The notes under the pieces were generated by a model. It had not been told where the DNA came from and ran no database searches. It was given only the letters and a program-made list of their open reading frames with translations. Shown here one piece after another: positions 1 to 64,000 of a DNA stretch of 64,000 nucleotides; positions within the stretch are counted from its first letter, which is position 1; every line of letters begins with the position of its first letter. The DNA is from a bacterium (GTDB lineage: Bacteria > Omnitrophota > Gorgyraeia > Duberdicusellales > 4484-171). The position numbers were made by a program, and so were the translations under genes. The DNA is taken from positions 8,359-72,358 of the forward strand of contig JAJYOP010000006.1 in NCBI GenBank assembly GCA_021796115.1, written 5' to 3'.

Positions 1-1
1 A

Positions 2-424
2 ACAAAAACAACTATCGAGAAGTTGCTCGATGAAAGAGGCGGACAGCCGGATATAGCCGCCTGCGATATCAGAGACAAAATGGAGAGAGTAAAACGATTC
101 ATCGAAAGGAATTGTTTTAAAAAAATTTCTCTAAGCGATGCAGCAAATGCGGTGTATTTGAGCCCGAAGTATTTAAGCCGGGCATTTAAAGAGCATACCG
201 GTGTGGGGTTCAGCGATTTCAAACTGACGGTAAAAATAGATAAATCCAAAGAACTTCTAAATAAAACAGGGTACAAAATAGACCAGATTTCCGATAAACT
301 TGATTATCAAAATACAGAATCATTCATAAGACAGTTCAAAAAATTTACCGGCCTCACGCCAACCCAATACCGGAAAAAAAAGTGGAAGGCAGTAAAGAAG
401 ATAAAAAAGAAATCAATAGCTTAA
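2..424 (+). CDS. AraC/XylS-family transcriptional regulator, C-terminal HTH part (5' end outside window)
   Basis: Frame is open from the window edge. Twin HTH signature LSDAANAVYLSPKYLSRAFK ... ESFIRQFKKFTGLTPTQYR. Confidence 0.8.
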   Translation, partial: TKTTIEKLLDERGGQPDIAACDIRDKMERVKRFIERNCFKKISLSDAANAVYLSPKYLSRAFKEHTGVGFSDFKLTVKIDKSKELLNKTGYKIDQISDKLDYQNTESFIRQFKKFTGLTPTQYRKKKWKAVKKIKKKSIA

Positions 425-550
425 GGCTAAAATTATTCAGGCAGCGTCGGATTGACTATGCATAAAGCCAGCCACATTTTTTCAGCCTTATTCCTCGCGA
501 GATACCCCGGGCTTTACCGACCGGGAAGGCCTTACTTTTAAAATCGAAAA

Positions 551-1294
551 ATGGAGAAGAAAATGGATAATACAAAAAGATTTTCCGAGGTAGAAATCCT
601 TGCCGGAGCTGTTGCACACGGATTGCGCAATCCTTTGGCAGCGATAAAGCTTGCGGTTTACAATATGAAGCGCAAAAAAACCGGCCTAGAGGAGGACAGG
701 CATCTTTTGAACATTGACAAGAAAATCGAAGAAAGCGAAAATCTTATAAATAGCCTTTTACTTTATTCACAATCAAGGCTTCTGCATTTTGATGAGATAG
801 ACATACATGAAATTCTTCTTGAATCTATCGCTTTCCTCAAGGGCAACCTTAAAAAAGACCGCCTAAAAGTTTCAGAAAAGAAGCGGTACCATGAGGACGC
901 GCTTACGGAAGCCGATCCTTTGCAAATAAAAGAAATGTTTGGCCATATCCTGAAAAACGCCTATGATGCCGTAAGCGAGAACGAAGGTAAAATAGAAATT
1001 ATAGCAGAGTATGCCGATAATGAATTTATTACGATACATTTTAAAGATGCGGGTTCAGGGATTGACGATGCGGACTTGCCCCGTATTTTTGAACCGTTTT
1101 TTACCACAAAACCAAAAGGTATCGGCCTTGGCCTTTCCATGAGCCGGCAGATAATCGAGCTGCACCAAGGAAAAATTAATATAACGAGCAAAAAAGGCGA
1201 AGGCACGACAGTAACCGTTATATTGCCGAAAAGGAAGCCAAATGACGCAGCAACTTTCCGGGTCTCTAGCGGCGACGAAAAATTACGTAGCTGA
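551..1294 (+). CDS. soluble sensor histidine kinase (HisKA + HATPase_c, no TM or sensor domain)
   Basis: H-box AHGLRNPLAAI. ATPase boxes LKNAYDA, DAGSGI, GIGLGLS. The last ~10 codons run into a palindromic repeat. Confidence 0.85.
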   Translation: MEKKMDNTKRFSEVEILAGAVAHGLRNPLAAIKLAVYNMKRKKTGLEEDRHLLNIDKKIEESENLINSLLLYSQSRLLHFDEIDIHEILLESIAFLKGNLKKDRLKVSEKKRYHEDALTEADPLQIKEMFGHILKNAYDAVSENEGKIEIIAEYADNEFITIHFKDAGSGIDDADLPRIFEPFFTTKPKGIGLGLSMSRQIIELHQGKINITSKKGEGTTVTVILPKRKPNDAATFRVSSGDEKLRS

Positions 1295-1476
1295 ATTTAG
1301 CCCCGCACTTACTTTTGTAACAACAATGTATTTATATAACAAAAAGTTATATCCAAAAACTCTTTTAATTTTGTTCAAACATACTTTCAAAAATAAGTGC
1401 GGAGCTAATTCGTACTATCATTTTTCCTTCGCCACTAGCGGCTCGGAAAAATGATGTACTCATTAAAGGAGGCAGA

Positions 1477-1839
1477 ATGTCAAAAAGGATTCTTATAACT
1501 GATGATGACCACGAACTCTGCGAGGAAATGGCTGAAATACTTAAAGTTGATGGCTATAATGTTGATATGGAATTTGACAGCTTATCTTGCGAAAGAGCCT
1601 TGAACAAGAAGAAATACGATATTTTTATCCTCGATTACAAAATGCCGGGTTTAAATGGCATTGAAATGCTAAAACTCATCAAACAAAGAGAACCGCAATC
1701 GAAAGTTTTTATTATCAGCGGCAAGCATAATATTAAAGATATGCTTCAGGAGGATAATCTTTATAATTTAGTAGATGGTTTTTTGAATAAGCCTTTTGAT
1801 GTTGACGAATTCCTCGCAAAAATAAAATCTGTATCCTAG
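1477..1839 (+). CDS. stand-alone response regulator receiver (CheY-like)
   Basis: ILITDDD ... ILDYKMPGLNG ... SGK receiver motifs. SD aaaggagg upstream. Confidence 0.85.
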   Translation: MSKRILITDDDHELCEEMAEILKVDGYNVDMEFDSLSCERALNKKKYDIFILDYKMPGLNGIEMLKLIKQREPQSKVFIISGKHNIKDMLQEDNLYNLVDGFLNKPFDVDEFLAKIKSVS

Positions 1840-1999
1840 GTGCGCTTTTACGAGCTATCACGTTAAAGCGTGTTACCTGCTACTTGTTACCTGATACGTT
1901 CCTCATAGATCAACGAAAAAAGTCAATAAAAATGAGAACTCGCCAATTTACTTTTCATACCCAGTGGTTAATATTATTTAGGTTAATTTTTATAATTAA

Positions 2000-2135
2000 C
2001 CCATTTTGTCAGAATTCCGCGGGCTTCGCCCCTTGGCCTTGCGGCGCAATGTATCAGCGTGGCGGAAAGGGACGTCGCCCGCGCTTTAAGCGGGCAAAAA
2101 AAGGGCCTACGGGTTTTGGCCGTGGGGGCCTCCAG
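2000..2135 (+). repeat. R1 repeat copy A (about 120-135 nt multi-hairpin element)
   Basis: Shares GGCGGAAAGGG-CGTCGCCCGCGCTTTAAGCGGGC-A-run-GGCC-ACGGG-TTT-GCCGTG-GGG-CTCCAG with copies at 12258, 23111 and 2704. ORF 1884..2138 is its translation artefact. Confidence 0.8.
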
Positions 2136-2221
2136 TAGTTGATATGTTTATTTTGACAGGGCAGTAATTAAGAAAATTTGTTGGTTCTTCGCCTGAAAAA
2201 ATTTTATGAGGGGGACGTAAT

Positions 2222-2617
2222 ATGAAAACAAAAAAAATATTAGTAGTTGATGATGACGAGGATTTTTTAAGAGAGTTAAGTGAAATGTTAACTTTAAGCG
2301 GCTATGCGATAATTTCTGCCCATGATAGCAAAATGGTAGCCCAGCTTGCTCAAAGTGTAAATCCCGATGTTATCCTTCTTGACCTTAAAATGAATGGGAT
2401 AGATGGATTTGAGGTAGCGCAAACTTTAAAAGATTCTTCGGAAACAAACCATATTCCGATTATAGCCATGACCGGATATTTTACTTCACCGGAGTACGCT
2501 GATTTGATAGAAAAATATGGCTTCAGGGGGTGCCTTAAAAAACCTTTCAATCCTTTAGACCTGATTATCCGCGTGGAAAGTATTCTGGCAAATAATAAGG
2601 ATAAGGACTGGATATAA
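2222..2617 (+). CDS. stand-alone response regulator receiver
   Basis: ILVVDDDEDF ... LLDLKMNGIDG ... MTG receiver motifs. SD gaggggga. Confidence 0.85.
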   Translation: MKTKKILVVDDDEDFLRELSEMLTLSGYAIISAHDSKMVAQLAQSVNPDVILLDLKMNGIDGFEVAQTLKDSSETNHIPIIAMTGYFTSPEYADLIEKYGFRGCLKKPFNPLDLIIRVESILANNKDKDWI

Positions 2618-2632
2618 TTTCGCGGGTTATTT

Positions 2633-2803
2633 ATGAAAGAAAACGCGCAATTTTATAACAAAATCCTGGATAATCTCTATGATGGCGTCTATGTATTAGA
2701 TATGGCGGGAAGGGGTGTCGCCCGCGCTTTAAGTGGGCGAAATAAAAATGAACCACGGGTAAAGCCCGTGCGGGCTCCAGTAAATTTTCGAAAAGCAGAT
2801 TAA
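2633..2803 (+). pseudogene. 5' remnant of a PAS-domain sensor gene truncated by an R1 repeat copy
   Basis: ATG at 2633 gives MKENAQFYNKILDNLYDGVYVLD, a typical PAS N-terminus. The frame then reads straight into repeat R1 (2704-2780) and stops at 2801. Confidence 0.6.
2704..2780 (+). repeat. R1 repeat copy B (3' two-thirds only)
   Basis: GGCGGGAAGGGGTGTCGCCCGCGCTTTAAGTGGGCGAAATAAAAATGAACCACGGGTAAAGCCCGTGCGGGCTCCAG matches the 3' part of the other copies. Confidence 0.8.
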
Positions 2804-2995
2804 CACAGATACGCGCAGGTTGCATAAAGTGTTCGCAGACAATTTTATCTATAATCTGCGCGTGTCTCGTGTTTTTATGTCCTGATTGCCGCACTTGTGA
2901 TATAATTTCAACCATTGAGTTCCAGGGAACAGGGCGCAGGTTAAACCATATTGGGCCCTGAACCCTGCACTCTGAAACTTGTTTAAAATAAGAAT

Positions 2996-4699
2996 ATGCT
3001 TAACGAACTTACGATAAAAATCGCAGGCGAAGCAGGCCAGGGAATGCAGACTGTCGGATTCAATCTTTGCCAGCTACTTAAAAGAACCGACTTTTACATT
3101 TTTGCCAATCAGGATTACATGTCCCGTGTGCGCGGCGGGAATAACTTTTTTCAACTCCGCATCTCACAAAAGCCTTCACAAGCTTGCCGAAAATTGAGCG
3201 ACATAATTGTTACGCTTGATAAGCAAAGCGTAGCTATCCATGGCACCAATCTTTCCGAAGGCGGCATACTCATAATGGATAGCAAAAAATTCAACATTGC
3301 CCAAGAAGAACGTTATTTTGATATTCCAATGTATGAAATGGCACTTAGCCTAGGTAGCGATTTATTCGTCAATTCGATAGTTTATGGATTAATTTCAGGG
3401 ATACTGGGTATAACCAACGGCAATATTTTTGAAGTTATTAAGGAAGCTTTTTCCGATAAGGGTGAAGAACTGATTTCAAAAAATATTGCCGCCGCAAAAG
3501 CTGGCATAGACTATGCGAAAAATAATTTCAAGGATGAAAGGTTTTTTATGACAGCAAGAACCGGAGAGCGTACTCTTCTGATGAACGGCAATGAGGCAAT
3601 TGCCCTGGGCGCGATACGCGCGGGTTGCAAATTTTATTCCGGTTACCCAATGACACCCTCAACAAGCATCATGAATGAAATGGCATATCACGCAAAAGAT
3701 TTTAATATCATAGTCGAACAGGCAGAAGACGAAATTGCGGCAATAAATATGGTAATCGGCGCTTCATTTGCCGGCGTAAGGGCGATGACAGCCACATCTG
3801 GCGGCGGCCTTTCTTTGATGGTCGAAGGATTATCGCTTGCGGCGATGACGGAAACGCCCGCAGTAATAGTAGATGCACAAAGGCCTGCGCCGGCCACGGG
3901 ATTTCCTACGCGCACTGAACAGGCTGATTTAAATTTTGTACTTTATTGCGGACACGGAGAATTTACCAGAGCAGTATTTACTCCGGGAACGATTGAGGAA
4001 GCCTACTATCTTACTATTCATGCTTTTAATCTTGCCGAAAAATATCAAATCCCGGTTTTGATTATGACTGATCAATATCTTGCCGATTCTTACCGCAACA
4101 TTTCAGAGCTTGACCGGAATGCGATAAAAGTTAAACGCTTTATTATCTCCAGAGAAGCTTCGAAAAACATTACAAATTATAAAAGGTATGAATTAACCGA
4201 TTCAGGCATATCGCCTCGCGCAATACCTTCCTGGATAAATGATGTAATCTATGCCGACAGCGATGAGCATAACCAAGAAGGCCATATCACCGAAGAGGCA
4301 AGAGTACGCGAGAGTATGGTAGAAAAAAGGCTTTATAAGAAAATGCAGGGCCTTGAGAAAGAAGTTATTGAGCCAAAATCTTATAACTTTGAAAAAGCAA
4401 CGATTGTAATTATCGGGTTTGGCTCAACTTTCGGAGCGATAAAAGAAGTTTCTGACGCATCTTCAGGAAAAATAGGGTTTATTCACCTTCCACAGGTTTG
4501 GCCTTTACCGAAAAAAGGACTGACAGATCTTTTAAAAAGCAAACAAAAGGTTATAACCGTAGAAAATAATGCTTCCGGACAGCTTGCAAAATTGCTGCAT
4601 TCCGAAGCCGATATAAAAATTGAAAAATCTATCCTTAAATTTGACGGAAGGCCGTTTAACGCGGACGATTTAATTGAAGAAGTAAATAAGTTATTATGA
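2996..4699 (+). CDS. 2-oxoacid:ferredoxin oxidoreductase, fused gamma/alpha subunit
   Basis: N-terminal gamma-type domain (IAGEAGQGMQTVG) followed by an alpha domain (GYPMTPST, AEDEIAA). Followed by the beta subunit gene. Confidence 0.85.
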   Translation: MLNELTIKIAGEAGQGMQTVGFNLCQLLKRTDFYIFANQDYMSRVRGGNNFFQLRISQKPSQACRKLSDIIVTLDKQSVAIHGTNLSEGGILIMDSKKFNIAQEERYFDIPMYEMALSLGSDLFVNSIVYGLISGILGITNGNIFEVIKEAFSDKGEELISKNIAAAKAGIDYAKNNFKDERFFMTARTGERTLLMNGNEAIALGAIRAGCKFYSGYPMTPSTSIMNEMAYHAKDFNIIVEQAEDEIAAINMVIGASFAGVRAMTATSGGGLSLMVEGLSLAAMTETPAVIVDAQRPAPATGFPTRTEQADLNFVLYCGHGEFTRAVFTPGTIEEAYYLTIHAFNLAEKYQIPVLIMTDQYLADSYRNISELDRNAIKVKRFIISREASKNITNYKRYELTDSGISPRAIPSWINDVIYADSDEHNQEGHITEEARVRESMVEKRLYKKMQGLEKEVIEPKSYNFEKATIVIIGFGSTFGAIKEVSDASSGKIGFIHLPQVWPLPKKGLTDLLKSKQKVITVENNASGQLAKLLHSEADIKIEKSILKFDGRPFNADDLIEEVNKLL

Positions 4700-4828
4700 C
4701 AAACTCTAAACTCGAAACCCTAAACTCTAAACAAACTATAAACTACAAAGTCCAAACACAAAACGTTTTGAGTTTAGAATTTTGAGTTTATGATTTGTTT
4801 AGAGTTTCGAGTTTAGTGTTTAGAATTT
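4700..4828. repeat. about 130-nt imperfect palindrome (word ctaaac/gtttag) between the oxidoreductase subunit genes
   Basis: Left arm is A/C-rich (caaactctaaactcgaaaccctaaactctaaac...). Centre is aaaacgtttt near 4760-4769. Right arm is G/T-rich (..gtttagagtttcgagtttagtgtttag). Confidence 0.85.
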
Positions 4829-4847
4829 AAATTAAACAGAGATATTT

Positions 4848-5705
4848 ATGAACATAAATGATTTCAAAAGTAATGACCCGATAGCCTGGTGTTCAGGTTG
4901 TGGAGATTTTGGCATTCTCACCGCATTAAAAAAATCTCTCCTCAAGCTGGGCAGAGAACCAAAGGATATTTTGCTTGTTTCAGGTATCGGCCAGGCAGCC
5001 AAGCTGCCGCACTATATAAAAAGCAATTGTTTTAACGGGCTTCACGGCAGGGCTATCCCTCCGGCAGTGGCGGCAAAAATTGCGAATAATAAATTAACCG
5101 TTATCGTTACTACCGGCGATGGCGATTGCTATGGAGAAGGCGGCAATCATTTTCTCCATAATATCAGACGAAACACGGATATAACCGTCATTGTCCATAA
5201 TAACCAGATTTACGGCCTTACCAAGGGGCAGGCTTCGCCAACCACAGACCCTGGTTATGTAACTAAAGTTCAAACCGAAGGAGTTGTTTTAGAGCCGCTA
5301 CATCCGCTTGAAATGGCTATTGCGCTGGGCTGTGCTTTTGTTGCGCGAGGATATTGCTCCGACCTTGAACATCTCTCCTGGCTGATACTTGAAGGGATAA
5401 ACCATAGGGGGTTTTCCCTTATCGACGTGCTTCAGCCCTGCGTAACTTTTAACAAAAAAAATACCTACGAATGGTATTCAAAACGGGTTTACAAATTGAA
5501 TGACGATAAATCCTATAACCCCAATGATAAAGATTCAGCTTACAGAAAAGCTGCGGAATGGGGAGAGAGGATACCCATAGGAATAATTTATAAGGCCGAA
5601 AAAGAGTCTTACGAAGAGAAAACAGGGCTTAACCAAAAAACCGCGCTTATAGATGAGAACATCGACGATATCGATATAAGTCCAGCCTTAAAAAAATTTA
5701 TCTGA
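4848..5705 (+). CDS. 2-oxoacid:ferredoxin oxidoreductase, beta (TPP-binding) subunit
   Basis: WCSGCGDFGIL and GDGDCYGEGGNH TPP-binding motifs. Confidence 0.9.
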   Translation: MNINDFKSNDPIAWCSGCGDFGILTALKKSLLKLGREPKDILLVSGIGQAAKLPHYIKSNCFNGLHGRAIPPAVAAKIANNKLTVIVTTGDGDCYGEGGNHFLHNIRRNTDITVIVHNNQIYGLTKGQASPTTDPGYVTKVQTEGVVLEPLHPLEMAIALGCAFVARGYCSDLEHLSWLILEGINHRGFSLIDVLQPCVTFNKKNTYEWYSKRVYKLNDDKSYNPNDKDSAYRKAAEWGERIPIGIIYKAEKESYEEKTGLNQKTALIDENIDDIDISPALKKFI

Positions 5706-5871
5706 CAAAGTTGCGCTTTTCCAAGTTATAACGGCCTAGCGAGCGGCACATTTGTAGAAAAAAGTCGGCAAAAAGAAGAAGCCAGCCATTTACTTAAAGC
5801 CTGCCCTTAACTACACTTCTATTTACAAGGTTATTTATAATTTCTGCAAACGTAACCAAAGGAAAGTAAAA

Positions 5872-7113
5872 ATGCCTAATCAATCCGCTATTTCTTCAAG
5901 AGATGCAAATTTATGCAGCTATGCTTTAAAAAAATTATTTACAACAAGCCGTGCATTAAAAACTTTACGCTACTGCAATCAAGTTTTTATAAAATCATCA
6001 AGCGAGAAAGAGTTGCTTGGTGGCGTGTGCAAAGTCATAGTTAAAGAAGGCGGCTATGTTCTGGCCTGGATTGGTTTTTGCGAAAAAAATCCGCAAAAAA
6101 GTGTTAAGCCTGTGGCCTGGGACGGGATAGGTGGCGCTTACATGAAGAACTTGAAAATTACATGGGCTGATGACGAACATGGTCGAGGGCCAGCAGGCAC
6201 GGCAATACGCACAGCCAAGCCTTATGTTGCTAAAGACATCCTAAAAGATCCCGGCTTTAATCCCTGGCGCCTGGAGGCTCTTAAATGCGGGTATCATTCT
6301 TCCATAGCTTTACCGCTAATTTTTGATAAACATGCCTTTGGAGTATTGTCAATATATGCCAAAGAACAGAATGGTTTTAACGATGAAGAAGAAAAACTGC
6401 TTTTTGAGCTTTCCAATAATCTCTCTTACAGCCTTATGAATTTAAAACTTCGTATCAGGCACCATCTTCAACATCACAAGATGCAGCGCAGGATAGAAGA
6501 TGCGTTTGTCTATACTGTAGGGGCTTTGGCAAGAGCAGCAGAGGCAAATGACGAAGACACAGGCAACCACATATTGAGGGTAGGAGAATATTGTGTGCTT
6601 ATTGCGAAAAAATTAAAAATGCCGAAAAAATTCATAGAAAATATAAGCCTTCAGGCACAACTTCATGATGTAGGCAAGATTCATGTTGACTCCTCCATAT
6701 TAAAAAAAGCCGGCAGCCTTACCTCTGATGAATGGGGCGAAATGAAAAAACATACGATTTTTGGTTCGCAGATAGTAGGCAACCACCCTGTATTTAAAAC
6801 AGCCGGCATCGTTGCGCTTACGCATCATGAAAGATGGGATGGCAGCGGTTATCCCTATGGATTAAAAGGAGGCAATATTCCTATCGAAGGACGGATAATT
6901 GCGATGGCCGATCAATATGATGCTATGAGAAATGCACGTATTTATAAACCGGCATTTGGCCATGAGGAAGTCTATAAAATTATTACCTCCGGCGATGGCA
7001 GGACCAAACCTTCTGATTTTGATCCAGATATTTTGCGGGTGTTTAAAGAAACCCATCTGGAGTTTAACAAAATCTATGAATCTCTCAAAATGAAAAATTC
7101 TCAACTTTTGTAG
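5872..7113 (+). CDS. GAF domain / HD-GYP domain protein (putative c-di-GMP phosphodiesterase)
   Basis: HDVGK ... HHERWDGSGYPYGL HD-GYP signature. GAF-like N-terminal half. Confidence 0.8.
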   Translation: MPNQSAISSRDANLCSYALKKLFTTSRALKTLRYCNQVFIKSSSEKELLGGVCKVIVKEGGYVLAWIGFCEKNPQKSVKPVAWDGIGGAYMKNLKITWADDEHGRGPAGTAIRTAKPYVAKDILKDPGFNPWRLEALKCGYHSSIALPLIFDKHAFGVLSIYAKEQNGFNDEEEKLLFELSNNLSYSLMNLKLRIRHHLQHHKMQRRIEDAFVYTVGALARAAEANDEDTGNHILRVGEYCVLIAKKLKMPKKFIENISLQAQLHDVGKIHVDSSILKKAGSLTSDEWGEMKKHTIFGSQIVGNHPVFKTAGIVALTHHERWDGSGYPYGLKGGNIPIEGRIIAMADQYDAMRNARIYKPAFGHEEVYKIITSGDGRTKPSDFDPDILRVFKETHLEFNKIYESLKMKNSQLL

Positions 7114-7133
7114 AAAGAGTATCAACATAATTC

Positions 7134-7544
7134 ATGTCACAAAAAATAAATAAGCCAAAAATTTTGTGCTCTTCGCTGATTATTTTCCCGCTTTTGTCCG
7201 TCTTTTTTTCTACTTCAAGTATTTTTATCTTACAAAAATGCCCGGCAGCCGAAGAAACACCTCATAAAAAAGCGGTGGTAATAAAAGTTGAGGCCTTCAG
7301 GTATGGCTACTTGCCAGACCCCATAAAAGTAAAAAAAGGCGATAAAGTAAAACTTCTTATAACCTCAAGAGACGTAAAACACGGTTTTTATATAAAGGAA
7401 TACGGCATAAACAGTACGGTGGAAAAAGGCAAAATTACAGAAGTAAATTTCCTTGCCAACAAAAGAGGAGAATTTACCATTGTCTGCACAGTTTACTGCG
7501 GCTCAGGCCATCTTTCCATGAAAGGTAAATTGGTTGTAGAATAA
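7134..7544 (+). CDS. small membrane-anchored or secreted cupredoxin with CuA-type ligand set
   Basis: DVKHGF plus C-TVY-C-GSG-H-LS-M (C-x3-C-x3-H-x2-M). N-terminal hydrophobic segment. Confidence 0.7.
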   Translation: MSQKINKPKILCSSLIIFPLLSVFFSTSSIFILQKCPAAEETPHKKAVVIKVEAFRYGYLPDPIKVKKGDKVKLLITSRDVKHGFYIKEYGINSTVEKGKITEVNFLANKRGEFTIVCTVYCGSGHLSMKGKLVVE

Positions 7545-7600
7545 AGCAAGTGATATTTATCTGGAGTTTCCCCATTTTTTTATTTTTAAAGGACGGGTGT

Positions 7601-7677
7601 CACGGATTGTTGCGGATTCATACGGATAATTATAAGGTTTTATCCGTTTGCATCCGTAACATCCGTTTAAATCCGTG
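7601..7677. repeat. acggat/atccgt word palindrome
   Basis: cacggattgttgcggattcatacggataa ... ttatccgtttgcatccgtaacatccgtttaaatccgtg. ORF 7550..7744 is an artefact of it. Confidence 0.8.
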
Positions 7678-7763
7678 CCTGAAATGTTTACAGATTTGGT
7701 GTTTTGGCGCTAATTCGTGCCATGATGTCAGGCTGCTAAAGTAAATTTTAAAGGAGGTGTGTT

Positions 7764-7961
7764 ATGGCTATCGAGCGAGTTTCGAGGTCCAATCCTTCAT
7801 TAGGTAAACCTAAGGAAGCAATGCATGAAATGATTGCCAAACGTGCTTTTGAGATTTGTCAAAAGCGCGGTTGCCGGCCCGGCAATGAGTGGTCAGACTG
7901 GTTTGACGCGGAAAAAGAGATAAGAGCTGAATTACAGGCGGATATATCAGGAAAAAAATAG
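7764..7961 (+). CDS. DUF2934-like small protein
   Basis: IAKRAFEICQKRGCRPGNEWSDWFDAEKEI motif. Strong SD aaaggaggtg. Confidence 0.65.
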   Translation: MAIERVSRSNPSLGKPKEAMHEMIAKRAFEICQKRGCRPGNEWSDWFDAEKEIRAELQADISGKK

Positions 7962-8018
7962 AAGCTAATCCAGGCTATTTTGCCTAAGGACTTTAGTTTG
8001 TTTTCAAAGGAGGCAGGT

Positions 8019-8435
8019 ATGAAAAAATGGTTTTTCTTGTTTGTTTTAGGAGTTTTATGCGCTCCCTTTTTTGCTTTTTCAGAAGAAAAAACAATCATCG
8101 GCGAAGTCATTGATGTATCATGCTATGTAGCACAGGGAGCCAAAGGCATGGAGCATAAGCAATGCGCAATTGCTTGTTTGACGGCAGGAGAGCCGGCTGG
8201 GATACTTGAAGATAAGACAGGCAAAATCTATCTGGTTGTTACCGAAGACCATAAAACAAATCCCAGAGATAAAGTTATGCCTTTTGTGGCAAAAATGGTT
8301 GAAGTAACTGGCGACGTTAATGAGCGTTCGGGCGTAAGCACTATTGACATCAAAGATATAAGAGAAAAAACCATGAATGAGATGCCGATGAATGAAGGCG
8401 GCAAAACTATGCCAAAAAAGAGCATGGCCCATTAA
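8019..8435 (+). CDS. secreted protein of unknown function
   Basis: ATG at 8019 preceded by aaggaggc. Signal peptide MKKWFFLFVLGVLCAPFFAFS. Confidence 0.6.
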   Translation: MKKWFFLFVLGVLCAPFFAFSEEKTIIGEVIDVSCYVAQGAKGMEHKQCAIACLTAGEPAGILEDKTGKIYLVVTEDHKTNPRDKVMPFVAKMVEVTGDVNERSGVSTIDIKDIREKTMNEMPMNEGGKTMPKKSMAH

Positions 8436-8606
8436 TCTCTTTGATTAAGCATAGTAAAAGAATTTAGTGAAACCTCATCGGACTAATCCGTGAGGCTTAC
8501 TCCCGAGCAGTGTCCGGTAAGTACGATAACGATTGAAAAATAGTTAATAGTCCACAGGTTTTCGTCTATGACCTCTGCTCTGGACTATGGGCCAGATGGA
8601 GATACA

Positions 8607-9118
8607 ATGAAAAAGATAGCTCTATTAGTCGAGGATACGTATCAGGTGCTCGAGGCATGGTACCTTATCTACGTTTAAGAGAAGAAAATCTTGCGGCCGT
8701 ATTTGTCGGAACCGGCAGAAAGAAGAAATATGGCAGCAAAGAAGGTTATCCGGTTCCAGAAGAAGTATCGGTTAAAAAAATAAAAAACTCGGATTTTTCA
8801 GGCGTAATAATTCCAGGAGGATATGCGCCTGATATTTTAAGAAGGGAAGAAGAGATGGTTTCTTTCGTTAAAAAAATTAACGAAGAAAAAAAGCTTGTTG
8901 CTGCGATATGCCATGGATTATGGATGTGCGTGTCCGCCGATATACTGAAAAATAAAAATGTGACCTGTTTCTTCTCAATAAAAGATGATGTGGTAAATGC
9001 CGGAGCTGAATATATAGACAAAGAAGTTGTAGTTGACGGGAATTTAATTACTTCGCGTAACCCCTATGATTTACCGTATTTTTTCCGGGAGGCTGTCGGA
9101 TTTCTGGGACGGAAATAA
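8607..9118 (+). pseudogene. DJ-1/PfpI family protein interrupted by a 1-nt frameshift
   Basis: MKKIALLVEDTYQVLEAWY (frame 1, stop at 8676) continues as PYLRLREEN...AICHG... in ORF 8657..9118. Restoring one C in tggtacc-ttat rejoins the frames. Confidence 0.75.
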
Positions 9119-9119
9119 C

Positions 9120-9776
9120 ATGGAAGAACCGCGCGTCATAAGTTACAGCAGCGAACCTTTCCTCGACAGGCCAGAGGCAGGAAAGCTTTTGGCTGATGAA
9201 TTGAAAAAAATTGTCGAAAAAGATGCGGTTGTATTAGGCATACCAAAAGGCGGAGTGGTAATAGCAAAAGAAATTGCCAAAGATCTTTCTATCGAATTTG
9301 ATATAGTCCTTTCAAGAAAAATAGGCGCGCCATTCAATCCGGAGTTTGCCATAGGGGCAGTTAGCGAAAACGGAAGGATATTTATCGATGAGGAGGCAGC
9401 CGGAGATGTAAGCGCAAGCGATGAATATATAATCAAAGAAAGAGAACGCGAATTAGAGGAAATCAAGCGGCGCCTGAAAGTTTATCGCACGGTAAAACCG
9501 AAAGTAGATCTTGAAGATAAGGCCGTTATAATTTGCGATGATGGTATAGCAACCGGCGCAACTATGCAGGCCAGCCTCTGGGCAATCAAGCAGGAAAACC
9601 CTAAAAAAACCATTGTCGCTGTGCCTATAGCTCCTTACGATAGTCTGGAAAAAATATCAAAGGAAGCAGACGAAACAGTGTGCCTTCGTGTCCCGGATTT
9701 TTTTTCGGCGGTAGGGCAGTTTTATATAAATTTTCTCCAGCTTGACGATAGAGAAATACTGGCACTATTAAAATAA
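9120..9776 (+). CDS. phosphoribosyltransferase-family protein
   Basis: VVLGIPKGGVVIA and VIICDDGIATGATM PRPP-binding motif. ATG at 9120 is preferred over the upstream start that overlaps the PfpI gene. Confidence 0.75.
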   Translation: MEEPRVISYSSEPFLDRPEAGKLLADELKKIVEKDAVVLGIPKGGVVIAKEIAKDLSIEFDIVLSRKIGAPFNPEFAIGAVSENGRIFIDEEAAGDVSASDEYIIKERERELEEIKRRLKVYRTVKPKVDLEDKAVIICDDGIATGATMQASLWAIKQENPKKTIVAVPIAPYDSLEKISKEADETVCLRVPDFFSAVGQFYINFLQLDDREILALLK

Positions 9777-10052
9777 AACTACTCGTGACAACGGAAGAAG
9801 TCAGAAATAAATGATATCGTCAAAGGCTCAGGATGTATTTATTGCTACCGCAAATAGGGAAAATTTTACCCACCCCATCTTTTTGAAAAACCAGGCAAGC
9901 TTGAGAAAGTTGCAGAGCTTGCGTTTACCGGTTTTCTAAATATTTATAACTAAAAATTCAGGATTAAAATTTATAGACTTATTTTTTGTGCTATAATATC
10001 TCCAACAAAAATAACAATTTTAGGTTACGAAAGTTACTTAAACATAAAAACT

Positions 10053-10529
10053 ATGGCTAAAATCTTGCTCACTGAGGAAATGATGAGGTTTCTTGAAAAA
10101 AAAGAATTCATTAATGTAGGGACGTGCGATTTTTCCGGCAGGCCGAATGTTGCGCCTAAATTTATAATAAAAGCCAATGGGAATACTTTATATCTGGCTG
10201 ACTATGTGTTTGGAAAAACATTCAACAACCTGAAAATAAATCCCCGCGTATCTCTATCGACCCTGAACCTCGACACATTGATTGGTTATCAAATAAATGG
10301 AATGTGCGGAATACTCACTAAGGGTAACGAATACCGGAAAATGCTGCGAGAAATGCAAAAAAAGCAGATAAATTTTTCCGTAAACAGGCTGATTGAGGGA
10401 ATCCATCGAGAAAAAAAATACAAAGATTTTGAGGTAACTTTGCCGGAAAAAGTCTGCATATTTAAAATAAGAATAAAGGAAATAGTTTCGATATGGACAA
10501 GCGGGAAACTTAAGAGGGAAAAAATCTAA
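10053..10529 (+). CDS. pyridoxamine 5'-phosphate oxidase-like FMN-binding split-barrel protein (tentative)
   Basis: N-terminal FLEKKEFINVGTCDFSGRPNVAPK pattern typical of the family. Extended -10 tgctataat at 9989-9997. Confidence 0.45.
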   Translation: MAKILLTEEMMRFLEKKEFINVGTCDFSGRPNVAPKFIIKANGNTLYLADYVFGKTFNNLKINPRVSLSTLNLDTLIGYQINGMCGILTKGNEYRKMLREMQKKQINFSVNRLIEGIHREKKYKDFEVTLPEKVCIFKIRIKEIVSIWTSGKLKREKI

Positions 10530-10537
10530 AAACTTAA

Positions 10538-12244
10538 ATGTTACGCATATTAAAAGGTTCATTCAACTCGGGATTTTTTATTGTCCTCATATTTATCTCA
10601 GGTATTCTTTTATCTTATGCCTTTTTCCATATGCATGCCCATATGTTTTCCTGGGTGATTTTGTTATGCGGTGTAATTATAACTTTCATTCTTACGGGTT
10701 ATGTTTTCGGCATTTTAAATAGAGCCCGGCATATAGAATCTCTGATTAAAGAACGTACGCGGGAACTTAGCAATTTGAACGAAGAGTTAAAGAATTTATC
10801 CAGGAAAAATGAATTAATTCTCTCTTCTGCGGGCGAAGGGATACTGGGTGTTGATACTGATGGCAGACACACTTTTTTAAACCCCATGGCTTTAGAAATG
10901 CTTGGGTATACGCCGGAAGAACTTATCGGCGAAGGCAGCCATCAAATATGGCATTATTCAAAAGTAGACGGCGGCATTTATAAGAAAGAAGGCTGTCCGA
11001 TATGTCTAGCATTTAAAGATGGCAAAGTGTATTATGGGAAAAATGAAATTTTTTTCCGTAAAGACGGCTCCACTTTTTATGTTGATTACATAAGCAAACC
11101 GATAATATCTGATGAAAAAATAATTGGCGCTGTAGTAACCTTCAGGGATATCACTGAACGCCGCCTTGCCGAAGAAAAAATAAAACAGGCCGCTCAAGAG
11201 TGGGAGAGGACATTTAATGCTATAACTGACCTTGTTTTTATCCAGGACAGGAACAATTTTATTTTAAAAGCAAACAAAGCGTGCCTAAAAGCCTTAAAAA
11301 TGAAACCGGAAGATGTAATCGGAAGAAAATGTTATGAGGTATTTCACGGTTTAAACGAGCCTTTTCCCGGGTGCCCTTTCGAAAAAACAAAAAAAGACGA
11401 GAAAGCACATACCGAGGAAATTTTTGACCCGAAAATAGGAATCCCGCTCCTTGTAACGACTTCCCCGATTTTTAATGACGCCGGCCGCATGATTGGTTCT
11501 GTGCATATTTCTAAAGATATAAGCCGGATAAAAGAAGTAGAGCGAAAAATGGAAGAAGCGCTGGAAATCGAATCAGATTTTATATCCACAGTTTCTCACG
11601 AATTACGTACGCCGCTTTCTGCAATGAAGGAAGCGATAAATTTGGTGAGTGAAGGTTTAACCGGCCCGGTAACCGGCGAACAGCAGGAATTTTTAATTAT
11701 CGCCAAAAGAAACGTAGAAAGGCTGACAAGATTGATAAATGACGTTTTAGATTTTAAAAAACTTGAATCGGGAAGAGTAATTTTTGATATGCAGGATAAC
11801 AGCATCAACGAGGTTGTCGAAGAGATAAAAGATACAATGATTGCTCTGGCGCAGAATAAAGGGTTAAGCATTAACTTTGAGCTTGACGTAAGTATTAAAA
11901 ATTTTAAATTTGACAGGGATATGATTATACAGGTTTTGACGAACATAATAAATAATGCGATTAAATTTACTGAAAACGGCGGAATAAATATTTCTACCAA
12001 AAAAGAGGCTAATTATGTTACGGTCGCAATAAAAGATACCGGGCCGGGCATAAAAAAAGAAGATATCCCGAAATTATTTCAAAAATTCTCGCAACTCGAG
12101 AAAGGAATATCCAGAAAAACCGGCGGTACGGGCTTAGGGCTTGCTATTTCCAAGGAAATAATAGAAAAACACGGCGGTAAAATCTGGATTGAATCTGAAT
12201 TTTCAAAAGGCACTACTTTTTATTTCACTTTACCGAACATCTAA
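10538..12244 (+). CDS. membrane-anchored tandem-PAS sensor histidine kinase
   Basis: Two N-terminal TM helices and two PAS-like regions. H-box SHELRTPL. ATPase boxes NNAIKFT, DTGPGI, GTGLGLAI. Confidence 0.9.
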   Translation: MLRILKGSFNSGFFIVLIFISGILLSYAFFHMHAHMFSWVILLCGVIITFILTGYVFGILNRARHIESLIKERTRELSNLNEELKNLSRKNELILSSAGEGILGVDTDGRHTFLNPMALEMLGYTPEELIGEGSHQIWHYSKVDGGIYKKEGCPICLAFKDGKVYYGKNEIFFRKDGSTFYVDYISKPIISDEKIIGAVVTFRDITERRLAEEKIKQAAQEWERTFNAITDLVFIQDRNNFILKANKACLKALKMKPEDVIGRKCYEVFHGLNEPFPGCPFEKTKKDEKAHTEEIFDPKIGIPLLVTTSPIFNDAGRMIGSVHISKDISRIKEVERKMEEALEIESDFISTVSHELRTPLSAMKEAINLVSEGLTGPVTGEQQEFLIIAKRNVERLTRLINDVLDFKKLESGRVIFDMQDNSINEVVEEIKDTMIALAQNKGLSINFELDVSIKNFKFDRDMIIQVLTNIINNAIKFTENGGINISTKKEANYVTVAIKDTGPGIKKEDIPKLFQKFSQLEKGISRKTGGTGLGLAISKEIIEKHGGKIWIESEFSKGTTFYFTLPNI

Positions 12245-12257
12245 CCGCTGAAATTTA

Positions 12258-12377
12258 ACCCTTTTTGCCAGAATTCCACAAGCGAAGCCCGGGGGCTGGT
12301 GGCGGAAAGTGGCGTCGCCCGCGCTTTAAGCGGGCAAAATAAAAATGGCCCACGGGCTTTAGCCGTGCGGGTTTCAG
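12258..12377 (+). repeat. R1 repeat copy C
   Basis: aaccctttttgccagaattcc...ggcggaaagtggcgtcgcccgcgctttaagcgggcaaaataaaaatggcccacgggctttagccgtgcgggtttcag. Confidence 0.85.
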
Positions 12378-12392
12378 ATGCTGAGGCATAAG

Positions 12393-13313
12393 ATGAGTCA
12401 TAATAACACAAAAAGCAAATATTGGCGTTACCGCGTCCTAATGGAAACGGTAATATCGCTTATCATATTTTTTATATCCATCAATTCAGGTTATGCGCTT
12501 GATTGGAAGAACCTGCACGAAGAGGCAGACAGAAAAAGCGTAGAGGAGGCAGTAAGAATACAAAGGGAATATCCTGATTCAAGCGAAAATTTATATGTCC
12601 TCGGGCTCTGCTATTTAGATAAGCATATGGACAAAAAAGCAAATCTGGTTTTTAAGGACCTCGCAGCAAGAGAACCTGGTTTAGTTGAAGCAAGGTGGGG
12701 TTTAGCTGAATGTTTACGCAGGGCGCACAAGCTGGATGAAAGCGAGAGGATGCTTAAAAAGATTATCCGCGAACAACCGTCATTTTCTCCTGCTTACATA
12801 AGCCTGGCTTATATAAAATATACAAAAATGAAATTCAATGATTCGGTCAGGCTGGCATATAAAGTAATAAAACAGGGTAAGAAGAATGTTGACCTGACAA
12901 ATTATACGAGAGCCTATCTAATGCTTGCCGGCGCTAAAGGAATGATTGCGCACTATGGAGGCCCTCTTTCAAAAGCCATAAATGGAACTTTTGTCTTTTC
13001 TAAACTCAAAAAAGCTCAAAGATTCTCCCCGCAATATGCAGGAGTTTTATTCGGCATGGGAAGTTTCTACCTCCTTGCGCCGAAATTCGCCGGCGGTAAT
13101 ATTCATAAAGCAGAAGATTATTTGAAAAAAGCCATTGCTGCCGATCCATTATTTTCCGATGCCTACGCCAGGCTTTCTCAGGTGTATCAGCAGAAAAGAG
13201 ACGGCAAGAAGGCAAAATTTTATTTAGAAAAAGCTTTACGGATTGATTCCGGAAGCGAGCTCGCGCTTGATATAAAAAGCGGCAGATGCAAATTTATTTG
13301 CGTTACAAAGTAG
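12393..13313 (+). CDS. TPR-repeat protein, probably exported
   Basis: TPR-like helical repeats. Hydrophobic N-terminus. The start is uncertain because the 12378 start abuts repeat R1. Confidence 0.6.
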   Translation: MSHNNTKSKYWRYRVLMETVISLIIFFISINSGYALDWKNLHEEADRKSVEEAVRIQREYPDSSENLYVLGLCYLDKHMDKKANLVFKDLAAREPGLVEARWGLAECLRRAHKLDESERMLKKIIREQPSFSPAYISLAYIKYTKMKFNDSVRLAYKVIKQGKKNVDLTNYTRAYLMLAGAKGMIAHYGGPLSKAINGTFVFSKLKKAQRFSPQYAGVLFGMGSFYLLAPKFAGGNIHKAEDYLKKAIAADPLFSDAYARLSQVYQQKRDGKKAKFYLEKALRIDSGSELALDIKSGRCKFICVTK

Positions 13314-14367
13314 GCGCAAAAAGCCAGCCTAATTCAAGAATTTCTTCAGAATAGCTTCTTAACATTTCCTTATATTGCGGTTTAATCGTCGAAGAGGAAA
13401 TCGTCTTTTTTGCTTTTTTGATAGACGCGGAGATCTCATTTTTGCAATAATCAAGCGCACCGGTTTCTTCCGTTATGACGCGGATTTTTTCAAGATCAGG
13501 CTTATTGGGGTTTTCCCTGGACATTATTTTTTTTATAAAAATCTTCTGTTTCCTTGAAGCTTTTTTGTAAGCATACCAGATAAGAAGCGTTTTTTTTGCT
13601 TCTTTCAAATCTGTAAGCGTCGATTTACCTGTTTCTTTCTCGTCGCCAAACATATCTAAGATATCATCTTTTATCTGGAAAGCTCTGCCAAGGTGTATGC
13701 CATAGTCATATAATTTCTTAATTTCTTTTTTACCGGCTCCGGCAAGAGTTGCGCCCATTATCAAAGGAGCTGAAAAAGTGTAGTAAGCTGTTTTTAAATC
13801 GTAAATTTTGTAAATATCATTCTTGTTTATCCTGCCGATGCTTTTAAGCCCGGCTAAGAGTTCGATAAACTCTCCGCTGCCGGTACGCATCGCCGCATCC
13901 GTAAGTATCCTAAGCGCTTTTTCTTTTGCTTCGTATTTTTCATTTATAGATAAAAATGCCTGCAGGCTCATCGCATAGATTATGTCGCCAATTACGATAC
14001 TTAAATCCTCGCCGCTGAACTTTGCACCTTTAGATTTAGAAAGATAGCTTGCAAGCATTGTGTGCATTGATGGTTTGCCGCGCCTGGTTTTTGACTTATC
14101 TATCACATCATCGTGGATGAGCATGAAATCATGCAGGAGCTCTAAAGAGATAGCGCTCCGATAAAAGCCTTGCGGAGTTCTGTTGCAAAAACCCCGGTAG
14201 CCTGCAATAAATAAAATAGGCCTGATGCGCTTTCCCTCCCGCAGAATGAAATTTTTTATATGCTTAAAGAGAATGCCGGATACTTTATGCAGGGAATATA
14301 ATTGTTCCGACTGGCGGGCATAATTGATAAGTTCAGCTTCGATTTTATTTTTTATTTTCAAAAACAT
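13303..14367 (-). CDS. polyprenyl diphosphate synthase (trans-isoprenyl diphosphate synthase family)
   Basis: First DDxxD motif is LIHDDVIDKSKTRRG, second is IKDDILD. The only convincing minus-strand gene. Internal Met (MFLKIK) taken as start. Confidence 0.85.
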   Translation of the reverse strand: MFLKIKNKIEAELINYARQSEQLYSLHKVSGILFKHIKNFILREGKRIRPILFIAGYRGFCNRTPQGFYRSAISLELLHDFMLIHDDVIDKSKTRRGKPSMHTMLASYLSKSKGAKFSGEDLSIVIGDIIYAMSLQAFLSINEKYEAKEKALRILTDAAMRTGSGEFIELLAGLKSIGRINKNDIYKIYDLKTAYYTFSAPLIMGATLAGAGKKEIKKLYDYGIHLGRAFQIKDDILDMFGDEKETGKSTLTDLKEAKKTLLIWYAYKKASRKQKIFIKKIMSRENPNKPDLEKIRVITEETGALDYCKNEISASIKKAKKTISSSTIKPQYKEMLRSYSEEILELGWLFAPTL

Positions 14368-14524
14368 GGCTTTATGGTAGCATAGGGTCAAAAGTAATGC
14401 AAATGAAATAACCAAGTTCTAAGAGACAATAATCCCAGGAGGGATAGGTCTTCCTGTATACATTTATAAGGAAGGCCCTAACCCCAAAGGGGTAGGGCTT
14501 CCTATACCTTTAAAGGAAGGCCCT

Positions 14525-14701
14525 AACCAAACAATGACCAAATCGCAAATCCCAAGTACCAAACAAATTCCAATATCCAATGTTTCAAATTCTAAACAAA
14601 ATGAGTTTGGAACATTGGAATTTGGAAATTGGAATTTATTTGGAATTTGGGATTTGGAGCTTGTAGTTTGTTTGTATCTTGTATCTTGGTTATTGGTTAT
14701 T
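14525..14701. repeat. ccaaat/atttgg long hairpin family, copy 1
   Basis: aaccaaacaatgaccaaatcgcaaatccc...ctaaacaaaatgagtttgg...ggaatttgggatttgg...cttggttattggtt. Related to copies at 44089, 55442, 56624 and 59509. Confidence 0.85.
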
Positions 14702-14717
14702 CCTCGAAATTGAATTT

Positions 14718-15611
14718 ATGATACGTAACTTTATTCAAGCCATCCGTCTCCCATTTATTACCGCAAGCCTCCTGCCATTTTTCTTTGGTTCGTTCATAGT
14801 CAGGAAACATTTCGCTTTCGCAGGTTTCGTCCTCGGCCTTATCGCCGCACTTTCTACGCATATAAGCGCAAATCTTATAAACGATTATGGTGATTCCCGT
14901 TCTGGCGCCGACTGGCATGATAAAAAAGCATATAAGTTTTTTGGCGGTTCAAAATTAATCCAACAAAACATATTTTCCGAAAAATTTTACCTGACAAGCG
15001 CAATTATTTTTATTTTAATTTCGGCTGCGTCGGTTGCTTTATTGTCAGTAGTATTAAAAAGTTATTTTGTCTTAGCCATTTATGCAATAATTGCTACCTT
15101 AAGCTGGCTTTACTCAATATCTCCTTTGAGATTTTCTTATCATAGAGTGGGGGAGGTGTTTCTTTTCTTGCTCTTCGGCCCGGCTCCAGTTATGGGCGGA
15201 TATTTTATCCAGACAGGAATATTTCCTGATTTCAAAAGCTTTCTCTTATCTCTGCCTTTCGGAATGTTTACGACAGCCATACTCTTTGCCAATGAAGTTC
15301 CTGATTTTGCTGACGACCAGAAAGCCGGGAAGAATACCTGGGTCAGTTTAATCGGGCCGCAAAATTGCTTCATTTTTTATTACTTTTTAATCTTTTCCGG
15401 TTTCTTTTTAATTTTATTGAATGTGCTTTTTGCTTTCTTAAGCCCGTTTGCTTTATTCACATTTTTCTTTGTGATACCTGCGCTTCAGGCAGCGCAAATA
15501 ATAAAAAAATCTTTCGAAAATAAAACAGAGTTAATAAAATCTTCCAAACTTACCATTATGGTGCAAAATCTTGTAGCTGTCTGTTTGGTGCTGGTAATAC
15601 TTTTTTCCTAG
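14718..15611 (+). CDS. UbiA-family aromatic prenyltransferase (MenA-like)
   Basis: NDYGDSRSGAD motif and multiple TM helices. The start at 14679 in the ORF track lies inside the hairpin repeat, so ATG 14718 is preferred. Confidence 0.75.
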   Translation: MIRNFIQAIRLPFITASLLPFFFGSFIVRKHFAFAGFVLGLIAALSTHISANLINDYGDSRSGADWHDKKAYKFFGGSKLIQQNIFSEKFYLTSAIIFILISAASVALLSVVLKSYFVLAIYAIIATLSWLYSISPLRFSYHRVGEVFLFLLFGPAPVMGGYFIQTGIFPDFKSFLLSLPFGMFTTAILFANEVPDFADDQKAGKNTWVSLIGPQNCFIFYYFLIFSGFFLILLNVLFAFLSPFALFTFFFVIPALQAAQIIKKSFENKTELIKSSKLTIMVQNLVAVCLVLVILFS

Positions 15612-15684
15612 CCTAGTGCCGGCAGGTCGATATTTGAAATAAGTTTATCTCAATAATTGTAATCTAAAACAAGGGGGGTGCACG

Positions 15685-16080
15685 ATGATTGATATTGTTA
15701 TTCTTATTTTGCGCTTATGTTTGGCGGTTGTGTTTATAGGCCACGGCATGCAATTTGCTTTTGGCGCTTTTGGCGGCCCGGGAATCCAGGGGGTCTCTTC
15801 GATGCTTACGAATTTGGGGTTTAAACAAGTTTTGTTCTGGGCGTATTTATCGGCATACACCCAGCTTATCGCAGGAATACTTCTTGCCCTTGGATTGTTC
15901 AGCCGGTTTGCGGCTTTTTCCATATTTATTTTTATGATTGTTGCGGTTATCAAGGTCCATCTCGCTAAAGGGTTCTTCATGCAATCAGGCGGATTTGAAT
16001 ATAATTTTGTGCTTATCTGTATATGTATTGTTTTAATGCTGTCCGGATCGGGAAAGTTCGGTATAACTCCTAAATTATAG
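15685..16080 (+). CDS. DoxX-family membrane protein
   Basis: LRLCLAVVFIGHGMQ...four-TM DoxX pattern. Confidence 0.7.
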   Translation: MIDIVILILRLCLAVVFIGHGMQFAFGAFGGPGIQGVSSMLTNLGFKQVLFWAYLSAYTQLIAGILLALGLFSRFAAFSIFIFMIVAVIKVHLAKGFFMQSGGFEYNFVLICICIVLMLSGSGKFGITPKL

Positions 16081-16332
16081 ATGGAGAAGTTAATTTATTT
16101 ACTTTTAGCTACAGGTTTTCTTTCAGGATTTTTTGCAGGATTGCTATTGGCAGCGAAGCCGCGGCTTGCCATAGAATTACAGAAAATATTTTACGCAAAA
16201 ATAAATTGGAGGATGGAGCCAATTTCTATGGAAAAAGAAATCCGCAACACTCGGATAATGGGCATTTTTTTAATCATTGTAACCGTCATTGGAACGGTTA
16301 TTGCTTTATTGCGATGGGAAAAAATTGTATAA
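16081..16332 (+). CDS. small membrane protein
   Basis: Two predicted TM helices. Start abuts the DoxX stop. Confidence 0.5.
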   Translation: MEKLIYLLLATGFLSGFFAGLLLAAKPRLAIELQKIFYAKINWRMEPISMEKEIRNTRIMGIFLIIVTVIGTVIALLRWEKIV

Positions 16333-16436
16333 ATTTTTATTTGCTTTCTGATTTTTTTTAGTTTAATATAAGATTAACTTTAAAGTTTATTCACCCCTTA
16401 AGGCAGGATGGCGGTTCGCGAAATTTTGCTTAAAAG

Positions 16437-17522
16437 ATGGTCAAATTTGACGAAATCATTTCCGGTTCTTTAGAATGGACGGTAACGGTCTTGTTCAGGC
16501 CTTTTTCTCCGAAGAAATGGCTTATCTTGGGTTTTGTCGCCTTAATGGCAGGGGCCCTTATGGGCGGTAATCTCAATTTACGCTCAGGCAGCCGTGATTA
16601 CCGCGTAAAAGAAACCAAAACCGAAGAGCTATCCCCGCAAAAATCCATAGAAAAGTCAAAAACCCCGGCTGTCCCGGCTAAAGTCCGGCTCAAAAATGCA
16701 ATTAAATCTTACCTGCGAGACATGCGGGGCAGTGGTTTTACCGGTATATTTATAGGGGTAGTTTTTATACTTTTTATAATACTTATAATATTTATCTGGC
16801 TCGGCGCACGCTTCCATTTTATATTTCTTGAAGATGTGATCAAAAATGATGCTTCAATAGTTCTGCCTTTTAAAAGCAACAAAGGCATAGGCAACTCTTT
16901 TTTCCAATTTAATATTCTATTTTTATTAATTTTTGCAATTGTATTTGGTTTAATTATTTTCGGCTGCATTCTAGCTTTGATAAAAATCGGAGCCTTCAAC
17001 CAGCAGGTATCGCCCGATTTTCTTAAAATTTTATCTGTAATCTTGCCATTTACCTTATTGCTTATATTAGCGATACTGATCTCTGTATTTATATTTATTA
17101 TTGTAGAAGATTTTGCGCTCATTATTATGTTAAAAGACAGAATAAAAATTACAGCAGCGATTAAAAAAGCCATGGCAATTTTAGGTGCAAACAAGGCAAA
17201 TTTCCTACTCTATGTTCTTATTAAATGGGGCCTGGCCATTTGCTCATCAATTATTTATGGAGTTATGTATTTTGTGACCTTCTTTGGATTGCTTTTTCCT
17301 GCAGTAACATCCGCTTCATTTTTATATTTTATTTACCGAACAATACCTAAAAATATCCAATCTGTTTTTTTAATGGTTATTGTTGTCATGGCCATATCCA
17401 TTTTGATATTTTTGTGGTACTGTTTCGCCTGTATGTCTTTACCATTTGCCGTTTTCTTCAGAACATTCAGTGTGAAATTTTTAGGAAGGCTCGATAACAG
17501 GTACGATCTTTTTAAGTACTAG
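16437..17522 (+). CDS. polytopic membrane protein of unknown function
   Basis: 361-aa ORF with several long hydrophobic segments. Confidence 0.6.
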   Translation: MVKFDEIISGSLEWTVTVLFRPFSPKKWLILGFVALMAGALMGGNLNLRSGSRDYRVKETKTEELSPQKSIEKSKTPAVPAKVRLKNAIKSYLRDMRGSGFTGIFIGVVFILFIILIIFIWLGARFHFIFLEDVIKNDASIVLPFKSNKGIGNSFFQFNILFLLIFAIVFGLIIFGCILALIKIGAFNQQVSPDFLKILSVILPFTLLLILAILISVFIFIIVEDFALIIMLKDRIKITAAIKKAMAILGANKANFLLYVLIKWGLAICSSIIYGVMYFVTFFGLLFPAVTSASFLYFIYRTIPKNIQSVFLMVIVVMAISILIFLWYCFACMSLPFAVFFRTFSVKFLGRLDNRYDLFKY

Positions 17523-17626
17523 TTTTAGGTTACGAAGATTACACTTTAACCACGAGGTTATAAATGTAACTTTCGTAACTTCCCGTAACATCCGTAACCT
17601 TCGTAACATATAATAGGGAGAAGGAA

Positions 17627-18388
17627 ATGAATTGTATAAATCATCCCGATAAAGAAGCCAAAGGCGTATGCAATCTTTGCGCCAAAACCATATGTTCCGA
17701 TTGCGCCGTTCTATTAAAAGGTGAGTTGTACTGCAAGAATTGCCTTCCTGCAAAAATGGGCGAAGCAAAAAGGCAGGAACATTCCCCGGCATTAGCCGCT
17801 ATTTTGAGTTTCGTAATCGCTGGTTTAGGCCAAATTTATAACGGCCAGGTCTGGAAAGGCTTATTAATATTTGTAACTTCATGGCTGGTATTTCCCTGGA
17901 TTATAGGTATTTTTGACGCATATTTTACTGGCAAAAAAATCAATGAAGGAAAAATTATTTTTAAGAAGAAAACCGGCTGCCTTATCGCGATGATAGTCGG
18001 GGTATTTTTATTATGGATAATGATTCTTATTCTTTTTTTAATTGCGGTGATAGCTGCGCCGGGCATACTTAAGGCAAAAGGAATGGCTGATGAGCAGGCT
18101 GCCAAATCGACTCTGCGGTCTGTATCGGCTGCGTTTGAGCTATATGCGACAGAGAACAATAATATATATCCGGAAAGTGAAGCAAGTTTAATCGCAATGC
18201 CGCCGCTTAATAACCGCAAAGTTCATGGTTATTTTTTTCGCGAAGAGCTCAAAACATCCGGCTATAAAATTACCGCAATTCCAGCTTATTGCTATAAAGG
18301 TATACATGCTTTTATAATTGAGACTGGCGGCAAATTATCGCAAGAAGATTGTAGGCTTGGGATCGATTCATATCACGACGGAAATTAG
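17627..18388 (+). CDS. zinc-ribbon (B-box-like) / TM2-like / pilin-like domain membrane protein
   Basis: CINHP..CNLC..CSDC..YCKNC, then SPALAAILSFVIAGLGQIYNG, then TM + APGILKAKGMADEQAAKSTLRSVSAAFELYATENNNIYP, which resembles the alpha1-C region of type IV pilins. Confidence 0.6.
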   Translation: MNCINHPDKEAKGVCNLCAKTICSDCAVLLKGELYCKNCLPAKMGEAKRQEHSPALAAILSFVIAGLGQIYNGQVWKGLLIFVTSWLVFPWIIGIFDAYFTGKKINEGKIIFKKKTGCLIAMIVGVFLLWIMILILFLIAVIAAPGILKAKGMADEQAAKSTLRSVSAAFELYATENNNIYPESEASLIAMPPLNNRKVHGYFFREELKTSGYKITAIPAYCYKGIHAFIIETGGKLSQEDCRLGIDSYHDGN

Positions 18389-18441
18389 TCCATAGTCGAC
18401 AAATTTAAGACTACGGATTGTCGACTAAAGGAAGGAGGTTT

Positions 18442-19416
18442 ATGCGTAATAAAATACTATCTTTGCTGGTTTTATCTTTTTTGGTTTGTGCCAGTCTTTT
18501 TGCTGATACCATTCTACTTAAATCCGGCAAAACAGTTGAGGGAAAAATAATAGAAAAGACCAGTGGCTCGGTAAAATTAGAAATCGAAGGCATACCCTTG
18601 ACTTATTATATTAGCGATATAGATTCAATAAATGGGCAAAAGATAGCTCAAAATTCCGGAAGTTCTAATCCTACTGCAATATCATCCACTCCCCGGGAAA
18701 ACCCCTCTATTCCGGAGCAGCGGAAAGTCGCAGCAACCGGAATAACTACAACTAATAATCAGACTCCTTCTGCCGGTGAAACGGATTTGTTTAAAGAAAA
18801 AGAAGTAAAAAATGAACAATCAGAAGCGAATCCGGAAAATAAGTCATATTTAGATTATTCAGACAGCAGAAAATTATCTTTGAATAAAATGGCTCCCGGC
18901 CAGGCCGGCATTGCGGCAGGATTTCTTGCCGGCATCTTCTTGTTTATGGCAATCTTTATTATTGTAACCTATATTTATTCCGCAATCTGCCTTTCCTTTA
19001 TCGCAAAAAAAACAAACTCCGGGCCTTCCTTCCTGGCTTGGATTCCTTTTGCGCATCATTTTCTAAGATTCAAAATTGCAAACACGAGCTATCTCTGGAT
19101 ATTTATTCCCATAGGTGTATTCATTATCGGTTTAATAAGCGGAATGTCTTCTGCTATAATGGGTGCCTTAAGCGGAGCGAGCAAATTTCCGGCCGCAGCA
19201 GTTAATCCTTTAACTATAATAATAAATTTTTTCCTTAGTGCAGTTTATGCTGCTTTTTCCGGTTTTGTCTGGTATAAAATCGCCCTGGCAAGAAATAAAC
19301 CAAGCTGGATTGGCGCTTTGATGGCGATAAGTATTTTAAATGGCCTGCCAATTATCTCTTTCTTATCGATTGTCGGCTGTTTAGTGATAATGGGTTATTT
19401 GGCTTTTGCCGAATAA
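18442..19416 (+). CDS. exported/membrane protein of unknown function
   Basis: ATG 18442 after aggagg. Signal peptide, low-complexity linker, C-terminal multi-TM region. Confidence 0.6.
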   Translation: MRNKILSLLVLSFLVCASLFADTILLKSGKTVEGKIIEKTSGSVKLEIEGIPLTYYISDIDSINGQKIAQNSGSSNPTAISSTPRENPSIPEQRKVAATGITTTNNQTPSAGETDLFKEKEVKNEQSEANPENKSYLDYSDSRKLSLNKMAPGQAGIAAGFLAGIFLFMAIFIIVTYIYSAICLSFIAKKTNSGPSFLAWIPFAHHFLRFKIANTSYLWIFIPIGVFIIGLISGMSSAIMGALSGASKFPAAAVNPLTIIINFFLSAVYAAFSGFVWYKIALARNKPSWIGALMAISILNGLPIISFLSIVGCLVIMGYLAFAE

Positions 19417-19483
19417 TTCCAGGCCAACAAGCTTCTACCTCAAGCATTGACAACTCATTGTTTAACCCCTATAGTATTCCGAT

Positions 19484-20413
19484 ATGCAAGACTCGATATA
19501 TTTAATTCTCAGGAAAATATTCTTCTGGTTTTTTCTGCTCGCTTTTCTTATTCTTACACCAATAATCGTCTACTATTCTTTAGGGTACAAATTTGATGCA
19601 ATGGCAAAAAAGTTCTTAAAGACCGGCGCCATTTCCATCAAAACATTTCCTAAAGGAATAAATGTCTATCTGGATGGTAAAAAAATTAAAGAAACCACCC
19701 CTTGCACCATAAGAGAGCTTTTGCCTAAAGAATATAACCTCACTCTTGAGAAAGAAGGGTTCTATCCTTATGAAATGAAAGTTGAGGTTAAGCCTTCACA
19801 GATACAGGATATAGATATTTTTATTGTTCCCAGGATGGTCGATATAACAAAACTCAAGATGGATTTACATATTTATAAATTTTTTGTGGCTAAACACTTA
19901 TTCGGAGAAACCATAATAGTTTTTACGGACAAAGGCATCTATTTTCTCGATGGAGACTTTAAAGGCGCCAGAAAGGTGTCTTCACAGATTTTTGAAGAGA
20001 ATATCGCAAATTCTATCGAAAATTTAAAGGAAAATAATGGCAGGTTTTTATTCTGGAATAAAAATAATCTTTGGATGCTAGATAGTTCCCAGGTAAACGA
20101 CAAAGACGAAAAATATCCTGGCGCTATGCTTATTTATAAAGCAGAGGATGAGATAAAAGATGTTTTCTTTGGCTTCAGGGGAAAATATATCGTGATTCAC
20201 GACGGGCTCAAAGTTATTGCTCTTGACGCCGAAAACCTTAAGGTTTCTTTCCCCCTCTATGAGTTAAAAAGCGTGCGCTCAAAGATTTTTTATGATTCGC
20301 GTTCCGAGACTATTTATATACAGGATAAGGTCCAGGGAACTAATGGATTTTCATTGTTTAGAGCAGAAATAATTCCGCTCATAAACGAAAGGATTCTCAA
20401 TGAACGAAAATAG
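19484..20413 (+). CDS. PEGA-domain membrane-anchored protein
   Basis: N-terminal TM. PEGA-like FPKGINVYLDGKKIKETTPCTIRELLPKEYNLTLEKEGFYPY. Overlaps the next gene by 14 nt. Confidence 0.7.
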   Translation: MQDSIYLILRKIFFWFFLLAFLILTPIIVYYSLGYKFDAMAKKFLKTGAISIKTFPKGINVYLDGKKIKETTPCTIRELLPKEYNLTLEKEGFYPYEMKVEVKPSQIQDIDIFIVPRMVDITKLKMDLHIYKFFVAKHLFGETIIVFTDKGIYFLDGDFKGARKVSSQIFEENIANSIENLKENNGRFLFWNKNNLWMLDSSQVNDKDEKYPGAMLIYKAEDEIKDVFFGFRGKYIVIHDGLKVIALDAENLKVSFPLYELKSVRSKIFYDSRSETIYIQDKVQGTNGFSLFRAEIIPLINERILNERK

Positions 20414-21896
20414 GACTAAACGCATATTGGAAATTATCCCCGGATTTTTAAGCTGGTCGATTATTATTTTTCTCATTTTGCTTTTTATTATTAAACCGCT
20501 GGCAGCTATTATCGTAATCATCATTTACCTGATATACTGGATATGCCGGCTGCTTTATTCGAGCTTACTTCTTTTAATGACTAATCAACGGATACTTTCC
20601 AAGAAAAATTACGATTGGCTCGTCCTTTGCAAAAGATTAAATTCCGACTTAAAATTTGAAAATATTATTCACGTCGTCCTTTATACTACTTACAAAGAAA
20701 CGAAAGAACTTTTAGCGGGAAGCCTTAATTTTTTAAAAGAGACGAATTACCCCAAAGATAAAATCATAGTAGTTTTAGCCGGAGAAGAGAGGGCGGCTGA
20801 TTCATATGCAAGGCTTGAAGCTTTAAAAAAAGAATATAAGGATTATTTTTTGGATGTGATAATAACTATTCATCCCAAAAACATAGAAGGAGAGATACCA
20901 ACGAAAGGAGCCAATGCTACTTTTTCGGCAAAACAGGTAAAAGTGCATCTTGAAGAGAAAGGCTATGACTTAAAAAATATAATAATATCGTGTTTTGACG
21001 CGGATACCTGCCCGGATAAAAGTTATTTTTCATGCCTCACTTACAATTTTCTAAATAATAAGAAGAGATATCAGATGAGTTTTCAGCCTTTACCGGTCTA
21101 TAGCAACAATATCTATTCGGCACCTGCTTTTGCACGGGTAATCGAGGTGGGTTCGACTTTCTGGCAGCTTATTGAAGGTATGAGGTTTGAAAAATTCATA
21201 ACTTTTTCTTCGCACAGTATGAGCTTTGATACTCTGGTTAAAGTAGATTATTGGCCGGTTGATTTAATCTCCGATGATTCATTGATATTCTGGAAGTGTT
21301 TTTTAAAATACAATGGAGACTATAAAACTTTCCCTTTAGATATTCCTGTTTATATGGATATAGCTGTGGGCAGGAATTTTCTTGATACAATAGCTGTCCA
21401 ATACCGGCAGAAAAGAAGATGGGCCTGGGGTGTCGAAAACTTTACCTTTGTCGCTCAACATTTTCTTAAAAATAAAGATATACCTTTATTTTTAAAAATA
21501 CGTAAATTATACCAAATCCTGGATGGCCACATAAGCTGGGCTACTTGGGCTATAATAATAAGTTTCATAACACCGCTTGTTTTATTTCTCGGAAAAATTA
21601 TTTTAAAAAATTCCCTGGCGCTTTTTAACCTTACCTATATAAATGGCGTAGTTTTTCATTCCCTCACTTTTATCTTAATGCTTTGCGTAATTATCAGCTG
21701 GGAATTTACGCCTCCGCGGCCGAAAAATGTATCGCGATTTATCTATCTTTCATTTTTGTTCCAATGGCTCCTTACGCCGTTGATTTCAGCAGCTTTAGGT
21801 TCAACGCCTTCTTTAGACGCGCAGACGCGGCTCATGTTTGGAAAGTATCTTTCGTTTAATACAACGCCTAAACAAAGAAAGAAGGACGAGGGGTAA
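20400..21896 (+). CDS. membrane-embedded processive family-2 glycosyltransferase (cellulose/chitin/PNAG-synthase-like)
   Basis: CFDADT motif and Q-K-R-R-W (QxxRW). TM helices at both ends. Confidence 0.8.
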   Translation: MNENRTKRILEIIPGFLSWSIIIFLILLFIIKPLAAIIVIIIYLIYWICRLLYSSLLLLMTNQRILSKKNYDWLVLCKRLNSDLKFENIIHVVLYTTYKETKELLAGSLNFLKETNYPKDKIIVVLAGEERAADSYARLEALKKEYKDYFLDVIITIHPKNIEGEIPTKGANATFSAKQVKVHLEEKGYDLKNIIISCFDADTCPDKSYFSCLTYNFLNNKKRYQMSFQPLPVYSNNIYSAPAFARVIEVGSTFWQLIEGMRFEKFITFSSHSMSFDTLVKVDYWPVDLISDDSLIFWKCFLKYNGDYKTFPLDIPVYMDIAVGRNFLDTIAVQYRQKRRWAWGVENFTFVAQHFLKNKDIPLFLKIRKLYQILDGHISWATWAIIISFITPLVLFLGKIILKNSLALFNLTYINGVVFHSLTFILMLCVIISWEFTPPRPKNVSRFIYLSFLFQWLLTPLISAALGSTPSLDAQTRLMFGKYLSFNTTPKQRKKDEG

Positions 21897-21971
21897 AATG
21901 AGAGGGGCAATAGTTTTTTGACTTCTCTCTTCTGTTTTCTGTCTTATGTCGCCATGATCATGAGTTACGAC

Positions 21972-21999
21972 TTGACAAAGAAATTTTTTTTAGTATATT
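21972..21999 (+). promoter_or_regulatory. sigma70-like promoter
   Basis: TTGACA (21972-21977), 16-nt spacer, TATATT (21994-21999). Confidence 0.4.
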
Positions 22000-22140
22000 T
22001 TATTTGTAAACACGATTAGCACAAATGTGGGATGCTTATCGGCAGGCAGGAATTTCCCACGAATAAAAAATGAATTTGTTTTCTATTCATGGCAATTCGT
22101 TTCTAGTTCGTGATAATTTGTATGTAAAAAAGGAGAAGCT

Positions 22141-22320
22141 ATGGCGAAAAAAATAGATAAGAAAAAAGAATCAGCAGAAAAATATTCTAAAGACGAAATA
22201 GCTAAAATATGCGAAAGAGCATATTTTATTTGGTTGAATAAATCAAAGCCGGCGAACAGTGCTCTTTCCGACTGGCTTCAGGCAGAGACAGAATTGAAAA
22301 AAGAACGTAAAATTAAATAA
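22141..22320 (+). CDS. DUF2934-like small protein (59 aa, below ORF-track cutoff)
   Basis: aaggagaagct ATG. ICERAYFIWLNKSKPANSALSDWLQAETEL resembles the 7764 protein. Confidence 0.6.
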   Translation: MAKKIDKKKESAEKYSKDEIAKICERAYFIWLNKSKPANSALSDWLQAETELKKERKIK

Positions 22321-22368
22321 GAGCCGGTTTTTTTGATTTTTTAATAACGCAATGCATGGGAGGTAAAG

Positions 22369-22587
22369 ATGGCAAAGGCGAGAACTATTAAATGCCCGGA
22401 ATGCCAAGATGAGTTTGAGTTAGAAGATTATTTAGAGGTGGGAGATACTACTTTTTGCGTAAGTTGCGATACGGAGCTTAAAGTTGTTAAGCTTGACCCT
22501 CCTCAAGTTGAGATAGTTGCTGTCAATGAAAATGAAGATGAAGGGCAAGATTTTGATGAAGATGACGCGGAAGATGAAGATTTTTAA
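22369..22587 (+). CDS. LysW-like zinc-ribbon protein with long acidic C-terminal tail
   Basis: IKCPECQDEFELEDYLEVGDTTFCVSCDTELKVVKLDPPQVE parallels Thermus LysW (CPECGAELRLEN..VCEDCGAELEVVGLDPLRLE). Tail is NENEDEGQDFDEDDAEDEDF. Confidence 0.65.
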   Translation: MAKARTIKCPECQDEFELEDYLEVGDTTFCVSCDTELKVVKLDPPQVEIVAVNENEDEGQDFDEDDAEDEDF

Positions 22588-22600
22588 AAAGGAGGATTAA

Positions 22601-23050
22601 ATGTTTAAAAAGACTTTACCCGTATTCTTAATCGCAATAGCCCTGTTGTCGCTGCCTAGTTTTGCTGAAGAAAAAAAGAGCAACGTTCCGCCGCAAGCTG
22701 CTAATACTACCGCACAAACCGCAGTTTCCAAAGAGCAGCCAAAGGCCCAAGTTCAGCCACAAACTACGCCGCAAAGTGCCCCTCAGGAAGAAGTCGTTAA
22801 GGGCGTAATAAAAGAGATAGCTAATGACGGAAGCTATGTAATTGTTAACGATACAAAAATCCTTACGACCAAAGAATTTCTGGAAGATTCATACCTCGAA
22901 GTTGGAGACAATGTAGAAATCACGGCAGAAAAAACTGACCAGGGCCTTAAGGCAAAGAGCTATAACTATATTTTTGAGGAAGAAGGCTCCACAGCAACTC
23001 CGGATGAGCCGTCTAATGACAGCACTGAAGAGTCGCCTCAAGGGTATTAA
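22601..23050 (+). CDS. secreted acidic protein of unknown function
   Basis: Signal peptide LLSLPSFA-EE, then a Q/P-rich linker and a small globular domain. Confidence 0.6.
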   Translation: MFKKTLPVFLIAIALLSLPSFAEEKKSNVPPQAANTTAQTAVSKEQPKAQVQPQTTPQSAPQEEVVKGVIKEIANDGSYVIVNDTKILTTKEFLEDSYLEVGDNVEITAEKTDQGLKAKSYNYIFEEEGSTATPDEPSNDSTEESPQGY

Positions 23051-23070
23051 TCATTTGGAATGATTATCAA

Positions 23071-23108
23071 ATAGCCCTCTCATATTCGTAATGAAAGGGC
23101 TATTTTTA
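23071..23108 (+). terminator. rho-independent terminator
   Basis: Stem atagccct/agggctat followed by ttttt. Confidence 0.6.
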
Positions 23109-23110
23109 TT

Positions 23111-23228
23111 AATCCCTTTTGCCAGAATTTCACGGGCTTCGTCCGTGGATGAATAGCGGAAAGGGGCGTCGCCTGCGCTTTAAGCGGGTAAAAAAAAGAC
23201 CTACAGGTTTTGCCTGTGCGGGCTCCAG
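23111..23228 (+). repeat. R1 repeat copy D
   Basis: aatcccttttgccagaatttcacgggcttcgtccgtg...gcggaaaggggcgtcgcctgcgctttaagcgggtaaaaaaaagacctacaggttttgcctgtgcgggctccag. ORF 23119..23313 is an artefact. Confidence 0.85.
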
Positions 23229-23331
23229 TGAGCACGTGATTTTTTCAAGCGACCGAAGGAAGTGGAGAAAAAATCACAGTGCGAATTACCCCTCAAGCGA
23301 AGCGAAGGGGTAATGCAAAGAGAGGAGAGGC

Positions 23332-24477
23332 TTGAAGTTAAGCAAATATAAAAATTTGAACACTTCTCTGGAGGATGAGCCCGACGGATGTAAAAATGAA
23401 ATATCCCAAAAAGAAAGCTGGCATAGCACATATTCGAATTCGCTAAAAAATATAGAAGACCTGTCAAAATTTATTTTCATTCCCGAAGCCGAAAAACCTG
23501 CCTTAAAACAAGTAATCAGAACTTTCCACATGAGAATACCTTTGTATTATCTTTCTTTAGCAAAAAATTTAAATAACTCTAACGACCCTATACGCAGGCA
23601 ATGTATCCCTTCTATTGAAGAGATAGAAAGAGAAATCCATGAAAAAATAGATCCGCTTGGCGAAGAAAAAACTTCGCCGGCACCTTGCCTTATCCATCGC
23701 TATCCCGACCGGGCTCTTTTGATAGTAACCGGAAGATGTTTTATGTATTGCCGCCACTGCACGCGAAAAAGATTATGGAGAAGCAGAATACCCGAGCCAG
23801 CCCTAAAGGATATTGAATTAGCTCTTGCCTACGTAAAGGAGAACAAAGAAATAAGAGAGATAATAGTATCCGGAGGAGACCCGCTAACTCTCCCCACAGA
23901 AAAATTAGATTACATCCTTTCTCTCTTAACGAACATTAAAAATATTGAGGTTATACGTATAGGCACAAGAGCGCCTGTGGTATTTCCTCAAAGAATAGAC
24001 GAAAATTTATGTAAAGTCATTGAAAAATACGAAAATCTCTGGATTAATACCCAATTCAACCATCCTGATGAAATTACCGCGCAATCGATACTTGCCTGCA
24101 AAATGCTTCAACGCTGCGGTATTGCCATAAGCAATCAATCGGTGCTTCTAAAAGGTATAAACGACAATATCAAAACAATGCTTGAGTTGTGCCATAAACT
24201 TCAAAATATAAGGGTGAGGCCGTACTATCTTTATCAGTGTGATCCGGTTATAGGTGCGCATCATTTTAGAACTTCTATATGGAGGGGCATAGATATTCTT
24301 GAAAATATGCGAGGACATACCAGCGGTATGTGTATACCTACCTTTGTCGTTGATGGTATAGACGGTAAAGGGAAAATTCCTATCGGGCCCAACTACGTTC
24401 TTTCTGTTTCGCCTGAAGGGCTTACACTTAGAAATTACAGAAACGAAATTTTGTTTTATTTTAATCCTAAGGAATAG
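23332..24477 (+). CDS. KamA-family radical SAM aminomutase (lysine 2,3-aminomutase-like)
   Basis: CFMYCRHCTRKR cluster motif, GGDPL, YLYQCD..GAHHFR. TTG start after agaggagagg. Confidence 0.85.
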   Translation: MKLSKYKNLNTSLEDEPDGCKNEISQKESWHSTYSNSLKNIEDLSKFIFIPEAEKPALKQVIRTFHMRIPLYYLSLAKNLNNSNDPIRRQCIPSIEEIEREIHEKIDPLGEEKTSPAPCLIHRYPDRALLIVTGRCFMYCRHCTRKRLWRSRIPEPALKDIELALAYVKENKEIREIIVSGGDPLTLPTEKLDYILSLLTNIKNIEVIRIGTRAPVVFPQRIDENLCKVIEKYENLWINTQFNHPDEITAQSILACKMLQRCGIAISNQSVLLKGINDNIKTMLELCHKLQNIRVRPYYLYQCDPVIGAHHFRTSIWRGIDILENMRGHTSGMCIPTFVVDGIDGKGKIPIGPNYVLSVSPEGLTLRNYRNEILFYFNPKE

Positions 24478-24598
24478 TAATAGAGATAGAATACGAAATT
24501 ATGAAGGACGATGGACGAGAGATGAAGGGCGATTCTATCGTCTTTCATCTCTCTTTATTCGTCCATTGTAACTCGAGTTTTTCGGAGCGATAACCGCC

Positions 24599-25591
24599 TT
24601 GCTGAATAAAATAGCGATAACCTTCAATCTAAAAAAAAGCGGCGCAAAGGACGATAGTTTTGCTGAATACGATGAGATAGAAACTATCGATGCCTTGGAG
24701 AAAGAATTGAAATTTTTTGCGCATTCAATTGTTCGTATCGAACAAACCCCAGATATAATAAAAAATCTAATAAAAGAAAAACCGGATTTTGTTTTTAACA
24801 TCGCAGAAGGCATAAATTCTGGCCGCGCAAGAGAATCCCAAGTTCCCGCTGTATTGGAAAGTTTAAATATACCCTATTCCGGTTCGGATCCGATAGCCCT
24901 GGGAATCGCTCTTGATAAATACCTTACAAATATTATATTAAAATATGCCGGGGTGCCGGTTCCTTTTGCGTTTATTATAAAAGATAAAGGCACTTTACCT
25001 TGCTATAAGAATATTTTCAGGAATAAAAAGAAATTTATAGTAAAACCCCGCTGGGAAGGTTCGTCAAAAGGCATATTTTCTGATTCCGTTGTTTGTGATT
25101 TCGAAAAATTAAAAGAAAAATTTTTTTATATAGTTTCTAAATATAAGCAACCGGCATTGGTTGAAGAATTCCTCCAGAAGGACGAAATTACTGTTGGCGT
25201 TTGCGGCAACGCTGAGCCGGTCATTTTAGGCATGATGCGCTTAAGCCAGGCCAATGGCAAGGGGCTATTTTTATATTGCCAGGAAAATAAACGTGATTGG
25301 CAAGCTAAAGTCAAATATGAATCGAAAAATTCAATACCCAAAAAAATTCAAAAAATCATAAAAGAAAACGCCATCAAGGCTTTTACGGCGCTTGAACTAA
25401 GAGACGTTGCGCGTATGGATTTCAGGCTTGATAAAAATAACATCCCCCATGTAATAGATGTTAACCCTTTACCGGGATTATCGCCCATTTACAGTGATTT
25501 GCCGATACTTTGCAAATTGGAAAACAAAAACTACAGCTATCTGATAAAAAAAATAATGTCTGAAACCTTAAAAAGAAATCGTTTAGCTTGA
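24599..25591 (+). CDS. ATP-grasp ligase, D-Ala-D-Ala-ligase-like (paralog 1)
   Basis: FNIAEGINSGRARESQVPAVLESLNIPYSGS, KPRWEGSSKGI and DVNPLPGL are typical Ddl-type ATP-grasp blocks. Confidence 0.8.
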   Translation: MLNKIAITFNLKKSGAKDDSFAEYDEIETIDALEKELKFFAHSIVRIEQTPDIIKNLIKEKPDFVFNIAEGINSGRARESQVPAVLESLNIPYSGSDPIALGIALDKYLTNIILKYAGVPVPFAFIIKDKGTLPCYKNIFRNKKKFIVKPRWEGSSKGIFSDSVVCDFEKLKEKFFYIVSKYKQPALVEEFLQKDEITVGVCGNAEPVILGMMRLSQANGKGLFLYCQENKRDWQAKVKYESKNSIPKKIQKIIKENAIKAFTALELRDVARMDFRLDKNNIPHVIDVNPLPGLSPIYSDLPILCKLENKNYSYLIKKIMSETLKRNRLA

Positions 25592-25604
25592 TCTTATAAA
25601 AAAA

Positions 25605-26903
25605 ATGAAAAAAATATTGCTGCTGTTTTTTCTAATTATAATTTGCCGTCCGGGCTTCTGCTCTGATGAGATAAATTTTTCGGCAAAAGACCGAGTTATT
25701 ATCTTTTCACCGCATCCGGACGATGAAATTATCGCCCTGGGAGGGTTAATCCAGAAAGTTTTAAAATCCGGAGCGAAACTAAAAATCGTTTACCTTACTA
25801 ACGGAGAATATAACGAAATAAATTATTTGTTTTATAAAAAACAGGCAGCTGTGTCGCCAGCAGGTTTTATCAAGATAGGAAAGGTTAGGGAAAAAGAAGC
25901 CTATGATGCGACTGGCGCTTTAGGCGTTGACAAAAAAGATTTAATATTTTTAGGCTATCCGGATAGATTTACAGAGGCCATCCTTACCAGCTTTTGGAAT
26001 AAAAAATGGCCCGCATCAAGCATGCTTACGCATATAAGCAAGGTTCCGTATAAAGACGCTTTATCTTTCGGCGCGCCTTATATAGGTGAAAGCATACTTA
26101 ACGATATAAAAAATGTTTTAAATGATTTTAAGCCGACAAAAGTTTTTCTATCGAGTCCTCAAGATACGAATCCCGACCATCGTGCTATGTATGTTTTTCT
26201 AAACGTTGCCTTGCTTGATTTAAAAGATAAATTCGTCCCGGATGCGCAATTTTCCTATTTGGTGCATAAGCCAGGCTGGCCAAAGGGAAAAAAATACCTT
26301 CCTTCTTTTGAGTTGGCTCCTCCGGAGGAGTTTACCGCTAGCGACGTAACTTGGATTAAGGTCCCGTTGAGCAGAAACGAGGTGGAGGATAAATATAAGG
26401 CATTGCTTCTTTATAGAAGCCAGCTTTCTCTGGGCAAGTATTATCTTGCGAGTTTTGTCAGATCAAACGAACTTTTATGCAAATATCCGGTTATCGCTAT
26501 GCGGCCCAAAGTTAAGAATGAAAGCAATAAATTTGAATCTAACCTGGTTTCCAGAATAACTTATTCAAGGGACGATGAATTTTTATACATTAATATTATA
26601 TTACGCAAAGCTATAGCGCCGACTATAAAGGCCGATATATATTTATTAGGTTACAGCTCAACTAAAGATTTTTCTCTTATGCCCAAAATATTTTTTAAAG
26701 TAAAAGACCGAAGCGCGATAATATATGATAAACGAAAAAGAATTTTTATCGATAATTTAAAAACCATTTCACGAGGCAATGCCATATTGATTAAATTTCC
26801 CCTTAAGGCACTGGATAATCCGCAATACGTTTTCAGCAGAATTATTCTTAAAGGAAATTTGCTCGCTTTGTATGCTTCAGCGTGGAGAATACTTGAGCTC
26901 TGA
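25605..26903 (+). CDS. PIG-L/LmbE-family de-N-acetylase with signal peptide and extra C-terminal domain
   Basis: FSPHPDDEIIALGG and NPDH motifs. N-terminal MKKILLLFFLIIICRPGFCS. About 130 extra C-terminal residues. Confidence 0.8.
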   Translation: MKKILLLFFLIIICRPGFCSDEINFSAKDRVIIFSPHPDDEIIALGGLIQKVLKSGAKLKIVYLTNGEYNEINYLFYKKQAAVSPAGFIKIGKVREKEAYDATGALGVDKKDLIFLGYPDRFTEAILTSFWNKKWPASSMLTHISKVPYKDALSFGAPYIGESILNDIKNVLNDFKPTKVFLSSPQDTNPDHRAMYVFLNVALLDLKDKFVPDAQFSYLVHKPGWPKGKKYLPSFELAPPEEFTASDVTWIKVPLSRNEVEDKYKALLLYRSQLSLGKYYLASFVRSNELLCKYPVIAMRPKVKNESNKFESNLVSRITYSRDDEFLYINIILRKAIAPTIKADIYLLGYSSTKDFSLMPKIFFKVKDRSAIIYDKRKRIFIDNLKTISRGNAILIKFPLKALDNPQYVFSRIILKGNLLALYASAWRILEL

Positions 26904-26911
26904 TTCGTAAC

Positions 26912-27898
26912 ATGGCAAAAAAACATACCATCCTAATTACGCTTGCTAAAGAAAATACCGGCAGAAAAGACATATCGGATGTTTTAAGGTGCAAAAAATC
27001 TATTTGTAAAATTTTATCCCAAAAAAAGACAAGGCCCAAAGTACTTTTCGTTAAAAGAGATGATTTCAACGCTGCTCAAAAACTTAAAAAAACAATTTTA
27101 AATAAAAAACCTTCCTGTATTTTTAATCTTTTCGAAGGTTTCAGCGATGAACCGTCTAAAGAGGCGGAATTCGTTAAAATTCTCGAAACTTTGGAGATTC
27201 CTTTCACCGGTAACTCGTCGTTTACGCTTAATTCATGTTTGGATAAGGCAAAGGCAAAGCGTATTTTAAAAGCTAAAGGCATTAAGGTGGCCGACGGCGT
27301 TATCGTAAAAAATATTAAAAAAATAAAAATGCCGGAAATAAAATTTCCTGTTTTTGTAAAGCCCCGTTTTGAAGATGCCAGCGTGGGCATAAACCGCGAT
27401 TCTCTTGTTTTTAACCAAGGAAAATTATTGAGTCTTTTAAAAACGCGCTTGAATGAATTTCCCGCAGGGCTTCTCGTCGAAAGTTTTCTGCCCGGTAAAG
27501 AATACAGCGTGGCATTTCTGGGTAACGGCCCGTATGAAGTACTAGGCATATCCACGATAGATTATTCACGATATAAAAAATTGCCGCATTTTTTAACTTA
27601 CGCTTCAAAATGGGATAAAATGGCAGGCGAATTCAAAAAAATTTTGCCTTACTCTAACGCCAGGATTGGCAAGAAATTAAAAATAATAATAAACAAAGCC
27701 CAAAAAGCCGCAACCGCGCTTGGTTGCAGGGGGTATTTCAGGGTAGATTTACGGGAAAAAAACGGATACGTTTTTGTGATAGACGTAAACCCTAACCCCG
27801 ATATAAATTGCGACAGCGGGTACATAAAACAAGCCTGCAAGAAAGGTTATAGCTATGCCGGAATTATCGAAAAAATAATTAATTTAGCCGGCGCCTGA
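26912..27898 (+). CDS. ATP-grasp ligase, D-Ala-D-Ala-ligase-like (paralog 2)
   Basis: FNLFEGFSDEPSKEAEFVKILETLEIPFTGN, KPRFEDASVGI, DVNPNPD. Confidence 0.8.
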   Translation: MAKKHTILITLAKENTGRKDISDVLRCKKSICKILSQKKTRPKVLFVKRDDFNAAQKLKKTILNKKPSCIFNLFEGFSDEPSKEAEFVKILETLEIPFTGNSSFTLNSCLDKAKAKRILKAKGIKVADGVIVKNIKKIKMPEIKFPVFVKPRFEDASVGINRDSLVFNQGKLLSLLKTRLNEFPAGLLVESFLPGKEYSVAFLGNGPYEVLGISTIDYSRYKKLPHFLTYASKWDKMAGEFKKILPYSNARIGKKLKIIINKAQKAATALGCRGYFRVDLREKNGYVFVIDVNPNPDINCDSGYIKQACKKGYSYAGIIEKIINLAGA

Positions 27899-27963
27899 CG
27901 CGGTTCTTTGCCATTGACAAACATGGTAAACGTTATATATTTTATAATAACAGGAGGTGGAAA

Positions 27964-28179
27964 ATGGAAGAGCAAAATAAAATTCAAACTACCGCAACGG
28001 ATAAAACATCCAATACCGGCAAAACGGCAGCAAAAATAATTCTCGGAATAATATTCATTATTTTAGGGTTATTCGCCCTTATACGCTGGTGGCCAAGCCT
28101 GGTTACTCTCATCAAAGGGTTTATAGGTTTATTTTTGATTCTTGCCGGGGCAATTACTTTAGCGGTTGCCAAAGAATAA
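27964..28179 (+). CDS. small two-TM membrane protein
   Basis: aggaggtgg SD. Two hydrophobic helices. Confidence 0.5.
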   Translation: MEEQNKIQTTATDKTSNTGKTAAKIILGIIFIILGLFALIRWWPSLVTLIKGFIGLFLILAGAITLAVAKE

Positions 28180-28252
28180 GCCCATAGTCGACAGTCGATA
28201 CTCCATAGATTAAAACTGTGGATTGTGAAATAAAAGGGTGGAGTTTTCAGAG

Positions 28253-29164
28253 ATGAAAATAGGTCTTGCATTAGGCGGAGGAGTAGCAAGAGGGTTCTTT
28301 CATATCGGAGCCATAAAGGCTTTAGAGAAAGCTAAAATAAAGATAGATATAATTTCAGGAACTTCCATCGGCTCATTAATCGGTGGGCTTTATGCCACTA
28401 ATGCGGATATAAAAAAAGTCGAAGAATGCACTTTCAAGATTCTCGAACAGCATCAAAAGGAAATTGCATTGCTTAAAACAAGTTTTTCCGCGACTAATGT
28501 CGAGGCAAAAACGCAATTTATAGAAAAATTCGTCGATTTAGCAAAGGAATTTTATATCTGGAATTTGCGTATCGCAAAGCCTTCCCTGGTTGCTTTAAAG
28601 CCATTCATAAAAATATTTACAAATCTTTTCGGAGAAAGCCATTTTTCGGATTGCAAAATACCTTTCTTTGTAACTGCAGTCGATATAGCCAAGGGAGAAG
28701 TTGTTACCATACAGGATGGGCCGATATATAAAGGCGTGCTTGCTTCTTCTTCCTATCCCGGTTTTTTCCCGCCGCTTAGAACCGAGAATAAACTTCTTAT
28801 TGACGGCGGAGTGCTCATGCCGGTTCCGGTAAGAGTTTTAAAAGGAAAATCGGATTTCATAATTGCGATAAACCTTGAAAAAACGGATTATAAACTTCCG
28901 CACGTTAGAAACGCTATGGACCTTATGAATTTAGCTGACAGGATAAGGTACAGAAGGATTATCCAGGAAAGCCTGGCCGGCGCAAATTTTCTTATTGCTC
29001 CGGATCTTGAAGACTTTTGTTGGGGAGATTTTAGCCGGGCAAAGGAGCTGGTCGAAAAGGGCGAAGTGGAAACCGCTAAGCTGGCAGAAAAACTGATAAA
29101 GGCTATAAATCAGCACAAATTCCGGAAATTTTTCTTTCTGGACCGGCTATTCAAACATTCCTAA
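28253..29164 (+). CDS. patatin-like phospholipase
   Basis: GGGVARG oxyanion motif, GTSIGS (GxSxG), DGG. Confidence 0.85.
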   Translation: MKIGLALGGGVARGFFHIGAIKALEKAKIKIDIISGTSIGSLIGGLYATNADIKKVEECTFKILEQHQKEIALLKTSFSATNVEAKTQFIEKFVDLAKEFYIWNLRIAKPSLVALKPFIKIFTNLFGESHFSDCKIPFFVTAVDIAKGEVVTIQDGPIYKGVLASSSYPGFFPPLRTENKLLIDGGVLMPVPVRVLKGKSDFIIAINLEKTDYKLPHVRNAMDLMNLADRIRYRRIIQESLAGANFLIAPDLEDFCWGDFSRAKELVEKGEVETAKLAEKLIKAINQHKFRKFFFLDRLFKHS

Positions 29165-29405
29165 TTTTTCCGCACCGTATCAATTGACTTTTCTTAAAGA
29201 TTTGATATCATACCCGAATCAAATGAAGCCAATATTTTCCAAGCCGTAGACTGCCATAAGGGCAGCCCAACGGGGCGTCCTGGTGGACAGGCATGGTGAA
29301 GGAAATTAGCGGATAAATATTTAAAATTGTTTTGGCTTATGTAATCAGCATAAAAACGGCGCAGAGTGTTAATCAGGCATCTAACTCTAAAGAGAAACCT
29401 GCCTT

Positions 29406-30068
29406 TTGGATGAACTTTCAGCTTCGATGGTCAAGAAGAGACTTTTTATTTTTGATTTAGACGGAACTTTGGCCGATGCCTATCGCGCCATAGAAAAAAG
29501 CCTTAATTTTACCCTCCAAAATCTTGGTTTTGAAAAAGTAAGCTATGAAGAAGCAAAGCGAAAAGTTGGCAGGGGAGACAAGGCATTCATGGAGACTTTT
29601 TTCCCTGAAAACGCTATTAAAAAGGCTTTACGTATATACCGTGCCCACCATAAGAAAGCACTGAAATTTTATTCACGGCCAAAGCCTTATGCTAGAGAGT
29701 TATTGCGAAAGCTAAAACAGAAAAATAAATTAACCGCCATAGCTTCCAACCGGCCGAGCGTCTATACCAATTTAATTTTAAAATCTCTGGAGATAAAAAA
29801 ATATTTCGATATCGTATTATGCGCGGATGAAATCAAAAGCAACAAACCAGACCCGAAAATATTGAATATTATCACAAAAAAGCTTAGAATAAAAAAAGCC
29901 GATGCAGTTTTTGTGGGCGATATGGACATCGACCTTGAAACGGCAAAACGCGCAGGCATGGATATGGTTTTTATTAAAGGCGGTTCGAGCCATTTACACA
30001 GTGTAAGAAAATACAAAAATAAAAAAGTAATTAGTTCTTTAAAAGAAATTTTAACGTTGTATAATTAA
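29406..30068 (+). CDS. HAD-superfamily hydrolase (phosphoglycolate-phosphatase-like)
   Basis: FIFDLDGTLADA, SN, KPDP, VGDMDIDLE motifs. The start could instead be the internal ATG at 29427. Confidence 0.8.
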   Translation: MDELSASMVKKRLFIFDLDGTLADAYRAIEKSLNFTLQNLGFEKVSYEEAKRKVGRGDKAFMETFFPENAIKKALRIYRAHHKKALKFYSRPKPYARELLRKLKQKNKLTAIASNRPSVYTNLILKSLEIKKYFDIVLCADEIKSNKPDPKILNIITKKLRIKKADAVFVGDMDIDLETAKRAGMDMVFIKGGSSHLHSVRKYKNKKVISSLKEILTLYN

Positions 30069-30129
30069 TAAATTTCTGGTTAAGATTAATACTGTACCCT
30101 TAACCTTGCCCCCTGTACTTTGGAGAAAC

Positions 30130-33100
30130 ATGGATAAAGATTACGCCTTACAAAACGACGGAAGTTTTATTATAAAAAATTACAACAGCAAATACCCGTT
30201 CTCTAATTTTCTTCCCGGTGTTGCCGGCGAATGGGGTGTACCGATGTGGGTTTTTTACGTAAACCGCGCTCAAGGCATCGCCAGCTTCGGTATAAAAGAT
30301 AAAGACCATTCAATCAGCGAATTTTTCCCGGCCAATAACTCCTATTCTTTCACGCCCCTTGTGGGCTTCAGGACATTTTTGAAAATCAATAATGAGATTA
30401 ATTATGAGCCTTTCCGTGTTATTTCCGATTATGAACGGGAAGAGGAAATGGTTATCAAAAGCGCATCATTCCAAATAAAGAAAATAAACAAAGAGCTGGG
30501 CCTCGAATTTAACATTAAGTATTTCACCCTTCCTAATACGCCGGTCGGCGCTTTAGCAAGGATTCTTTCCATAAAAAATATTTCGCATAAAGAAGCAGAC
30601 CTTGAGGTACTTGATGGCCTGTCAAAAATAGTTCCCTTTGGCTTAAGCCATGTCCTTCTTAAGGATTTAGCGCGTACCCTTGAAGCCTGGATGCGCGTTT
30701 CGATAGGGGGCAGCCTTTCGCTTTTCCGGTTAATCGTTGACCCGAAAGATTCGAGCCAGACGAAATTCGTCGATGGCGCAAATTTTAATTATGCCTTTTA
30801 CGAAGATGATTCGAAAAAGATTTCGCCCTACTTAATCGTTGACCCGGGCAGCATATTTTCTTACGATACGTCTTACTCCTGGCCGATAAATTTCTTTAAG
30901 AAAGAGTTTAAAGCCCCGCTCAATCAGATAACCTGCGGCAAAACTCCGTGTGCTTTCAGCTATTTCAAATGGAAGCTTTCGCCGGGCGAAGCGAAAAATT
31001 TCTATAGCATTTTTGGCGCCTCTTTCAAGTCGGAGCTGGTAGAAAATTTTTCGAAAAATATAAACAGTGCATTTTTAAAAGCAAAAGAAAATGAGAATGA
31101 AAAAATAATCGAGGATATAAAAAACTCTTGCCTATGCGTTTCTGCCAGCAAAGAGCTCGATCATTATGTAAAGTGTTCCTACCTCGATAATGTTTTAAGA
31201 GGGGGGCTGCCTTACTCGTTTAATACGGTTACAAAAGATAAATATAATGTTTATTATATTTATTCGCGTAAGCACGGCGATCTGGAAAGGGATTATAATA
31301 AATTCAAACTTCTGCCCTCGCCTTTCAGCGAAGGAGAAGCGAATTACCGGGATATTAACCAGAATCGCAGGATAGATTTATTTTTTAACCCGCATATCGG
31401 TAAAAACAACATTATTTACTTTTTAAATCTTTTAAAAATTGACGGATATAATCCTCTGGTGGTTAAAGGGGAACGGCTTTTCTTTTCGAAAAAAGACGCG
31501 CTCGAGATTCTTAAACAATTCGGCATAAACAAAGATGAAAAAATTATTTCATTGATGATCTGCGGTTTTCACCTTGGTGATTTCTTCAAGCTTCTTAAAG
31601 AAAGGGGAATAAATGTTCTGAAAGGACAGCTTCTGGCAAGTACCATTGTCCAAAGAGCATCCAGGGAGCCATTTGCTTCGCACGGGGAAGGTTACTGGAT
31701 TGACCACTGGAGATATAATCTTGACCTTATTGAAAATTTCTTAAGCATTTATCCCGACCAGCTTAAAAGCCTGTTTCTAACCAGGGGCTATCTATTTTGG
31801 GATGACGAATTTAGAGTTAGGCCTAGATTTGCCAGGCTTCACGTGAAAGATAAAAAAGTCTATCAGTGGCATTCTGTGGAAGAGGTGGCGGCAAAAAAAG
31901 ATGAGCTGGGTAAGAGGGATAAATTTGCCAACTTCCTGCGTAACAAGAAGGGCAATATTTACCGCACAAACCTTTTTGAGAAAATTTTAACCCTGATTTT
32001 GAATAAAGCTTCGAGCCTTGACCCGGAAGGCATCGGTGTTGAGATGGAGGCGGATAAGCCTGGCTGGTGTGATTCCTTAAACGGCCTGCCGGCGCTATTT
32101 GGCTCATCGCTTTGCGAAACGCTTGAATTAAAACGCGCCTGTATCCTGATAAAGGAAACATTGGAAGAATTGAAACTTAAAGAAGTGGCTGTTTCCGATG
32201 AAGTTTATTCATTCTACGTAAAGATAGAGAGACTGCTTAAGAACTATCTGGATAGAAATGATAAAAAGCGTGATTTTGACTGGTGGGAAAAAAGTAATTT
32301 AGTAAAAGAAAAATTCAGGGAAGAGGCTTTTCGGACGCTTTCCGGTAAGACAAAAAAAATCTCCGCTAAAGATCTCAAAGAGTTTCTCGCGGGACTTATT
32401 GAAAAGTTGGATTACGGTATAGCCAAAGCGAAAGATTCGACCGGAATGTATACCACATACTTTACTTATGAGCTAAAAAAATACCGGCTGATGAATAAAC
32501 AGGTGGTACCGCTAGAATTTATAAAAAGAGCCTTACCGTATTTTCTTGAAGGGCCAATGCACGCTTTAAGAACCGAAAAAGACCCTCTAACGTATCAGGC
32601 GGTGAGAGTGTCGCGTCTTTTTGACGAAAAGCTCAAAAGCTATCGCCTTAACGATTCGCTTAAGAACGAGTCGCTTGAAATCGGAAGGAGCCGGATTTTT
32701 ATCCCGGGTTGGCTTGAAAATGAATCCATATGGCTGCATATGGAGTATAAGTATCTTTTAGAGGTCTTAAAGAACGGGCTTTATGATGAGTTTTTCGCTG
32801 ACTTTAAAAATTGCGCCGTCTGTTTCTTTGATCCCGAACGTTACGGAAGAAACATTCTTGAAAATTCTTCTTTCATTGTCAGCAGCGCTTATCCTGACAG
32901 AAGCCTCTGGGGAAAAGGATTTGTTGCGCGCTTGTCCGGCGCAACGGTTGAGCTCTTAAATATTCTTTTTGTGATGTATCTGGGTAAAACCCCATTTTTT
33001 ATGAATGACAGGGGCGAACTTTGCCTGCGTTTTACACCGATTTTAAAAGGAACTTTTTTTACGAAAACCGAAACCAGGATTGATACCGGAAAAAAGGAAA

Positions 33101-33327
33101 TTACTTTAGAGAAAAATTCATTTGCTTTTAAATTATTTTCAAGCACGCTTGTTGTCTATCATAATTCGGCGAGAAAAGATACTTTTAATAAGGATTGCCG
33201 CGTCGAAAAAATTGTAGTTACTGCCGCAGATAAAGAGCAGGTAATCAATGGCGACGTTTTGCCGCCGCCATTGAGTAGCCTCATACGGGAAATGAAGTTT
33301 GAGCGGGTGGATGTGTATTTTAAGTGA
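30130..33327 (+). CDS. very large (about 1065 aa) cytoplasmic protein of unknown function
   Basis: Uninterrupted ORF with no signal peptide or TM and no motif I can assign. ATG 30130 is preferred over the TTG inside the upstream repeat. Confidence 0.7.
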   Translation: MDKDYALQNDGSFIIKNYNSKYPFSNFLPGVAGEWGVPMWVFYVNRAQGIASFGIKDKDHSISEFFPANNSYSFTPLVGFRTFLKINNEINYEPFRVISDYEREEEMVIKSASFQIKKINKELGLEFNIKYFTLPNTPVGALARILSIKNISHKEADLEVLDGLSKIVPFGLSHVLLKDLARTLEAWMRVSIGGSLSLFRLIVDPKDSSQTKFVDGANFNYAFYEDDSKKISPYLIVDPGSIFSYDTSYSWPINFFKKEFKAPLNQITCGKTPCAFSYFKWKLSPGEAKNFYSIFGASFKSELVENFSKNINSAFLKAKENENEKIIEDIKNSCLCVSASKELDHYVKCSYLDNVLRGGLPYSFNTVTKDKYNVYYIYSRKHGDLERDYNKFKLLPSPFSEGEANYRDINQNRRIDLFFNPHIGKNNIIYFLNLLKIDGYNPLVVKGERLFFSKKDALEILKQFGINKDEKIISLMICGFHLGDFFKLLKERGINVLKGQLLASTIVQRASREPFASHGEGYWIDHWRYNLDLIENFLSIYPDQLKSLFLTRGYLFWDDEFRVRPRFARLHVKDKKVYQWHSVEEVAAKKDELGKRDKFANFLRNKKGNIYRTNLFEKILTLILNKASSLDPEGIGVEMEADKPGWCDSLNGLPALFGSSLCETLELKRACILIKETLEELKLKEVAVSDEVYSFYVKIERLLKNYLDRNDKKRDFDWWEKSNLVKEKFREEAFRTLSGKTKKISAKDLKEFLAGLIEKLDYGIAKAKDSTGMYTTYFTYELKKYRLMNKQVVPLEFIKRALPYFLEGPMHALRTEKDPLTYQAVRVSRLFDEKLKSYRLNDSLKNESLEIGRSRIFIPGWLENESIWLHMEYKYLLEVLKNGLYDEFFADFKNCAVCFFDPERYGRNILENSSFIVSSAYPDRSLWGKGFVARLSGATVELLNILFVMYLGKTPFFMNDRGELCLRFTPILKGTFFTKTETRIDTGKKEITLEKNSFAFKLFSSTLVVYHNSARKDTFNKDCRVEKIVVTAADKEQVINGDVLPPPLSSLIREMKFERVDVYFK

Positions 33328-33529
33328 AGTTAATATCCAATTAGGTTAGAAGGTTGCGAAAGTTACGAAGATTGCAGAGGTTACACTGGAACCATATAAC
33401 CTTTGTAACCTAAAATTACTTCGTAATACGTATGTTAGCGTTAGCGGTTTAGAGGAAGCATCAAATTTTACTAAAAGCCCTAAAAACCCTTGTATTTGTT
33501 AGCTTTTTCCAATTTTTTTAAGAAAAGTC

Positions 33530-33559
33530 TTGACAAGGTTGGCGCTATTTGCTTATAAT
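33530..33559 (+). promoter_or_regulatory. strong sigma70-like promoter upstream of the porin gene
   Basis: TTGACA (33530-33535), 18-nt spacer, TATAAT (33554-33559). Confidence 0.55.
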
Positions 33560-33851
33560 AAAGTAGCTGAGCCGCGAAAAAAATTCCAGAAGGCTCATCC
33601 TAAAAGTCTTAAGAGACTGAAGGATCTCTTTGAAAATAGTTATTATAGTGGTTATACCGTCTGCAGGCGATTTTAATCTGGCAAAAAAGGAGGTGAGGAA
33701 TAAAAATTAAGCCAAAATCGTCAAAATCGTAGATGATATAACTATAGATTGGTCATAACAAGGAAGCCCCATTTTTAAGGGGTGGCTAACCTTGTGAGCA
33801 CATAAATAGTTTTTTAGGTTTATTTAAAAGGATTTTGAAAGGAGGAAACTA

Positions 33852-35231
33852 ATGAGTAAGAAACTACTACTTCTTGCAGCAGTTTTGTTCATGGCCGCAT
33901 CCGGCATGGCATTTGCTGCTGTAGAAAACATTAAAGTTAGTGGCGACATTAACATGGAAGCCGTGGGAAGAGATCTTTCTATGGGCGGAACTACCCATGG
34001 ACAGCTTGATGCAGAAAGCTATTTGTTTTCGCAGGTAAGGTTGAGATTCGACGCTGATTTAACGGAAAATGTTTCCGGAACCGTCCGTTTAATCAATGAA
34101 AGAACATGGGGCGAAGAAGATAGTTATGGCGATAACTCTTCAGTTGACCTTGACTTGGCCTACATTACCATGAAAGAGTTCTTGTATCAGCCTCTCACAA
34201 TCATTGCCGGACGCCAGAACCTCCATTATGGCAATGGGTTAATCGTTGGCGATCCTGATACAAACATGACAATGGCAACTAGTTCAACCACTGCCTATCG
34301 TTTTGGCGATTTATCTTTGAGAAAATCATTTGATGCAGTAAGAGCGATTCTTGATTTTTCACCGTGGACAATTGATGCAATTTACTCCAAAGTTAGAGAA
34401 CCGCATACGAATAGACTTGACAATACTAATCTTTGGGGCGTTAATGCTAATTATCAGTGGGGTTCATTTCAAGGAGTAAGCGAACTTTATTACTTTGGCG
34501 CACAGAATAATAGATACTCTTTGCTTTACACACCCATTGATAGCCAAGTTCCAGAAAATCAGGATATTACCAATGTAATCGGCGGAAGAGTGCAATTTAA
34601 CCCGATTGAAAAGATGACCTTGGGTTTAGAAGGCGCTTATCAATTTGGTGATGTACAGAATACTGTGGCTCAATCATATACGTCGCTTAATACACCCGCG
34701 CAACACTTAAGTGCTTATGCCATTGAAGCCATGGCTGAATACAGATTCATGACCAAGTACAATCCGAAACTTGGCTTAACCTATGTTTATTTAAGCGGCC
34801 AAGATGATTTGGATGGCAAAAATCGCGGCTGGGATCCGATGTTTGAAGACCAAAGCTTAGGCGAAATCATCAATGTGTTATTTCCGAACTCAAACATTCA
34901 GGGCGCAAGGGTTAATGGTTCGATTATGCCAAGAGAAGATATTACCCTCGGCCTTTCTTACAGCTGGTTGAAATTAGCAAATAACATAAACTATAGTGCA
35001 GCAAGCACCACCTACACACCGCCAATGGGCTGGTATTCACAGAATACATATGACATCAACCCTAACAACACCTATTTAGGCAGCGAAGTTGATGCCTATG
35101 CCTTGTATGACTACACCGAAGATGTCCAACTTAAGGTATCCGGCGCATGGTTCATACCGGGAAATTTCTTCGCCGACACGAATAACGATCTCGCGTATTC
35201 CCTAAGAGGCGGAGTTAACCTTAACTTCTAA
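33852..35231 (+). CDS. outer-membrane beta-barrel porin-like protein
   Basis: Signal peptide ...GMAFA-AV, alternating beta-strand pattern, C-terminal ...GGVNLNF with terminal Phe. SD aaaggagg. Confidence 0.7.
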   Translation: MSKKLLLLAAVLFMAASGMAFAAVENIKVSGDINMEAVGRDLSMGGTTHGQLDAESYLFSQVRLRFDADLTENVSGTVRLINERTWGEEDSYGDNSSVDLDLAYITMKEFLYQPLTIIAGRQNLHYGNGLIVGDPDTNMTMATSSTTAYRFGDLSLRKSFDAVRAILDFSPWTIDAIYSKVREPHTNRLDNTNLWGVNANYQWGSFQGVSELYYFGAQNNRYSLLYTPIDSQVPENQDITNVIGGRVQFNPIEKMTLGLEGAYQFGDVQNTVAQSYTSLNTPAQHLSAYAIEAMAEYRFMTKYNPKLGLTYVYLSGQDDLDGKNRGWDPMFEDQSLGEIINVLFPNSNIQGARVNGSIMPREDITLGLSYSWLKLANNINYSAASTTYTPPMGWYSQNTYDINPNNTYLGSEVDAYALYDYTEDVQLKVSGAWFIPGNFFADTNNDLAYSLRGGVNLNF

Positions 35232-35252
35232 TTGCTAATTTAAGTTAACAAT

Positions 35253-35291
35253 AACCCCCGTTTCGGGAAACCGGAACGGGGGTTATTATTT
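35253..35291 (+). terminator. rho-independent terminator
   Basis: aacccccgtttcgg-gaaa-ccggaacgggggtt followed by attattt. Confidence 0.65.
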
Positions 35292-35416
35292 ACCACGGCT
35301 GTCGCGGATAAAATCATCCGTCTGTATCCGTTCCCCCCGATACCCCCTTTATTTTTACTTTGCAAAAAATAAAAATTTAATTTGACAAATCATCAAACCT
35401 ATGATATAGCGGGTAC

Positions 35417-37678
35417 ATGGGTATTCGTCAATCGGTTGCGGTTGCGTTATGTGTGAGACGTTTGACAATATCGTTTTTATGTTTGTTGTTTGTCCCGGTT
35501 TCTCTTTTTGCCGCGAACTCCGCGCCTGCGATTGGGGCAATAATTCCTCAACGCGGCTCGTCAGTTGCGAACCAGCTAACTTACTTTGTAACCACCTTCA
35601 GCGATGCCAACGGCTGGCAGAATATCCAATATGTTTATTCTATCGTCAATAATTCGACTTCCTGCAAAAACTGTTTTTATGGCTACTATAACCAGAATAC
35701 TAATAAACTTTACCTTCGAAATGACGCAAATACTGCCTGGCTTGGAGGATATGTTCCAGGGGCAGCCAAGGTAATCGAAAATTCCTACGCAAAGTTAGAC
35801 TGTTCAAAAACCACGATTAGCGGTTCAGGCAATAATCTCTCTGTTAAATGGGCAGTAACCTTTAAATCCACTTTTACCGGAGCTAAAAAATGTTATCTCT
35901 ACGTTAAAGATGATGCCAATGCCTATCAGGGCTGGTTACAAAAAGGAACCTGGACGATTAATCTACCTGATACTATCTCGCCTACTGGTTCAATAAAGAT
36001 AAATAATGATGCTCAATATTCCAATCTAAATACCGTTACCCTTAATCTCTCGGCAACGGATAACGTTGGCGGAAGCGGACTTTCGCAAATGCAGTTTTCT
36101 AATAATAATTCCACCTGGTCAACTGCTGAGGGTTATGCCACAACTAAAAGTTGGACTTTAGCTTCTGGCGATGGACAAAAAACCGTTTACGTTAAATTTA
36201 AAGACATTGCCGGCAACTGGTCGCAAAGTTACTCCGCTACGATTATCCTTGACACAACGCCGCCGGTTATTGTAATTACCTTCCCAGGTAACGGCGCCTT
36301 TGTTGATGAAGCGCAAATAAGGCTTGAGGGCACTGTTGATGGAATTGCTTTTTCCGAGAATGTTACTTTACCGCAGGAAGGCGAAAACATAATCACAAAG
36401 ACGGCTCAAGATAGCGCCGGTAATTCTGCCACGGCCGCTATAAAGGTAAACCTTTATAGCGGAGAATTAATCGGCGCCGAAGGAGGAGCAGTGGTTTCGC
36501 CTGACGGTAAGGTGAAGTTAACTATTCCAAGCGGTGCCCTAGCCTCCCCGACCAGAATAAGAATCAAGAATGTAAACAATTCTGTTTTAGCCAATACCGC
36601 TCCACAAAATGAGCCGCTAATCAGCGCGGTTGAATGCACACCTTACGGCCTTGTCTTCGATAAACCAGCAACCATGACTTATACGCTTAATCAGGCAGAA
36701 GTTCCGGGAACAACCGTTGAACTTGGATATTATGACCCTACCCAGAATAAGACCATTCCCACCGGCCAGGTCTCAAGCGTTGGAACTGACAGCTATACAA
36801 TTAATTTCCTTATTCAGCACTTTTCAACTTATGCGGCATTGAAGAATCTGGTATCAAGCGGAGCGCCAATTGGCATAGGCGTGCAAATCCCTCTTCCGGA
36901 TATGTTTACCGGTTCTTTCAGCCACGCCATACCGATTACGGTTTCGCCGGGCAGAAAAGGCATGCAACCGTCCCTTAGCCTCGCCTATCGCTCGTCTAAC
37001 CCAAATTCCTGGGTGGGTATGGGTTTTAGCCTTAATCCCGGCTATATTGTGCGCTCGACCCGTTTAGGCCCGCCATCCTATAACGATACCCAGGATACCT
37101 TCTATTTTATCACTGATGCTGGAAGTACCGAATTAGTCCATTTGACCGATAATCTCTATCAGGCAAAAATCGAATCAAGCTTTGCTAAATTTTTTAAAGA
37201 AACCGATGACTCCTGGAAAGTAGCGGGAAAAGACGGAAGCGTTTTACGCTTCGGCCAGTCATCTTCTGCCAAAGAAACTTCTCCTTCAGGAACCTTTGCC
37301 TGGTACCTTACAAAAGCTATCGATGCTAATAAGAACTATATTGAATATACCTATATAAAGGATGAGGGTAAATCCTATCTTTCCCGCATTGACTATACCG
37401 GTAACGAAGCCGGCTTTTCTCCGACAAACAGCGTTGAATTCTTCCTTGAGTCAAGAGAAGACACCCCTTCAAGTTATATCTCAAACGCCAGAATCGCCAT
37501 TGCCAAACGCCTTCATGAAATTCAGGTTAAAGTCAATTCGGAGTTGGTTTGGAGGTATGTCCTTGAATATGAATATAGCCAGGATACAAATCGTTCTTTA
37601 CTTAAATCCGTCAAGCAATACGGAGCAGATGGCAAGGTTCTACCGGAACAGAAATTGAGCTATCAGAAAGCGAGATAG
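35417..37678 (+). CDS. secreted Ig-like-repeat protein ending in an SpvB/TcaC-type N-terminal domain (probably a truncated Tc/Rhs-class protein)
   Basis: Signal peptide. SpvB-type block VSPGRKGMQPSLSLAYRSSNPNSWVGMGFSL...RSTRLGPPSYND. The ORF stops inside the gtcgat/ccatag word repeat. Confidence 0.7.
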   Translation: MGIRQSVAVALCVRRLTISFLCLLFVPVSLFAANSAPAIGAIIPQRGSSVANQLTYFVTTFSDANGWQNIQYVYSIVNNSTSCKNCFYGYYNQNTNKLYLRNDANTAWLGGYVPGAAKVIENSYAKLDCSKTTISGSGNNLSVKWAVTFKSTFTGAKKCYLYVKDDANAYQGWLQKGTWTINLPDTISPTGSIKINNDAQYSNLNTVTLNLSATDNVGGSGLSQMQFSNNNSTWSTAEGYATTKSWTLASGDGQKTVYVKFKDIAGNWSQSYSATIILDTTPPVIVITFPGNGAFVDEAQIRLEGTVDGIAFSENVTLPQEGENIITKTAQDSAGNSATAAIKVNLYSGELIGAEGGAVVSPDGKVKLTIPSGALASPTRIRIKNVNNSVLANTAPQNEPLISAVECTPYGLVFDKPATMTYTLNQAEVPGTTVELGYYDPTQNKTIPTGQVSSVGTDSYTINFLIQHFSTYAALKNLVSSGAPIGIGVQIPLPDMFTGSFSHAIPITVSPGRKGMQPSLSLAYRSSNPNSWVGMGFSLNPGYIVRSTRLGPPSYNDTQDTFYFITDAGSTELVHLTDNLYQAKIESSFAKFFKETDDSWKVAGKDGSVLRFGQSSSAKETSPSGTFAWYLTKAIDANKNYIEYTYIKDEGKSYLSRIDYTGNEAGFSPTNSVEFFLESREDTPSSYISNARIAIAKRLHEIQVKVNSELVWRYVLEYEYSQDTNRSLLKSVKQYGADGKVLPEQKLSYQKAR

Positions 37679-37713
37679 TCGATAGTCCATAGATAGAAAA
37701 AACAAAGGGAAAA

Positions 37714-38228
37714 ATGCAAATGGCATTTAAATTTGAAAAATTAAAAGTTTGGCAAAAAGGTTTAGTTTTACTCAAGGCATTCACGAATTAACAAGAAAAT
37801 TTCCCAAGGAAGAGCTGCATATATTGACTAGTCAAATTAAAAGGGCGGCTGATTCTATTGTTTTGAATATTACTGAAGGCTCTACCGGTAAGAGCGATGC
37901 AGAGTTTAGACGGTTTATTGGCTATGCATTACGTTCAGCAATCGAGGTTGTATCTTGTCTTTGTATCGGCAAGAAACGAAAAATAATTGACGATAAAGAT
38001 TTCGAAAATTTATACAAGCAGGTAAAAGTTCTAAAAGTCTTCAAAAACGAAACTAAATATACTCCTACAGATACCATACGAGTTTCATATTACAGTTGGG
38101 AAAAAGGCGTTCCCAAGGGAATTTCTACGATTTACATCGAAAAATACGGTTCAGACAAAAGCAACCTCTGGAAACTCATCGGCGGCAAAGCCCAAACCGG
38201 TGTCAGCCACGCACGCCAGACGAAATAG
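37714..38228 (+). pseudogene. four-helix-bundle protein gene (23S rRNA IVS protein / Avd-like family), frameshifted and fused to an unrelated tail
   Basis: MQMAFKFEKLKVWQK (frame 1) continues as RFSFTQGIHELTRKFPKEELHILTSQIKRAADSIVLNITEG in ORF 37749..38228. One extra A in the A5 run at 37754-37758 would join them. Confidence 0.7.
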
Positions 38229-38253
38229 TTCTGCCAGTATAATGATTCAAGCC

Positions 38254-38285
38254 AAGCCCACCTTCGTGGTGGGCTTTATGTTTTT
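38254..38285 (+). terminator. rho-independent terminator
   Basis: aagcccacc-ttcgt-ggtgggctt followed by tatgttttt. Confidence 0.75.
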
Positions 38286-38386
38286 ACAAAAGCAAAGCTT
38301 GCCGGGGATTTACTTTTGATAAAAATTAAGTATAATATAGGCAATTTACGACTTATAAAGAAGGTATTACAAGAAAAGGAGTTATC

Positions 38387-38716
38387 ATGGAAGATTTAAA
38401 GCTTACGGAAGAGGAAATTCGGGATGGCGCGCCATTTGCCGCATTATCGTATGTATTTTTTATGTGGATTCTTACTTTTATCTGGAAAAAAGACAACCGT
38501 TTCGCACATTTTCATGCCAGACAAGGCATAGCATTGTTTATCGGTGAACTTGGAATAGGAATATTTGCCTTGATTCCTTTTGTCGGTATATTTTTTTATA
38601 CCATAGGTCTGATTATTTTTCTTTTTCTTTCTCTGTATGGCATATATTATTCACTTACCGGAAGAGCCAAGCGCATACCATTTATCAGCAATATTTCGGA
38701 TAAATTTATTGTCTAA
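38387..38716 (+). CDS. DUF4870-like small membrane protein
   Basis: FAALSYVFFMWILTFIWKKDNRFAHFHARQGIALFI pattern. Three TM helices. Confidence 0.6.
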   Translation: MEDLKLTEEEIRDGAPFAALSYVFFMWILTFIWKKDNRFAHFHARQGIALFIGELGIGIFALIPFVGIFFYTIGLIIFLFLSLYGIYYSLTGRAKRIPFISNISDKFIV

Positions 38717-38721
38717 ACAAA

Positions 38722-39024
38722 ATGAATCGAGCTTTCTTAAGAAGTTGGGAAGAATTTAATCTGCAGGAAATCGAAAAAAGCCTTCTTGTTATCGGTGAGT
38801 TGTCTGCTGATTGTTATTCCTGTCACAAAATAGGTATTGATTTGAAAGCGCATGTTTGCCCTGGTTGCGGAACTAATTTTAAATATATAGGTTTCAGAAA
38901 AAAGGTTGATGGCGCATATGTGCACAGGTTGAAAGCAGAAATGCCTTACGCTGTTTTTATTGATTTTGAAGATTTCAAAAAGGCAACCGGCAAAAACGAA
39001 GCAAGGAAGTTATTGGATATATAA
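38722..39024 (+). CDS. zinc-ribbon protein of unknown function
   Basis: CYSC ... CPGC pairs. 100 aa. Confidence 0.5.
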   Translation: MNRAFLRSWEEFNLQEIEKSLLVIGELSADCYSCHKIGIDLKAHVCPGCGTNFKYIGFRKKVDGAYVHRLKAEMPYAVFIDFEDFKKATGKNEARKLLDI

Positions 39025-39038
39025 ATTAAGGAGGCAAT

Positions 39039-39134
39039 ATGTCTAAGGGAAGAAAAGCTTTTGGCCCCAAAAAAAAGAAATATTGCGACCTTCATAAAAA
39101 ATCTTCGCGCTGCAGAAAAAGCAAAAAGAAATAA
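39039..39134 (+). CDS. possible 31-aa highly basic peptide
   Basis: aaggagg SD 6 nt upstream. MSKGRKAFGPKKKKYCDLHKKSSRCRKSKKK. No family recognised. Confidence 0.25.
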   Translation: MSKGRKAFGPKKKKYCDLHKKSSRCRKSKKK

Positions 39135-39302
39135 AATTTTTAATCCCTCGCAGGAACCCCCGGGCTTTAGCCCGTGGGAGGAATGTAGTTGTGATTTCTG
39201 CTCGGGAGGAACCCCGGACTTCAGGGTCCTTCCTTAAAAGGTATGAGGAAGGCCCATCCTTTAGGATAGCCCGGGGAAGCTTAACTTTGCTCTATTTGGT
39301 GT

Positions 39303-39376
39303 GCGCCTGTAGCTCAACTGGATAGAGCATCTGGCTTCGGACCAGAGGGTTGCAAGTTCAACTCTTGCCAGGCGCG
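39303..39376 (+). tRNA. tRNA-Arg (anticodon TCG)
   Basis: Manual cloverleaf: acceptor GCGCCTG/CAGGCGC, D arm GCTC/GAGC, anticodon arm TCTGG-CTTCGGA-CCAGA, T arm GCAAG-TTCAACT-CTTGC. Confidence 0.9.
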
Positions 39377-39411
39377 TGGTTACTGAAAAATCAAAAATTA
39401 GTTTTATTTTA

Positions 39412-39500
39412 GGAGAGGTGCGAGAGCGGTTTAATCGGCACGCCTGGAGAGCGTGTGTCCCAAGAAATTGGGACCGAGAGTTCAAATCTCTCCCTCTCCG
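39412..39500 (+). tRNA. tRNA-Ser (anticodon GGA), class II
   Basis: Acceptor GGAGAGG/CCTCTCC, anticodon arm CACGC-CTGGAGA-GCGTG, long variable arm, T arm GAGAG-TTCAAAT-CTCTC. Confidence 0.9.
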
Positions 39501-39687
39501 TATTATTGAAAATAAGTAGCAGCATAAGGTCGCCTCTGGCGGCGAAAGACTGAATTTCTTCACGACTATAGAATGAGTGAATGTATTAAAAATGGGCACG
39601 TAACTTGAACGAAGTGTTCCAAAAAATAAGGACAATGCAGAAAGTGTCAGCCTATACAATGGTGGTCTCAAAAGAAGCTATAAGTTT

Positions 39688-40230
39688 ATGAACAAATCAA
39701 AAGCATTAGACGATTTTAAAAGTTTAATCGAAATTTTAGAAAATAATATAAATCTATTTATGAAAGGAAAAACATCTACTTATCGTACGGTATCTGTACA
39801 ATTGAGAATGCTAATGTGCGATAAAGATTCGTTATCGCAACGTTTATTCCCATCAGCTAAACTACATAGGATTTCTAGCATAGCTAACAATTCTCCAGAA
39901 TTAGAAATGCCAGCACTGCAACTACCTATACAACTTAGATTTGATGGCGGAAAAGTAATTGATTGTGACCTTTCAGTGGATGATGTGCTTATAAGTATCA
40001 AGGAATGGCTTGAGCAACCTCTATTAACCCAACATATTACAGTGCGTGAATTCATTGAATCTGTATGTGACAAAGAAAGCAAACATTCAGACCCTGACTT
40101 TAATGATACTTTAAACTTTACAAAAAATATAAAATTTGGGAGAGATGAATCGAGAAAATGGCTCATGATTGCACTTGGCAAGTATATTTTAAATATCCTA
40201 AAAAATACCGTAGAATACAATAATCTATAG
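39688..40230 (+). CDS. orphan hypothetical protein, visibly lower GC than neighbours
   Basis: 180-aa ORF directly downstream of two tRNA genes. No recognisable motif. Confidence 0.5.
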   Translation: MNKSKALDDFKSLIEILENNINLFMKGKTSTYRTVSVQLRMLMCDKDSLSQRLFPSAKLHRISSIANNSPELEMPALQLPIQLRFDGGKVIDCDLSVDDVLISIKEWLEQPLLTQHITVREFIESVCDKESKHSDPDFNDTLNFTKNIKFGRDESRKWLMIALGKYILNILKNTVEYNNL

Positions 40231-40505
40231 TTCCTTGAGTTCATTGATTTATCCATCTTTGCGGGTTTATTAGAATATAGGTCCATCTAGGGCGAGAGCC
40301 AACCTATACCGTGCTTGTGGCAGATTTTTATAAGTAACTTTATGCCAGTAGCTGTAGGGTTCGACTGGCGCCCACGATTACCCGCCATTGATACCAACTC
40401 AGACTTTATTGTTTACAATAAGTTAATCTTCCCACGCACTTTATGCGATGATAGCTGGCTTACCATCTTGTAAAAGCAAATCAATTATGATACAATTCTG
40501 AATAT

Positions 40506-42035
40506 ATGAAGCAATTTTTATATTGCAGCAATAAATCCTCCAAGCGAAGATTAAAACTTCCCGTTACTTTTAAGAAAATATCTACCCCCAAAGAACTCAT
40601 CAAGAAAGGTTTTGCCGTAGCGATATTCGATAATTCCTGCGTAAAGAAAATAAAAACGCAACTTTCGCAATTTACCGATAAAGTATGCCTGCTCTATTCA
40701 GATAAAGAAGACAAAACAAGTATTTCTAAAGCGCAATCAAAAGGATTCTTTGACTACTTTTCAGCGAACTCAAGCGATAACGAAATTATTTTTAAATTAA
40801 AAAAAGCCGAAGAGTTTCTGGGATATAAAGAGCGCGTGAGTAATCTTGAGAGAGAACTTTTGAGTAAAGATAAAAAAATAAAAGAGATTGTTCTTGTAGA
40901 TTCGCATACCGGCTGCTATAACTGGCGTTATTTTTTACATCGTGCGCGTCAAGAGTTGAGCCGTGCCCGCAGGCATCTTCATAATATATCCTTTATCGTC
41001 ATCGACATCGATTATTTCCGGCAGATAAACGAGCTCTATAATACCAATATTGCCGATAGCGTCATAAAAGAAATGGTGGGTATACTTTCCGATAATTTAC
41101 GCAACGAAGACATCCTGACGCGCTGGCGGGAAGATGAGTTTTTCGTTATTTTACCTTATTTATCAAGAGAAAATGCCTTTCAGGTTGCCAAGCGCATAAA
41201 AGATAGAATTGCTCTGCATAAATTCAAATATAAAAAATTTTCTCTTAATATCAAAGTAAGCATGGGTGTAGTTTCGTTCCCAGGCGATAATGTCTATAAC
41301 ACCAAAGATGTGATAAATGCTTTCCATGAATGCCTTAGTATTGCCAAGAAAAAAGGAGGCAACAGCGTCGTACTTTACTCAAGGCCGGAGCATATGCAGC
41401 TTGTTAAGGAAAGAAAAACCGTTGGAGTGGATGCATTTAAAACAAAAATAGAAAAATTAAATGCGCTGCTTACGCGTGACCTTCTTGAGATGATCTATGG
41501 TTTTGCGCGCGCCATCGAAGCAAAGGATTATTATACCGGCAGGCACGTTGAATATACTTCTTTGATTGCGGAAAAAATTGCACAAGAGCTGAATTTGCCG
41601 CCGGCAGAGATAGAAAATATAAAGCACGCAGCCGCCCTGCACGATTTAGGAAAGGTCGGCATAGATGAAAGCATACTTTCTAAAAATGGCCCGCTTGTAG
41701 AAAAAGAAAAAGAGGTTATTAAAACTCATCCATGGACAGCCGCTGAAATTTTAAGAGAAATCCATGCTTTAAGAGGTGCTATACCGGCTATTTTGTATCA
41801 TCATGAGCGCTTTGACGGAAAAGGGTATCCGCTTGGCCTAAAAGGCGACGAAATACCTCTTAGTGCAAGAATTGTCGCAATCGCTGATGTTTATCAGGCG
41901 CTTGTATCAGACCGGCCATACCGAAAAGCCTTCAGTAAGGAAAAAGCTATCGAAATTATCAAAAAAGAAACCGGCGAGCATTTTGACCCCAAAGTGGCAA
42001 AGGTATTCTTCAAAGTTATCAATAAAATAAAATAA
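40506..42035 (+). CDS. degenerate GGDEF domain / HD-GYP domain signalling protein
   Basis: GGDEF fold with RWREDEFFVIL in place of GGDEF. HDLGK ... HHERFDGKGYPLGL HD-GYP. Confidence 0.8.
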   Translation: MKQFLYCSNKSSKRRLKLPVTFKKISTPKELIKKGFAVAIFDNSCVKKIKTQLSQFTDKVCLLYSDKEDKTSISKAQSKGFFDYFSANSSDNEIIFKLKKAEEFLGYKERVSNLERELLSKDKKIKEIVLVDSHTGCYNWRYFLHRARQELSRARRHLHNISFIVIDIDYFRQINELYNTNIADSVIKEMVGILSDNLRNEDILTRWREDEFFVILPYLSRENAFQVAKRIKDRIALHKFKYKKFSLNIKVSMGVVSFPGDNVYNTKDVINAFHECLSIAKKKGGNSVVLYSRPEHMQLVKERKTVGVDAFKTKIEKLNALLTRDLLEMIYGFARAIEAKDYYTGRHVEYTSLIAEKIAQELNLPPAEIENIKHAAALHDLGKVGIDESILSKNGPLVEKEKEVIKTHPWTAAEILREIHALRGAIPAILYHHERFDGKGYPLGLKGDEIPLSARIVAIADVYQALVSDRPYRKAFSKEKAIEIIKKETGEHFDPKVAKVFFKVINKIK

Positions 42036-42042
42036 ATTGCGC

Positions 42043-42513
42043 ATGTTTACCGAGCATCATCTTTATATGCAGAAAGCTCTTAGTGAAGCTCAATGCGCAT
42101 TCGATAAAAATGAGGTTCCTGTTGGGGCGGTGATAGCCCATGAAGGAAAAATAATTGCCAAGGCCCATAATCAAGTTGAAACTCTTCGCGATCCGACAGC
42201 GCACGCAGAAATGCTTGCTATCACTCAAGCCGCAAGCGCTTTAAAATCGAAATGGTTGAAAGGCTGCACACTTTATGTTACGGTAGAGCCGTGCACGATG
42301 TGCGCCGGAGCGCTTGTTCTTTCCCGCATAGAAAAAATAGTATTTGGGGTCTCTGATCCAAAGACAGGAGCCTTTGGTTCCAAAATCGATCTAAACATCT
42401 TAGGGCTTAATCATAAAATTAAAATAAAAAGAGGCATTCTGGAAGAAGAAAGCCATCAGTTATTAAAGAGCTTTTTCAAAACAAAAAGGAATAATGTAAA
42501 ATATTTTCATTAG
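42043..42513 (+). CDS. tadA: tRNA-specific adenosine deaminase
   Basis: HAEMLAI and PCTMCAGAL zinc-binding motifs. Confidence 0.9.
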   Translation: MFTEHHLYMQKALSEAQCAFDKNEVPVGAVIAHEGKIIAKAHNQVETLRDPTAHAEMLAITQAASALKSKWLKGCTLYVTVEPCTMCAGALVLSRIEKIVFGVSDPKTGAFGSKIDLNILGLNHKIKIKRGILEEESHQLLKSFFKTKRNNVKYFH

Positions 42514-42583
42514 GCACCTCGGAACGATTTACTCAGTGCCGATGAAAAATAATGAGTAACCCTGCATAGTTTTCTTTTTCATC

Positions 42584-42671
42584 GGAGAGGTGGCTGAGCG
42601 GTTGAAAGCGCCGGTCTTGAAAACCGGTGAGGTCCTCGTGGCCTCCGTGAGTTCAAATCTCACCCTCTCCG
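42584..42671 (+). tRNA. tRNA-Ser (anticodon TGA), class II
   Basis: Acceptor GGAGAGG/CCTCTCC, anticodon arm CCGGT-CTTGAAA-ACCGG, long variable arm, T arm GTGAG-TTCAAAT-CTCAC. Confidence 0.9.
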
Positions 42672-43016
42672 TGTTCTCACTAGTTTGATATCGTTATCCT
42701 GCCGGAAATAGTTGAGTGGTTAAAGATAGCGATATTTGGATACCACAAGGGACTTCGGCCTAACTACGGCTTCGCCGGAGGTTGCATGTAAATCTATCCT
42801 CTCCCACGCGATACCATTCGAGTCGGAGTCCGAACTTTTTTACAGAATTCAACAAAAGAAATGGCAGATTCCACGAGGTTCCGGCCGAGCCGGAATCAAA
42901 TAAAATAGACAGTGAAACAAAACGTTGTTTTTCTTGACTTTACGAGCCAATTGTGATAACGTAAATCTAATTATTTCACGATTTTAGTAAAGGATTTTTA
43001 GAGAAGGGAGGTCTAT

Positions 43017-43673
43017 ATGTCAAGAAAACTTTTATTGATTGGATTATTGTTATCTTTTGTTTTTATCAATGGCTGTACGGTAATATTCCAGTCGGGCCGC
43101 CGTTCTGATGCAGAACGGATAAAAAGCTTGGAAAAAGAATTAGAAGAATTAAAGAACACAAAAGGGTTGCTTGAGCAAAGCCTTGAAAAAGAGATAAAGG
43201 ATAAGCAAGTTCGCTTGAGTATGGAAGAGAAGGGCCTGGTTATTACCTTTGTTTCCGAAGTGCTTTTTGATTCAGGTAAGGACATACTTAAGCCGACAAG
43301 CTTGGCGAGTTTAAGTAAGGTAGCAAAAATACTTGTCAACAATGTCCCGGAAAATAATATCGGAATAGAAGGTTATACTGATAACGTGCCTATAAAATAT
43401 TCAAAGTGGAAATCAAACTGGGAGTTGTCTGCACACAGAGCTTTAAGTGTGCTTGAGTATCTTGAAACACAAGGAGTTAGTCCGCAAAGGCTATCTGCTT
43501 CTGGATACGGCGAGTATCATCCGGTTGCTTCAAATGACACAGCCGAAGGCAGGCAAATGAACCGTAGAGTTGAAATTGTTATTTTGCCAAAAACAGTTAA
43601 GAAAATTGAAAAAGGCGCTTTGACTAAAGAAAATGAAGAGCAGCTACCCAAAGAAGAGGAGGAGTTGAAATGA
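43017..43673 (+). CDS. OmpA/MotB-family peptidoglycan-binding lipoprotein
   Basis: Lipobox FINGC. OmpA_C block GYTDNVPI...WELSAHRALSVLEYL...GYGEYHPVASNDTAEGRQMNRRVEI. Confidence 0.85.
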   Translation: MSRKLLLIGLLLSFVFINGCTVIFQSGRRSDAERIKSLEKELEELKNTKGLLEQSLEKEIKDKQVRLSMEEKGLVITFVSEVLFDSGKDILKPTSLASLSKVAKILVNNVPENNIGIEGYTDNVPIKYSKWKSNWELSAHRALSVLEYLETQGVSPQRLSASGYGEYHPVASNDTAEGRQMNRRVEIVILPKTVKKIEKGALTKENEEQLPKEEEELK

Positions 43674-44008
43674 AAGATAGGCCTCTCATACTAAGTTTGC
43701 TTGTAGGCTTGATTATGGTGTTGGTTATTGCCGGGGTTTCGCTTTTGGTTAGAATAAATGCGTTATCGGGTTCAGAAAGAAAAATCCAGGCAGAAAAAAT
43801 GACGATTTCCGAACAGCTAGAGAATTTGAAAAAAGATAATTCTTCATTAACCGAAAAAAACAAAGGTCTCATTGATGATTTAGCGCAAGCTAATACCAAG
43901 CTTGAAGAGACCAAGACAGAATTGGCAAAATTGGAAAAGCTTAAAGATAAACTGGAAGAAAATTTAAAAGATGAATTGATGAAGAAAGAAACAAATGTAA
44001 AAAACTAA
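43670..44008 (+). CDS. membrane-anchored coiled-coil protein
   Basis: N-terminal TM, then heptad-rich sequence. Start overlaps the previous stop (ATGA). Confidence 0.55.
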   Translation: MKDRPLILSLLVGLIMVLVIAGVSLLVRINALSGSERKIQAEKMTISEQLENLKKDNSSLTEKNKGLIDDLAQANTKLEETKTELAKLEKLKDKLEENLKDELMKKETNVKN

Positions 44009-44036
44009 GGGAGGAATCAAAACCGTTTTACTTCGT

Positions 44037-44064
44037 AAGGGGGCATAAAGCCCCCTTATTTTTT
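44037..44064 (+). terminator. rho-independent terminator
   Basis: aagggggc-ataaa-gccccctt followed by attttttg. Confidence 0.85.
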
Positions 44065-44088
44065 GTATGGGGAGAAACCAAAATATAT

Positions 44089-44211
44089 GAAATTCCAAGC
44101 ATCAAGCTCCAAATTCCAAATAAATTCTAATGACCGAAATTCCAATGTCCTAAACGAAACCTGTTTCGGTCGTTTGAACATTGAAGCTTAGACCTTATTT
44201 GATGCCGGGAA
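44089..44211. repeat. ccaaat/atttgg hairpin family, copy 2 (right arm degenerate)
   Basis: gaaattccaagcatcaagctccaaattccaaataaattctaatgaccgaaattccaatgtcctaaacgaaacctgtttcggtcgtttgaacattg. Confidence 0.8.
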
Positions 44212-44226
44212 TTATCATCAGTTTTT

Positions 44227-44940
44227 ATGAAAGAAACAAATATTCCTCAACATATCGCGATTATCATGGACGGTAACGGCCGCTGGGCCAAAGAAAAAAG
44301 TTTACCGCGTTCGCTTGGGCACAGGGAGGGTTCTAAGCGAATAAAAGAAGTGATAGCAGAAGCAAAAAGAATAGGCGTAAAAATCATAACAGTTTTTGCC
44401 TTTTCTACGGAAAATTGGAACAGGCCCAAAGAGGAAATAAATTTGCTTTTCTCCTATCTTGAAGATTTTTTAAAAAATTACAAAGATAAATTGATGAAGG
44501 AAAATATAAAACTTAACATAATTGGCAGAAAAGACAGGTTACGCAGAGATATTGTTATAAAAATCGAAGAAATCGAAAAGTTAACCGCAAAAAATAATTC
44601 GTTTATTTTCAATATAGCTTTAGATTATGGAGGAAAATGGGACATAGTTACGGCAGCAAAAAAGCTCGTTCTGGATTGTCAAAGCGGGAAGATTTCGGAA
44701 AGCCAAATCAATGAAGATGCTTTTGCAAAATATTTAGCTTTAGATGATATGCCGGATCCGGACCTGCTTATACGGACTTCCGGTGAAGAGCGGATAAGTA
44801 ATTTTTTACTTTGGAATTTGGCATATACAGAGTTTTATTTCCCAAAAATATATTGGCCTGATTTTAATAAAAATGAATTGTTGAAAGCGGTCGACATCTA
44901 TTCTTCAAGAAAGAGGAGGTTTGGTAAAATCTATGGCTAA
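44227..44940 (+). CDS. uppS: undecaprenyl diphosphate synthase (cis-isoprenyl transferase)
   Basis: HIAIIMDGNGRWA ... RTSGEERISNFLLWNLAYTEF. Confidence 0.95.
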   Translation: MKETNIPQHIAIIMDGNGRWAKEKSLPRSLGHREGSKRIKEVIAEAKRIGVKIITVFAFSTENWNRPKEEINLLFSYLEDFLKNYKDKLMKENIKLNIIGRKDRLRRDIVIKIEEIEKLTAKNNSFIFNIALDYGGKWDIVTAAKKLVLDCQSGKISESQINEDAFAKYLALDDMPDPDLLIRTSGEERISNFLLWNLAYTEFYFPKIYWPDFNKNELLKAVDIYSSRKRRFGKIYG

Positions 44941-45748
44941 AAGAATTTTAAGCTCGATTTTTCTGGGGATAGTTGTTGTTTTTTCAGCTATGTTTTACCC
45001 TCTCTGCGGTTTCGTTACCTCTCTTTTGATATTAATCGGGTTATATGAATTTTTTTATATGGTAGAAAAAAAAGGAGTGCGGCTGTTTAAAATTTTTGGA
45101 ATCGCCGTTGGATTATTTATACCCATAAGCATATATTTTCATTTTTCGATAAAAGAAGGCGGGCAATTCTTATTTACAATTCTTGGGCTTTTTGCTTTGT
45201 TCCTGCTTGAGCTTACCAAAAAGGAGAATCATCAGGCCATACTTTCTCTCTCGACAACAGTTTTTGCCATCCTTTACATTTCCTGGTGTTTTAGTTTTTT
45301 GATAAGAATCAGGCAGCTTGAAGAAGGAACTATGCTCCTTGGATTTTTAATCGTCATAACCAAATCATCCGACATAGGGGCATATCTCTGGGGCAGAAAA
45401 TATGGCAGAACGCAACTTTTGGCAAGGATAAGCCCGAACAAATCGCTTGAGGGGGCAGTCGGAGGATTTTTCACAAGTATCATAGTTGGGTCTATTTTTT
45501 CGGTATTTGTTACAAGCATCGGTTCTTTAGAAAAGTTTTTTTTGATAATAATCGTCGCAATAATTTCACAACTCGGCGATCTTTTTGAATCGCTCATTAA
45601 AAGGGATTGCCAGGTCAAAGATTCAGGAAGAATTTTTCCGGGGATGGGCGGGGTGCTTGACGTTATAGATAGCATAATTTTTACCGCACCAATATTTTAT
45701 CTTTACGTCACAATGATGAAGGAAAGCCTGGTGCTTCCGCCTATGTAA
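44933..45748 (+). CDS. cdsA: phosphatidate cytidylyltransferase
   Basis: Multi-TM. C-terminal SLIKRDCQVKDSGRIFPGMGGVLDVIDS signature. Confidence 0.9.
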   Translation: MAKRILSSIFLGIVVVFSAMFYPLCGFVTSLLILIGLYEFFYMVEKKGVRLFKIFGIAVGLFIPISIYFHFSIKEGGQFLFTILGLFALFLLELTKKENHQAILSLSTTVFAILYISWCFSFLIRIRQLEEGTMLLGFLIVITKSSDIGAYLWGRKYGRTQLLARISPNKSLEGAVGGFFTSIIVGSIFSVFVTSIGSLEKFFLIIIVAIISQLGDLFESLIKRDCQVKDSGRIFPGMGGVLDVIDSIIFTAPIFYLYVTMMKESLVLPPM

Positions 45749-45759
45749 TTTAAACTAAT

Positions 45760-46899
45760 ATGAAAAAGGTAACGATTTTTGGTTCAACCGGATCCATAGG
45801 AAGAAACGCCCTTAGCGTAATACGAAAAAACAAAGCTGATTTTAAAATTCATGGCCTTTCTACTAACCAGAACGTAGATATTATTTGTTCACAAATAAAA
45901 GAATTTTCTCCTTCGTATGTATGTATAGTTGACAGCAAAAAAGCAGAACTGTTGAAAAAACGTATAGCTAAAAATATAAAAATATTTTCAGGAGAAGAAG
46001 GACTTTGTGAATTTGCAGCTCTTTCTTCGGACATTTCGCTTATGGCAATTTCCGGAATCAATGCGTTAAAGCCACTTATGATAAACATAAAGTATGCAAA
46101 GAGGATAGCTCTGGCGAATAAAGAATCTATTGTTACTGCCGGCAGCTTAGTCTTTAATAAGGCCAGGCGTTTTAATACTGAAATCATCCCGGTAGATAGC
46201 GAGATAAATGCTATTTTCCAGCTCTTAAAACCCGGCTTGGACTTTAAGAAAGTTTATCTTACCGCTTCCGGCGGTCCGCTACTAGATTATTCGGCAAGCG
46301 AATTATCCAAAGTAAGCGTAAAAAAGGTTTTGGCGCATCCGACCTGGGAGATGGGAAGAAAAATTACGGTTAACAGCGCAACATTATTAAACAAAGGTTT
46401 TGAGGTTATTGAGAGCCATCATTTTTTTAACCTGGATTACAGCAATATCGGAATAGTCATACACCGGGAATCTCATGTTCATGCCCTGGTAGAGTTCAAA
46501 GATTCAAGTCTATTCGCCTGTATGTACCAACCGGACATGAAGATACCGATTTCGTTTGCTTTGAATTATCCAAAAAGGATGCCGGTTTCAAACAGTGAAA
46601 ATTTTAAAACAAAGTTCAGCCTGACCTTTGAGCCATTGGAAGTAAAAAAATTCCCGTTTCTTGAAATTATCCTTGAAGCAGCGCGAAGGAAAGATAACGC
46701 TTTGGTTATCTTGAATGCCTGTGACGAGGTTCTGGTGGAATATTTTTTGAAGAATAAAATAAAGTTTATAGATATGCAGAAAGTCATGCGGCACATTTTT
46801 TCGAATTACAGGGCGCAAAAGATAAATAACGAAAACGATGTTTTTTACTGGGATGATTGGGCAAGATATAAAACAAAGGAGTATTTAGAAAAACTATGA
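45760..46899 (+). CDS. dxr: 1-deoxy-D-xylulose 5-phosphate reductoisomerase
   Basis: IFGSTGSIG, LANKES, HPTWEMG motifs. Confidence 0.95.
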   Translation: MKKVTIFGSTGSIGRNALSVIRKNKADFKIHGLSTNQNVDIICSQIKEFSPSYVCIVDSKKAELLKKRIAKNIKIFSGEEGLCEFAALSSDISLMAISGINALKPLMINIKYAKRIALANKESIVTAGSLVFNKARRFNTEIIPVDSEINAIFQLLKPGLDFKKVYLTASGGPLLDYSASELSKVSVKKVLAHPTWEMGRKITVNSATLLNKGFEVIESHHFFNLDYSNIGIVIHRESHVHALVEFKDSSLFACMYQPDMKIPISFALNYPKRMPVSNSENFKTKFSLTFEPLEVKKFPFLEIILEAARRKDNALVILNACDEVLVEYFLKNKIKFIDMQKVMRHIFSNYRAQKINNENDVFYWDDWARYKTKEYLEKL

Positions 46900-47960
46900 A
46901 CTTTATAATTTTTATCATCATCGTAGGTATTTTGATAATTGTCCATGAATTCGGCCATTTTATTGCCGCGCGCAAAAGCGGGGTTAAAGTGGAAAAATTT
47001 GCTATTGGTTTTGGCCCGGTTTTATTCACTATTAAAGGTAAAAACACGGATTTTCTTATTTGCCTTTTTCCGTTAGGCGGATACGTTAAAATGGCAGGAG
47101 AAAATCGCCTGGAAACAAAAGGCCTGGCGGACGAATTTTTTTCAAAACCCGTGCTGACCAGGATGAAAATAGTTTTTGCCGGGCCATTTTTTAATTATTT
47201 TTTTGCTTTCCTGCTTTTCTGGATTATAGCGGTTATAGGTTTTCCGTATATCGAGCCCATAGTAGGAAAAGTTAAGGAAGGTTTTCCCGCTCAATCCGCC
47301 GGCTTGAAAGAAGGCGATAGAATTCTATCGGTAAATGGGAAAAAAGTAGAACATTGGCTTGACATGACGCAGTTAATACGCGAAAGCAAAAATAGCGTTT
47401 TTCTTGATATCGACCGGCAAGGGCAAAAACTTTCGTTGAAGGTTCCTCTGGAAAAAGCCGAAGGAGGAGACGAATTTGGCAGAAAAAAAAGTGTTGCTGT
47501 AATCGGCATAGAAGCTTCTTCCAAGGTGAAGATCATAAAATATAATTTATTTCAAGGGGCACTAAAAGCTTTCGAAACAGTTGTTGGCCTTACGGTTTTA
47601 ACTATAAAGGGATTTTTTTATATGGTAGCGGGAACACTATCGCCGAAAGATGTCGCAGGGCCTTTAGGGATTTATTATATAACTTCCCAGACGATAAAAT
47701 TAGGAATTGTAGCGATTCTCAACCTTATGGCGATTCTAAATGTCAGCTTGGCGATAGTTAATCTCCTGCCACTGCCGGTATTCGACGGCGGCCATATTTT
47801 CCTGCTTTTTATTGAAAAGATCCGCCGTAAACCAATAAGCGAGAAAACAGATATATTACTTACACGTGTCGGAATCGCGATAATAGGGATATTAATGATT
47901 TTTGTGTTTTATAACGATATTGTTAATTTTGGTTCGAAGATTTGGGGAAAGTGGTTTTAA
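46896..47960 (+). CDS. rseP: site-2 (M50) zinc metalloprotease
   Basis: HEFGH motif, PDZ-like insert, NLLPLPVFDGGH. Confidence 0.9.
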   Translation: MNFIIFIIIVGILIIVHEFGHFIAARKSGVKVEKFAIGFGPVLFTIKGKNTDFLICLFPLGGYVKMAGENRLETKGLADEFFSKPVLTRMKIVFAGPFFNYFFAFLLFWIIAVIGFPYIEPIVGKVKEGFPAQSAGLKEGDRILSVNGKKVEHWLDMTQLIRESKNSVFLDIDRQGQKLSLKVPLEKAEGGDEFGRKKSVAVIGIEASSKVKIIKYNLFQGALKAFETVVGLTVLTIKGFFYMVAGTLSPKDVAGPLGIYYITSQTIKLGIVAILNLMAILNVSLAIVNLLPLPVFDGGHIFLLFIEKIRRKPISEKTDILLTRVGIAIIGILMIFVFYNDIVNFGSKIWGKWF

Positions 47961-48160
47961 TGAGAACATCATTTTTCCAAGCGACCTAAGGGAGTGTAGG
48001 AAAAATGATAGTGCGAATAATGAGCCAGCACTTTTGAAGCCGCAGACGCACAAAAGTGCGTTGGCGAATTATCACCGAAGGGGATTAACCCCGCCGAACG
48101 CTACAAATTTTAGAAGAAAATTTATAGCATCTTCTGTGAGGCGGGGTAATAGGTAGAAAA
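47961..48160 (+). repeat. R2 repeat (copy related to 23229-23331)
   Basis: tgagaacatcatttttccaagcgacctaagggagtgtaggaaaaatgatagtgcgaata parallels tgagcacgtgattttttcaagcgaccgaaggaagtggagaaaaaatcacagtgcgaatta. ORF 47902..48156 is an artefact. Confidence 0.7.
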
Positions 48161-48162
48161 AG

Positions 48163-49200
48163 ATGACCCGAACAGTAAAATTAGGGAGTTTAAAAATCGG
48201 CGCAAAGTACCCTGTACGAATAAAAGGGATGCTTAAGTCCCCTTATTCTAATATAGATACTTTAATTAAAGAAGCAAAATTGCTGGAAAAAGAAGGCGCA
48301 GAAGCTCTGCGCATGGCTATCAAAGAAGAACGCGATGTAAAACTGGTACTTCTTTTAAAAAAAGAAATTACGCTTCCGCTCGTTGCTGATATTCATTTTC
48401 ATTACCGCTTTGCCCTTAAGGCTATTGAAGGCGGATTTGATGGTATTAGGCTAAACCCTTTAAATATCACCAGTAAAAAAGAAGTAACCCGGGTAGTATG
48501 TGCCGCTAAAGCACATAAAATACCTATAAGAATAGGGATAAATTCCGGCGGATTTAAAAGGAGTTTTGGTAGCCCGGAGAGCCAGGCCAAAGAGATGGTT
48601 AGTGTTGTTGGCGATTACTTAAAGATTCTGGAGAAAGAAAATTTCTTTGATATAATGGTTTCGTTGAAAGGCTCGGATGTCAGGACTACGGCTATCGCCA
48701 ATGAGTTTTTTGCCAAAAAGTTCGATTACCCTTTACATCTGGGTATTACTGCTACCGGCACATTTTTAAACGGCGTAGTCAAATCTTCTATAGGGTTGGG
48801 CGGTCTTCTTTCTAAAAGCATAGGCAATGTGATAAGGGTGTCTTTGACGGCACCTTCTTATTGGGAGATTCGCATTGCTAAACAAATACTTGCGGCACTT
48901 TCTTTAAGAAAGTTGGGGCCGGAAATTATATCTTGCCCGACATGTTCCCGTTGTGAGGTAGATTTAATAAAAATAGTAGATAAATTCGACAAGGCACTTC
49001 TGCAATCGCATTTAGAAAAACCGCTGCATATTGCAATTATGGGTTGTGTGGTAAATGGCCCTGGCGAGGCAAGACAGGCTGACATCGGTGTTGCCTTTGG
49101 CAATAAAAAAGCCGTCGTTTTCAAAAAAGATAAGATTATAAAACAGACTGATGAAAAAAATATAATAACGGACTTATTCAAAGAGGTGGAGAGGCTATGA
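48163..49200 (+). CDS. ispG: 4-hydroxy-3-methylbut-2-enyl diphosphate synthase
   Basis: SCPTCSRC and GCVVNGPGE Fe-S ligand motifs. TIM-barrel N-domain. Confidence 0.95.
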   Translation: MTRTVKLGSLKIGAKYPVRIKGMLKSPYSNIDTLIKEAKLLEKEGAEALRMAIKEERDVKLVLLLKKEITLPLVADIHFHYRFALKAIEGGFDGIRLNPLNITSKKEVTRVVCAAKAHKIPIRIGINSGGFKRSFGSPESQAKEMVSVVGDYLKILEKENFFDIMVSLKGSDVRTTAIANEFFAKKFDYPLHLGITATGTFLNGVVKSSIGLGGLLSKSIGNVIRVSLTAPSYWEIRIAKQILAALSLRKLGPEIISCPTCSRCEVDLIKIVDKFDKALLQSHLEKPLHIAIMGCVVNGPGEARQADIGVAFGNKKAVVFKKDKIIKQTDEKNIITDLFKEVERL

Positions 49201-50450
49201 ATGTAAAAGAAATCAAAAAAGAGTTGCGTAAGGAGCTAAGTTTCCTTGGCGGTGCCGAAACCAAATTGAGTGAAGAGCTTGTCCGGGACAGAATAACAAA
49301 AATATTTGATTATTGGGAGAAAGAAAAAGCTAGAATTATTGAGCCTAAGGTAAGAGAAGCGGTCATAAAAGAACTTTGTGATGAATTCTTAGGCTGGGGC
49401 CCGCTGCAAAAACTTATGGATGACCCAGAAGTTACGGAAATAATGATAAACGGCCCGCATAAGATTTATATGGAAAAAGCCGGTAAAAAAATAATTACCG
49501 ATGTGCAATTCGACGATGAAACCCATCTGCGCCATAGTATAGAAAAGATGCTTATACCTGCGGCCAGGCGCGTCGATGAATCCTATCCCTATGTTGATTT
49601 TTCATTGAAAGACGGCTCGCGCGTGAATGTCATAATCCCGCCGCTTTCTGTAGGCGGTGCCACGGTTACCATCAGAAAATTTTTACGCAGTATCAGCGTA
49701 ATCGAAAACCTGGTTGAGCTTGGCACAATTGATGAGCGAATGGCAAAATTTCTGGTTGCCTGTATTAAGGCAAAGGTAAATATACTTTTTTCCGGTGCAA
49801 CCGGAAGCGGTAAAACAACTACCCTTGAAGTCCTCTCATCTTATATCAATCCCCAGGAAAGAATTATTGTTATCGAAGATACGCTAGAACTTACTTTAAG
49901 GCAGGAACATGTTGTGCGCTTATTGACGCGTCCGCCTAACATCGAAGGCAAAGGCGAGGTTACCATAAGAGACCTGTTTATTAATACTCTTCGTATGAGG
50001 CCGACGCGAATTATTCTTGGTGAAATTAGAGGCGCAGAATCAATGGACTATCTTCAGGCGTTAAACAGTGGACACCGTGGATGCCTTGCTGTAATTCATG
50101 CTTCCAGCCCGTTTGATGCGCTTACCCGCCTTGAAACAACGGCGCTTTATGCCGGATTGAATATGCCGGTTTGGGCAATAAGAAAACAAATTGCTTCGGG
50201 AGTTGATCTGATAGTTCAGCATGACCAATTGACTGATGGCTCAAGAAAGATAACTTACATCACAGAAGTAATCGATCGGCTTGAAAAAGATGAAGTAATT
50301 TTAAAAGACATTTTCCGTTACGACATAGAAAAGGTTGACGAAGACAAACGCGTAATCGGCTCATTTAAAGCTAAAGGCACACCGGTATTTTTGCCGATAT
50401 TTAAGAAAAAAGGAATTGAAATCGACGAGAACATTTTTAAAGAAGGCTAA
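49197..50450 (+). CDS. CpaF/VirB11-family secretion ATPase (orphan)
   Basis: Walker [10 protein letters not shown], Asp box VIEDTLEL, Walker [10 protein letters not shown], His box [11 protein letters not shown]. Start overlaps the ispG stop (ATGA). Confidence 0.85.
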
Positions 50451-50458
50451 TTCAACTT

Positions 50459-51688
50459 ATGCTGTACTCAAAAAGTTTCATTTTTACGTTACGAGAAGAC
50501 CCTAAAACTGCGGAATGCATAAGCCATAAGTTGCTTCTAAAAGGTTCGTATCTTTTTATGGTTTCTTCCGGCATCTACTCGTATTTGCCTTTAGGTTTCA
50601 GGGTTTTAGAGAATGTAAGCAACATAATCAGAAAACATATGAATTCAAAAGGTGCAGAGGAGCTTTTAATGAGCGCTTTGCAGCCTATTGAAATATGGCA
50701 GAAGACCGGCCGTCACGAGGTGCTTAAGGATGTAATGTTCAAATTCAAAGACCGCAAGAACCGCAATTTATGCCTGGGCCCGACCCATGAAGAAGAAATT
50801 ACGGAAATCGTGCGTAAATATGTTTCTTCTTATAAACAGCTGCCGCGCATACTCTATCAAATACAGACAAAGTTTAGGGATGAAATCCGTCCCAGGTTTG
50901 GCGTTGTAAGAAGCTGCGAATTCATAATGAAAGATGCTTACAGCTTTGACATTGATGAAAATGGTTTGAATGAAAATTACAACAAAATGTTTTCGGCCTA
51001 TAAAGATATATTTAAGGAATGCGGTTTAGAATTTATTACTACCGAAGCCGATTCCGGAGCGATGGGAGGAAGCGCTTCTCATGAATTTATGGTTCCTGCG
51101 GAAATTGGCGAAGATATATTATGTGAATGCGAAAAATGCGGCAAGCATTTTAAAGAAACAGAAAATTGCCCACATTGCGCAACAAAATTAAAAGAAAAGA
51201 GAATGATAGAAATCGGACATGTTTTTAAATTAGGAACAAAATATTCTGCCGCGCAAGAGGCGCTCTATCTTGACAATAGCGGCAAGAGAAAGCCGACTAT
51301 TATGGGCTGTTATGGTATCGGCGTCAGCCGTGTTCTTGCTGCCATAGTTGAGACGAATTATGACGAGAAAGGAATAATCTGGCCAAAGTCCGTAACCCCC
51401 TTTGATGCAACCCTGGTCTGCCTTGATGAGAAAATTAAAAGTGAAGCAATTAGTTTAGGCGAAAAACTTGAGAAAACTGGATTAAAAATATTGATTGATG
51501 AGCGGAGTGAAGGGGCAGGGGTAAAATTTAATGATGCATATTTGATAGGCAGCCCTTACATGGTAATTATGGGCAAAAACTATGTAAGCTATGGAAAAAT
51601 AGATTTAGAAGAAAGAAAAACCAAAGAGAAAAAGAGTTTCAGCGAGCAAGAGCTTATAAGTTTTTTAAAAGAAGCATATAATAAATGA
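50459..51688 (+). CDS. proS: prolyl-tRNA synthetase, short form lacking the INS editing domain
   Basis: Class II motifs (FRDEIRPRFGVVRSCEFIMKDAYSF, GCYGIGVSR). A CxCxxC-x10-CxxC segment sits where the INS domain would be. Confidence 0.85.
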   Translation: MLYSKSFIFTLREDPKTAECISHKLLLKGSYLFMVSSGIYSYLPLGFRVLENVSNIIRKHMNSKGAEELLMSALQPIEIWQKTGRHEVLKDVMFKFKDRKNRNLCLGPTHEEEITEIVRKYVSSYKQLPRILYQIQTKFRDEIRPRFGVVRSCEFIMKDAYSFDIDENGLNENYNKMFSAYKDIFKECGLEFITTEADSGAMGGSASHEFMVPAEIGEDILCECEKCGKHFKETENCPHCATKLKEKRMIEIGHVFKLGTKYSAAQEALYLDNSGKRKPTIMGCYGIGVSRVLAAIVETNYDEKGIIWPKSVTPFDATLVCLDEKIKSEAISLGEKLEKTGLKILIDERSEGAGVKFNDAYLIGSPYMVIMGKNYVSYGKIDLEERKTKEKKSFSEQELISFLKEAYNK

Positions 51689-51766
51689 TAATTTATGTTG
51701 CAAAGCGCAAAATTTTGCGTTTTAGCGTTTGCAAATTTGCGGTGTAAAATAATTTTTAAGAAACCA

Positions 51767-52234
51767 GTGAATATCATCGATAATTTTTATAGCCAATATA
51801 AAGAAAAGGTTGAAAAAATAATTAACGACGAAGGCGCAGAGCTAATAGATATCAAATTAAGCTTCTATATCGGCGATTATATTTTACGCTGCATTGTTGA
51901 TTATCCGGCAGGCGGCATAACTATCGACAAGTGTGCAAGACTTAATGGAAAAATTGTCAAATTTCTCGAGGAAAACAAAGCTTTGGGTGATAATTTCATT
52001 GTTGAGGTGAATTCTCCGGGCCTTGATAGGCCTTTAAAGACTTATAAAGATTTTGCAAGAATGAAGGGAAAAATTGTCGGTCTTTGGCCAAAGATTCCTT
52101 TGGAAGGAAAAGCATATTTTGAAGGTAAAGTATCGGAGGTATCAGAGAAAAATCTGACAGTAGAAATGAAAGGAAAAAAATATATTATTGATTTTGAGAA
52201 AATTCATTTAGGAAAAGAAAAATTGGAGGTCTAA
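51767..52234 (+). CDS. rimP: ribosome maturation factor RimP
   Basis: VEVNSPGLDRPLK motif, position upstream of nusA. The start is uncertain (GTG 51767 or upstream 51695, which lies in hairpin words). Confidence 0.8.
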   Translation: MNIIDNFYSQYKEKVEKIINDEGAELIDIKLSFYIGDYILRCIVDYPAGGITIDKCARLNGKIVKFLEENKALGDNFIVEVNSPGLDRPLKTYKDFARMKGKIVGLWPKIPLEGKAYFEGKVSEVSEKNLTVEMKGKKYIIDFEKIHLGKEKLEV

Positions 52235-52238
52235 AATA

Positions 52239-53495
52239 ATGAACAAAGAATTTATAACCGTGCTTGAACAATTAGAAAGAGAGAAGGGCCTTGATAAAAA
52301 CGTTCTTCTTGAGGCGGTAAAACACGCTTTAACCGTGGCCGCAAAAAAAATTGCAAAGATTACTTCTGCAACCGAGGATGTGAAAGTTGAGATAGACCCG
52401 GTAAAAGGGGATATCCATGTTTATATCTCCGATAAAGAAGTGGTTTCCAAGGAGTTCGGCAGGATTGCCGCTCAAACTGCAAGGCAGGTTATTATCCAAA
52501 AAATACGCGAAGCAGAAAAGGATAATGTTTATAATGAATTCAAAAAGAAAGAAGGCGATATTGTCGGCGGAATAGTTTACCGCATTGAACAAAAAGCGGT
52601 AATCCTGGATCTTCTGGGTAAAGCCGAGGGTGTTATTCCCTATTCTTTCCTTTCGCCTTTAGACCGATTCAGGCTTGGAGAAAGAGTAAAGGCTTTTGTT
52701 TATGAGGTTAAGAAAGACAAAGGAACGCAAATAATTCTTTCGAGAAAGCACGAAGGCCTTGTGAAAAAACTTTTTGAGCTTGAGGTCCCGGAAATTTTTG
52801 AAGGAGTGGTAGAAATCCGGTCGATTGCCAGAGAAGCCGGAGAAAGAACAAAGATAGCGGTTTTTTCTAAAGACGAAAAAGTCGACTGCGTAGGCGCCTG
52901 TGTCGGCATGCGCGGTTCACGGGTAAAAAATATAATCGAAGAGTTGCGCGGAGAAAAAATAGATATAGTCAGGTTCAGCGAAGACATAAAAGAATTTATC
53001 AAAGCCGCTTTAGCACCGGCAGTTATCTCAAGAATCGAGGTTGACCGTGAGGTTAAAAGAGCAAAGGTACTTGTCGCTAGCGATCAGCTTTCTCTTGCTA
53101 TAGGAAAAAGAGGGCAAAATGTACGGCTTGCTTCGCGGCTGGTCGGATGGGAAATAGATGTGCGTTCGCGCGAAGCTATTGAAGAAGAAGTCAACGATAT
53201 TTTGAAGTTAAAAAATATCGGCAAAAAACTTGCCGCAATTTTAGTCGATGCCGGATATGTGAGCCTTGAGAAGATCGCGGCAGTTAGTGCGGATGAGCTT
53301 TCGAAATTAAAAGGAATAGGCGAAAAGAAAGCGGCAAAAATTATCGAAGAAGCAAAAAAGGTGATCGAGGAGAAAAAAGCCGAGCTTGAAGTGGCTAAAA
53401 AAGAAACTGCGCAAAAAGAAGCGGAACAAAAAGCGATAGAACAAAAAGAGGCAGAACAGAAAGAAGCTTCCTCTGAAGAAAAAAAAACTGAATAA
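52239..53495 (+). CDS. nusA: transcription termination/antitermination factor NusA
   Basis: S1 and KH domains (GACVGMRGSRV, AIGKRGQNVRLAS). Confidence 0.95.
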   Translation: MNKEFITVLEQLEREKGLDKNVLLEAVKHALTVAAKKIAKITSATEDVKVEIDPVKGDIHVYISDKEVVSKEFGRIAAQTARQVIIQKIREAEKDNVYNEFKKKEGDIVGGIVYRIEQKAVILDLLGKAEGVIPYSFLSPLDRFRLGERVKAFVYEVKKDKGTQIILSRKHEGLVKKLFELEVPEIFEGVVEIRSIAREAGERTKIAVFSKDEKVDCVGACVGMRGSRVKNIIEELRGEKIDIVRFSEDIKEFIKAALAPAVISRIEVDREVKRAKVLVASDQLSLAIGKRGQNVRLASRLVGWEIDVRSREAIEEEVNDILKLKNIGKKLAAILVDAGYVSLEKIAAVSADELSKLKGIGEKKAAKIIEEAKKVIEEKKAELEVAKKETAQKEAEQKAIEQKEAEQKEASSEEKKTE

Positions 53496-53510
53496 AAAGG
53501 TGGTGCGAGA

Positions 53511-55421
53511 ATGCGAATCCATGAGTTAGCAAAAGAGCTGGGGATAGACACTAAGGAATTGATAACGAAATTACGCAGCATGAATTTTCCGGTTAAAAGC
53601 CATATGTCCAGCGTCGACAGCGATACTGCTGAAATTATCAAGAACGAAATATCCGTGCTCAAAGAAAAAGAAATAGAGGAAAATGTGATTGAGGCAGATT
53701 TCCCTATTTCGGTTAAAGATCTTGCGGTCAGATTAAATAAGAAACCTTCCGAACTTCTTGCAGATTTGTTAAGAGAAGGAAAATTTATTAATATAAATCA
53801 AAACCTTGATGAGGAAACCGCAAAAAAAATCGCTTATAAATATAAGATAAACTTAAAGAAGAAACCGAGTCAGGAAGAGGTAATTTTGCACACTGAGTCA
53901 AAGAATTTGAAGAGGAGGCCGCCGATAGTTACTCTTATGGGCCACATTGACCACGGGAAGACCAGCCTTCTTGACTATATCCGTAAAAGTAAAATCGCCG
54001 AGAAAGAAAGCGGAGGCATAACCCAGCATATCGGTGCATATCAGGTTACTCTTCCCAAGGGGAAAATTTCTTTTCTGGACACCCCAGGCCATGAAACTTT
54101 TACCGCAATGCGTTCGCGCGGAGCAAATCTTACCGATATTGTCATACTCGTGGTGGCTTCTGATGAAGGAGTGAAGCCTCAAACCGAAGAAGCGCTTGAT
54201 CACGCAAAAGCGGCAAATGTCCCGATTATCGTTGCGATAACCAAAATGGATAAAGCCAATGCCAATCCCGATATGGTAAAGCAGCAACTATCAAAGATTG
54301 GGCTTGTGCCGGAAGACTGGGGCGGTAAAACTACAACCATAGGAGTTTCTGCTAAAACCGGTAAGGGTATCGATGAACTATTGGAACTCATTCTGCTCCA
54401 GGCTGAATTACTCGATCTAAAAGCAGATTATACACGGCCGGCAGTTGGCGTAGCGGTTGAAGCTCGCCTGTCAAAAGGTAAAGGCCCATTGGTTGATATT
54501 TTAGTCAGGGAAGGGACGCTGCAAGTGGGTGATTGCTGTGTTTCCGGCCACTTCTGGGGAAAAATCAGAGCGATGAATGATGACCGTGGCGGCGCCGTTA
54601 ACGAAGCCTTGCCTGCGTCGGCAGTTGAAGTCGTCGGGCTGAATGGTGTTCCCAACCCGGGAGACCAGCTTTTCGTTGTTCCTGATGAAAAGGCGGCTAA
54701 AGAGATAGTTGAAAAACGAAGAGAAGAAGATGCGAAACTTAAACTAAAAAGCCCCGTGCATTTTAAACTCGAAGATTTATTCAAAAAGGTAAAAGAAGAA
54801 AAGATAAAACAATTAAAAGTAATATTAAAAGCCGATGTGGGCGGAACCCTTGAGGCAGTCGAAGAGGCTTTAAGGAAGATTTCTCACGAAGAAGTTGAAC
54901 TTGTGCTTACGCATAAAGGCGTCGGTTCAATAAATGCTTCGGATGTCCTTCTTGCGGAGGTAACTGATGCGATAATTGTAGGTTTCAAAGTTACCACAGA
55001 ACCGCAGGCAAGAGACCTGGCCAAGCAAAAAGGCATAGAGATCAGGGTTTATCAGATAGTTTATGAGCTCCTGGATGATATAAAAGCGGCATTTGAAGGA
55101 ATGCTTGCTCCGCATGTAAAGAAAATCTTTCTCGGCCGTGCCAGAGTAAAAACCGTTTTTAAACTTTCCAAATCCGGCATTATAGCTGGGTGTATTGTTG
55201 AAAAAGGAAGAGTCCAGAGAAATTTTGCCTGCCAGGTTTTACGCAGTAACGCACCGGTTTATGAAGGAAAAGTTCAGTCGCTCAAAAGATTTAAAGACGA
55301 TGTCAGGGATGTTGCCGAAGGCGTTGAATGCGGTATCGGTGTAGGGTTTGACGGCATCAAGGAAGGCGATGTTATTGATGTTTATAGCGAAGAGCTAGTT
55401 ACGAGGCGTTTGAAGGAATAG
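53511..55421 (+). CDS. infB: translation initiation factor IF-2
   Basis: [22 protein letters not shown] GTPase motifs. Confidence 0.95.
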
Positions 55422-55441
55422 ATAGAGAAACAATGCGAAAT

Positions 55442-55613
55442 AACCATGCTTCAAGATACAATAATCAAATAATGACCAAATCGCAAATTCCAAATACCAA
55501 ATAAATTCTAATATCCAATGACCAAAATTCCAAACCGAAAGCGTTTGGAACATTGGAATTTGGTACTTGAAGCTTGGAATTTGTTTAGGATTTGTATCTT
55601 GGTTATTGGTTAT
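55442..55613. repeat. ccaaat/atttgg hairpin family, copy 3
   Basis: ...aatgaccaaatcgcaaattccaaataccaaataaattctaatatccaatgaccaaaattccaaaccgaaagcgtttggaacattggaatttgg...cttggttattggtt. Confidence 0.85.
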
Positions 55614-55637
55614 TTTTTAAGTCACCTATCGAAAGAT

Positions 55638-56624
55638 ATGAACAAAAAAGTAATACTTAGCGGAATGCGGCCGACAGGCAAGCTTCACCTTGGCCATTGG
55701 GTTGGTGCTCTTTCTAACTGGGTTAAGCTCCAGAAAGATTATCAATGCTTTTTTATGGTGGCTGATTGGCACGCTTTAATGAGTGAATATAAAAATCCAG
55801 CTATATGCAGGGATTCTATGCTGGATAATGTCGCAGATTGGTTGGCTTACGGCATAGATCCAAAAAAATCAGTTGTTTTTGTACAATCAGAAGTAAAAGA
55901 ACATCTTGATCTTTTTGTCATACTTTCAAATTTAACTCCGCTTGGCTGGCTTTATCGCTGCCCTACTTTTAAAGAGCAGATAGAACAACTAAAAGAAAAA
56001 GAAATAAATACCTATTCATTCTTGGGGTATCCGGTTTTACAAGCGGCAGATATACTTTTGTATAAAGCGCATTTTGTTCCGGTAGGAGAAGACCAATTGC
56101 CCCATTTAGAGGTTGCGCGGGAAATCTTACGCCGTTTTCATTATTTATACCAAGCGCAGGTTTTTGTAGAACCCCAGGCGCTTCTTACCAAAGTGCCGCG
56201 GCTTATGGGTCTTGACGGCAGAAAAATGAGTAAAAGCTATAACAATTATATTGCTCTTGATGAAGAGGATAAAACGATTAAGGAAAAAGTTTCGAATATG
56301 ATTACCGATCCGGCAAGGATTAAGAAAGAAGACAAAGGCCACCCGGATGTTTGTAATATTTTCAGCTATTACGGTGTTTTTGCCGAGGATAAAAAAGAGG
56401 AAGTTTATAACTGGTGCACAAATGCTAAAAAGGGATGCGTAGAATGTAAAAAGATTTTTACAGATTTGCTAATTCAATTTGTTGCCCCGCACAGAGAAAA
56501 AAAGAAAGAATTTTTAAAGAAAAACGATTACATCTATGATATACTAAATGAAGGCAATAAGAAGGCGAGAGCGGTTGCGGAAAATACCCTGATTGAGACG
56601 AAAAAAGCAATGGGGTTAGTATGA
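55638..56624 (+). CDS. trpS: tryptophanyl-tRNA synthetase (with C-terminal four-Cys motif)
   Basis: GKLHLGHW (HIGH) and KMSKS motifs. ATG 55638 is preferred because the 55518 start lies inside the hairpin repeat. Confidence 0.9.
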   Translation: MNKKVILSGMRPTGKLHLGHWVGALSNWVKLQKDYQCFFMVADWHALMSEYKNPAICRDSMLDNVADWLAYGIDPKKSVVFVQSEVKEHLDLFVILSNLTPLGWLYRCPTFKEQIEQLKEKEINTYSFLGYPVLQAADILLYKAHFVPVGEDQLPHLEVAREILRRFHYLYQAQVFVEPQALLTKVPRLMGLDGRKMSKSYNNYIALDEEDKTIKEKVSNMITDPARIKKEDKGHPDVCNIFSYYGVFAEDKKEEVYNWCTNAKKGCVECKKIFTDLLIQFVAPHREKKKEFLKKNDYIYDILNEGNKKARAVAENTLIETKKAMGLV

Positions 56625-56816
56625 AATTCCAAATCCCAAATTCCAAGCATCAAATAAATTTCAATGACCAAAATTCCAATGTTCTAAACCGAACCTGTTT
56701 CGGTCATTCGGACATGGAAACTTGGAACTTATTTGGAATTTGTCCTTCGACTACGTTTAGGACAACCCTGGGCAAGTGCAACGCGTCGAAGGGTTGGAGC
56801 TTGGTGCTTGGGATTT
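56624..56816. repeat. ccaaat/atttgg hairpin family, copy 4, carrying a nested 52-nt mini-hairpin (56742-56793)
   Basis: gaaattccaaatcccaaattccaagcatcaaataaatttcaatgaccaaaattccaatgttctaaaccgaacctgtttcggtc...ggaattt[gtccttcgac...gtcgaaggg]ttggagcttgg. Confidence 0.85.
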
Positions 56817-56819
56817 AAC

Positions 56820-57527
56820 ATGAAAATTAGATTAGACATCTTCGAGGGCCCGCTGGATTTACTGCTTTATCTTATCAAAAAAGATCATTTAAACATTTAC
56901 GATATCCCCATAACCGTTGTTGTCGACCAATATTTACAATTTCTGGAACTCATGAAATTTCTGGATATTAATATTGCTTCAGAGTATATGGTTATGGCCG
57001 CAACTCTTATCAATATTAAATCAAAAACGCTTTTACCTAAGCCGCCAGAACCTGAAGAGCCGGAACTTGACCCGCGTGAAGAACTGGTGAAGCGCCTGCT
57101 TGAGTATGAGAAATTTAAAGAAGCAGCCGAATACCTTAAAGAGAAAGAAAGAGATCGTTTGAAATATATAGCCCGGTCGAGTTCGGAAATGGAAAGTAAA
57201 GAGATTTATCTTGAGGCTTCGATATTTGACCTCATAAGTGCTTTTAAGAGTGCGCTTTCCGATGTTCCAAGAGATATTTTCTTTGAAATCATAAAAGATG
57301 AATTTACAGTTGAGCAGAAAATACATGATCTCCTGCATCTGTTCCTGGTAAAAGAGACTGTCTCGCTTCATGATTTGTTTTCTTCCGCAAAAAGCAAACT
57401 GGAAGTGGTTGTAATATTCCTTGCTATATTAGAGCTTATTCGCTTGCGTGAAATAGTCGCCGTCCAAAAAGAGCTTTTTGGTTCGATTTCTCTTGCCAGA
57501 AGGCAAAATGTTGTAGCCTGCCCTTAA
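56820..57527 (+). CDS. scpA: segregation and condensation protein A
   Basis: FEGPLDLLLYLIKK N-terminal signature. ATG 56820 is preferred over the start inside the repeat. Confidence 0.9.
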   Translation: MKIRLDIFEGPLDLLLYLIKKDHLNIYDIPITVVVDQYLQFLELMKFLDINIASEYMVMAATLINIKSKTLLPKPPEPEEPELDPREELVKRLLEYEKFKEAAEYLKEKERDRLKYIARSSSEMESKEIYLEASIFDLISAFKSALSDVPRDIFFEIIKDEFTVEQKIHDLLHLFLVKETVSLHDLFSSAKSKLEVVVIFLAILELIRLREIVAVQKELFGSISLARRQNVVACP

Positions 57528-57562
57528 CAGCCGAAAAACCAAATGGTGAAGGACAATAGACG

Positions 57563-58567
57563 ATGGAGGAGGGACGAGTAGTAGATTATTTACAGGAAAA
57601 TGAGGAAGAGAAGGTAATAAATCTTTCCCTTCGTCCCCAGGGTATTTCTGATTTTATCGGCCAAACAAACGTAATTTCTGCGCTTGAGATAGCTATCCAG
57701 GCGGCCAAGAAAAGAGAAGAGCCGCTTGAGCATGTACTTTTATCAGGCCCTCCCGGGCTTGGCAAAACCAGCCTTGCGTATGTAATCGCTCATGAGATGG
57801 GCGCAAAATTAACTTCTACCAGCGGTCCGGCGATTGAGCGTGCCGGAGATTTAGTCGGTATTCTGACCAACCTCGAAAAGGGCGACATACTTTTTATCGA
57901 TGAAATCCATCGGCTTTCCAAGATAGTTGAAGAATTTTTATACCCGGCAATGGAAAATTTTCAGATTGATTTTGTTATCGATAAAGGGCCATACGCAAAA
58001 AGTGTAAAGTTCAATTTAAAACCGTTTACTTTGGTTGGCGCGACGACAAGGAAAGGTTTGCTTAGTTCTCCTTTACGGGGCAGATTCGGCCTTTTTTATG
58101 ATTTTGATTTTTATACCATCGAAGATCTTGCCAGAATAATTGAACGTAGCGCAAAACTTCTTGATATAAAAATAGATACGGAAAGTTCTCATGAGATAGC
58201 CGGTAGGGCCCGTGGTTCGCCCAGGCTCTCTAACCGCCTGCTAAAGAGAGTAAGAGATTACTCGCAAGTCCGGTCAGAGGGGATTATAAATTTAGAACTT
58301 GCCAAAGAGGCACTTGAGTATTCAAGGATTGATGCCAATGGTTTTGATGATTTGGATAGAAAATACCTTAAGGCATTAATTGAGCTTCACGGCGGCGGTC
58401 CCGCCGGCATAGAAGCGATTGCGGCTTCTTTAGGGGAGGATAAAGGAACTCTTGAGGACGTTGTTGAACCCTACCTTTTAAACAAAGGTTTTATTATACG
58501 GACACCTCGCGGCCGCCAGGTTACCGAATTAACCTACCAGCAGCTAAAAAATAGCTCAAAAAAATAA
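57563..58567 (+). CDS. ruvB: Holliday junction branch migration helicase RuvB
   Basis: GPPGLGKTS Walker A, FIDEIHRL, ATTRKGLLSSPLRGRFG. Confidence 0.95.
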   Translation: MEEGRVVDYLQENEEEKVINLSLRPQGISDFIGQTNVISALEIAIQAAKKREEPLEHVLLSGPPGLGKTSLAYVIAHEMGAKLTSTSGPAIERAGDLVGILTNLEKGDILFIDEIHRLSKIVEEFLYPAMENFQIDFVIDKGPYAKSVKFNLKPFTLVGATTRKGLLSSPLRGRFGLFYDFDFYTIEDLARIIERSAKLLDIKIDTESSHEIAGRARGSPRLSNRLLKRVRDYSQVRSEGIINLELAKEALEYSRIDANGFDDLDRKYLKALIELHGGGPAGIEAIAASLGEDKGTLEDVVEPYLLNKGFIIRTPRGRQVTELTYQQLKNSSKK

Positions 58568-58761
58568 ATCCCTAAAACCCCTTGTTTATCATTGATTTTT
58601 CCGCCAAATAGGCTTTTCTTCAAAACTGTAAACATTTACAAATCCGTAGTTTTTTTATTTTTAACTGGATTTATAAACAGATTTATGCTATATTGTAGTT
58701 GAGGTTAAACATATGATTATCGATAAAAGCCTGGCCGGGGCCAAGGCAGGGAGGTGAATAA

Positions 58762-58980
58762 ATGGCGCAAAAAATTAAACACAGAGATGGATTTATTGGA
58801 TGCCGGACTTCCAGAGCAATTGAAGATAAATTAAAAGAATTTTGTTCAGAGCACAGCCGCGAAGTTAGCGAAGTGATGAATTATCTTTGCAGGTTGTTTA
58901 TCGAAGACGCGTATCAGATTCGTACGAAATTCTTCTTTGGTTCGAACCACCCGGAGAATCCGGAAAAGACTGAAGTCTAA
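58762..58980 (+). CDS. small protein, possibly ribbon-helix-helix DNA-binding
   Basis: IGCRTSRAIEDKLKEFCSEHSREVSEVMNYLCRLFIE fits a beta-strand/helix/helix pattern. gggaggtg SD. Confidence 0.3.
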   Translation: MAQKIKHRDGFIGCRTSRAIEDKLKEFCSEHSREVSEVMNYLCRLFIEDAYQIRTKFFFGSNHPENPEKTEV

Positions 58981-59261
58981 AAGGAAAAGTTACTATCTTA
59001 TGGCTTGTGCTATTTAGATTATTATTCGCGGCGGCAATTTTTCTGGAATTGTGTTTACCGCAAGCAATGTCGCTAACGATGTTACTGCCATATTTTTCTA
59101 AAAAAACCACTTCTTGATTGCGAAAAGGCCATAGGAATTTACCGCTTACAAAACTTCATTTTTTCCTAAGTTGTGGTATAATCTAACCCAATTTTCTTAT
59201 CACAAAAGCGCAAAGGATTTTTTGCAGCTTTGCGGAATTTTACGGTTTAGCGGTGTCAACC

Positions 59262-59489
59262 ATGAACAATTTAGGAAAATCTCTTATAATAATTGGCATT
59301 TTCATAACTCTGGCAGGATTGCTTCTGGTTTTATTCACACGCTTTAAAATTCCTTTCTTGGGAAGGCTTCCCGGCGATATTTTAATCAAAAAAGAAAATT
59401 TTACTTTTTATTTTCCACTGGCCACATCAATTTTGATCAGTGTTATTTTAAGCGCAATTTTATATCTTATTGCAAAGATACATAAATGA
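59262..59489 (+). CDS. DUF2905-family small membrane protein
   Basis: GRLPGDI motif between two TM helices. Confidence 0.7.
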   Translation: MNNLGKSLIIIGIFITLAGLLLVLFTRFKIPFLGRLPGDILIKKENFTFYFPLATSILISVILSAILYLIAKIHK

Positions 59490-59508
59490 CAAAACGATAG
59501 CTGGAGAA

Positions 59509-60899
<1,391 letters not shown>

Positions 60900-60907
60900 T
60901 TTTTTAT

Positions 60908-60960
60908 ACGGATTCAAACGGATGGTTACGGATTCAGCGGATTAATCCGTCCGCATCCGT
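60908..60960. repeat. acggat/atccgt word palindrome
   Basis: acggattcaaacggatggttacggattcagcggattaatccgtccgcatccgt. Shares acggattcaaacggatg with the reverse complement of 62895-62974. Confidence 0.8.
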
Positions 60961-60995
60961 ACTAAATATTTGATATATAATTTTTAGTTTATTCA

Positions 60996-61688
60996 ATGAT
61001 TATTGATATTATAACCATTTTCCCCGAGATGTTTGCGCCGGTAATCAACGAATCGATTATTAAACGGGCGCAAACTAAAGGGCTTCTTAAGATAAATATC
61101 CACGATTTAAGAAAATACACTGATGATCCGCACAAAAAGGTTGACGCACCAGGCTATGGCGGAGGCGGCATGGTTTTCCGGCCGGAGCCGTTTTTTAAAG
61201 CGACAGAATCGATTCTGGGATATAAAATTTATCCCCCGGAAAAAAAAGATAAAAATAAACGGATTATTCTTTTGAGTCCGCAGGGTAAAACTCTAAAACA
61301 GGCAACTGCGAAAAAATTTCTCAATTACGAAAGGCTGATACTTCTTGCGCCGCGCTATGAAGGGGTTGATGAGCGAGTGGCCAGATATTTAGCGGAAGAG
61401 GAAGTTTCTGTCGGTGATTATGTATTAAGCGGGGCAGAGCTTGCAGCCATGCTTTTTGTTGATTGCGTAACCAGGCTTATCCCGGGGGTTGTCTCGGACA
61501 AGGAATCGATAAAGCGGGAAAGTTTTGAGAATAAGCTTCTTGATTACCCGTCTTATACGAGGCCCGAAGATTTTCGCGGCCTGAAGGTGCCGGAAGTTTT
61601 ACTTTCCGGCAACCACGGAAAGATTGATAAATGGCGTGAAGAAAAAGCTTTAGAGGCGACAAAAAAGAAAAGGCCAGATTTATTATGA
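60996..61688 (+). CDS. trmD: tRNA (guanine37-N1)-methyltransferase
   Basis: IFPEMF, GGGGMV, LLAPRYEGVDERV, SVGDYVLSGAELAAM motifs. Confidence 0.95.
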   Translation: MIIDIITIFPEMFAPVINESIIKRAQTKGLLKINIHDLRKYTDDPHKKVDAPGYGGGGMVFRPEPFFKATESILGYKIYPPEKKDKNKRIILLSPQGKTLKQATAKKFLNYERLILLAPRYEGVDERVARYLAEEEVSVGDYVLSGAELAAMLFVDCVTRLIPGVVSDKESIKRESFENKLLDYPSYTRPEDFRGLKVPEVLLSGNHGKIDKWREEKALEATKKKRPDLL

Positions 61689-61727
61689 TAATAACCCCCT
61701 CGCTACGTCCCAAACTTCGTTTGGGAC

Positions 61728-61826
61728 AATTCGACTAGGCTTTTTTGCTTCGCAAAAAAGCAAGTCTCATTGCTCGGGGGTATAATTCGACTAGGCTTTT
61801 TTCGATAGAAAAAAGCAAGTCTCATT
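61728..61826 (+). repeat. two tandem about 44-nt hairpin units separated by 12 nt
   Basis: aattcgactaggcttttttgcttcgcaaaaaagcaagtctcatt / aattcgactaggcttttttcgatagaaaaaagcaagtctcatt. Confidence 0.85.
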
Positions 61827-61893
61827 ATCGCACTAACATTTTTTCTGCGCCACTGGGGGCTTGAAAAAATGTTGTGCTCATTAGGAGGTACAA

Positions 61894-62241
61894 ATGGATA
61901 AACTAATGATGGTGGAAAAGGAATTAAGAGACAGTATGGCAAAGAAATACGGCGCATTCTCACCCGGAGACATTGTCAATGTTTATTACAAGATTCGGGA
62001 AAAAGACAAAGAGAGGATACAGCACCTTGAGGGTATAGTAATAAAAATTCACGGTGCAATGAACCGTAAATCTTTTACTTTAAGAAGAATATCTTACGGA
62101 GAGGCATACGAAATTACTTTTCCGTATTATTCACCGAACATTGATAAGATCGAATTGGTTAAGAAGGCTGCAAAAGCGCCAAGGCGGAATAAACTATACT
62201 ATTTAAGAGAAAGAATTGGGAAGCAGGCAATGACGGTATAA
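61894..62241 (+). CDS. rplS: 50S ribosomal protein L19
   Basis: [29 protein letters not shown] ... [16 protein letters not shown] aggagg. Confidence 0.95.
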
Positions 62242-62253
62242 ATTCAGGGTACA

Positions 62254-62298
62254 GGGTAAAGGGTGCAGGGTTCAGTCTTAAAACTGCACCCTTTACCC
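62254..62298. repeat. perfect 15-bp stem hairpin of the cagggt/accctg word family
   Basis: gggtaaagggtgcag (62254-62268) pairs with ctgcaccctttaccc (62284-62298). No T-run follows. Confidence 0.85.
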
Positions 62299-62332
62299 TT
62301 AACCTTCTACTCTGTAAATTATTGGTTCAATT

Positions 62333-62887
62333 ATGATAGTAGGCGTTGACGAAGCAGGCCGCGGGCCATTAGCGGGAGCGGTAACCAGCTGTGCACTTTA
62401 TCTTGAAAAAAATCCGCCTTTAGAAATTAAGGATTCAAAAGAATTAACGCCTCAAGCGCGTGAGAAAATTTTTTGCTGGCTCCAAAATAACGCTCTTTTT
62501 TCAGTAAGTATTGCGACTCATACGGAAATCGACAGGTTCAATATCCTTAACGCAACTTTTTTGTCCTTTGAGCGTTCTATTTCAGGACTCATCAGGCAAG
62601 CGCCGTATTTAAAGAAAGCAATGTTTATCATTGATGGCAATCTCTTTCGGACGAATTTAGATATTAAATACAAATGCATACCGAAAGCTGATAAAACCGT
62701 AAAACAAGTTTCCTGTGCTTCGATAATCGCAAAGGTGACAAGAGACCATTTGATGAATTCGGCCCATTTCCTGTATCCGGAATGGAATTTCGCAAAGCAC
62801 AAAGGTTATCCTACCAAGGAACATTATTCGTTAATAAAGAAATACGCTCTTTCACCGTTACACAGAAGGAGTTTCCGGTTAGGATAG
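62333..62887 (+). CDS. rnhB: ribonuclease HII
   Basis: GVDEAGRGPLAGAV, IIDGN, ASIIAKVTRD motifs. Confidence 0.9.
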   Translation: MIVGVDEAGRGPLAGAVTSCALYLEKNPPLEIKDSKELTPQAREKIFCWLQNNALFSVSIATHTEIDRFNILNATFLSFERSISGLIRQAPYLKKAMFIIDGNLFRTNLDIKYKCIPKADKTVKQVSCASIIAKVTRDHLMNSAHFLYPEWNFAKHKGYPTKEHYSLIKKYALSPLHRRSFRLG

Positions 62888-62894
62888 TTTTTAT

Positions 62895-62974
62895 GGACGG
62901 ATGCAGACAGATGGTTACGGATGCCACGGATGAAATCATCCGTTTGAATCCGTAATAATCCGTGACATCCGCGC
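62895..62974. repeat. acggat/atccgt word palindrome
   Basis: ggacggatgcagacagatggttacggatgccacggatgaaatcatccgtttgaatccgtaataatccgtgacatccgc. Confidence 0.8.
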
Positions 62975-62980
62975 TAACAA

Positions 62981-63328
62981 ATGCAAACGGGTAAATTTTA
63001 CGAAGATAAAGCGGTAGATTACTTACAGTCAAACGGTTACAAAATTTATAAAAGAAATTTTCGCTGCCGTTTCGGAGAAATTGATATAATCGCCAAAAAT
63101 GACAAATATGTCTGTTTTATTGAAGTAAAAGCGAGAAATTACGATTATCTTGTTTCCGGCTTAGAAGCCGTAGATTGCCGAAAGATTGTAAAGATTAAAA
63201 AAACTGCCCTTTTTTATACGGCAAATAAACCGGATGAATTTTATCGGTTCGATGTCCTGGAAATAATCCGGAATAAAGATTACTGGCAATATAATTTAAT
63301 TAAAGGAGCTTTCGACTTTAGCGATTAA
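62981..63328 (+). CDS. yraN: YraN-family (UPF0102) endonuclease-like protein
   Basis: GEIDIIAKNDKYVCFIEVKAR ... RFDVLEI pattern. Confidence 0.85.
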   Translation: MQTGKFYEDKAVDYLQSNGYKIYKRNFRCRFGEIDIIAKNDKYVCFIEVKARNYDYLVSGLEAVDCRKIVKIKKTALFYTANKPDEFYRFDVLEIIRNKDYWQYNLIKGAFDFSD

Positions 63329-63333
63329 AACCC

Positions 63334-63855
63334 ATGCCGAAATACCAAAAAAATCTAAAAAAATATCTAAACGACATTGCTGCAAAAAGACCAGCGCCTG
63401 GCGGAGGAAGCGCTGCGGCTTTATCCTTTTGCCTTGGCTTGGCGCTTATCGAAAAAGCGATGAATTATTCTCTTAATAAAAGCCCGTCATTTAACAAGGA
63501 AATTTTTGCGCTCAAGAAACTACGCAATAACATTGCAGTATATATCAATAAAGACGGCGAGATTTTTGAAAAATTTATGAAAGCCCAGGGCCGGGGGAAA
63601 CTGTATTTTCTTAAACAAAGTAATCACCTGATCCAAAATTTAGGTAATGCCTGTATCAAGAGTTTCTGCCTTGTAAAAAAAGTTGAATCTGGTATAAAAA
63701 AGAGTATAATTAGTGATTTTTATATAGGTTTATATTTTGTAAAATTATCGCTCAAAGCCTGTATTTTAAATCTTAAGGCCAATTCCAGAACCCTGGGCAA
63801 AAAAGATAAACATATCGCAATTTTTACAAATGTTTTAAAAGGGATGGATGTTTAA
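63334..63855 (+). CDS. cyclodeaminase/cyclohydrolase-family protein (FtcD C-terminal / FchA-like)
   Basis: KRPAPGGGSAAALSFCLGLALIEK motif. Followed by folD. Confidence 0.75.
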   Translation: MPKYQKNLKKYLNDIAAKRPAPGGGSAAALSFCLGLALIEKAMNYSLNKSPSFNKEIFALKKLRNNIAVYINKDGEIFEKFMKAQGRGKLYFLKQSNHLIQNLGNACIKSFCLVKKVESGIKKSIISDFYIGLYFVKLSLKACILNLKANSRTLGKKDKHIAIFTNVLKGMDV

Positions 63856-63856
63856 T

Positions 63857-64000
63857 ATGACTAAAATTTTAAATGCCCAAAAATTCTATGATGGCTTTAA
63901 AAATAAATTAAAAAGCGAAATTCATAGCCTGCCCATTCTCGCGCTTGCATCTTTAAGCATAGGGAAAAATTATTCTTGCCAGGTATATCGCGCATCGCAA
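63857..64000 (+). CDS. folD: bifunctional methylenetetrahydrofolate dehydrogenase/cyclohydrolase, N-terminal part (3' end outside window)
   Basis: MTKILNAQKFYDGFKNKLKSEI...LALASLSIGKNYSCQVY resembles the FolD N-terminus. Open to the window edge. Confidence 0.7.
   Translation, partial: MTKILNAQKFYDGFKNKLKSEIHSLPILALASLSIGKNYSCQVYRASQ

Follow-up and report, generated by a model that had tools for sequence, protein, structure and literature searches.

Small hairpin-forming repeats, whose arms consist of one short word and its reverse complement, occupy about a third of the intergenic gaps in this stretch of a Candidatus Omnitrophota genome. On balance, we favor the view that they represent several families of small, non-autonomous, dispersed palindromic elements of the foldback, REPIN, or MITE type. 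Their behavior resembles that of miniature mobile DNA newly arrived in this lineage and not that of ordinary terminators. The window, i.e., the whole 64-kb stretch, was analyzed within ca. 73 kb of this genome examined in total.

Word-array hairpins in the intergenic gaps

Each family is characterized by a word of 5–7 nt present in 2–8 copies per arm at a fixed pitch. The other arm carries reverse-complement copies of the word, so that the DNA, or RNA transcribed from it, forms a long hairpin, in which short perfect helices are separated by small internal loops. The pitch is 7 nt in the CTAAAC, CAGGGT, and CCAAAT families and 9–10 nt in the ACGGAT and GGTTACG families. Tandem Repeats Finder calls the arms as arrays with a period of 7 (AAACTCT/GTTTAGA at 4701–4829, CAGGGTA at 62245–62275, and CCAAATT at 14538, 55475, 56624, and 59545) or 9–10 (ACGGATNNNN at 7602–7676, GTAACTTCC at 17566–17607, and AGGTTACGA at 33343–33384). 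The elements are non-coding and about 50–250 nt in size. Since most families are represented in the window by just one or two full copies, their genome-wide copy number is extrapolated. No Rfam family matches the elements.

The elements and related features are listed below, with the strand where one was assigned. DNA-fold z-scores (fold z) were obtained by comparison with 200 dinucleotide shuffles, and best-IR z is a separate inverted-repeat score.

1262–1455: nested long-range inverted repeat of ca. 190 nt (best-IR z 6.0; RNA MFE -52.7)
2921–2967: CAGGG/CCCTG hairpin, small CAGGGT-family member (fold z -3.98 for 2921–2985)
4700–4828: CTAAAC/GTTTAG palindrome, period-7 arrays in both arms (fold z -8.95 for 4700–4830; best-IR z 14.9)
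7601–7677: ACGGAT x3 / ATCCGT x4 hairpin with 10-nt phasing (fold z -5.99 for 7590–7680; period 10)
14440–14528: GGAAGGCCC element, 45-nt unit twice, internal hairpins (fold z -3.51)
14530–14705: large CCAAAT/ATTTGG palindrome (fold z -6.65 for 14530–14675; best-IR z 14.2)
17524–17609: GGTTACG/CGTAAC element (best-IR z 4.4; fold z only -2.2)
18393–18427: TAGTCGACAA/TTGTCGACTA hairpin, CCATAG-GTCGAC family (fold z -4.22 for 18389–18428)
24508–24569, + strand: 17-bp hairpin followed by TTTATT (terminator scan match 24517–24553; fold z -4.94)
33341–33430: AGGTTACGA x5 array, period 9, then a partial mirrored arm (fold z -2.96)
35296–35335: minimal ACGGAT remnant, GCGGAT + ATCCGT x2 (fold z -0.86, not significant)
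39215–39270: second GGAAGGCCC-family hairpin, CCTTCC...GGAAGG (RNA MFE -20.9; modest fold z of -2.2)
44080–44226: CCAAAT-family palindrome (BLAST, 90.7% identity over 75 nt to 59559–59633)
55450–55610: CCAAAT-family palindrome in the gap between infB and a tRNA-synt_1b gene (sequence structure, BLAST)
56620–56800: CCAAAT-family palindrome (85% identity over 148 nt to 59567–59713)
59505–59750: CCAAAT-family palindrome of ca. 250 nt (RNA MFE -108)
60908–60960: ACGGAT x4 / ATCCGT x2 in the tgt-trmD gap (fold z -3.16 for 60900–60965)
61694–61885: composite spacer in the trmD-rplS gap (best-IR z 7.4; RNA MFE -82)
62245–62314: CAGGGTA x4 heptad array, then a mirrored array, in the rplS-rnhB gap (fold z -6.25 for 62243–62316; period 7)
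62897–62973: ACGGAT x4 / ATCCGT x4 in the rnhB-yraN gap (fold z -3.72 for 62890–62975)

The nested repeat at 1262–1455 is as the first-pass annotation had described it, and contains the final 33 nt of the ORF for the histidine kinase (551–1294). Its outer arms are CTAGCGGCGACGAAAAA and TTTTTCCTTCGCCACTAG, its inner arms are AGCCCCGCACTTAC and GTAAGTGCGGAGCT, and its right part (1415–1470) is a copy of a hairpin designated family X, which borders directly on the Shine-Dalgarno sequence preceding the response-regulator gene. Family X recurs in the composite trmD-rplS spacer, where it abuts the rplS Shine-Dalgarno sequence beside a CCCCC...GGGGG hairpin and a duplicated AATTCGACTAGGCTTTTTT..AAAAAAGCAAGTCTCATT hairpin; it occupies the same trmD/rplS position in the related locus L037. 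The CTAAAC palindrome begins at the first base past the stop codon of a korA-like gene (Pfam, POR/POR_N) and ends 19 nt upstream of the start of a korB-like gene (TPP_enzyme_C/PFO_beta_C). Similarly, the 17524 element begins 1 nt past a stop codon; its left arm is short, and its right arm has CGTAAC x5 at a period of 9–10 (Tandem Repeats Finder, period 9, 4.6 copies). The 33341 element lies 13 nt past the stop codon of a 1073-aa gene (30106–33327). The 18393 hairpin lies 4 nt past the upstream stop codon and extends over the TTG called as the start codon of the following ORF; its motif has a relative at 28181 and occurs in reverse orientation at L009 13348–13416.

The 14440 element, flanked by divergent genes, has a period of 45 with 1.9 copies and 86% match in Tandem Repeats Finder. 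The adjacent CCAAAT palindrome extends into a mechanically called TTG start at 14679. The 56620 and 59505 palindromes hold the same nested insert, a second small palindrome (GTCCTTCGAC...GTCGAAGGGTTGG). The TGT gene as called in the database (422 aa) begins within the latter palindrome; the TGT Pfam domain starts from residue 64, and the TGTs of relatives are 370–371 aa. The 7601 element belongs to the ACGGAT family alignment (A2), the cluster at 2923–2967 was detected with a 5-nt word, and the 60908 element has a 4+4 copy as its ortholog in L011. The 24508 hairpin is probably an ordinary terminator-like structure and not a word-array element.

The first-pass annotation had regarded almost every gap as palindromic. 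The palindromes are real, but only 14 of the 43 gaps of at least 25 nt contained an inverted repeat with z of at least 3.8 relative to shuffles, while roughly half of the gaps held some repeat or palindrome when the sequences were read by eye and other families were counted. Most of the 19 stretches it cited are real word-built hairpins, but six were no better than shuffles (z -1.1 to +1.0). These are 8544–8600 and 28181–28232 (both -1.1), 10018–10045 (-0.4) and 30086–30125 (+1.0), which look like single-arm remnants, 37673–37698 (+0.4), a short direct 7-mer repeat, and the 35296–35335 remnant. The GGTTACG word reported at 1838–1900 is absent from that stretch, whose DNA-fold z is modest (about -2.2 to -2.3).

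A detector requiring at least two tandem words followed by at least two tandem reverse-complement words marked 14 clusters across the window, compared with a mean of 0.3 and a maximum of 2 in shuffles. Related Omnitrophota loci (61 kb) yielded another 14, and the low-GC Lachnospiraceae/Saganbacteria controls (92 kb) yielded none. The reuse of words in spacers also exceeded expectation, as had been proposed. In intergenic DNA (8.8 kb), ACGGAT/ATCCGT had 23 occurrences, spread over eight gaps, compared with 21 in the 55 kb of coding DNA (p = 2e-9), and CGTAAC and CTAAAC were likewise enriched in intergenic DNA.

Dispersed copies and orthologous junctions

Members of a family had been thought to share words more than exact sequence. 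Words are indeed common to members, but several families also share non-word bases. The CCAAAT family has five dispersed copies in the window that are 85–91% identical over 75–148 nt by BLAST, the 14530 copy matching those at 44109, 55466, and 59531; an orthologous copy of the 44080 palindrome lies at L001 12680–12816. ACGGAT copies from different loci and samples have common spacers (GGTT, GTC, TTGA, AACA, and GAC) and an outer T-run/AAG stem, and in one metagenome the left arms from five contigs agree almost base for base by eye. CTAAAC copies homologous to the korA/korB palindrome lie at L035 1962–2064 and at L009 14578–14842 and 16385–16774; the family occurs at korA/korB and two other junctions in this genome, and in L035 at yraN/FTCD. 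A CACGT hairpin is located at dnaE/hup in the source genome and at trmD/rplS in L011, and small palindromes are nested within CCAAAT and CTAAAC elements. Judged by these shared non-word bases across loci and genomes, ACGGAT, CTAAAC, CCAAAT, and CACGT are true dispersed repeats.

In an alignment of 15 ACGGAT elements, word columns were 98–100% conserved and 95% paired, and spacer columns were 35–70% conserved and 44% paired. Such a difference between words and spacers is not predicted by simple selfish copying.

The presence, family, and orientation of elements vary between relatives at orthologous junctions. The yraN/FTCD junction measures 5 nt in the window; L035 has the CTAAAC palindrome there, L011 has a GTGTAATG palindrome, and in L012 and L037 the two genes overlap. 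The 33341 element is absent from L001 5220–5651, where conservation extends to the promoter and 5' UTR downstream of the site, and an 11-nt gap in the window corresponds to an ACGGAT element in L001. The rnhB/yraN ACGGAT element is inverted in place relative to L035, with its left flank conserved: the reverse complement matches at 66/76 positions ungapped, versus 57/79 gapped in direct orientation. The relatives are too divergent, and L035 ends inside an element, so that no target-site duplication or exact element boundary was definable. At the rplS/rnhB junction, a hairpin is present in all five closest lineages (the window, L011, L012, L036, and L037), with different words in each, followed by a T5 run in L011, L036, and L037; L398, L399, and L400 have no hairpin at this junction. 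The recurrence of a hairpin there could reflect selection for it.

In a syntenic block with GC of 0.40–0.42, the source genome has seven word-array clusters and L011 has eight, and none was detected in the same block of L012, L400, L398, and L399 (72–57% RNase HII identity). The summed spacers of the block amount to 1357 nt in the source genome versus 250–418 nt in those four. Thus, the elements are confined to one Omnitrophota sub-lineage, where the intergenic DNA of the block has roughly tripled to quintupled.

Functional roles and other explanations

It is possible, though we consider it unlikely, that the hairpins are primarily functional RNAs, namely stem-loops in intercistronic or 3'-UTR positions that stop 3'-exonucleases, are processed by RNase III-type enzymes, or attenuate read-through. 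They would then tune expression within very long co-oriented gene runs, and the words would be a by-product of hairpin growth (slippage and arm-to-arm correction) and homogenization by concerted evolution. Ten of the 20 elements begin 0–15 nt past the upstream stop codon, the stems are long enough to be substrates of double-strand-specific RNases, and the rplS/rnhB hairpin persists in five lineages despite its differing words, with the T5 run in three. The korA/korB element lies between two subunits of a single 2-oxoacid:ferredoxin oxidoreductase, a position that fits a stem-loop setting subunit stoichiometry; such intergenic stem-loops are documented in operons of other systems (PMC4423207). 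However, the sense strand has no folding advantage. Across 29 hairpins, the two strands folded with equal stability and balanced G:U pairs (Wilcoxon p = 0.43); the + strand gave the better fold in 12 cases and the - strand in 16. Both orientations were observed for family X and for the CCATAG/GTCGAC motif, orthologous copies of one ACGGAT element point in opposite directions, and a single junction holds different families in different relatives or is empty. Distant Omnitrophota carry the same operons with junctions of 0–60 nt and no hairpins, indicating that hairpins are not needed for these genes.

The same evidence bears on transcription insulation, which had been suggested as a role of the spacers. 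A T-run follows only two of the 20 elements, in agreement with the first-pass annotation. Two elements lie just downstream of canonical terminators: the 35296 remnant follows a GC-rich hairpin with a T-rich tail (35244–35293; best-IR z 4.0; conserved in L001), and the 44080 palindrome directly follows a terminator of 10 pairs plus a T-run (44035–44059, terminator scan). With the korA/korB site, the absence of strand bias, and the hairpin-free relatives, insulation or termination as the primary role is disfavored.

A quite improbable explanation is that the arrays are binding platforms for word-specific proteins acting on DNA or RNA, the hairpin form being secondary or regulatory by sequestering sites. 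Possible readers include an oligomerizing transposase and DNA binders of the ribbon-helix-helix or OmpR type; ACGGAU could be read by an RNA binder of the CsrA/RsmA type. The near-invariant, paired ACGGAT words with variable spacers are consistent with this idea, as is their pitch of 10–11 nt, about one helical turn. Phased ACGGAT arrays including the GGTT spacer also occur in contigs of 53–65% GC, one of them from Terriglobales, and viral contigs carry CACGGAT x3 arrays at ca. 10-nt pitch with variable spacers, a distinct class unseen with permuted control words. In addition, CACGGAUG presumably resembles the high-affinity CsrA/RsmE motif. A recognition code may exist, at least for ACGGAT. 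On the other hand, the 64 kb and close relatives contain at least eight unrelated words, whose pitches are 7, 9, and 10 nt; one protein cannot read all of them, and one protein per family is unlikely in a small genome. Words that are base-paired in a hairpin are wrongly presented for CsrA-type binding, and a candidate binding protein was not found.

It is hardly credible that the main set merely reflects inverted repeats arising by chance in AT-rich spacers, intrinsic terminators of the ordinary kind, or artifacts of assembly: six cited stretches do resemble shuffles and 24517–24553, 38254–38276, and 44035–44059 are ordinary terminator-like sites, but the inverted-repeat, word-array, and fold comparisons refute this reading, shuffles and similar-GC control genomes yielding essentially no word-array hairpins, related elements being present in many independent metagenomes, and the identity of the spacers in L010, an independent assembly from another sample, excluding an assembly artifact.

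Proposed spread of the elements and likeness to REP and MITE repeats

The earlier proposal of a genome-wide process generating palindromic spacers is thus supported in part, and among its candidate explanations REP-like elements are the best supported, as dispersed homologous repeats of a single sub-lineage. As miniature mobile palindromes, the elements would spread by copy-and-paste into gene junctions, with a trans-acting enzyme, encoded at another place in the genome, mobilizing them. The most natural candidate would be a hairpin-recognizing HUH/Y1 transposase (RAYT or IS200/IS605-type). No transposase, RAYT, or other candidate mobilizing gene was found among the 60 Pfam-scanned proteins of the window, within the ca. 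73 kb of the genome examined. Many distinct word families in a probably small genome would require either many cognate enzymes or a sequence-independent mechanism. The number of words would change through replication slippage, and the orientation through recombination or template switching between inverted arms. A hairpin just past a stop codon would be nearly neutral and hence persist, and a few of them could since have acquired roles as hairpins at mRNA 3' ends or between cistrons. The GTAG/CGTC tag, a hallmark of REP, is present at only three of the 20 elements; in genomic behavior, the elements are comparable to REP/REPIN sequences and MITEs.

Palindromic spacers of the window

The window has a GC content of ca. 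39%, and all of its mapped genes but one lie on the + strand. Its Pfam content is that of housekeeping genes: korA/korB-like oxidoreductase subunits, two-component proteins, nusA–infB, a trpS-type synthetase, scpA, ruvB, tgt–trmD–rplS–rnhB–yraN, and uppS–cdsA–dxr–rseP–ispG. A 1073-aa protein of the window has relatives at 80% identity in Candidatus Omnitrophota MAGs, and a 173-kb ENA contig as well as an independent Logan contig, assembled from a different sample, carry an RNase HII gene 100% identical to that of the window; the sequence is accordingly part of an Omnitrophota chromosome. Since the spacers are identical in both contigs, the word palindromes (an arm of tandem 5–7-nt words, then a mirrored reverse-complement arm) are not assembly artefacts.

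The first-pass annotation had claimed that almost every intergenic gap is a nested palindrome built from one short word and its reverse complement. The palindromes cited at 4700, 7601, 14440, 14530, 18389, 2921, 33341, 60908, 62243, and 62895 proved real, folding with z-scores of −3 to −9 relative to dinucleotide shuffles. TRF resolves their arms into tandem arrays of period 7, 9–10, or 45 nt, and the nesting consists of small palindromes sitting within larger ones. A fold energy of −30 kcal/mol was reached nine times more often by mostly intergenic windows (16.8%) than by coding windows (1.9%). We also used a word-array detector, which requires at least two tandem copies of a 5-mer at a 6–12-nt pitch, followed by at least two reverse-complement copies within 100 nt. 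Palindrome and word reuse was above that of shuffled sequence, with 14 clusters in the window versus 0.3 in shuffles; the detector also found 14 clusters in related Omnitrophota DNA (61 kb), whereas Lachnospiraceae/Saganbacteria DNA (92 kb) had none. ACGGAT/ATCCGT was enriched ca. 7-fold in the intergenic DNA of the window and was present in 8 gaps. Chance origin is ruled out by the dinucleotide shuffles, block shuffles, and control genomes. On the other hand, the claimed ubiquity was overstated: only 14 of the 43 gaps of at least 25 nt have a strongly significant inverted repeat, and six cited stretches (35296, 8544, 28181, 10018, 30086, and 37673) fold no better than chance, two of them resembling single-arm remnants. 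The observation is thus confirmed for the hairpins and not for their ubiquity or these six stretches, and its interpretation as a genome-wide mechanism is partly supported.

The long gaps 29165–29405 and 40231–40505 have no palindromic repeat and no Rfam match; 29221–29320 folds well (−36.6 kcal/mol per 100 nt) and could be a leader or small RNA. Small ORFs of ca. 65 and 71 aa, missing from the gene map, lie inside two other long "gaps" (7744–7940 and 22125–22340); they look paralogous by eye and have the motif ...W(S/L)DW..AE.E.. in common.

Word-built families and other repeats

In the window, 12 of the 14 word-array clusters are intergenic, and the other two lie within called ORFs (1125–1204 and 51700–51740). 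We counted five copies of CCAAAT, four to five of ACGGAT, and, within ca. 73 kb, three of CTAAAC. The five CCAAAT palindromes, all in the window, are 85–91% identical over 75–148 nt and have the same architecture as the other word families; this is probably one of the two families that the first-pass annotation had described ahead of the rest. Beyond the word itself, ACGGAT copies from different loci, genomes, and samples share the spacers GGTT, GTC, TTGA, AACA, and GAC and also an outer stem (T-run/AAG); in one metagenome, five contigs carry copies that are nearly identical on visual comparison. Besides korA/korB in the window, CTAAAC elements occupy two junctions just outside it and another junction in a relative. 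A CACGT hairpin lies at dnaE/hup in the window genome and at trmD/rplS in L011, a relative sharing the rplS–rnhB–yraN region. These several lines show that the word elements are dispersed homologous repeat families, not independent local structures.

The word elements mislead gene callers. The public call for TGT (422 aa versus 370–371 aa in relatives, with the Pfam domain from residue 64) is probably too long by ca. 52 aa, its start having been placed at a TTG within a palindrome. Mechanical ORF calls start at TTG codons within CCAAAT palindromes at 14679, 55518, 56733, and 59631, and N-termini that start in these palindromes are probably over-extended.

A GC-rich repeat family of ca. 60–130 nt (...GGCGGAAAGGGnCGTCGCCCGCGCTTTAAGCGGGC...CCACGGGCTTTAGCCCGTGCGGG...), whose copies are 88–95% identical, was also observed. 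Its composition is unrelated to that of the AT-rich word palindromes, and it has no Rfam match. One copy is nested in a CTAAAC element outside the window (16385–16774 of L009, the same genome beyond the window).

Copies of the GC-rich repeat family in the window
1990–2140, copy
2703–2780, copy
12255–12377, copy
23120–23230, copy
39140–39185, partial copy

Another hairpin, termed family X (AATTCGCACTAnCATTTTTTCTGCGC..loop..CTTGAAAAAATGnTGTGCTCATTA), occurs in both orientations. It lies immediately upstream of the Shine–Dalgarno sequence and start codon of a response-regulator gene and of rplS, and the copy upstream of rplS holds the same position in L037, a 69%-identity relative.

Copies of the family X hairpin in the window and in compared contigs
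1415–1470, window
61840–61885, window
23232–23282, window, reverse orientation
1–55, contig L001
ca. 800–860, relative L035
ca. 3020–3075, relative L037

Orthologous junctions and lineage restriction

The most informative result is the comparison of orthologous spacers with relatives whose RNase HII identity is 86, 82, 74, 72, and 69%. The yraN/FTCD junction is 5 nt in the window; a palindrome fills it in L035 (CTAAAC) and in L011 (GTGTAATG), and in two other relatives (L012 and L037) the two genes overlap. The GGTTACG element at 33341–33430 is absent from contig L001, where the neighbouring promoter and 5′ UTR are conserved, and L001 has an ACGGAT element at a junction of only 11 nt in the window. 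The word hairpins at rplS/rnhB are CAGGGTA in the window, TAAGGTT in L011, AGGTTGATA in L012, and CAGATGG in both L036 (a further relative) and L037.

Because the ACGGAT arms are not exact mirrors (spacers N4-GGTT-GTC, then TTGA-AACA-GAC), the orientation of an element can be defined. The element at rnhB/yraN (62888–62980) is inverted in place relative to L035 (1507–1613): the ungapped reverse-complement alignment matches at 66 of 76 positions, and the gapped direct alignment at 57 of 79. The left flank TTTTTATGG of the flipped element is conserved between the window and L035, at 86% RNase HII identity. ACGGAT elements are co-directional with the flanking genes in 10 of 11 informative loci, which is only suggestive since several of these loci are orthologous duplicates; this hints weakly that insertion or function is strand-specific.

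The gene order and GC content of the source block recur in three Omnitrophota at a greater distance, including the two complete genomes CP070797 and CP070807, and no word-array cluster was found in their syntenic block. The spacers of this block total 1357 nt in the source genome versus 250–418 nt in these element-free relatives. Absence of the elements at the same gene order and GC content indicates that they were gained in one sub-lineage, in which the spacer DNA of the conserved block roughly tripled to quintupled and at least eight word-built families occur.

Gene content also differs at two sites. The genes for a 753-aa SpvB/ZU5/Ig-like protein and a "23S rRNA-intervening sequence protein" (PF05635) at 35417–38228 of the window are absent at 7053–7467 of L001, which has family X-like hairpins instead. 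The rplS/rnhB spacer of the 86%-identity relative L035 (349–951) is 603 nt long; it includes, in addition to a GAAATT word palindrome and a family X hairpin, an extra ORF of 132 aa with an N-terminus resembling a prepilin signal (KKNFTLIEAVIA...).

The word elements occur in multiple homologous copies that are polymorphic, invertible, nested, and restricted to one lineage. On balance, we lean towards regarding them as small foldback/REPIN/MITE-like palindromic repeats spread by copy-and-paste. A putative enzyme acting in trans would carry out this spread, slippage would alter the number of words, and inversion would proceed via recombination or template switching between the arms. The elements may persist because hairpins after stop codons would be nearly neutral, and some copies were possibly co-opted as mRNA hairpins. 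Most of what is known of small dispersed palindromes (REP, REPIN, and MITE) comes from cultured Proteobacteria, Firmicutes, and Cyanobacteria; the word-built families come from a phylum that is uncultured, and the two complete genomes compared here from that phylum span only 1.5 and 1.8 Mb. Element-free sister lineages with the same gene order provide a clean natural before/after comparison for the study of element invasion, mobilisation, and co-option by hosts.

Possible word recognition and likeness to known elements

In the ACGGAT elements, 95% of the word positions are paired versus 44% of the spacers, and the words are far better conserved than the spacers. The pattern ACGGAT-N4-ACGGAT-GGTT-ACGGAT (22 specified bases) was found in 22 metagenome contigs (L013–L034), for which less than one match is expected by chance, assuming a collection of ca. 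10^12 bases. The matches are complete elements or left arms only, and the arms are never split by a gene. Nine of the 22 contigs have 53–65% GC; one is assignable to Terriglobales (Acidobacteriota), with the array after gatB. At 4176–4290 of L013 (53% GC), a second word forms a direct array (GACGGAC ×3, then GGCGGAC) after the ACGGAT ×3 array.

Viral contigs (IMG/VR) have many CACGGAT ×3 arrays with a ca. 10-nt pitch and variable spacers. "TTTTAAC CACGGATnnn CACGGATnnn CACGGAT" occurs in at least 58 viral loci, up to four per locus; most of these arrays have no mirrored arm, and some lie directly against an ATG. The raw viral count was rejected as a measure of enrichment, since two permuted control words each gave at least 120 matches. 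Among the matches listed, nearly every control-word match is an exact 9-nt repeat; of the 146 ACGGAT matches, 79 have a pitch other than 9 nt and 89 have unequal spacers. A blastn search of GenBank phages with the CACGGAT motif gave no match, possibly due to low-complexity filtering.

The cross-phylum and viral arrays, together with word conservation, suggest that the word may be read by a protein or that the family may move between phyla. It is conceivable, if unlikely, that these are prokaryotic foldback elements in which the phased 6–7-nt word, not the whole hairpin, is the unit of recognition and evolution, and in which a word-reading protein binds the array. Candidate readers would be a transposase, a nuclease, or an RNA/DNA-binding regulator. 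Such recognition would explain the invariant words with drifting, unpaired spacers, the flipping of elements in place, and the occurrence of ACGGAT at ca. 10-nt pitch in Omnitrophota, the Terriglobales contig, and the viral CACGGAT triplets. If true, it would point to a new nucleic-acid-binding specificity common to distant bacteria and phages, and the foldback class concerned may be previously undescribed in prokaryotes.

In CsrA/RsmA-binding arrays (CsrB/RsmZ-like), several A(N)GGA motifs are exposed in single-stranded linkers or in the loops of hairpins, and the genome encodes a CsrA homologue. ACGGAT, which we take to resemble the CsrA/RsmE motif, contains ANGGA (as ACGGAU), but the word positions are 95% paired in the predicted fold, and the other word families have no GGA; this class is not supported. 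Intrinsic (Rho-independent) terminators close a transcription unit with a GC-rich 5–15-bp stem and, directly after it, a U/T-run. The word palindromes probably do not belong to this class, because, as the first-pass annotation had stated, most have no T-run (one follows only 2 of 20 elements), a terminator scan of 43950–63900 called none of those in that range, and one sits between the genes for two subunits of a single enzyme (korA/korB-like). Canonical terminators (GC-rich stem and T-run) are separate from the elements (38254–38276 and 44035–44059), and two word palindromes come after such terminators. The hairpin 35244–35293 reads as a terminator by sequence and is not called by the + strand scan. 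Selection on the sense strand at the RNA level was rejected, because 29 hairpins had no +/− strand asymmetry in fold energy or G:U pairs. With Rfam 15, only three window tRNAs reached the gathering score and the word palindromes were unmatched; an E-value scan gave only sub-threshold noise (plant miRNA-precursor models at 14540–14660). Integron attC sites (imperfect palindromes after cassette ORFs, with RYYYAAC/GTTRRRY core sites, in an array beside intI) are not supported, since the flanking housekeeping genes are in conserved synteny (tgt–trmD–rplS–rnhB, korAB, and nusA–infB); no integrase was found among the window proteins, and the arms differ from attC R/L boxes.

For the favored copy-and-paste repeats, a literature search on palindromic intergenic repeats in Omnitrophota found nothing relevant, and we compared them with elements of other organisms. 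The E. coli REP in malE–malF is an intercistronic mRNA stem-loop of the kind that protects transcripts or directs their processing. Selective RNA processing and stabilisation (PMC4423207) is a further case. The korA/korB element is likewise a stable hairpin between cistrons of a multi-subunit enzyme operon. Unlike these stem-loops, which are strand-specific and selected, word elements have no strand bias and are missing from relatives with the same operons.

Cyanobacterial STRR sequences are intergenic heptamer arrays. TAACTGA repeats of Beggiatoaceae, Cyanobacteria, and Bacteroidetes comprise 169 direct sets and one inverted set (MacGregor 2015, PMC4679880). The word arrays resemble both in having short words in tandem in intergenic DNA with no known mechanism, and ACGGAT resembles TAACTGA in its patchy cross-phylum distribution. 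In contrast to TAACTGA arrays, which are direct and mostly just upstream of start codons, the word arrays are mirrored and mostly after stop codons.

A REP/REPIN-RAYT system includes a cognate RAYT (Y1_Tnp) gene, usually flanked by REPs. No Y1_Tnp/RAYT or other transposase was found by Pfam among 60 window proteins (ca. 73 kb of the genome inspected). The word elements resemble REP/REPIN (RAYT Y1/HUH; Bertels & Rainey 2011, PMC3116915; Nunvar et al. 2010, PMC2817692; Di Nocera et al. 2013, PMC3733652) in being short non-coding extragenic palindromes. Like these, they often lie within operons or just past stop codons and form several lineage-specific families per genome with no coding capacity, and, as in REPINs, a hairpin-forming doublet is the unit. 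However, their arms are tandem 5–7-nt words, whereas a REP is a single 20–40-nt imperfect palindrome; only 3 of 20 word elements have a GTAG/CGTC tag no more than 8 nt from a foot; and the host belongs to an uncultured PVC-group phylum, unlike the proteobacterial REP hosts.

Bacterial MITEs include Correia/NEMIS, RUP, ERIC, Nezha, and Chunjie. The word elements resemble them in size (50–250 nt), in terminal inverted repeats that fold into a hairpin, and in being dispersed, intergenic, nested, and insertion-polymorphic between relatives. Unlike MITEs, a word element is an inverted repeat throughout, and word subrepeats are atypical of bacterial MITEs; a Porphyromonas MITE is reported to carry an internal minisatellite (PMC4596501). 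No parent IS with ends matching the word elements was identified in ca. 73 kb of the genome. A comparison of yraN/FTCD junctions with and without an element showed inverted arms; no target-site duplication is recognisable, as the junction sequences are too diverged and the contig of L035 stops within the element. This contig end also fits repeats breaking assemblies.

The foldback (FB) elements of Drosophila and other eukaryotes vary in subrepeat number and are prone to inversion and rearrangement; to our knowledge, nothing comparable to their architecture has been described in bacteria. With long inverted arms of short tandem subrepeats, they are nearest in architecture to the word elements, which have period-7, -9, and -10 arrays on both arms (TRF), as confirmed by the word-array detector. 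FB elements (see also PMC3169594) differ in being eukaryotic, kilobase-scale, and sometimes coding, and no homology is implied. The word elements resemble REP/REPIN and MITEs in genomic behaviour and, in architecture, are most like eukaryotic foldback elements.

Follow-up and report, generated by a model that had tools for sequence, protein, structure and literature searches.

R1, a mobile gene-less repeat in an uncultivated Omnitrophota bacterium, is probably a PATE-like derivative of the IS200/IS605 family

Gene-less derivatives of IS200/IS605-family insertion sequences, known as PATEs, have been described in Haloquadratum, Halanaerobium, and the Geobacillus ISGst families (PMC7290912, PMC10055086). 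They consist of ends only, span 100-300 nt, have neither inverted terminal repeats nor target duplications, adjoin a fixed tetra- or pentanucleotide at the left end, carry subterminal hairpins on one strand, and presumably move in trans, all of which is also true or presumed of the repeat reported here, R1 (PMC7290912, PMC10055086). The mechanistic paradigm is IS608 of Helicobacter pylori, in which two alike end hairpins lie 19 and 10 nt from the cuts (PMC3201880, PMC7290912) and the guide GAAT recognizes TCAA (PMC5934647). R1 is probably a PATE-like, non-autonomous, single-strand "peel-and-paste" element derived from an IS200/IS605-family insertion sequence, and would thus add a member from an uncultivated Omnitrophota bacterium to a kind of element that is already known.

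Within the window, the whole 64,000-nt stretch of DNA analyzed here, R1 was present as three full-length copies (A, C, and D) and one 3' fragment (copy B), all on the + strand. Contigs of related Omnitrophota added three copies, those in L003, L020, and L032 included, which brings the known total to seven. R1 is 114-192 nt long with no gene inside. Its core, GTCGCCNGCGCTTTAAGNGGG, occurred four times compared to 0.00 expected occurrences (100 shuffles, 3 mismatches allowed), and a covariance model built from copies A, C, and D scored these at 122-129 bits and copy B at 48 bits. The original prediction of four + strand copies is confirmed, with the shared blocks, A-run, two hairpins, and YYCAG end as first described. 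Unlike PATEs, R1 is restricted to one narrow Omnitrophota lineage and had no sequence similarity to annotated plasmid or phage records.

Copy A (2000-2135, 136 nt, 62% GC, 122.5 bits) adjoins a TTAA at 1996-1999 that was read directly and in the junction print. It lies 160 nt downstream of a response-regulator gene (1477-1839) and contains an extra 19-nt segment between helix P2 and the 3' half of helix P1. Copy B (2703-2780, 48.1 bits) is a 5'-truncated remnant of the 3' two-thirds only, comprising the P1 3' half, P3, the A-run, P4, and CTCCAG. Instead of an intact gene, it directly follows the remnant of a PAS-like open reading frame, of which the first 23 codons (2633-2702) are joined to it, and is thus an exception to the proposed placement of all copies just downstream of a + strand gene. 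Copy C (12259-12377, 119 nt, 122.7 bits) adjoins TTAA at 12255-12258 (sequence and junction print), ends in TTTCAG, and begins 14 nt past the stop codon of a histidine-kinase gene (10538-12244). A Logan short-read contig from the same sample breaks inside this copy, which was counted as repeat behavior in favor of a mobile element. Copy D (23113-23228, 116 nt, 129.4 bits) adjoins the TTAA at 23109-23112, which forms the end of the T-run of an upstream intrinsic terminator (hairpin and T-run, about 23074-23108). As originally claimed, this terminator is separate from R1, and it is conserved in relatives without R1. The flanks of the window copies are unrelated to one another.

Two orthologous empty sites fix the ends of R1 to the base. 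The copy D site is without R1 in relatives L010, L005, and L050, where the empty sites end in TTTTTTAA. In L010, tttattttttaa is directly followed by tgagcacgtgattttttcaag, while in the window tatttttattaa is followed by the 116 nt TCCC...CTCCAG and then by tgagcacgtgattttttcaag. L008 and L003 also lack R1 at this site, with alignments too poor to serve as empty sites. The second site lies in an ATP-grasp gene, which in L003 holds a 192-nt R1 in frame (64 codons); four orthologues, including that of the window, are without the 64 residues. Here, L010 reads atcaaaaatttaa followed by aaatgaataactta, and L003 reads atcaaaaatttaa, R1, and aaattgataactta, a comparison that fixes both boundaries without ambiguity. 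R1 is therefore 5'-YCCC...YYCAG-3', directly 3' of TTAA, with its right end after the G and YYCAG in 7/7 copies. As the orthologous sites are cleanly empty, R1 is dispensable at each locus; it is mobile DNA rather than a fixed RNA motif.

The L003 insertion recalls the Rickettsia palindromic elements (RPEs), small structured repeats that occur in frame in protein genes and add a peptide segment; to our knowledge, RPE mobility is not understood. The likeness of the 64-residue insertion, the single such R1 case known, is in outcome only, with no sequence relation.

TTAA is the target of R1. It was found at five of six independent left junctions, with TTCA at the sixth (P about 1e-9; binomial P = 3e-10 to 3e-9, at a TTAA frequency of 0.9-1.4%). 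The junction had been described as TTAAY; its TTAA is conserved, but the empty sites place the insertion point between TTAA and Y, the first base of R1 itself, so that copies C and D start at 12259 and 23113. Loss of junction conservation upon alignment of more copies had been named as evidence against the original prediction. The left junction was still conserved after more copies had been added, and thus this part of the test did not refute it. No duplicated flank was found at any R1 copy, and the two ends of R1 do not form terminal inverted repeats. The target (TTAA followed by N) and the joined ends (CCAG followed by YCCC) have no common core, a point against both IS110-type enzymes and conservative site-specific recombinases.

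The consensus fold comprises four helices, given here for the + strand of copy D. The two halves of P1 (CCCTTTTGCCA, 23114-23124, and TAGCGGAAAGGGG, 23154-23166) form a long-range helix with 91% of cells paired. P2 (TCACGGGC-TTC-GTCCGTGG, 23130-23148) is the left subterminal palindrome, and GAAT(T) sits immediately 5' of its foot. P3 (GCCTGC-GCTTTAA-GCGGGT, 23171-23189, 97% paired) is followed by the A-run linker (23190-23197) and by P4 (CCTACAGG-TTTTG-CCTGTGcGGG, 23200-23222), the right subterminal palindrome with a single unpaired base in fixed position. The terminal CTCCAG (23223-23228) was delimited by the alignment and the empty site. P2 and P4 have the stem CCACGGGC/GCCCGTGG in common, and lie 16-17 nt (P2 foot) and 6-10 nt (P4) from the left and right cuts, respectively. 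Standard pairs filled 88% of pair cells, compared to 33-52% with the partners slid. All copies retain the base of the P3 stem; those in L003 and L032 have a substituted apex. Nested hairpin insertions in these two relatives occur only at helix apexes or linkers, and the hairpin apexes of R1 thus tolerate nested insertions. The fold of the cleanest copy, that of L020, contains all four helices (z = -4.3). On the - strand, the A-run together with P4 resembles a terminator.

Discrete presence and absence at orthologous sites, a fixed tetranucleotide 5' of the insertion, no duplication, no inverted ends, and alike subterminal hairpins on one strand together support an IS200/IS605-type element. In both IS608 and R1, the target tetranucleotide lies outside the left end (TTAC and TTAA, respectively), the right cleavage site lies inside the element (TCAA and CCAG/TCAG), and a GAAT is located 5' of a hairpin foot (PMC3201880, PMC5934647). 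Within each element the two end hairpins resemble each other; they lie 19 and 10 nt from the cuts in IS608, compared to 16-17 and 6-10 nt in R1 (PMC3201880). The GAAT(T) before the P2 foot matches TTAA under the pairing rule by which GAAT recognizes TCAA in IS608, and the deviant target TTCA departs from TTAA at position -2, the non-canonical position in IS608. However, IS608 carries tnpA and tnpB while R1 is gene-less, the two elements have unrelated hairpin sequences, and guide pairing at the right end of R1 is not convincing. Complementarity of NGGC to CCAG was seen in only 3/7 copies, and an extended P4 stem is an equally good reading of it.

We infer a Y1-class enzyme and a single-stranded intermediate. 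Acting in trans, a Y1 HUH transposase would bind the top-strand (+) hairpins P2 on the left and P4 on the right, and would cut the single strand directly behind the flanking TTAA on the left and behind ...YYCAG on the right. The donor would be resealed seamlessly, and the excised R1 strand would enter transiently single-stranded DNA on the 3' side of a different TTAA, with GAAT(T) as the putative DNA guide for TTAA. The top strand of 4/4 window copies is the G-rich + strand, the lagging-strand template, which was counted in favor of this reading. However, the + strand carries approximately 97% of the window genes and GC skew is positive along the whole window, so that placement on one strand says little, and the orientation bias of R1 is confounded with gene orientation.

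The original prediction of a non-autonomous IS200/IS605 palindrome-type element is supported in part, on every testable structural point. Against it, 82 kb of the source contig (the window and 18 kb flanking it) encode no Y1 transposase, TnpB, or IscB, a search of 435 kb of relatives' DNA for a cognate Y1 transposase or TnpB/IscB bearing R1 ends gave none, and neither this DNA nor the public collections scanned contained an autonomous element with R1 ends. Related Omnitrophota genomes do encode IS200-type Y1 transposase genes, which counts in favor of a Y1 mover, and these genes have no R1-like ends. Unlike PATEs, R1 could be matched to no parent insertion sequence with the same ends and to no transposase in the DNA searched, and it has an additional conserved long-range helix (P1) and middle hairpin (P3). 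P1, which falls outside the canonical IS200/IS605 end model, counts against the Y1 reading, as do the small sample of seven copies and the folding energies of the window copies, which were no better than those of shuffles. Likewise, the proposed covariation check of the hairpins yielded thin support that counts against it, with one compensatory pair (G:C to A:U in P4 of copy D relative to the other copies, pair 255/316) and most stems simply conserved.

A mover other than Y1, either an IS91/ISCR-type Y2 rolling-circle enzyme or an undescribed system acting without target duplication, is possible but unlikely. The failure to find a cognate Y1 gene in 82 kb of the source contig and 435 kb of relatives' DNA is in keeping with such a mover, and so is the generic nature, for HUH single-strand mobility, of uninverted ends, absent duplication, a fixed tetranucleotide, and subterminal hairpins. 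However, IS91 targets GTTC/CTTG, unlike TTAA, and the near-identical hairpin pair at IS608-like distances, the tiny size, and the guide-like GAAT favor Y1.

We also consider it rather improbable that R1 is primarily a structured RNA (a 3'-untranslated region or cis-regulatory motif, a small RNA, or an omega-RNA-like scaffold read into the right flank) whose spread is secondary. The preservation of the four-helix architecture from copy to copy with variation limited to the apexes, the co-orientation of 7/7 copies with flanking genes, the invariant G-U pairs in P1 favoring the + strand, and the omega-RNAs that PATEs reportedly often carry (PMC10055086) would all suit an RNA. Nevertheless, R1 matched no Rfam family at gathering or relaxed thresholds, copies C and D neither contain nor follow a promoter-like site, and covariation support is weak. 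The 3'-untranslated motif originally offered as an alternative is further disfavored by copy D behind its terminator, the L003 copy, which is read in frame as part of an enzyme, and the cleanly empty sites, at which R1 is dispensable. A pure RNA motif also leaves the TTAA junction unexplained.

Like R1, REP/BIME repeats are GC-rich extragenic hairpins with presumed Y1 HUH handling in trans, here by a domesticated REP-associated transposase (RAYT). Operon-embedded Y1_Tnp genes in related genomes contain a CCACAGGC-N4-GCCTGTGG hairpin similar to P2 and P4, and L008 has a stand-alone CCACGGGCATGCCCGTGG hairpin. However, REPs are single palindromes of 20-40 nt, often in inverted pairs or clusters, with a flanking RAYT gene, whereas R1 is a composite of 114-192 nt with a defined target and precise ends, always in one orientation, with no inverted pairs or clusters and no GTAG/GGAG-type 5' tetranucleotide. 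Neither R1 nor its hairpins flank the relatives' Y1 genes. The anatomy of R1 thus does not fit the REP/RAYT variant of the original prediction, which is very improbable. Segmental duplication or chance similarity, suggested by nothing but the clustering of four copies in 23 kb, was refuted by the unrelated flanks, the shuffle counts (4 core occurrences versus 0 expected), the copies at unrelated loci in other genomes, and empty sites exact to the base.

The + strand segment at 39142-39215 had been considered an R1-related fragment. It shares with R1 a TCCC start directly after TTAA and the CCCGGGCTTTAGCCCGTGGG hairpin, but only these, and the R1 model found no match; it is therefore placed in a hairpin family of its own (D11) that is related to R1. 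The module at 39143-39223 has CCCGGGCTTTAGCCCGTGGG 15 nt after its start, after which the module recurs in degenerate form. A third member of the family (TTCCTCGCGAGATACCCCGGGCTTTACCGACCGGG) lies on the + strand at 490-527.

Four copies of R1, a gene-less multi-hairpin repeat of 114 to 192 nt, were found on the + strand of the window: copy A at 2000-2135, copy B at 2703-2780, copy C at 12259-12377 and copy D at 23113-23228. Direct reading, a repeat finder and a MAFFT alignment all recovered them, bearing out the original prediction of four related + strand copies. The 21-nt core GTCGCCNGCGCTTTAAGNGGG occurred four times in the window with up to three mismatches, compared with 0.00 occurrences expected from 100 shuffles, and the G+C content of the R1 copies was approximately 60%, compared with approximately 39% for the window. 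When copies A, C and D were used to build a covariance model, it scored these three at 122 to 129 bits and copy B at 48 bits, and a scan of the window with this model returned nothing of substance besides copies A to D. Copy B is a deletion remnant, as it lacks the first third of R1 and is joined to a PAS-like reading frame of which the initial 23 codons remain. The start of this PAS-type sensor ORF (MKENAQFYNKILDNLYDGVYVLD; 2633-2702) runs directly into the truncated copy, which suggests that one deletion took most of a kinase gene plus the left third of R1. The copies had also been predicted to share one strand and to lie downstream of genes. This pattern carries little weight alone, as the + strand holds nearly all genes in the window and has positive GC skew over its whole length. 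Likewise, the presence of all four copies on the G-rich + strand, a potential signal of lagging-strand preference, is confounded by the same orientation of almost all genes in the window.

R1 is mobile, and its ends are known to the base. The 5' end (YCCCTTTTGCCAGAATT) does not match the reverse complement of the 3' end (CCGTGCGGGCTCCAG), so terminal inverted repeats are absent. In L010, a DNA piece from a related member of the Omnitrophota, the site of copy D is empty and reads ...tttattttttaa/tgagcacgtgattttttcaag (slashes mark junctions), while the filled site in the window reads ...tatttttattaa/TCCC...CTCCAG/tgagcacgtgattttttcaag. The relatives L005 and L050 likewise lack R1 at this site. 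In the relative L003, an R1 copy lies in frame within an ATP-grasp gene, where it accounts for 64 added residues that are missing in four orthologues. This site reads atcaaaaatttaa/aaatgaataactta when empty (L010) and atcaaaaatttaa/192 nt/aaattgataactta when filled (L003), and an alternative register of the insertion was excluded by the count of A residues. Based on the empty sites for copy D and the L003 copy, R1 is delimited as 5'-YCCC...YYCAG-3', inserted directly 3' of TTAA without duplication. Target-site duplication was absent in both of these base-exact comparisons, and no repeated flank was detected at any of the seven copies.

Of the six independent left junctions, five were TTAA and the remaining one was TTCA (P = 3e-10 to 3e-9). 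The TTAA of the originally predicted TTAAY/CC junction was thus retained as copies were added, but the empty sites place the boundary one base away from the predicted position. The right flank of the insertions is variable (target TTAA/N), and joined ends would read CCAG/YCCC. As search motifs, the left and right ends of R1 are YCCCTTTTGCCAGAATTCCACGGGC and CCGTGCGGGCTCCAG, respectively, and the circle junction to expect for an excised element is CTCCAG/TCCCTTTTGCC. Fuzzy matching across all fetched DNA, aimed at isolated ends of either side, copies in tandem and circle junctions, returned only the known copies.

The consensus fold of R1 comprises four helices. The first 11 to 12 nt (CCCUUUUGCCA) pair with UGGCGGAAAGGG to form the long-range helix P1, which encloses the left hairpin P2 (CCACGGGC...GCCCGUGG). 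These are followed by the middle hairpin P3 (GCCCGC-GCUUUAA-GCGGGC), an A-rich linker, the right hairpin P4 (CCCACGGG...CCGUGcGGG), which has a single unpaired base at a fixed position, and the tail CUCCAG. The stems of P2 and P4 are essentially identical, with CCACGGGC and GCCCGTGG common to both. Across the seven copies, standard pairs made up 88% of pair cells, compared with 33 to 52% when the partners were slid by one to three columns, while covariation analysis detected a two-sided change at only one base pair. The structure, including the predicted hairpins, is therefore clearly maintained, but compensatory support from covariation is thin. More telling than covariation are the additions in the longer copies of the relatives L003 (192 nt) and L032 (191 nt), in which nested hairpins were gained solely at helix apexes or linkers and the helix bases were retained. 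The cleanest copy, in L020, folds into precisely P1 to P4 (z = -4.3). For the window copies, thermodynamic z-scores indicated folding no better than that of same-composition shuffles, and top- versus bottom-strand folding was uninformative. On the - strand, the complement of P4 followed by a T-run (the complement of the A-run) is terminator-like in three of the four window copies (12351-12367, 23203-23217 and 2754-2770), and R1 might block antisense transcription.

Elements of the IS200/IS605 family lack inverted ends and target duplication, recognize a tetranucleotide outside the left end and a different motif inside the right end, and carry similar same-strand hairpins set back from the ends (PMC7290912, PMC3201880, PMC10055086). 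They move by "peel-and-paste" single-strand transposition catalyzed by a Y1 HUH transposase, and their gene-less forms are termed PATEs (PMC7290912, PMC3201880, PMC10055086). The matching set of end, target and hairpin features in R1 makes a Y1-driven peel-and-paste mechanism most likely, in which a Y1 HUH transposase would move R1 as a single strand in the IS200/IS605 fashion. R1 carries subterminal imperfect palindromes on one strand, with a distance of 16 to 17 nt between the left cut and P2 and of 6 to 10 nt between P4 and the right cut; in IS608, the corresponding distances from hairpin foot to cut are 19 and 10 nt (PMC3201880). The IS608 guide GAAT recognizes TCAA (PMC5934647). In R1, GAAT(T) is located directly 5' of the foot of P2 and fits TTAA under the IS608 pairing scheme, and by this analogy the deviant target TTCA would differ at -2, the non-canonical position of IS608. 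At the right end, a guide NGGC for CCAG was present in three of the seven copies, where it overlaps a possible stem extension. Overall, we lean toward R1 being a PATE-like, TTAA-targeting, non-autonomous element confined to a narrow Omnitrophota lineage.

No transposase genes of any kind were detected in the window and fetched flanks (82 kb of the 173-kb source contig), where all genes were housekeeping or signalling genes, and no solo R1 left or right end was found beside a gene in the 435 kb of fetched DNA. An IS200-type Y1 gene is encoded by the relative L008 and has 36 homologues in the protein collection, of which three loci were examined. The enzyme class is therefore present in the clade, but the search yielded no partner for R1. 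No R1-like ends were detected around the Y1 genes at the three loci. The genes are compact and IS200-like (134 to 139 aa; L008 4687-5106; L043 4001-4420, with the same locus in L044 to L048; L049 374-778) and are wedged in operons (RND pump, type II secretion E/F, PqqD) with spacers of 4 to 20 nt, which leave no room for conventional IS ends. Each of these ORFs holds two perfect 8-bp hairpins, CCCCATGC-N4-GCATGGGG and CCACAGGC-N4-GCCTGTGG, the latter of which resembles P2 and P4.

The transposition model has no role for the conserved P1 helix. R1 may have an additional RNA role, such as that of a guide-RNA scaffold. PATEs have been reported to carry guide RNAs often (PMC10055086), and in a guide-RNA version the R1 transcript would extend into the right flank. 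It is unlikely, in our estimation, that the 116-nt four-helix R1 is a guide-RNA scaffold for a TnpB-like nuclease encoded elsewhere or, alternatively, is handled by the operon-wedged compact Y1 proteins. The reading of R1 as purely an RNA motif, originally put forward as a 3'-untranslated-region alternative, is disfavored. Copy D sits behind a separate terminator, which had been correctly predicted and is conserved in relatives without R1, the L003 copy is in frame within a gene, and orthologous sites are empty. In addition, copies C and D have no promoter-like site within or ahead of them, and R1 had no match in Rfam 15, either at gathering thresholds across the whole window or at relaxed thresholds (E up to 5-10) in two R1-bearing stretches and at two loci.

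A REP/BIME system with a RAYT, the other variant originally considered, fails on anatomy, as R1 is a composite of 114 to 192 nt whose copies stand singly and all face the same way, rather than 20- to 40-nt palindromes, which commonly form inverted pairs or clusters, and the Y1 genes of the relatives are not flanked by R1, whereas RAYT-flanking units would be expected. The target (TTAA/N) and the joined ends (CCAG/YCCC) share no common core, which argues against conservative site-specific recombinases and IS110-type enzymes. An integron attC site (RYYYAAC...GTTRRRY) was rejected, as the right end of R1 is YYCAG, its neighbors are housekeeping genes and it has multiple helices rather than a single palindrome. 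A DDE-derived MITE would require terminal inverted repeats and a target-site duplication, and R1 has neither. R1 is not an intrinsic terminator, as P4 lacks a following T-run on the + strand and a separate terminator already precedes copy D, and segmental duplication fails its defining tests.

R1 is rare in public data. In total, seven copies were recovered, six of which retain the left end. An exact P3-core pattern matched once among 185,579 reference genomes (one per species), a chance match in an archaeon without the hairpin, and had no matches in JGI metagenomes. A metagenome scan with a P1/P2 pattern returned 28 stretches, comprising 26 chance matches and two true R1 copies from one metagenome. 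Viral contigs scanned with two R1 patterns yielded no matches, a BLAST search of R1 against plasmids and phages yielded no meaningful match, and a protein search aimed at Logan and ENA assemblies, in which six-frame R1 peptides were concatenated into a long low-complexity query ill-suited to the purpose, yielded none. Homologues of the lysine-2,3-aminomutase gene adjoining copy D place the window, part of a 173-kb MAG contig, in Candidatus Omnitrophota, and another R1 copy was present at the syntenic locus of the relative L003 (81% aminomutase identity). A further 18 kb of the 173-kb source contig contained no additional full copy. A short-read contig from the same sample stops within copy C, which is the expected behavior at a repeat.

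To our knowledge, the repeats of the Omnitrophota, an uncultivated phylum, are essentially uncharacterized. R1 contributes to this phylum a small mobile element with precisely known boundaries and is a clean natural case of seamless insertion at TTAA, including the in-frame gain of 64 enzyme residues. It interrupts short-read assemblies and yields spurious ORFs, and its covariance model would help annotate these genomes. If a partner enzyme were found, R1 would represent the minimal ends of a TTAA-targeting single-strand transposition system; apart from this possible use, elements of its kind are to be expected. Should the scaffold or compact-Y1 reading be true, R1 would combine "ends plus RNA" in a self-contained element of unusually small size, and we know of no description of such systems in the Omnitrophota.

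Several other features were observed in the course of this work. A conserved leader lies ahead of the lysine-2,3-aminomutase gene (window 23229-23331; L010 1517-1602; L005 9885-9992; L050 9925-10000); in it, a long hairpin (tgagCACGTGATTTTTTC...GAAAAAATCACAGTGcg) precedes aattaCCCC...GGGGtaatg beside the start codon. The leader matched no Rfam family and could be an undescribed cis-regulatory RNA. Downstream of a gene for a 753-aa SpvB/ZU5-domain protein, the window encodes a PF05635 (23S rRNA intervening-sequence protein) protein (37749-38228), followed by approximately 1 kb of non-coding DNA and two tRNA genes. The Avd proteins, which are accessory factors of diversity-generating retroelements, belong to the PF05635 family, and no reverse transcriptase ORF was found near this gene.

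On the source contig (L013), approximately 13 kb past the right end of the window, a different 150-nt element (15580-15735) ends in ATTCAG, and its two ends share a hairpin (CCCGGGCTTTAGCCCGCGGG, CCACGGGCTTTAGCCCGCGG). It folds strongly (z = -5.8) and probably represents a family that is sister to R1. At the site of copy D, L003 (9500-9930) contains other small repeats, among them a unit of the GTATAATTCGACTAAG type that recurs in the window (61723-61814) and a multi-hairpin unit between inverted repeats (gtgacaaaatt...aattttgtcac). Long intergenic direct or inverted repeats with arms of 60 to 85 nt and short periodic units (TTGGAATTTGG/CAAATTCCAA, AAACTCTAAAC) occur in the window at 4701-4828, 14524-14721, 44090-44217, 55434-55634, 56629-56816 and 59495-59784 and in L013 at 15390-15570. 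A further intergenic repeat family, composed of spaced ACGGAT/ATCCGT units (window 7594-7631, 35295-35331, 60900-60953 and 62889-62971), resembles a binding-site array.

Follow-up and report, generated by a model that had tools for sequence, protein, structure and literature searches.

A divergent LysW-fold protein with a long acidic tail in Omnitrophota and its possible partnership with a beta-lysine/ATP-grasp gene cluster

In the window, the whole stretch of 64,000 nucleotides of Omnitrophota DNA analysed here, a gene for a LysW-like protein (Table 1) encodes a divergent member of the LysW fold, and we tentatively read its product as a polyanionic docking partner of, or an acceptor for, the beta-lysine gene cluster that lies downstream, a reading to which we give a probability of roughly 0.4. 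The protein would be cytoplasmic, with a LysW-type four-cysteine zinc ribbon joined to a disordered polyacidic tail capped by Phe, and it would be expressed, as the middle gene of a unit of three small genes, from the unit's own conserved consensus promoter. Its polyanionic, aromatic-capped tail may dock on basic partner proteins, physically as LysW does, and the protein may serve the cluster either as a stoichiometric adaptor or as the acceptor on which the ATP-grasp ligases act, with no reliance on the gamma-carboxylate of a fixed C-terminal Glu. We infer a physical or covalent interaction with one of the two ligases, AG1 or AG2, or with the PIG-L enzyme, and regard a new use of the LysW carrier fold in Omnitrophota as plausible.

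Table 1. Coordinates of the features discussed, numbered from the first position of the window.
Feature	Position	Strand	Remarks
Predicted sigma-70-type promoter	21972..21999	+	TTGACA, 16 nt, TATATT; 11/12 consensus positions; 5' of three-gene unit
DUF2934 gene, first of unit	22141..22320	+	59 aa, basic; Pfam DUF2934 36.6 bits (cutoff 22)
Shine-Dalgarno GGGAGG of LysW-like gene	22358..22363	+	5 nt 5' of ATG; direct sequence reading
LysW-like gene	22369..22587	+	72 aa; net charge -20; pI 4.05
Zinc-ribbon globular domain	22390..22515	+	residues 8-49; Cys9, Cys12, Cys30, Cys33
Disordered polyacidic tail	22513..22584	+	residues 49-72; internal DF, C-terminal Phe
Exported OB-fold protein gene	22601..23050	+	149 aa; AF2, Foldseek
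Hairpin + T-run, probable intrinsic terminator of small-gene unit	23069..23112	+	hairpin 23069-23105
Two short dispersed intergenic repeats, terminator-kamA interval	23156..23286	.	blastn copies
KamA-family radical-SAM aminomutase, probably lysine 2,3-aminomutase	23332..24477	+	TIGR00238 308 bits (cutoff 199)
AG1, Ddl-type ATP-grasp ligase	24599..25591	+	Pfam Dala_Dala_lig_C, E = 4e-25
PIG-L family deacetylase/amidase	25605..26903	+	Pfam PIG-L, E = 3e-25
AG2, second Ddl-type ATP-grasp ligase	26912..27898	+	net charge +31

The LysW-like gene is real and under strong purifying selection. Orthologues at 65-82% identity are present in many Omnitrophota contigs, and over the ribbon domain pN (0.09-0.15) lies far below pS (0.44-0.89), with dN/dS at approximately 0.05-0.15. 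On re-reading the sequence, the translated product, MAKARTIKCPECQDEFELEDYLEVGDTTFCVSCDTELKVVKLDPPQVEIVAVNENEDEGQDFDEDDAEDEDF, was found to be exactly as an earlier note on this DNA had described it, with CPEC (residues 9-12) and CVSC (residues 30-33) set apart by 17 residues, and then ELKVVKLDPPQVE and a tail of 24 residues that ends in EDEDF.

Profile searches and structure models together indicate that the fold is truly that of LysW and that the tail departs from the canonical one. The Pfam model PF21344 (Zn_ribbon_LysW) matches residues 8-48 at 34 bits, above its cutoff of 27, and the profile of the LysW-like family in turn matches Thermus thermophilus LysW (3wwl) with E = 1.8e-8. The AF2 model of the ribbon domain has five strands at pLDDT 79-91, and in a Foldseek comparison of the AlphaFold model with the PDB the top six matches were all LysW chains, the best of them (5eio_C) superposing with an rmsd of 0.9 Å and 43% identity over 44 columns. 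The resemblance to LysW remarked on earlier is borne out by all three comparisons. The FYDLN_acid family (PF09538), which also combines a zinc ribbon with an acidic tail, was considered and rejected; it is absent from the Pfam matches at E up to 1, and the protein contains no FYDLN motif.

The protein nevertheless belongs to a side branch that has diverged within the LysW fold, and is not an orthologue of LysW or ArgW, because the LysW/ArgW profile search proposed in the earlier note succeeded only with the Pfam domain model; both NCBIfam LysW models failed, the equivalog model TIGR01206 giving 31.7 bits where its cutoff asks for 53.2 and the domain-type model NF041070 giving 21 where 75 are required. 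The same conclusion follows from the lack of a C-terminal Glu or EDWGE sequence, and from the absence of any LysX/RimK-type ligase or lysYZJK gene in the 64 kb.

No other protein of the window is as acidic as the LysW-like one, with its -27.8 charges per 100 aa, and AF2 models residues 53-66 of the tail at pLDDT < 50. Phe is the terminal residue in 11 of 12 aligned homologues, namely in every close orthologue of 69-72 aa. A wider search for the subfamily (E < 1e-3) returned 463 representatives, and tail statistics were taken from 100 of these with a single ribbon, whose tails have a median length of 28 aa and consist of 45% D/E and 11% aromatic residues. An F, Y or W occupies the C-terminus in 35% of the 100, compared with 11% expected (p = 1.5e-10), while Glu does so in 19 and a WGE end is seen in one. 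Among the members linked to KamA the C-termini vary (EDF/EEF, QQY, GSYR, DGE, ENN, EDE, KEEF), and this variation disfavours loading in the style of LysW. All of the homologues that bear an organism name are from Omnitrophota. We delimit here a large Omnitrophota subfamily of long-acidic-tail LysW-like proteins by one LysW ribbon at the N-terminus, a disordered tail of at least 20 aa that is rich in D/E and interspersed with aromatic residues, and Omnitrophota origin; the protein of the window has each of these features, as well as the adjoining gene for an exported OB-fold/DUF5666-like protein, and belongs to this subfamily.

The DUF2934, LysW-like and exported OB-fold genes form what is predicted to be one unit, with its own promoter and a hairpin terminator. 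The promoter block, TTGACAAAG...TTTTTTAGTATATT, is invariant in eight relatives, in which the flanking DNA cannot be aligned. The DUF2934 gene lies 5' of the LysW-like gene in the clade of the window and in lineage L039 (lineages of related loci are given here by L numbers); in one case, on a 552-nt contig, the two form a single in-frame DUF2934::LysW-like ORF (P0169). The product of the third gene comprises a signal peptide, a low-complexity linker, an OB-fold domain (residues 62-124; AF2 pLDDT 89-96, order b1-b2-b3-helix-b4-b5) and an acidic C-terminal tail. Foldseek returned weak matches to OB-fold proteins, including CusF, SilF and YgiW, and the Pfam DUF5666 match is below threshold for both OB subtypes, which hhalign aligns with each other over 19 columns only, at a probability of 79%. 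A role as a CusF/SilF-like metal chaperone was considered for this protein and rejected, the likeness of fold being weak and the domain being devoid of Met, His and Cys ligands.

The hairpin that follows the OB-fold gene has 15-nt arms that are 93% complementary (dG -20.6 kcal/mol, z -4.9), and was not listed by a consensus terminator scan. Nine relatives were scanned, and seven of them have a hairpin and T-run between the small-gene unit and kamA, with unrelated stem sequences in the two distant ones; an equivalent hairpin with a T-run is present 3' of the OB-fold gene in L002, L011, L029, L033, L041 and L043. Of the two repeats further downstream, that at 23156-23212 has copies at 2062-2118, 12302-12339 and 2705-2733, and that at 23239-23286 has a copy at 47971-48018 (blastn). 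A search of the 281-nt gap before kamA for a riboswitch or other known RNA gave no Rfam match at gathering score, and the matches at E up to 1 were noise. The earlier note had placed a terminator and two repeats between the LysW-like gene and kamA, and had taken them to count against co-transcription; the elements are there, and separation by a hairpin and T-run is general among the relatives scanned.

The KamA-family protein aligns with the Clostridium subterminale lysine 2,3-aminomutase (2A5H) at 367 bits and conserves Asp293, Asp330 and Lys337; the first two of these residues rule out a reading as a glutamate 2,3-aminomutase. KamA is PLP-dependent and requires a free alpha-amino group, and attachment of its substrate through the alpha-amino group, as on LysW, would therefore be ruled out. 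AG1 and AG2 are assigned by Pfam, NCBIfam and PDB searches to the Ddl type, and not to the LysX/RimK type; the PDB matches of AG1 are Ddl proteins only, and its match to TTL, at 15.7 bits, is below the cutoff of 20.1. These two genes, which adjoin the KamA-family gene, are the only ATP-grasp genes in the window, and Pfam and NCBIfam scans of its 47 ORFs found no LysX/RimK, LysY, LysZ, LysJ or LysK, in agreement with the earlier description of an orphan whose only ATP-grasp neighbours are two Ddl-like enzymes beside a KamA-type aminomutase. The PIG-L gene is part of the cluster only in the clade of the window and in L039.

Comparison of gene orders indicates that the link between the LysW-like gene and the KamA-AG1 cluster exceeds local synteny. 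The two are neighbours in at least six arrangements that differ in their flanking genes and in which AG1 is approximately 50-55% identical: DUF2934, LysW-like, OB, KamA, AG1, PIG-L and AG2 in the clade of the window and L039; LysW-like, OB, KamA::AG1, AG2 and GNAT in L041/42; LysW-like, OB, KamA, AG1, AG2 and GNAT in L043; ArsR, LysW-like, OB and KamA::AG1 in L023/24; LysW-like and KamA in L050; and KamA, AG1, AG2, GNAT and LysW-like in L064/65, where the order is reversed and the LysW-like gene is downstream. Fusions of KamA with AG1 thus occur in two lineages (L023 and L041/42), and the two parts of the 728-aa fusion of L023 are 58% and 52% identical to the genes of the window. Adjacency would be expected at random in approximately 1% of cases in a 2-Mb genome; KamA/AG1 lies within 8-10 kb in two of the seven lineages retrieved with the LysW-like protein as query. 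With AG1 as query nine lineages were retrieved, of which five have the LysW-like gene beside the cluster and the other four lack it there. The link is therefore facultative, each part occurring without the other. In L034/36/45, L037, L038 and L044 no LysW-like gene lies within 8 kb of the KamA-AG1-AG2-GNAT cluster, and LysW-like genes are found beside PilZ and an uncharacterised radical-SAM gene (L010/18/19), beside a glucan-dikinase-like gene (L021), in an ArsR, OB, LysW-like operon (L022, L061) and beside MnmL (L025). The connection to the KamA and ATP-grasp genes drawn in the earlier note is supported by its recurrence and weakened by its facultative nature.

The charges of the proteins bear on how such a partnership might work. 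In all characterised amino-group carrier proteins a negative surface binds positively charged patches on the enzymes (PMC11726168), and the acidity of the LysW-like protein against the basic AG1 (net charge +12), PIG-L (+21) and AG2 (+31) of the window fits docking of the same kind. The strong promoter, the strong Shine-Dalgarno sequences and the terminator ahead of the enzyme genes would suit a small stoichiometric partner that is produced at higher levels than the catalytic enzymes, and the enrichment of aromatic caps across the family fits a docking peptide. The complementarity of charge is not general, however: in L023, L041 and L043, which have a linked LysW-like gene, AG1 and AG2 are neutral or acidic, and the proteome of the window is basic overall. 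AG2 has a charge of +12 to +31 in the clade of the window and L039, whereas clusters that lack a LysW-like gene have an AG2 of -5 to -19. The unrelated contexts of other LysW-like genes, the variable C-termini, the Ddl type of the ligases and the conserved terminator before kamA also count against this reading, and because the cluster occurs without the LysW-like gene, the partner would not be obligatory, unlike LysW in its own pathway. The suggestion of the earlier note, a carrier or scaffold for a non-lysine pathway, is favoured by the LysW fold and the recurrent link to the cluster, and is weakened by the lack of a conserved C-terminal acceptor and by the Ddl-type ligases.

The strongest rival, which we consider rather unlikely although not far-fetched, is that the LysW-like and exported OB-fold genes make up an independent two-gene module, chemically unrelated to beta-lysine. 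Such a module might, for example, respond to stress or to cations, or its acidic cytoplasmic member might act as a partner or holdase of the exported one; in some lineages the module would be under an ArsR/SmtB-type repressor, and its place beside the KamA cluster would reflect inherited gene order or shared regulation. The OB-fold/DUF5666-like gene is indeed the most constant neighbour of LysW-like genes, adjoining them in at least nine lineages (the clade of the window, L039, L041-43, L023, L025, L021, L022 and L061), and orthologues of an ArsR/SmtB regulator, 59-69% identical (NF033788, 79 bits against a cutoff of 55), head the unit in L022, L023 and L061, in the last of which the regulator gene overlaps the OB-fold gene by 4 nt. 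The module would also account for an invariant promoter of its own, for a terminator before kamA that is conserved across lineages, for the five of seven lineages from the LysW-like search with no KamA/ATP-grasp gene nearby, and for the four cluster lineages with no LysW-like gene. What it leaves unexplained is the KamA-AG1 adjacency that persists at approximately 50% AG1 identity while the flanks change, and the adjacency in the absence of an OB-fold gene, in the opposite order in L064 and directly beside KamA in L050. In L037 an OB-fold gene adjoins kamA without a LysW-like gene, so that the OB-fold gene itself appears tied to the cluster; moreover, the OB domain has none of the Met, His and Cys residues that would bind metal, and the two OB subtypes are barely alignable.

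A covalent form of the docking-or-acceptor reading, in which the protein is a strict amino-group carrier, as the suggestion of the earlier note would have it if taken literally, is improbable. Here AG1 or AG2 would load lysine or beta-lysine on a carboxylate of the tail, either the C-terminal alpha-carboxylate or an Asp or Glu side chain, the loaded group would be processed on the carrier, and PIG-L would release it. The recurrent KamA-AG1 neighbourhood and the amidase-type PIG-L of the window clade and L039 would suit such a scheme. Modification of acidic protein tails by ATP-grasp enzymes also has precedent, in the action of RimK on S6 and of TTL/TTLL on tubulin. Covalent carriage after loading by an ATP-grasp enzyme is, moreover, the only characterised function of the LysW fold (PMC11726168, PMC12998189). 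The scheme meets difficulty in the absence of a conserved acceptor residue or EDWGE-like motif, in the lack of PIG-L from most of the linked clusters, in the existence of the cluster without a LysW-like gene, and in the Ddl type of the ligases. We consider equally doubtful the proposal of a third amino-group-carrier system, widespread in Omnitrophota, in which Ddl-type ligases would beta-lysylate or otherwise aminoacylate a LysW-fold protein, on tail side chains or on the C-terminal carboxylate, with the donor supplied by a dedicated and sometimes fused lysine 2,3-aminomutase.

It is very unlikely that the protein is a genuine LysW or ArgW serving an alpha-aminoadipate lysine or arginine pathway encoded elsewhere in the genome, even though several orthologues are named 'lysine biosynthesis protein LysW' by NCBI and JGI and the Pfam LysW domain scores above its cutoff. 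With Phe at its end the protein offers no C-terminal Glu gamma-carboxylate for loading; TIGR01206 and NF041070 both failed; LysX, LysY, LysZ, LysJ and LysK genes are absent not only from the window but also from approximately 30 distinct related loci; and even the relatives that end in RWGE sit in the ArsR, OB, LysW-like context. Weakest of all, a chance ORF or annotation artefact is refuted by the conservation data, with pN far below pS, the four ribbon cysteines invariant across the family and 463 representatives at 50% identity clustering, and is at odds with the strong Shine-Dalgarno sequence, the conserved promoter and the confident structure model.

To our knowledge, carriers of the LysW type have been described only from the aminoadipate lysine pathway, the arginine pathway and a few actinomycete and Serratia natural-product clusters, all of them accompanied by LysX-type ligases and all with a C-terminal Glu, and we know of no cultured member of the phylum Omnitrophota. 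Our literature search found no paper that links LysW with Omnitrophota, none that describes the LysW-like subfamily, and none that connects an aminomutase to both an ATP-grasp ligase and beta-lysine. The gene stands for a large branch of this fold with another tail architecture and other partners, and the name 'lysine biosynthesis protein LysW' carried by several MAG annotations is wrong and could lead to the mistaken conclusion that Omnitrophota have an aminoadipate pathway. The recurrent pairing of the gene with a beta-lysine/ATP-grasp cluster that is conserved but uncharacterised offers a concrete target for heterologous expression, which is of value in such a phylum. A carrier or acceptor role, if true, would extend what is known of protein-tethered amino-acid metabolism and its chemistry; if it is false, the acidic zinc ribbon and the exported OB-fold protein make up an unexplained small-protein pair typical of the phylum.

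The LysW-like protein shares with LysW and ArgW (T. thermophilus 3wwl/5eio; Thermococcus 5k2m; Sulfolobus 3vpb) the four-Cys zinc-ribbon fold and the ELxVVxLDPxxxE strand, and like them it is small and strongly acidic with a flexible acidic C-terminal extension that contains an aromatic residue. The tail, however, has 24 residues here and approximately 28 in the family compared with approximately 8 in LysW, and it ends in Phe, with no EDWGE, where LysW ends in Glu; its gene neighbours are those for KamA, for ligases of the Ddl type and for the exported OB-fold protein, in place of the LysX/RimK-type ligase and lysYZJK of LysW. The carriers of secondary metabolism (vazabitide A, ficellomycin, azinomycin and Serratia Ser2) have the LysW fold and a pI of approximately 4, serve non-proteinogenic amino acids, and are encoded in clusters that retain LysX-, LysZ-, LysY- and LysJ-type enzymes, with the substrate held on the carrier C-terminus (PMC11726168). 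They offer the analogy drawn in the earlier note, that of an acidic LysW-fold carrier recruited to a non-lysine pathway, although none of those four enzyme types is encoded at the LysW-like locus.

Two further systems resemble the locus in part. In the RimK/S6 and TTL/TTLL/tubulin systems, the tubulin tail is acidic and capped by Tyr or Phe, much as the LysW-like tail is acidic, disordered, aromatic-capped and encoded beside ATP-grasp genes; as AG1 and AG2 are of the Ddl type, this likeness is one of analogy only. AblA and AblB, a lysine 2,3-aminomutase and a GNAT, form the pathway to N-epsilon-acetyl-beta-lysine, and the core cluster of the relatives likewise starts with a lysine 2,3-aminomutase, in which the lysine-binding residues Asp293 and Asp330 are retained, and has a small GNAT as its last member. 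It differs from AblA/AblB in the two Ddl-type ligases that lie in between, sometimes fused to KamA, and in the clade of the window a PIG-L enzyme is present instead of the GNAT.

The open reading frame described in the earlier note was read back from the sequence in every particular: its 72-aa product, of net charge −20, has CPEC at residues 9–12, a 17-residue spacer and CVSC at residues 30–33, followed by ELKVVKLDPPQVE and then by the 24-residue tail IVAVNENEDEGQDFDEDDAEDEDF. Pfam Zn_ribbon_LysW recognizes it (34 bits, cutoff 27), and the family profile matches LysW of T. thermophilus (3wwl, E = 1.8e-8) and of Thermococcus (5k2m, E = 1e-5). In the AlphaFold2 model, residues 1–50 form five strands (pLDDT 79–91) and the tail scores below 50; the top six Foldseek matches in the PDB were all LysW chains, led by 5eio_C (44 columns, 43% identity, rmsd 0.9 Å). 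The globular half is thus homologous to LysW.

Features of the LysW-like unit, the KamA cluster and nearby genes (window coordinates)
Feature	Position	Strand	Remarks
Promoter-like site	21972–21999		TTGACA, 16 nt, TATATT; upstream of the three-gene unit
DUF2934 gene	22141–22320		59 aa, basic; first of three small genes
LysW-like ORF	22369–22587	+	read from sequence, as in the earlier note
Exported-protein gene	22601–23050		149 aa; third of three small genes
Hairpin, then T-run	23069–23105		3′ of exported-protein gene; dG −20.6 kcal/mol, z −4.9
Two short dispersed intergenic repeats	23156–23212; 23239–23286		GC-richer; after hairpin, before kamA
KamA	23332–24477		matches C. subterminale lysine 2,3-aminomutase, 367 bits
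Hairpin, then T-rich stretch	24517–24553		17-bp perfect stem; between kamA and AG1
AG1	24599–25591		Ddl-type ATP-grasp
AG2	26912–27898		Ddl-type ATP-grasp
Membrane-protein gene	27964–28179		71 aa; after AG2
1073-aa ORF	30106–33327		~70% identity in related loci
ZU5/SpvB gene	35417–38228		753 aa; ZU5 and SpvB (toxin-complex) domains; span includes the intervening-sequence-protein gene that follows

A profile run against 1.84 billion representative proteins gave 463 with E < 1e-3, and the best 150 of these are mostly 60–115 aa long, with a single ribbon at the N-terminus ahead of a long acidic tail. Every homologue with an organism name comes from Omnitrophota, and a canonical 54-aa LysW ending ...EEDWGE (P0177) surfaces only as a weaker match. 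Among 100 non-redundant single-ribbon representatives, the median tail has 28 residues, 45% Asp/Glu, 11% aromatics and a net charge of −10; the last residue is Phe, Tyr or Trp in 35% (11% expected, p = 1.5e-10) and Glu in 19%, and one protein ends in WGE. A tail that is variable and acidic apart from an enriched aromatic cap resembles a peptide used for docking more than a site of chemical attachment. Six homologues (P0022, P0035, P0057, P0139, P0148 and P0160) have LysW-type ribbons in tandem, from two or three to as many as eleven per protein; the three whose sequences were read (P0057, P0139 and P0148) are basic and lack the acidic tail, a different architecture of this ribbon.

The LysW-like gene is the middle one of three small genes, and a Shine–Dalgarno sequence, GGGAGG, lies 5 nt before its ATG. 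The block containing the promoter-like site, TTGACAAAG...TTTTTTAGTATATT (21962–22015), is invariant in eight relatives, while the surrounding DNA is unalignable; in the window and in the related locus L011, an insertion of ~110–190 nt, including an inverted repeat, separates it from the DUF2934 start codon. The terminator and two repeats previously placed between the LysW-like gene and kamA are real: a stable hairpin with a T-run is present, and the two repeat families have other window copies (2062–2118, 2705–2733, 12302–12339 and 47971–48018). A comparable hairpin and T-run lie 3′ of the exported-protein gene in L002, L011, L029 and L033. The distant loci L041 and L043 have an equivalent hairpin and T-run with unrelated stem sequences; none was found 3′ of the exported-protein gene in L023. 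Related repeats occur several times in intergenic regions of locus L011/L013 (L011:1516–1588, 2884–3125). On a 552-nt ENA contig (P0169), DUF2934 runs in frame into the LysW-like protein as one 144-aa ORF. Either this fusion is natural, and would then link the two small proteins in function, or the stop codon was lost through an error of sequencing or assembly.

Downstream, KamA keeps Asp293, Asp330 and Lys337 of the C. subterminale enzyme (structure 2A5H), which hold the epsilon-ammonium group of lysine and the PLP cofactor, and its product is therefore probably beta-lysine. The PDB matches of AG1 and AG2 are solely Ddl and Van ligases, with no match to LysX, ArgX or RimK structures. A PIG-L deacetylase/amidase gene separates the two in the window, and the core order in relatives is KamA, AG1, (PIG-L), AG2, GNAT. 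AG1 homologues at least 49% identical are numerous, and the named ones are almost all from Omnitrophota. This mostly omnitrophotal cluster of KamA, two Ddl-type ligases and a small GNAT, with PIG-L inserted in some lineages and KamA fused to the first ligase in two, occurs at window 23332–27898, L023:3143–5329, L041:3641–5791 and in L034, L037, L038 and L064; plausible products would be an acetyl-beta-lysine derivative or a peptide that contains beta-lysine. Within the enzyme genes, the hairpin between kamA and AG1 is a further element that resembles a terminator or an attenuator.

Close relatives share the entire collinear 14-kb block from the PEGA gene to the 1073-aa gene and so say little about linkage; the distant cases are informative. 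With the LysW-like protein as query, KamA/AG1 lay within 8–10 kb in two of seven lineages sampled, the window clade and L023/24, the latter with the order ArsR, LysW-like, OB, 728-aa KamA::AG1 fusion (identity to the window genes, 58% and 52%). With AG1 as query against a metagenome collection, the LysW-like gene was directly upstream of KamA in five of nine informative lineages (window clade, L039, L041/42, L043 and L050), L041/42 again having the fusion, and was absent from that position in the other four (L034/36/45, L037, L038 and L044). In L064/65 it lies downstream (KamA, AG1, AG2, GNAT, LysW-like, radical-SAM gene), and the closest loci, L010, L018 and L019, share the flanking genes and lack the cluster. 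Adjacency thus recurs despite different flanks, gene orders and fusions, far above the ~1% expected under random placement, but the co-occurrence is facultative both ways. A 289-aa radical-SAM protein with only weak HpnJ-like/B12-rSAM-like matches is consistently encoded 3′ of long-tail (97–116 aa) LysW-like genes (L010:3939–4841, L018:7326–8195, L019:10829–11698, L064:9958–10359), sometimes with a PilZ gene between.

We propose that the LysW-like protein would be a polyanionic docking partner or acceptor serving the beta-lysine/ATP-grasp cluster, with a probability of about 0.4, covalent loading making up roughly half of that figure. This tie is favoured because it is the sole known use of the LysW fold, because the neighbourhood recurs, and because the unit shows the expression pattern expected of a stoichiometric partner: its promoter and ribosome-binding sites are strong, and a terminator precedes the genes for the enzymes. 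It is also favoured by the published generalization that carrier-dependent enzymes bind their acidic carrier through basic patches (PMC11726168). The charges in the window agree (AG1 +12, PIG-L +21 and AG2 +31 vs −20), although the pattern fails in L023, L041 and L043 and a generally basic proteome confounds it, which also counts against LysW-style covalent carriage. Against such carriage, moreover, the C-termini differ among KamA-linked members, the neighbouring ligases are not LysX-type, the KamA cluster also occurs without the LysW-like gene, PIG-L is mostly missing, and KamA requires a free alpha-amino group. The carrier or scaffold suggested in the earlier note is partly supported: the co-occurrence check suggested there is positive, though facultative, and the LysW-profile check suggested there fails at the whole-protein cutoffs of NCBIfam given below. 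The LysW fold and the recurrent cluster speak for it, and the variable C-termini and the ligase type weaken it.

Alternatively, the LysW-like protein and its exported neighbour might form a module independent of the cluster, which we consider somewhat less likely than that tie. In the exported protein, a signal peptide and a low-complexity linker accompany a domain (pLDDT 89–96, order b1-b2-b3-helix-b4-b5) that is confidently modelled as an OB fold; it resembles CusF, SilF, YgiW and nucleic-acid-binding OB folds weakly in structure and matches Pfam DUF5666 below threshold. At least nine lineages have an OB-fold or DUF5666-like gene of this kind beside the LysW-like one, homology between its two subtypes not being established on comparison; in L037 an OB-fold gene adjoins kamA without a LysW-like gene. 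An orthologous ArsR/SmtB-family regulator is the first gene of the unit in L022, L023 and L061 (operons at L022:7326–8449, L061:9273–10234 and L023:2060–3051). The gene right after the very acidic LysW-like protein of L022 encodes a 65-aa Lys/Ala-rich, histone-H1-like protein.

That the protein is a true LysW serving a pathway encoded elsewhere is very improbable; some of the probability falls to none of the readings considered here. The profile check supported the Pfam domain but not the whole protein, which scores 31.7 bits against the 53.2 required by NCBIfam TIGR01206 and 21 against 75 for NF041070; because it fails both models and lacks the C-terminal Glu/EDWGE, it has the LysW fold yet is not a LysW/ArgW orthologue, and the name 'lysine biosynthesis protein LysW' given to orthologues in several database records is not justified by these tests. 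As noted earlier, the window has no lysXYZJK genes: Pfam and NCBIfam scans of its 47 ORFs gave no LysX/RimK, LysY, LysZ, LysJ or LysK. An artefactual ORF is hardly credible at all: the gene is real, with 69–72-aa orthologues (65–82% identical) on many contigs, all named ones Candidatus Omnitrophota, non-synonymous divergence of 0.09–0.15 against synonymous divergence of 0.44–0.89 (near saturation) over the first 50 codons, and four ribbon cysteines invariant among 40 diverse relatives.

Beyond AG2, the 71-aa membrane protein, kept in all close relatives, has a precomputed Pfam match to the magnetosome protein MamI that is weak in some of them; the window showed no further magnetosome genes. 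For the 1073-aa ORF, its orthologue's precomputed Pfam record lists no match, and the ZU5/SpvB gene is followed by one for a 23S rRNA intervening-sequence protein of the four-helix-bundle family.

Our literature search found no paper on this LysW-like subfamily, on the KamA/two Ddl-type ligase/GNAT cluster, or on any grouping of KamA and Ddl-type ligases with a LysW-like gene. Whereas LysW is defined by its C-terminal Glu/EDWGE, the protein described here ends otherwise, and its subfamily forms a branch of that fold which is divergent, typical of the phylum and different in both tail and partners.
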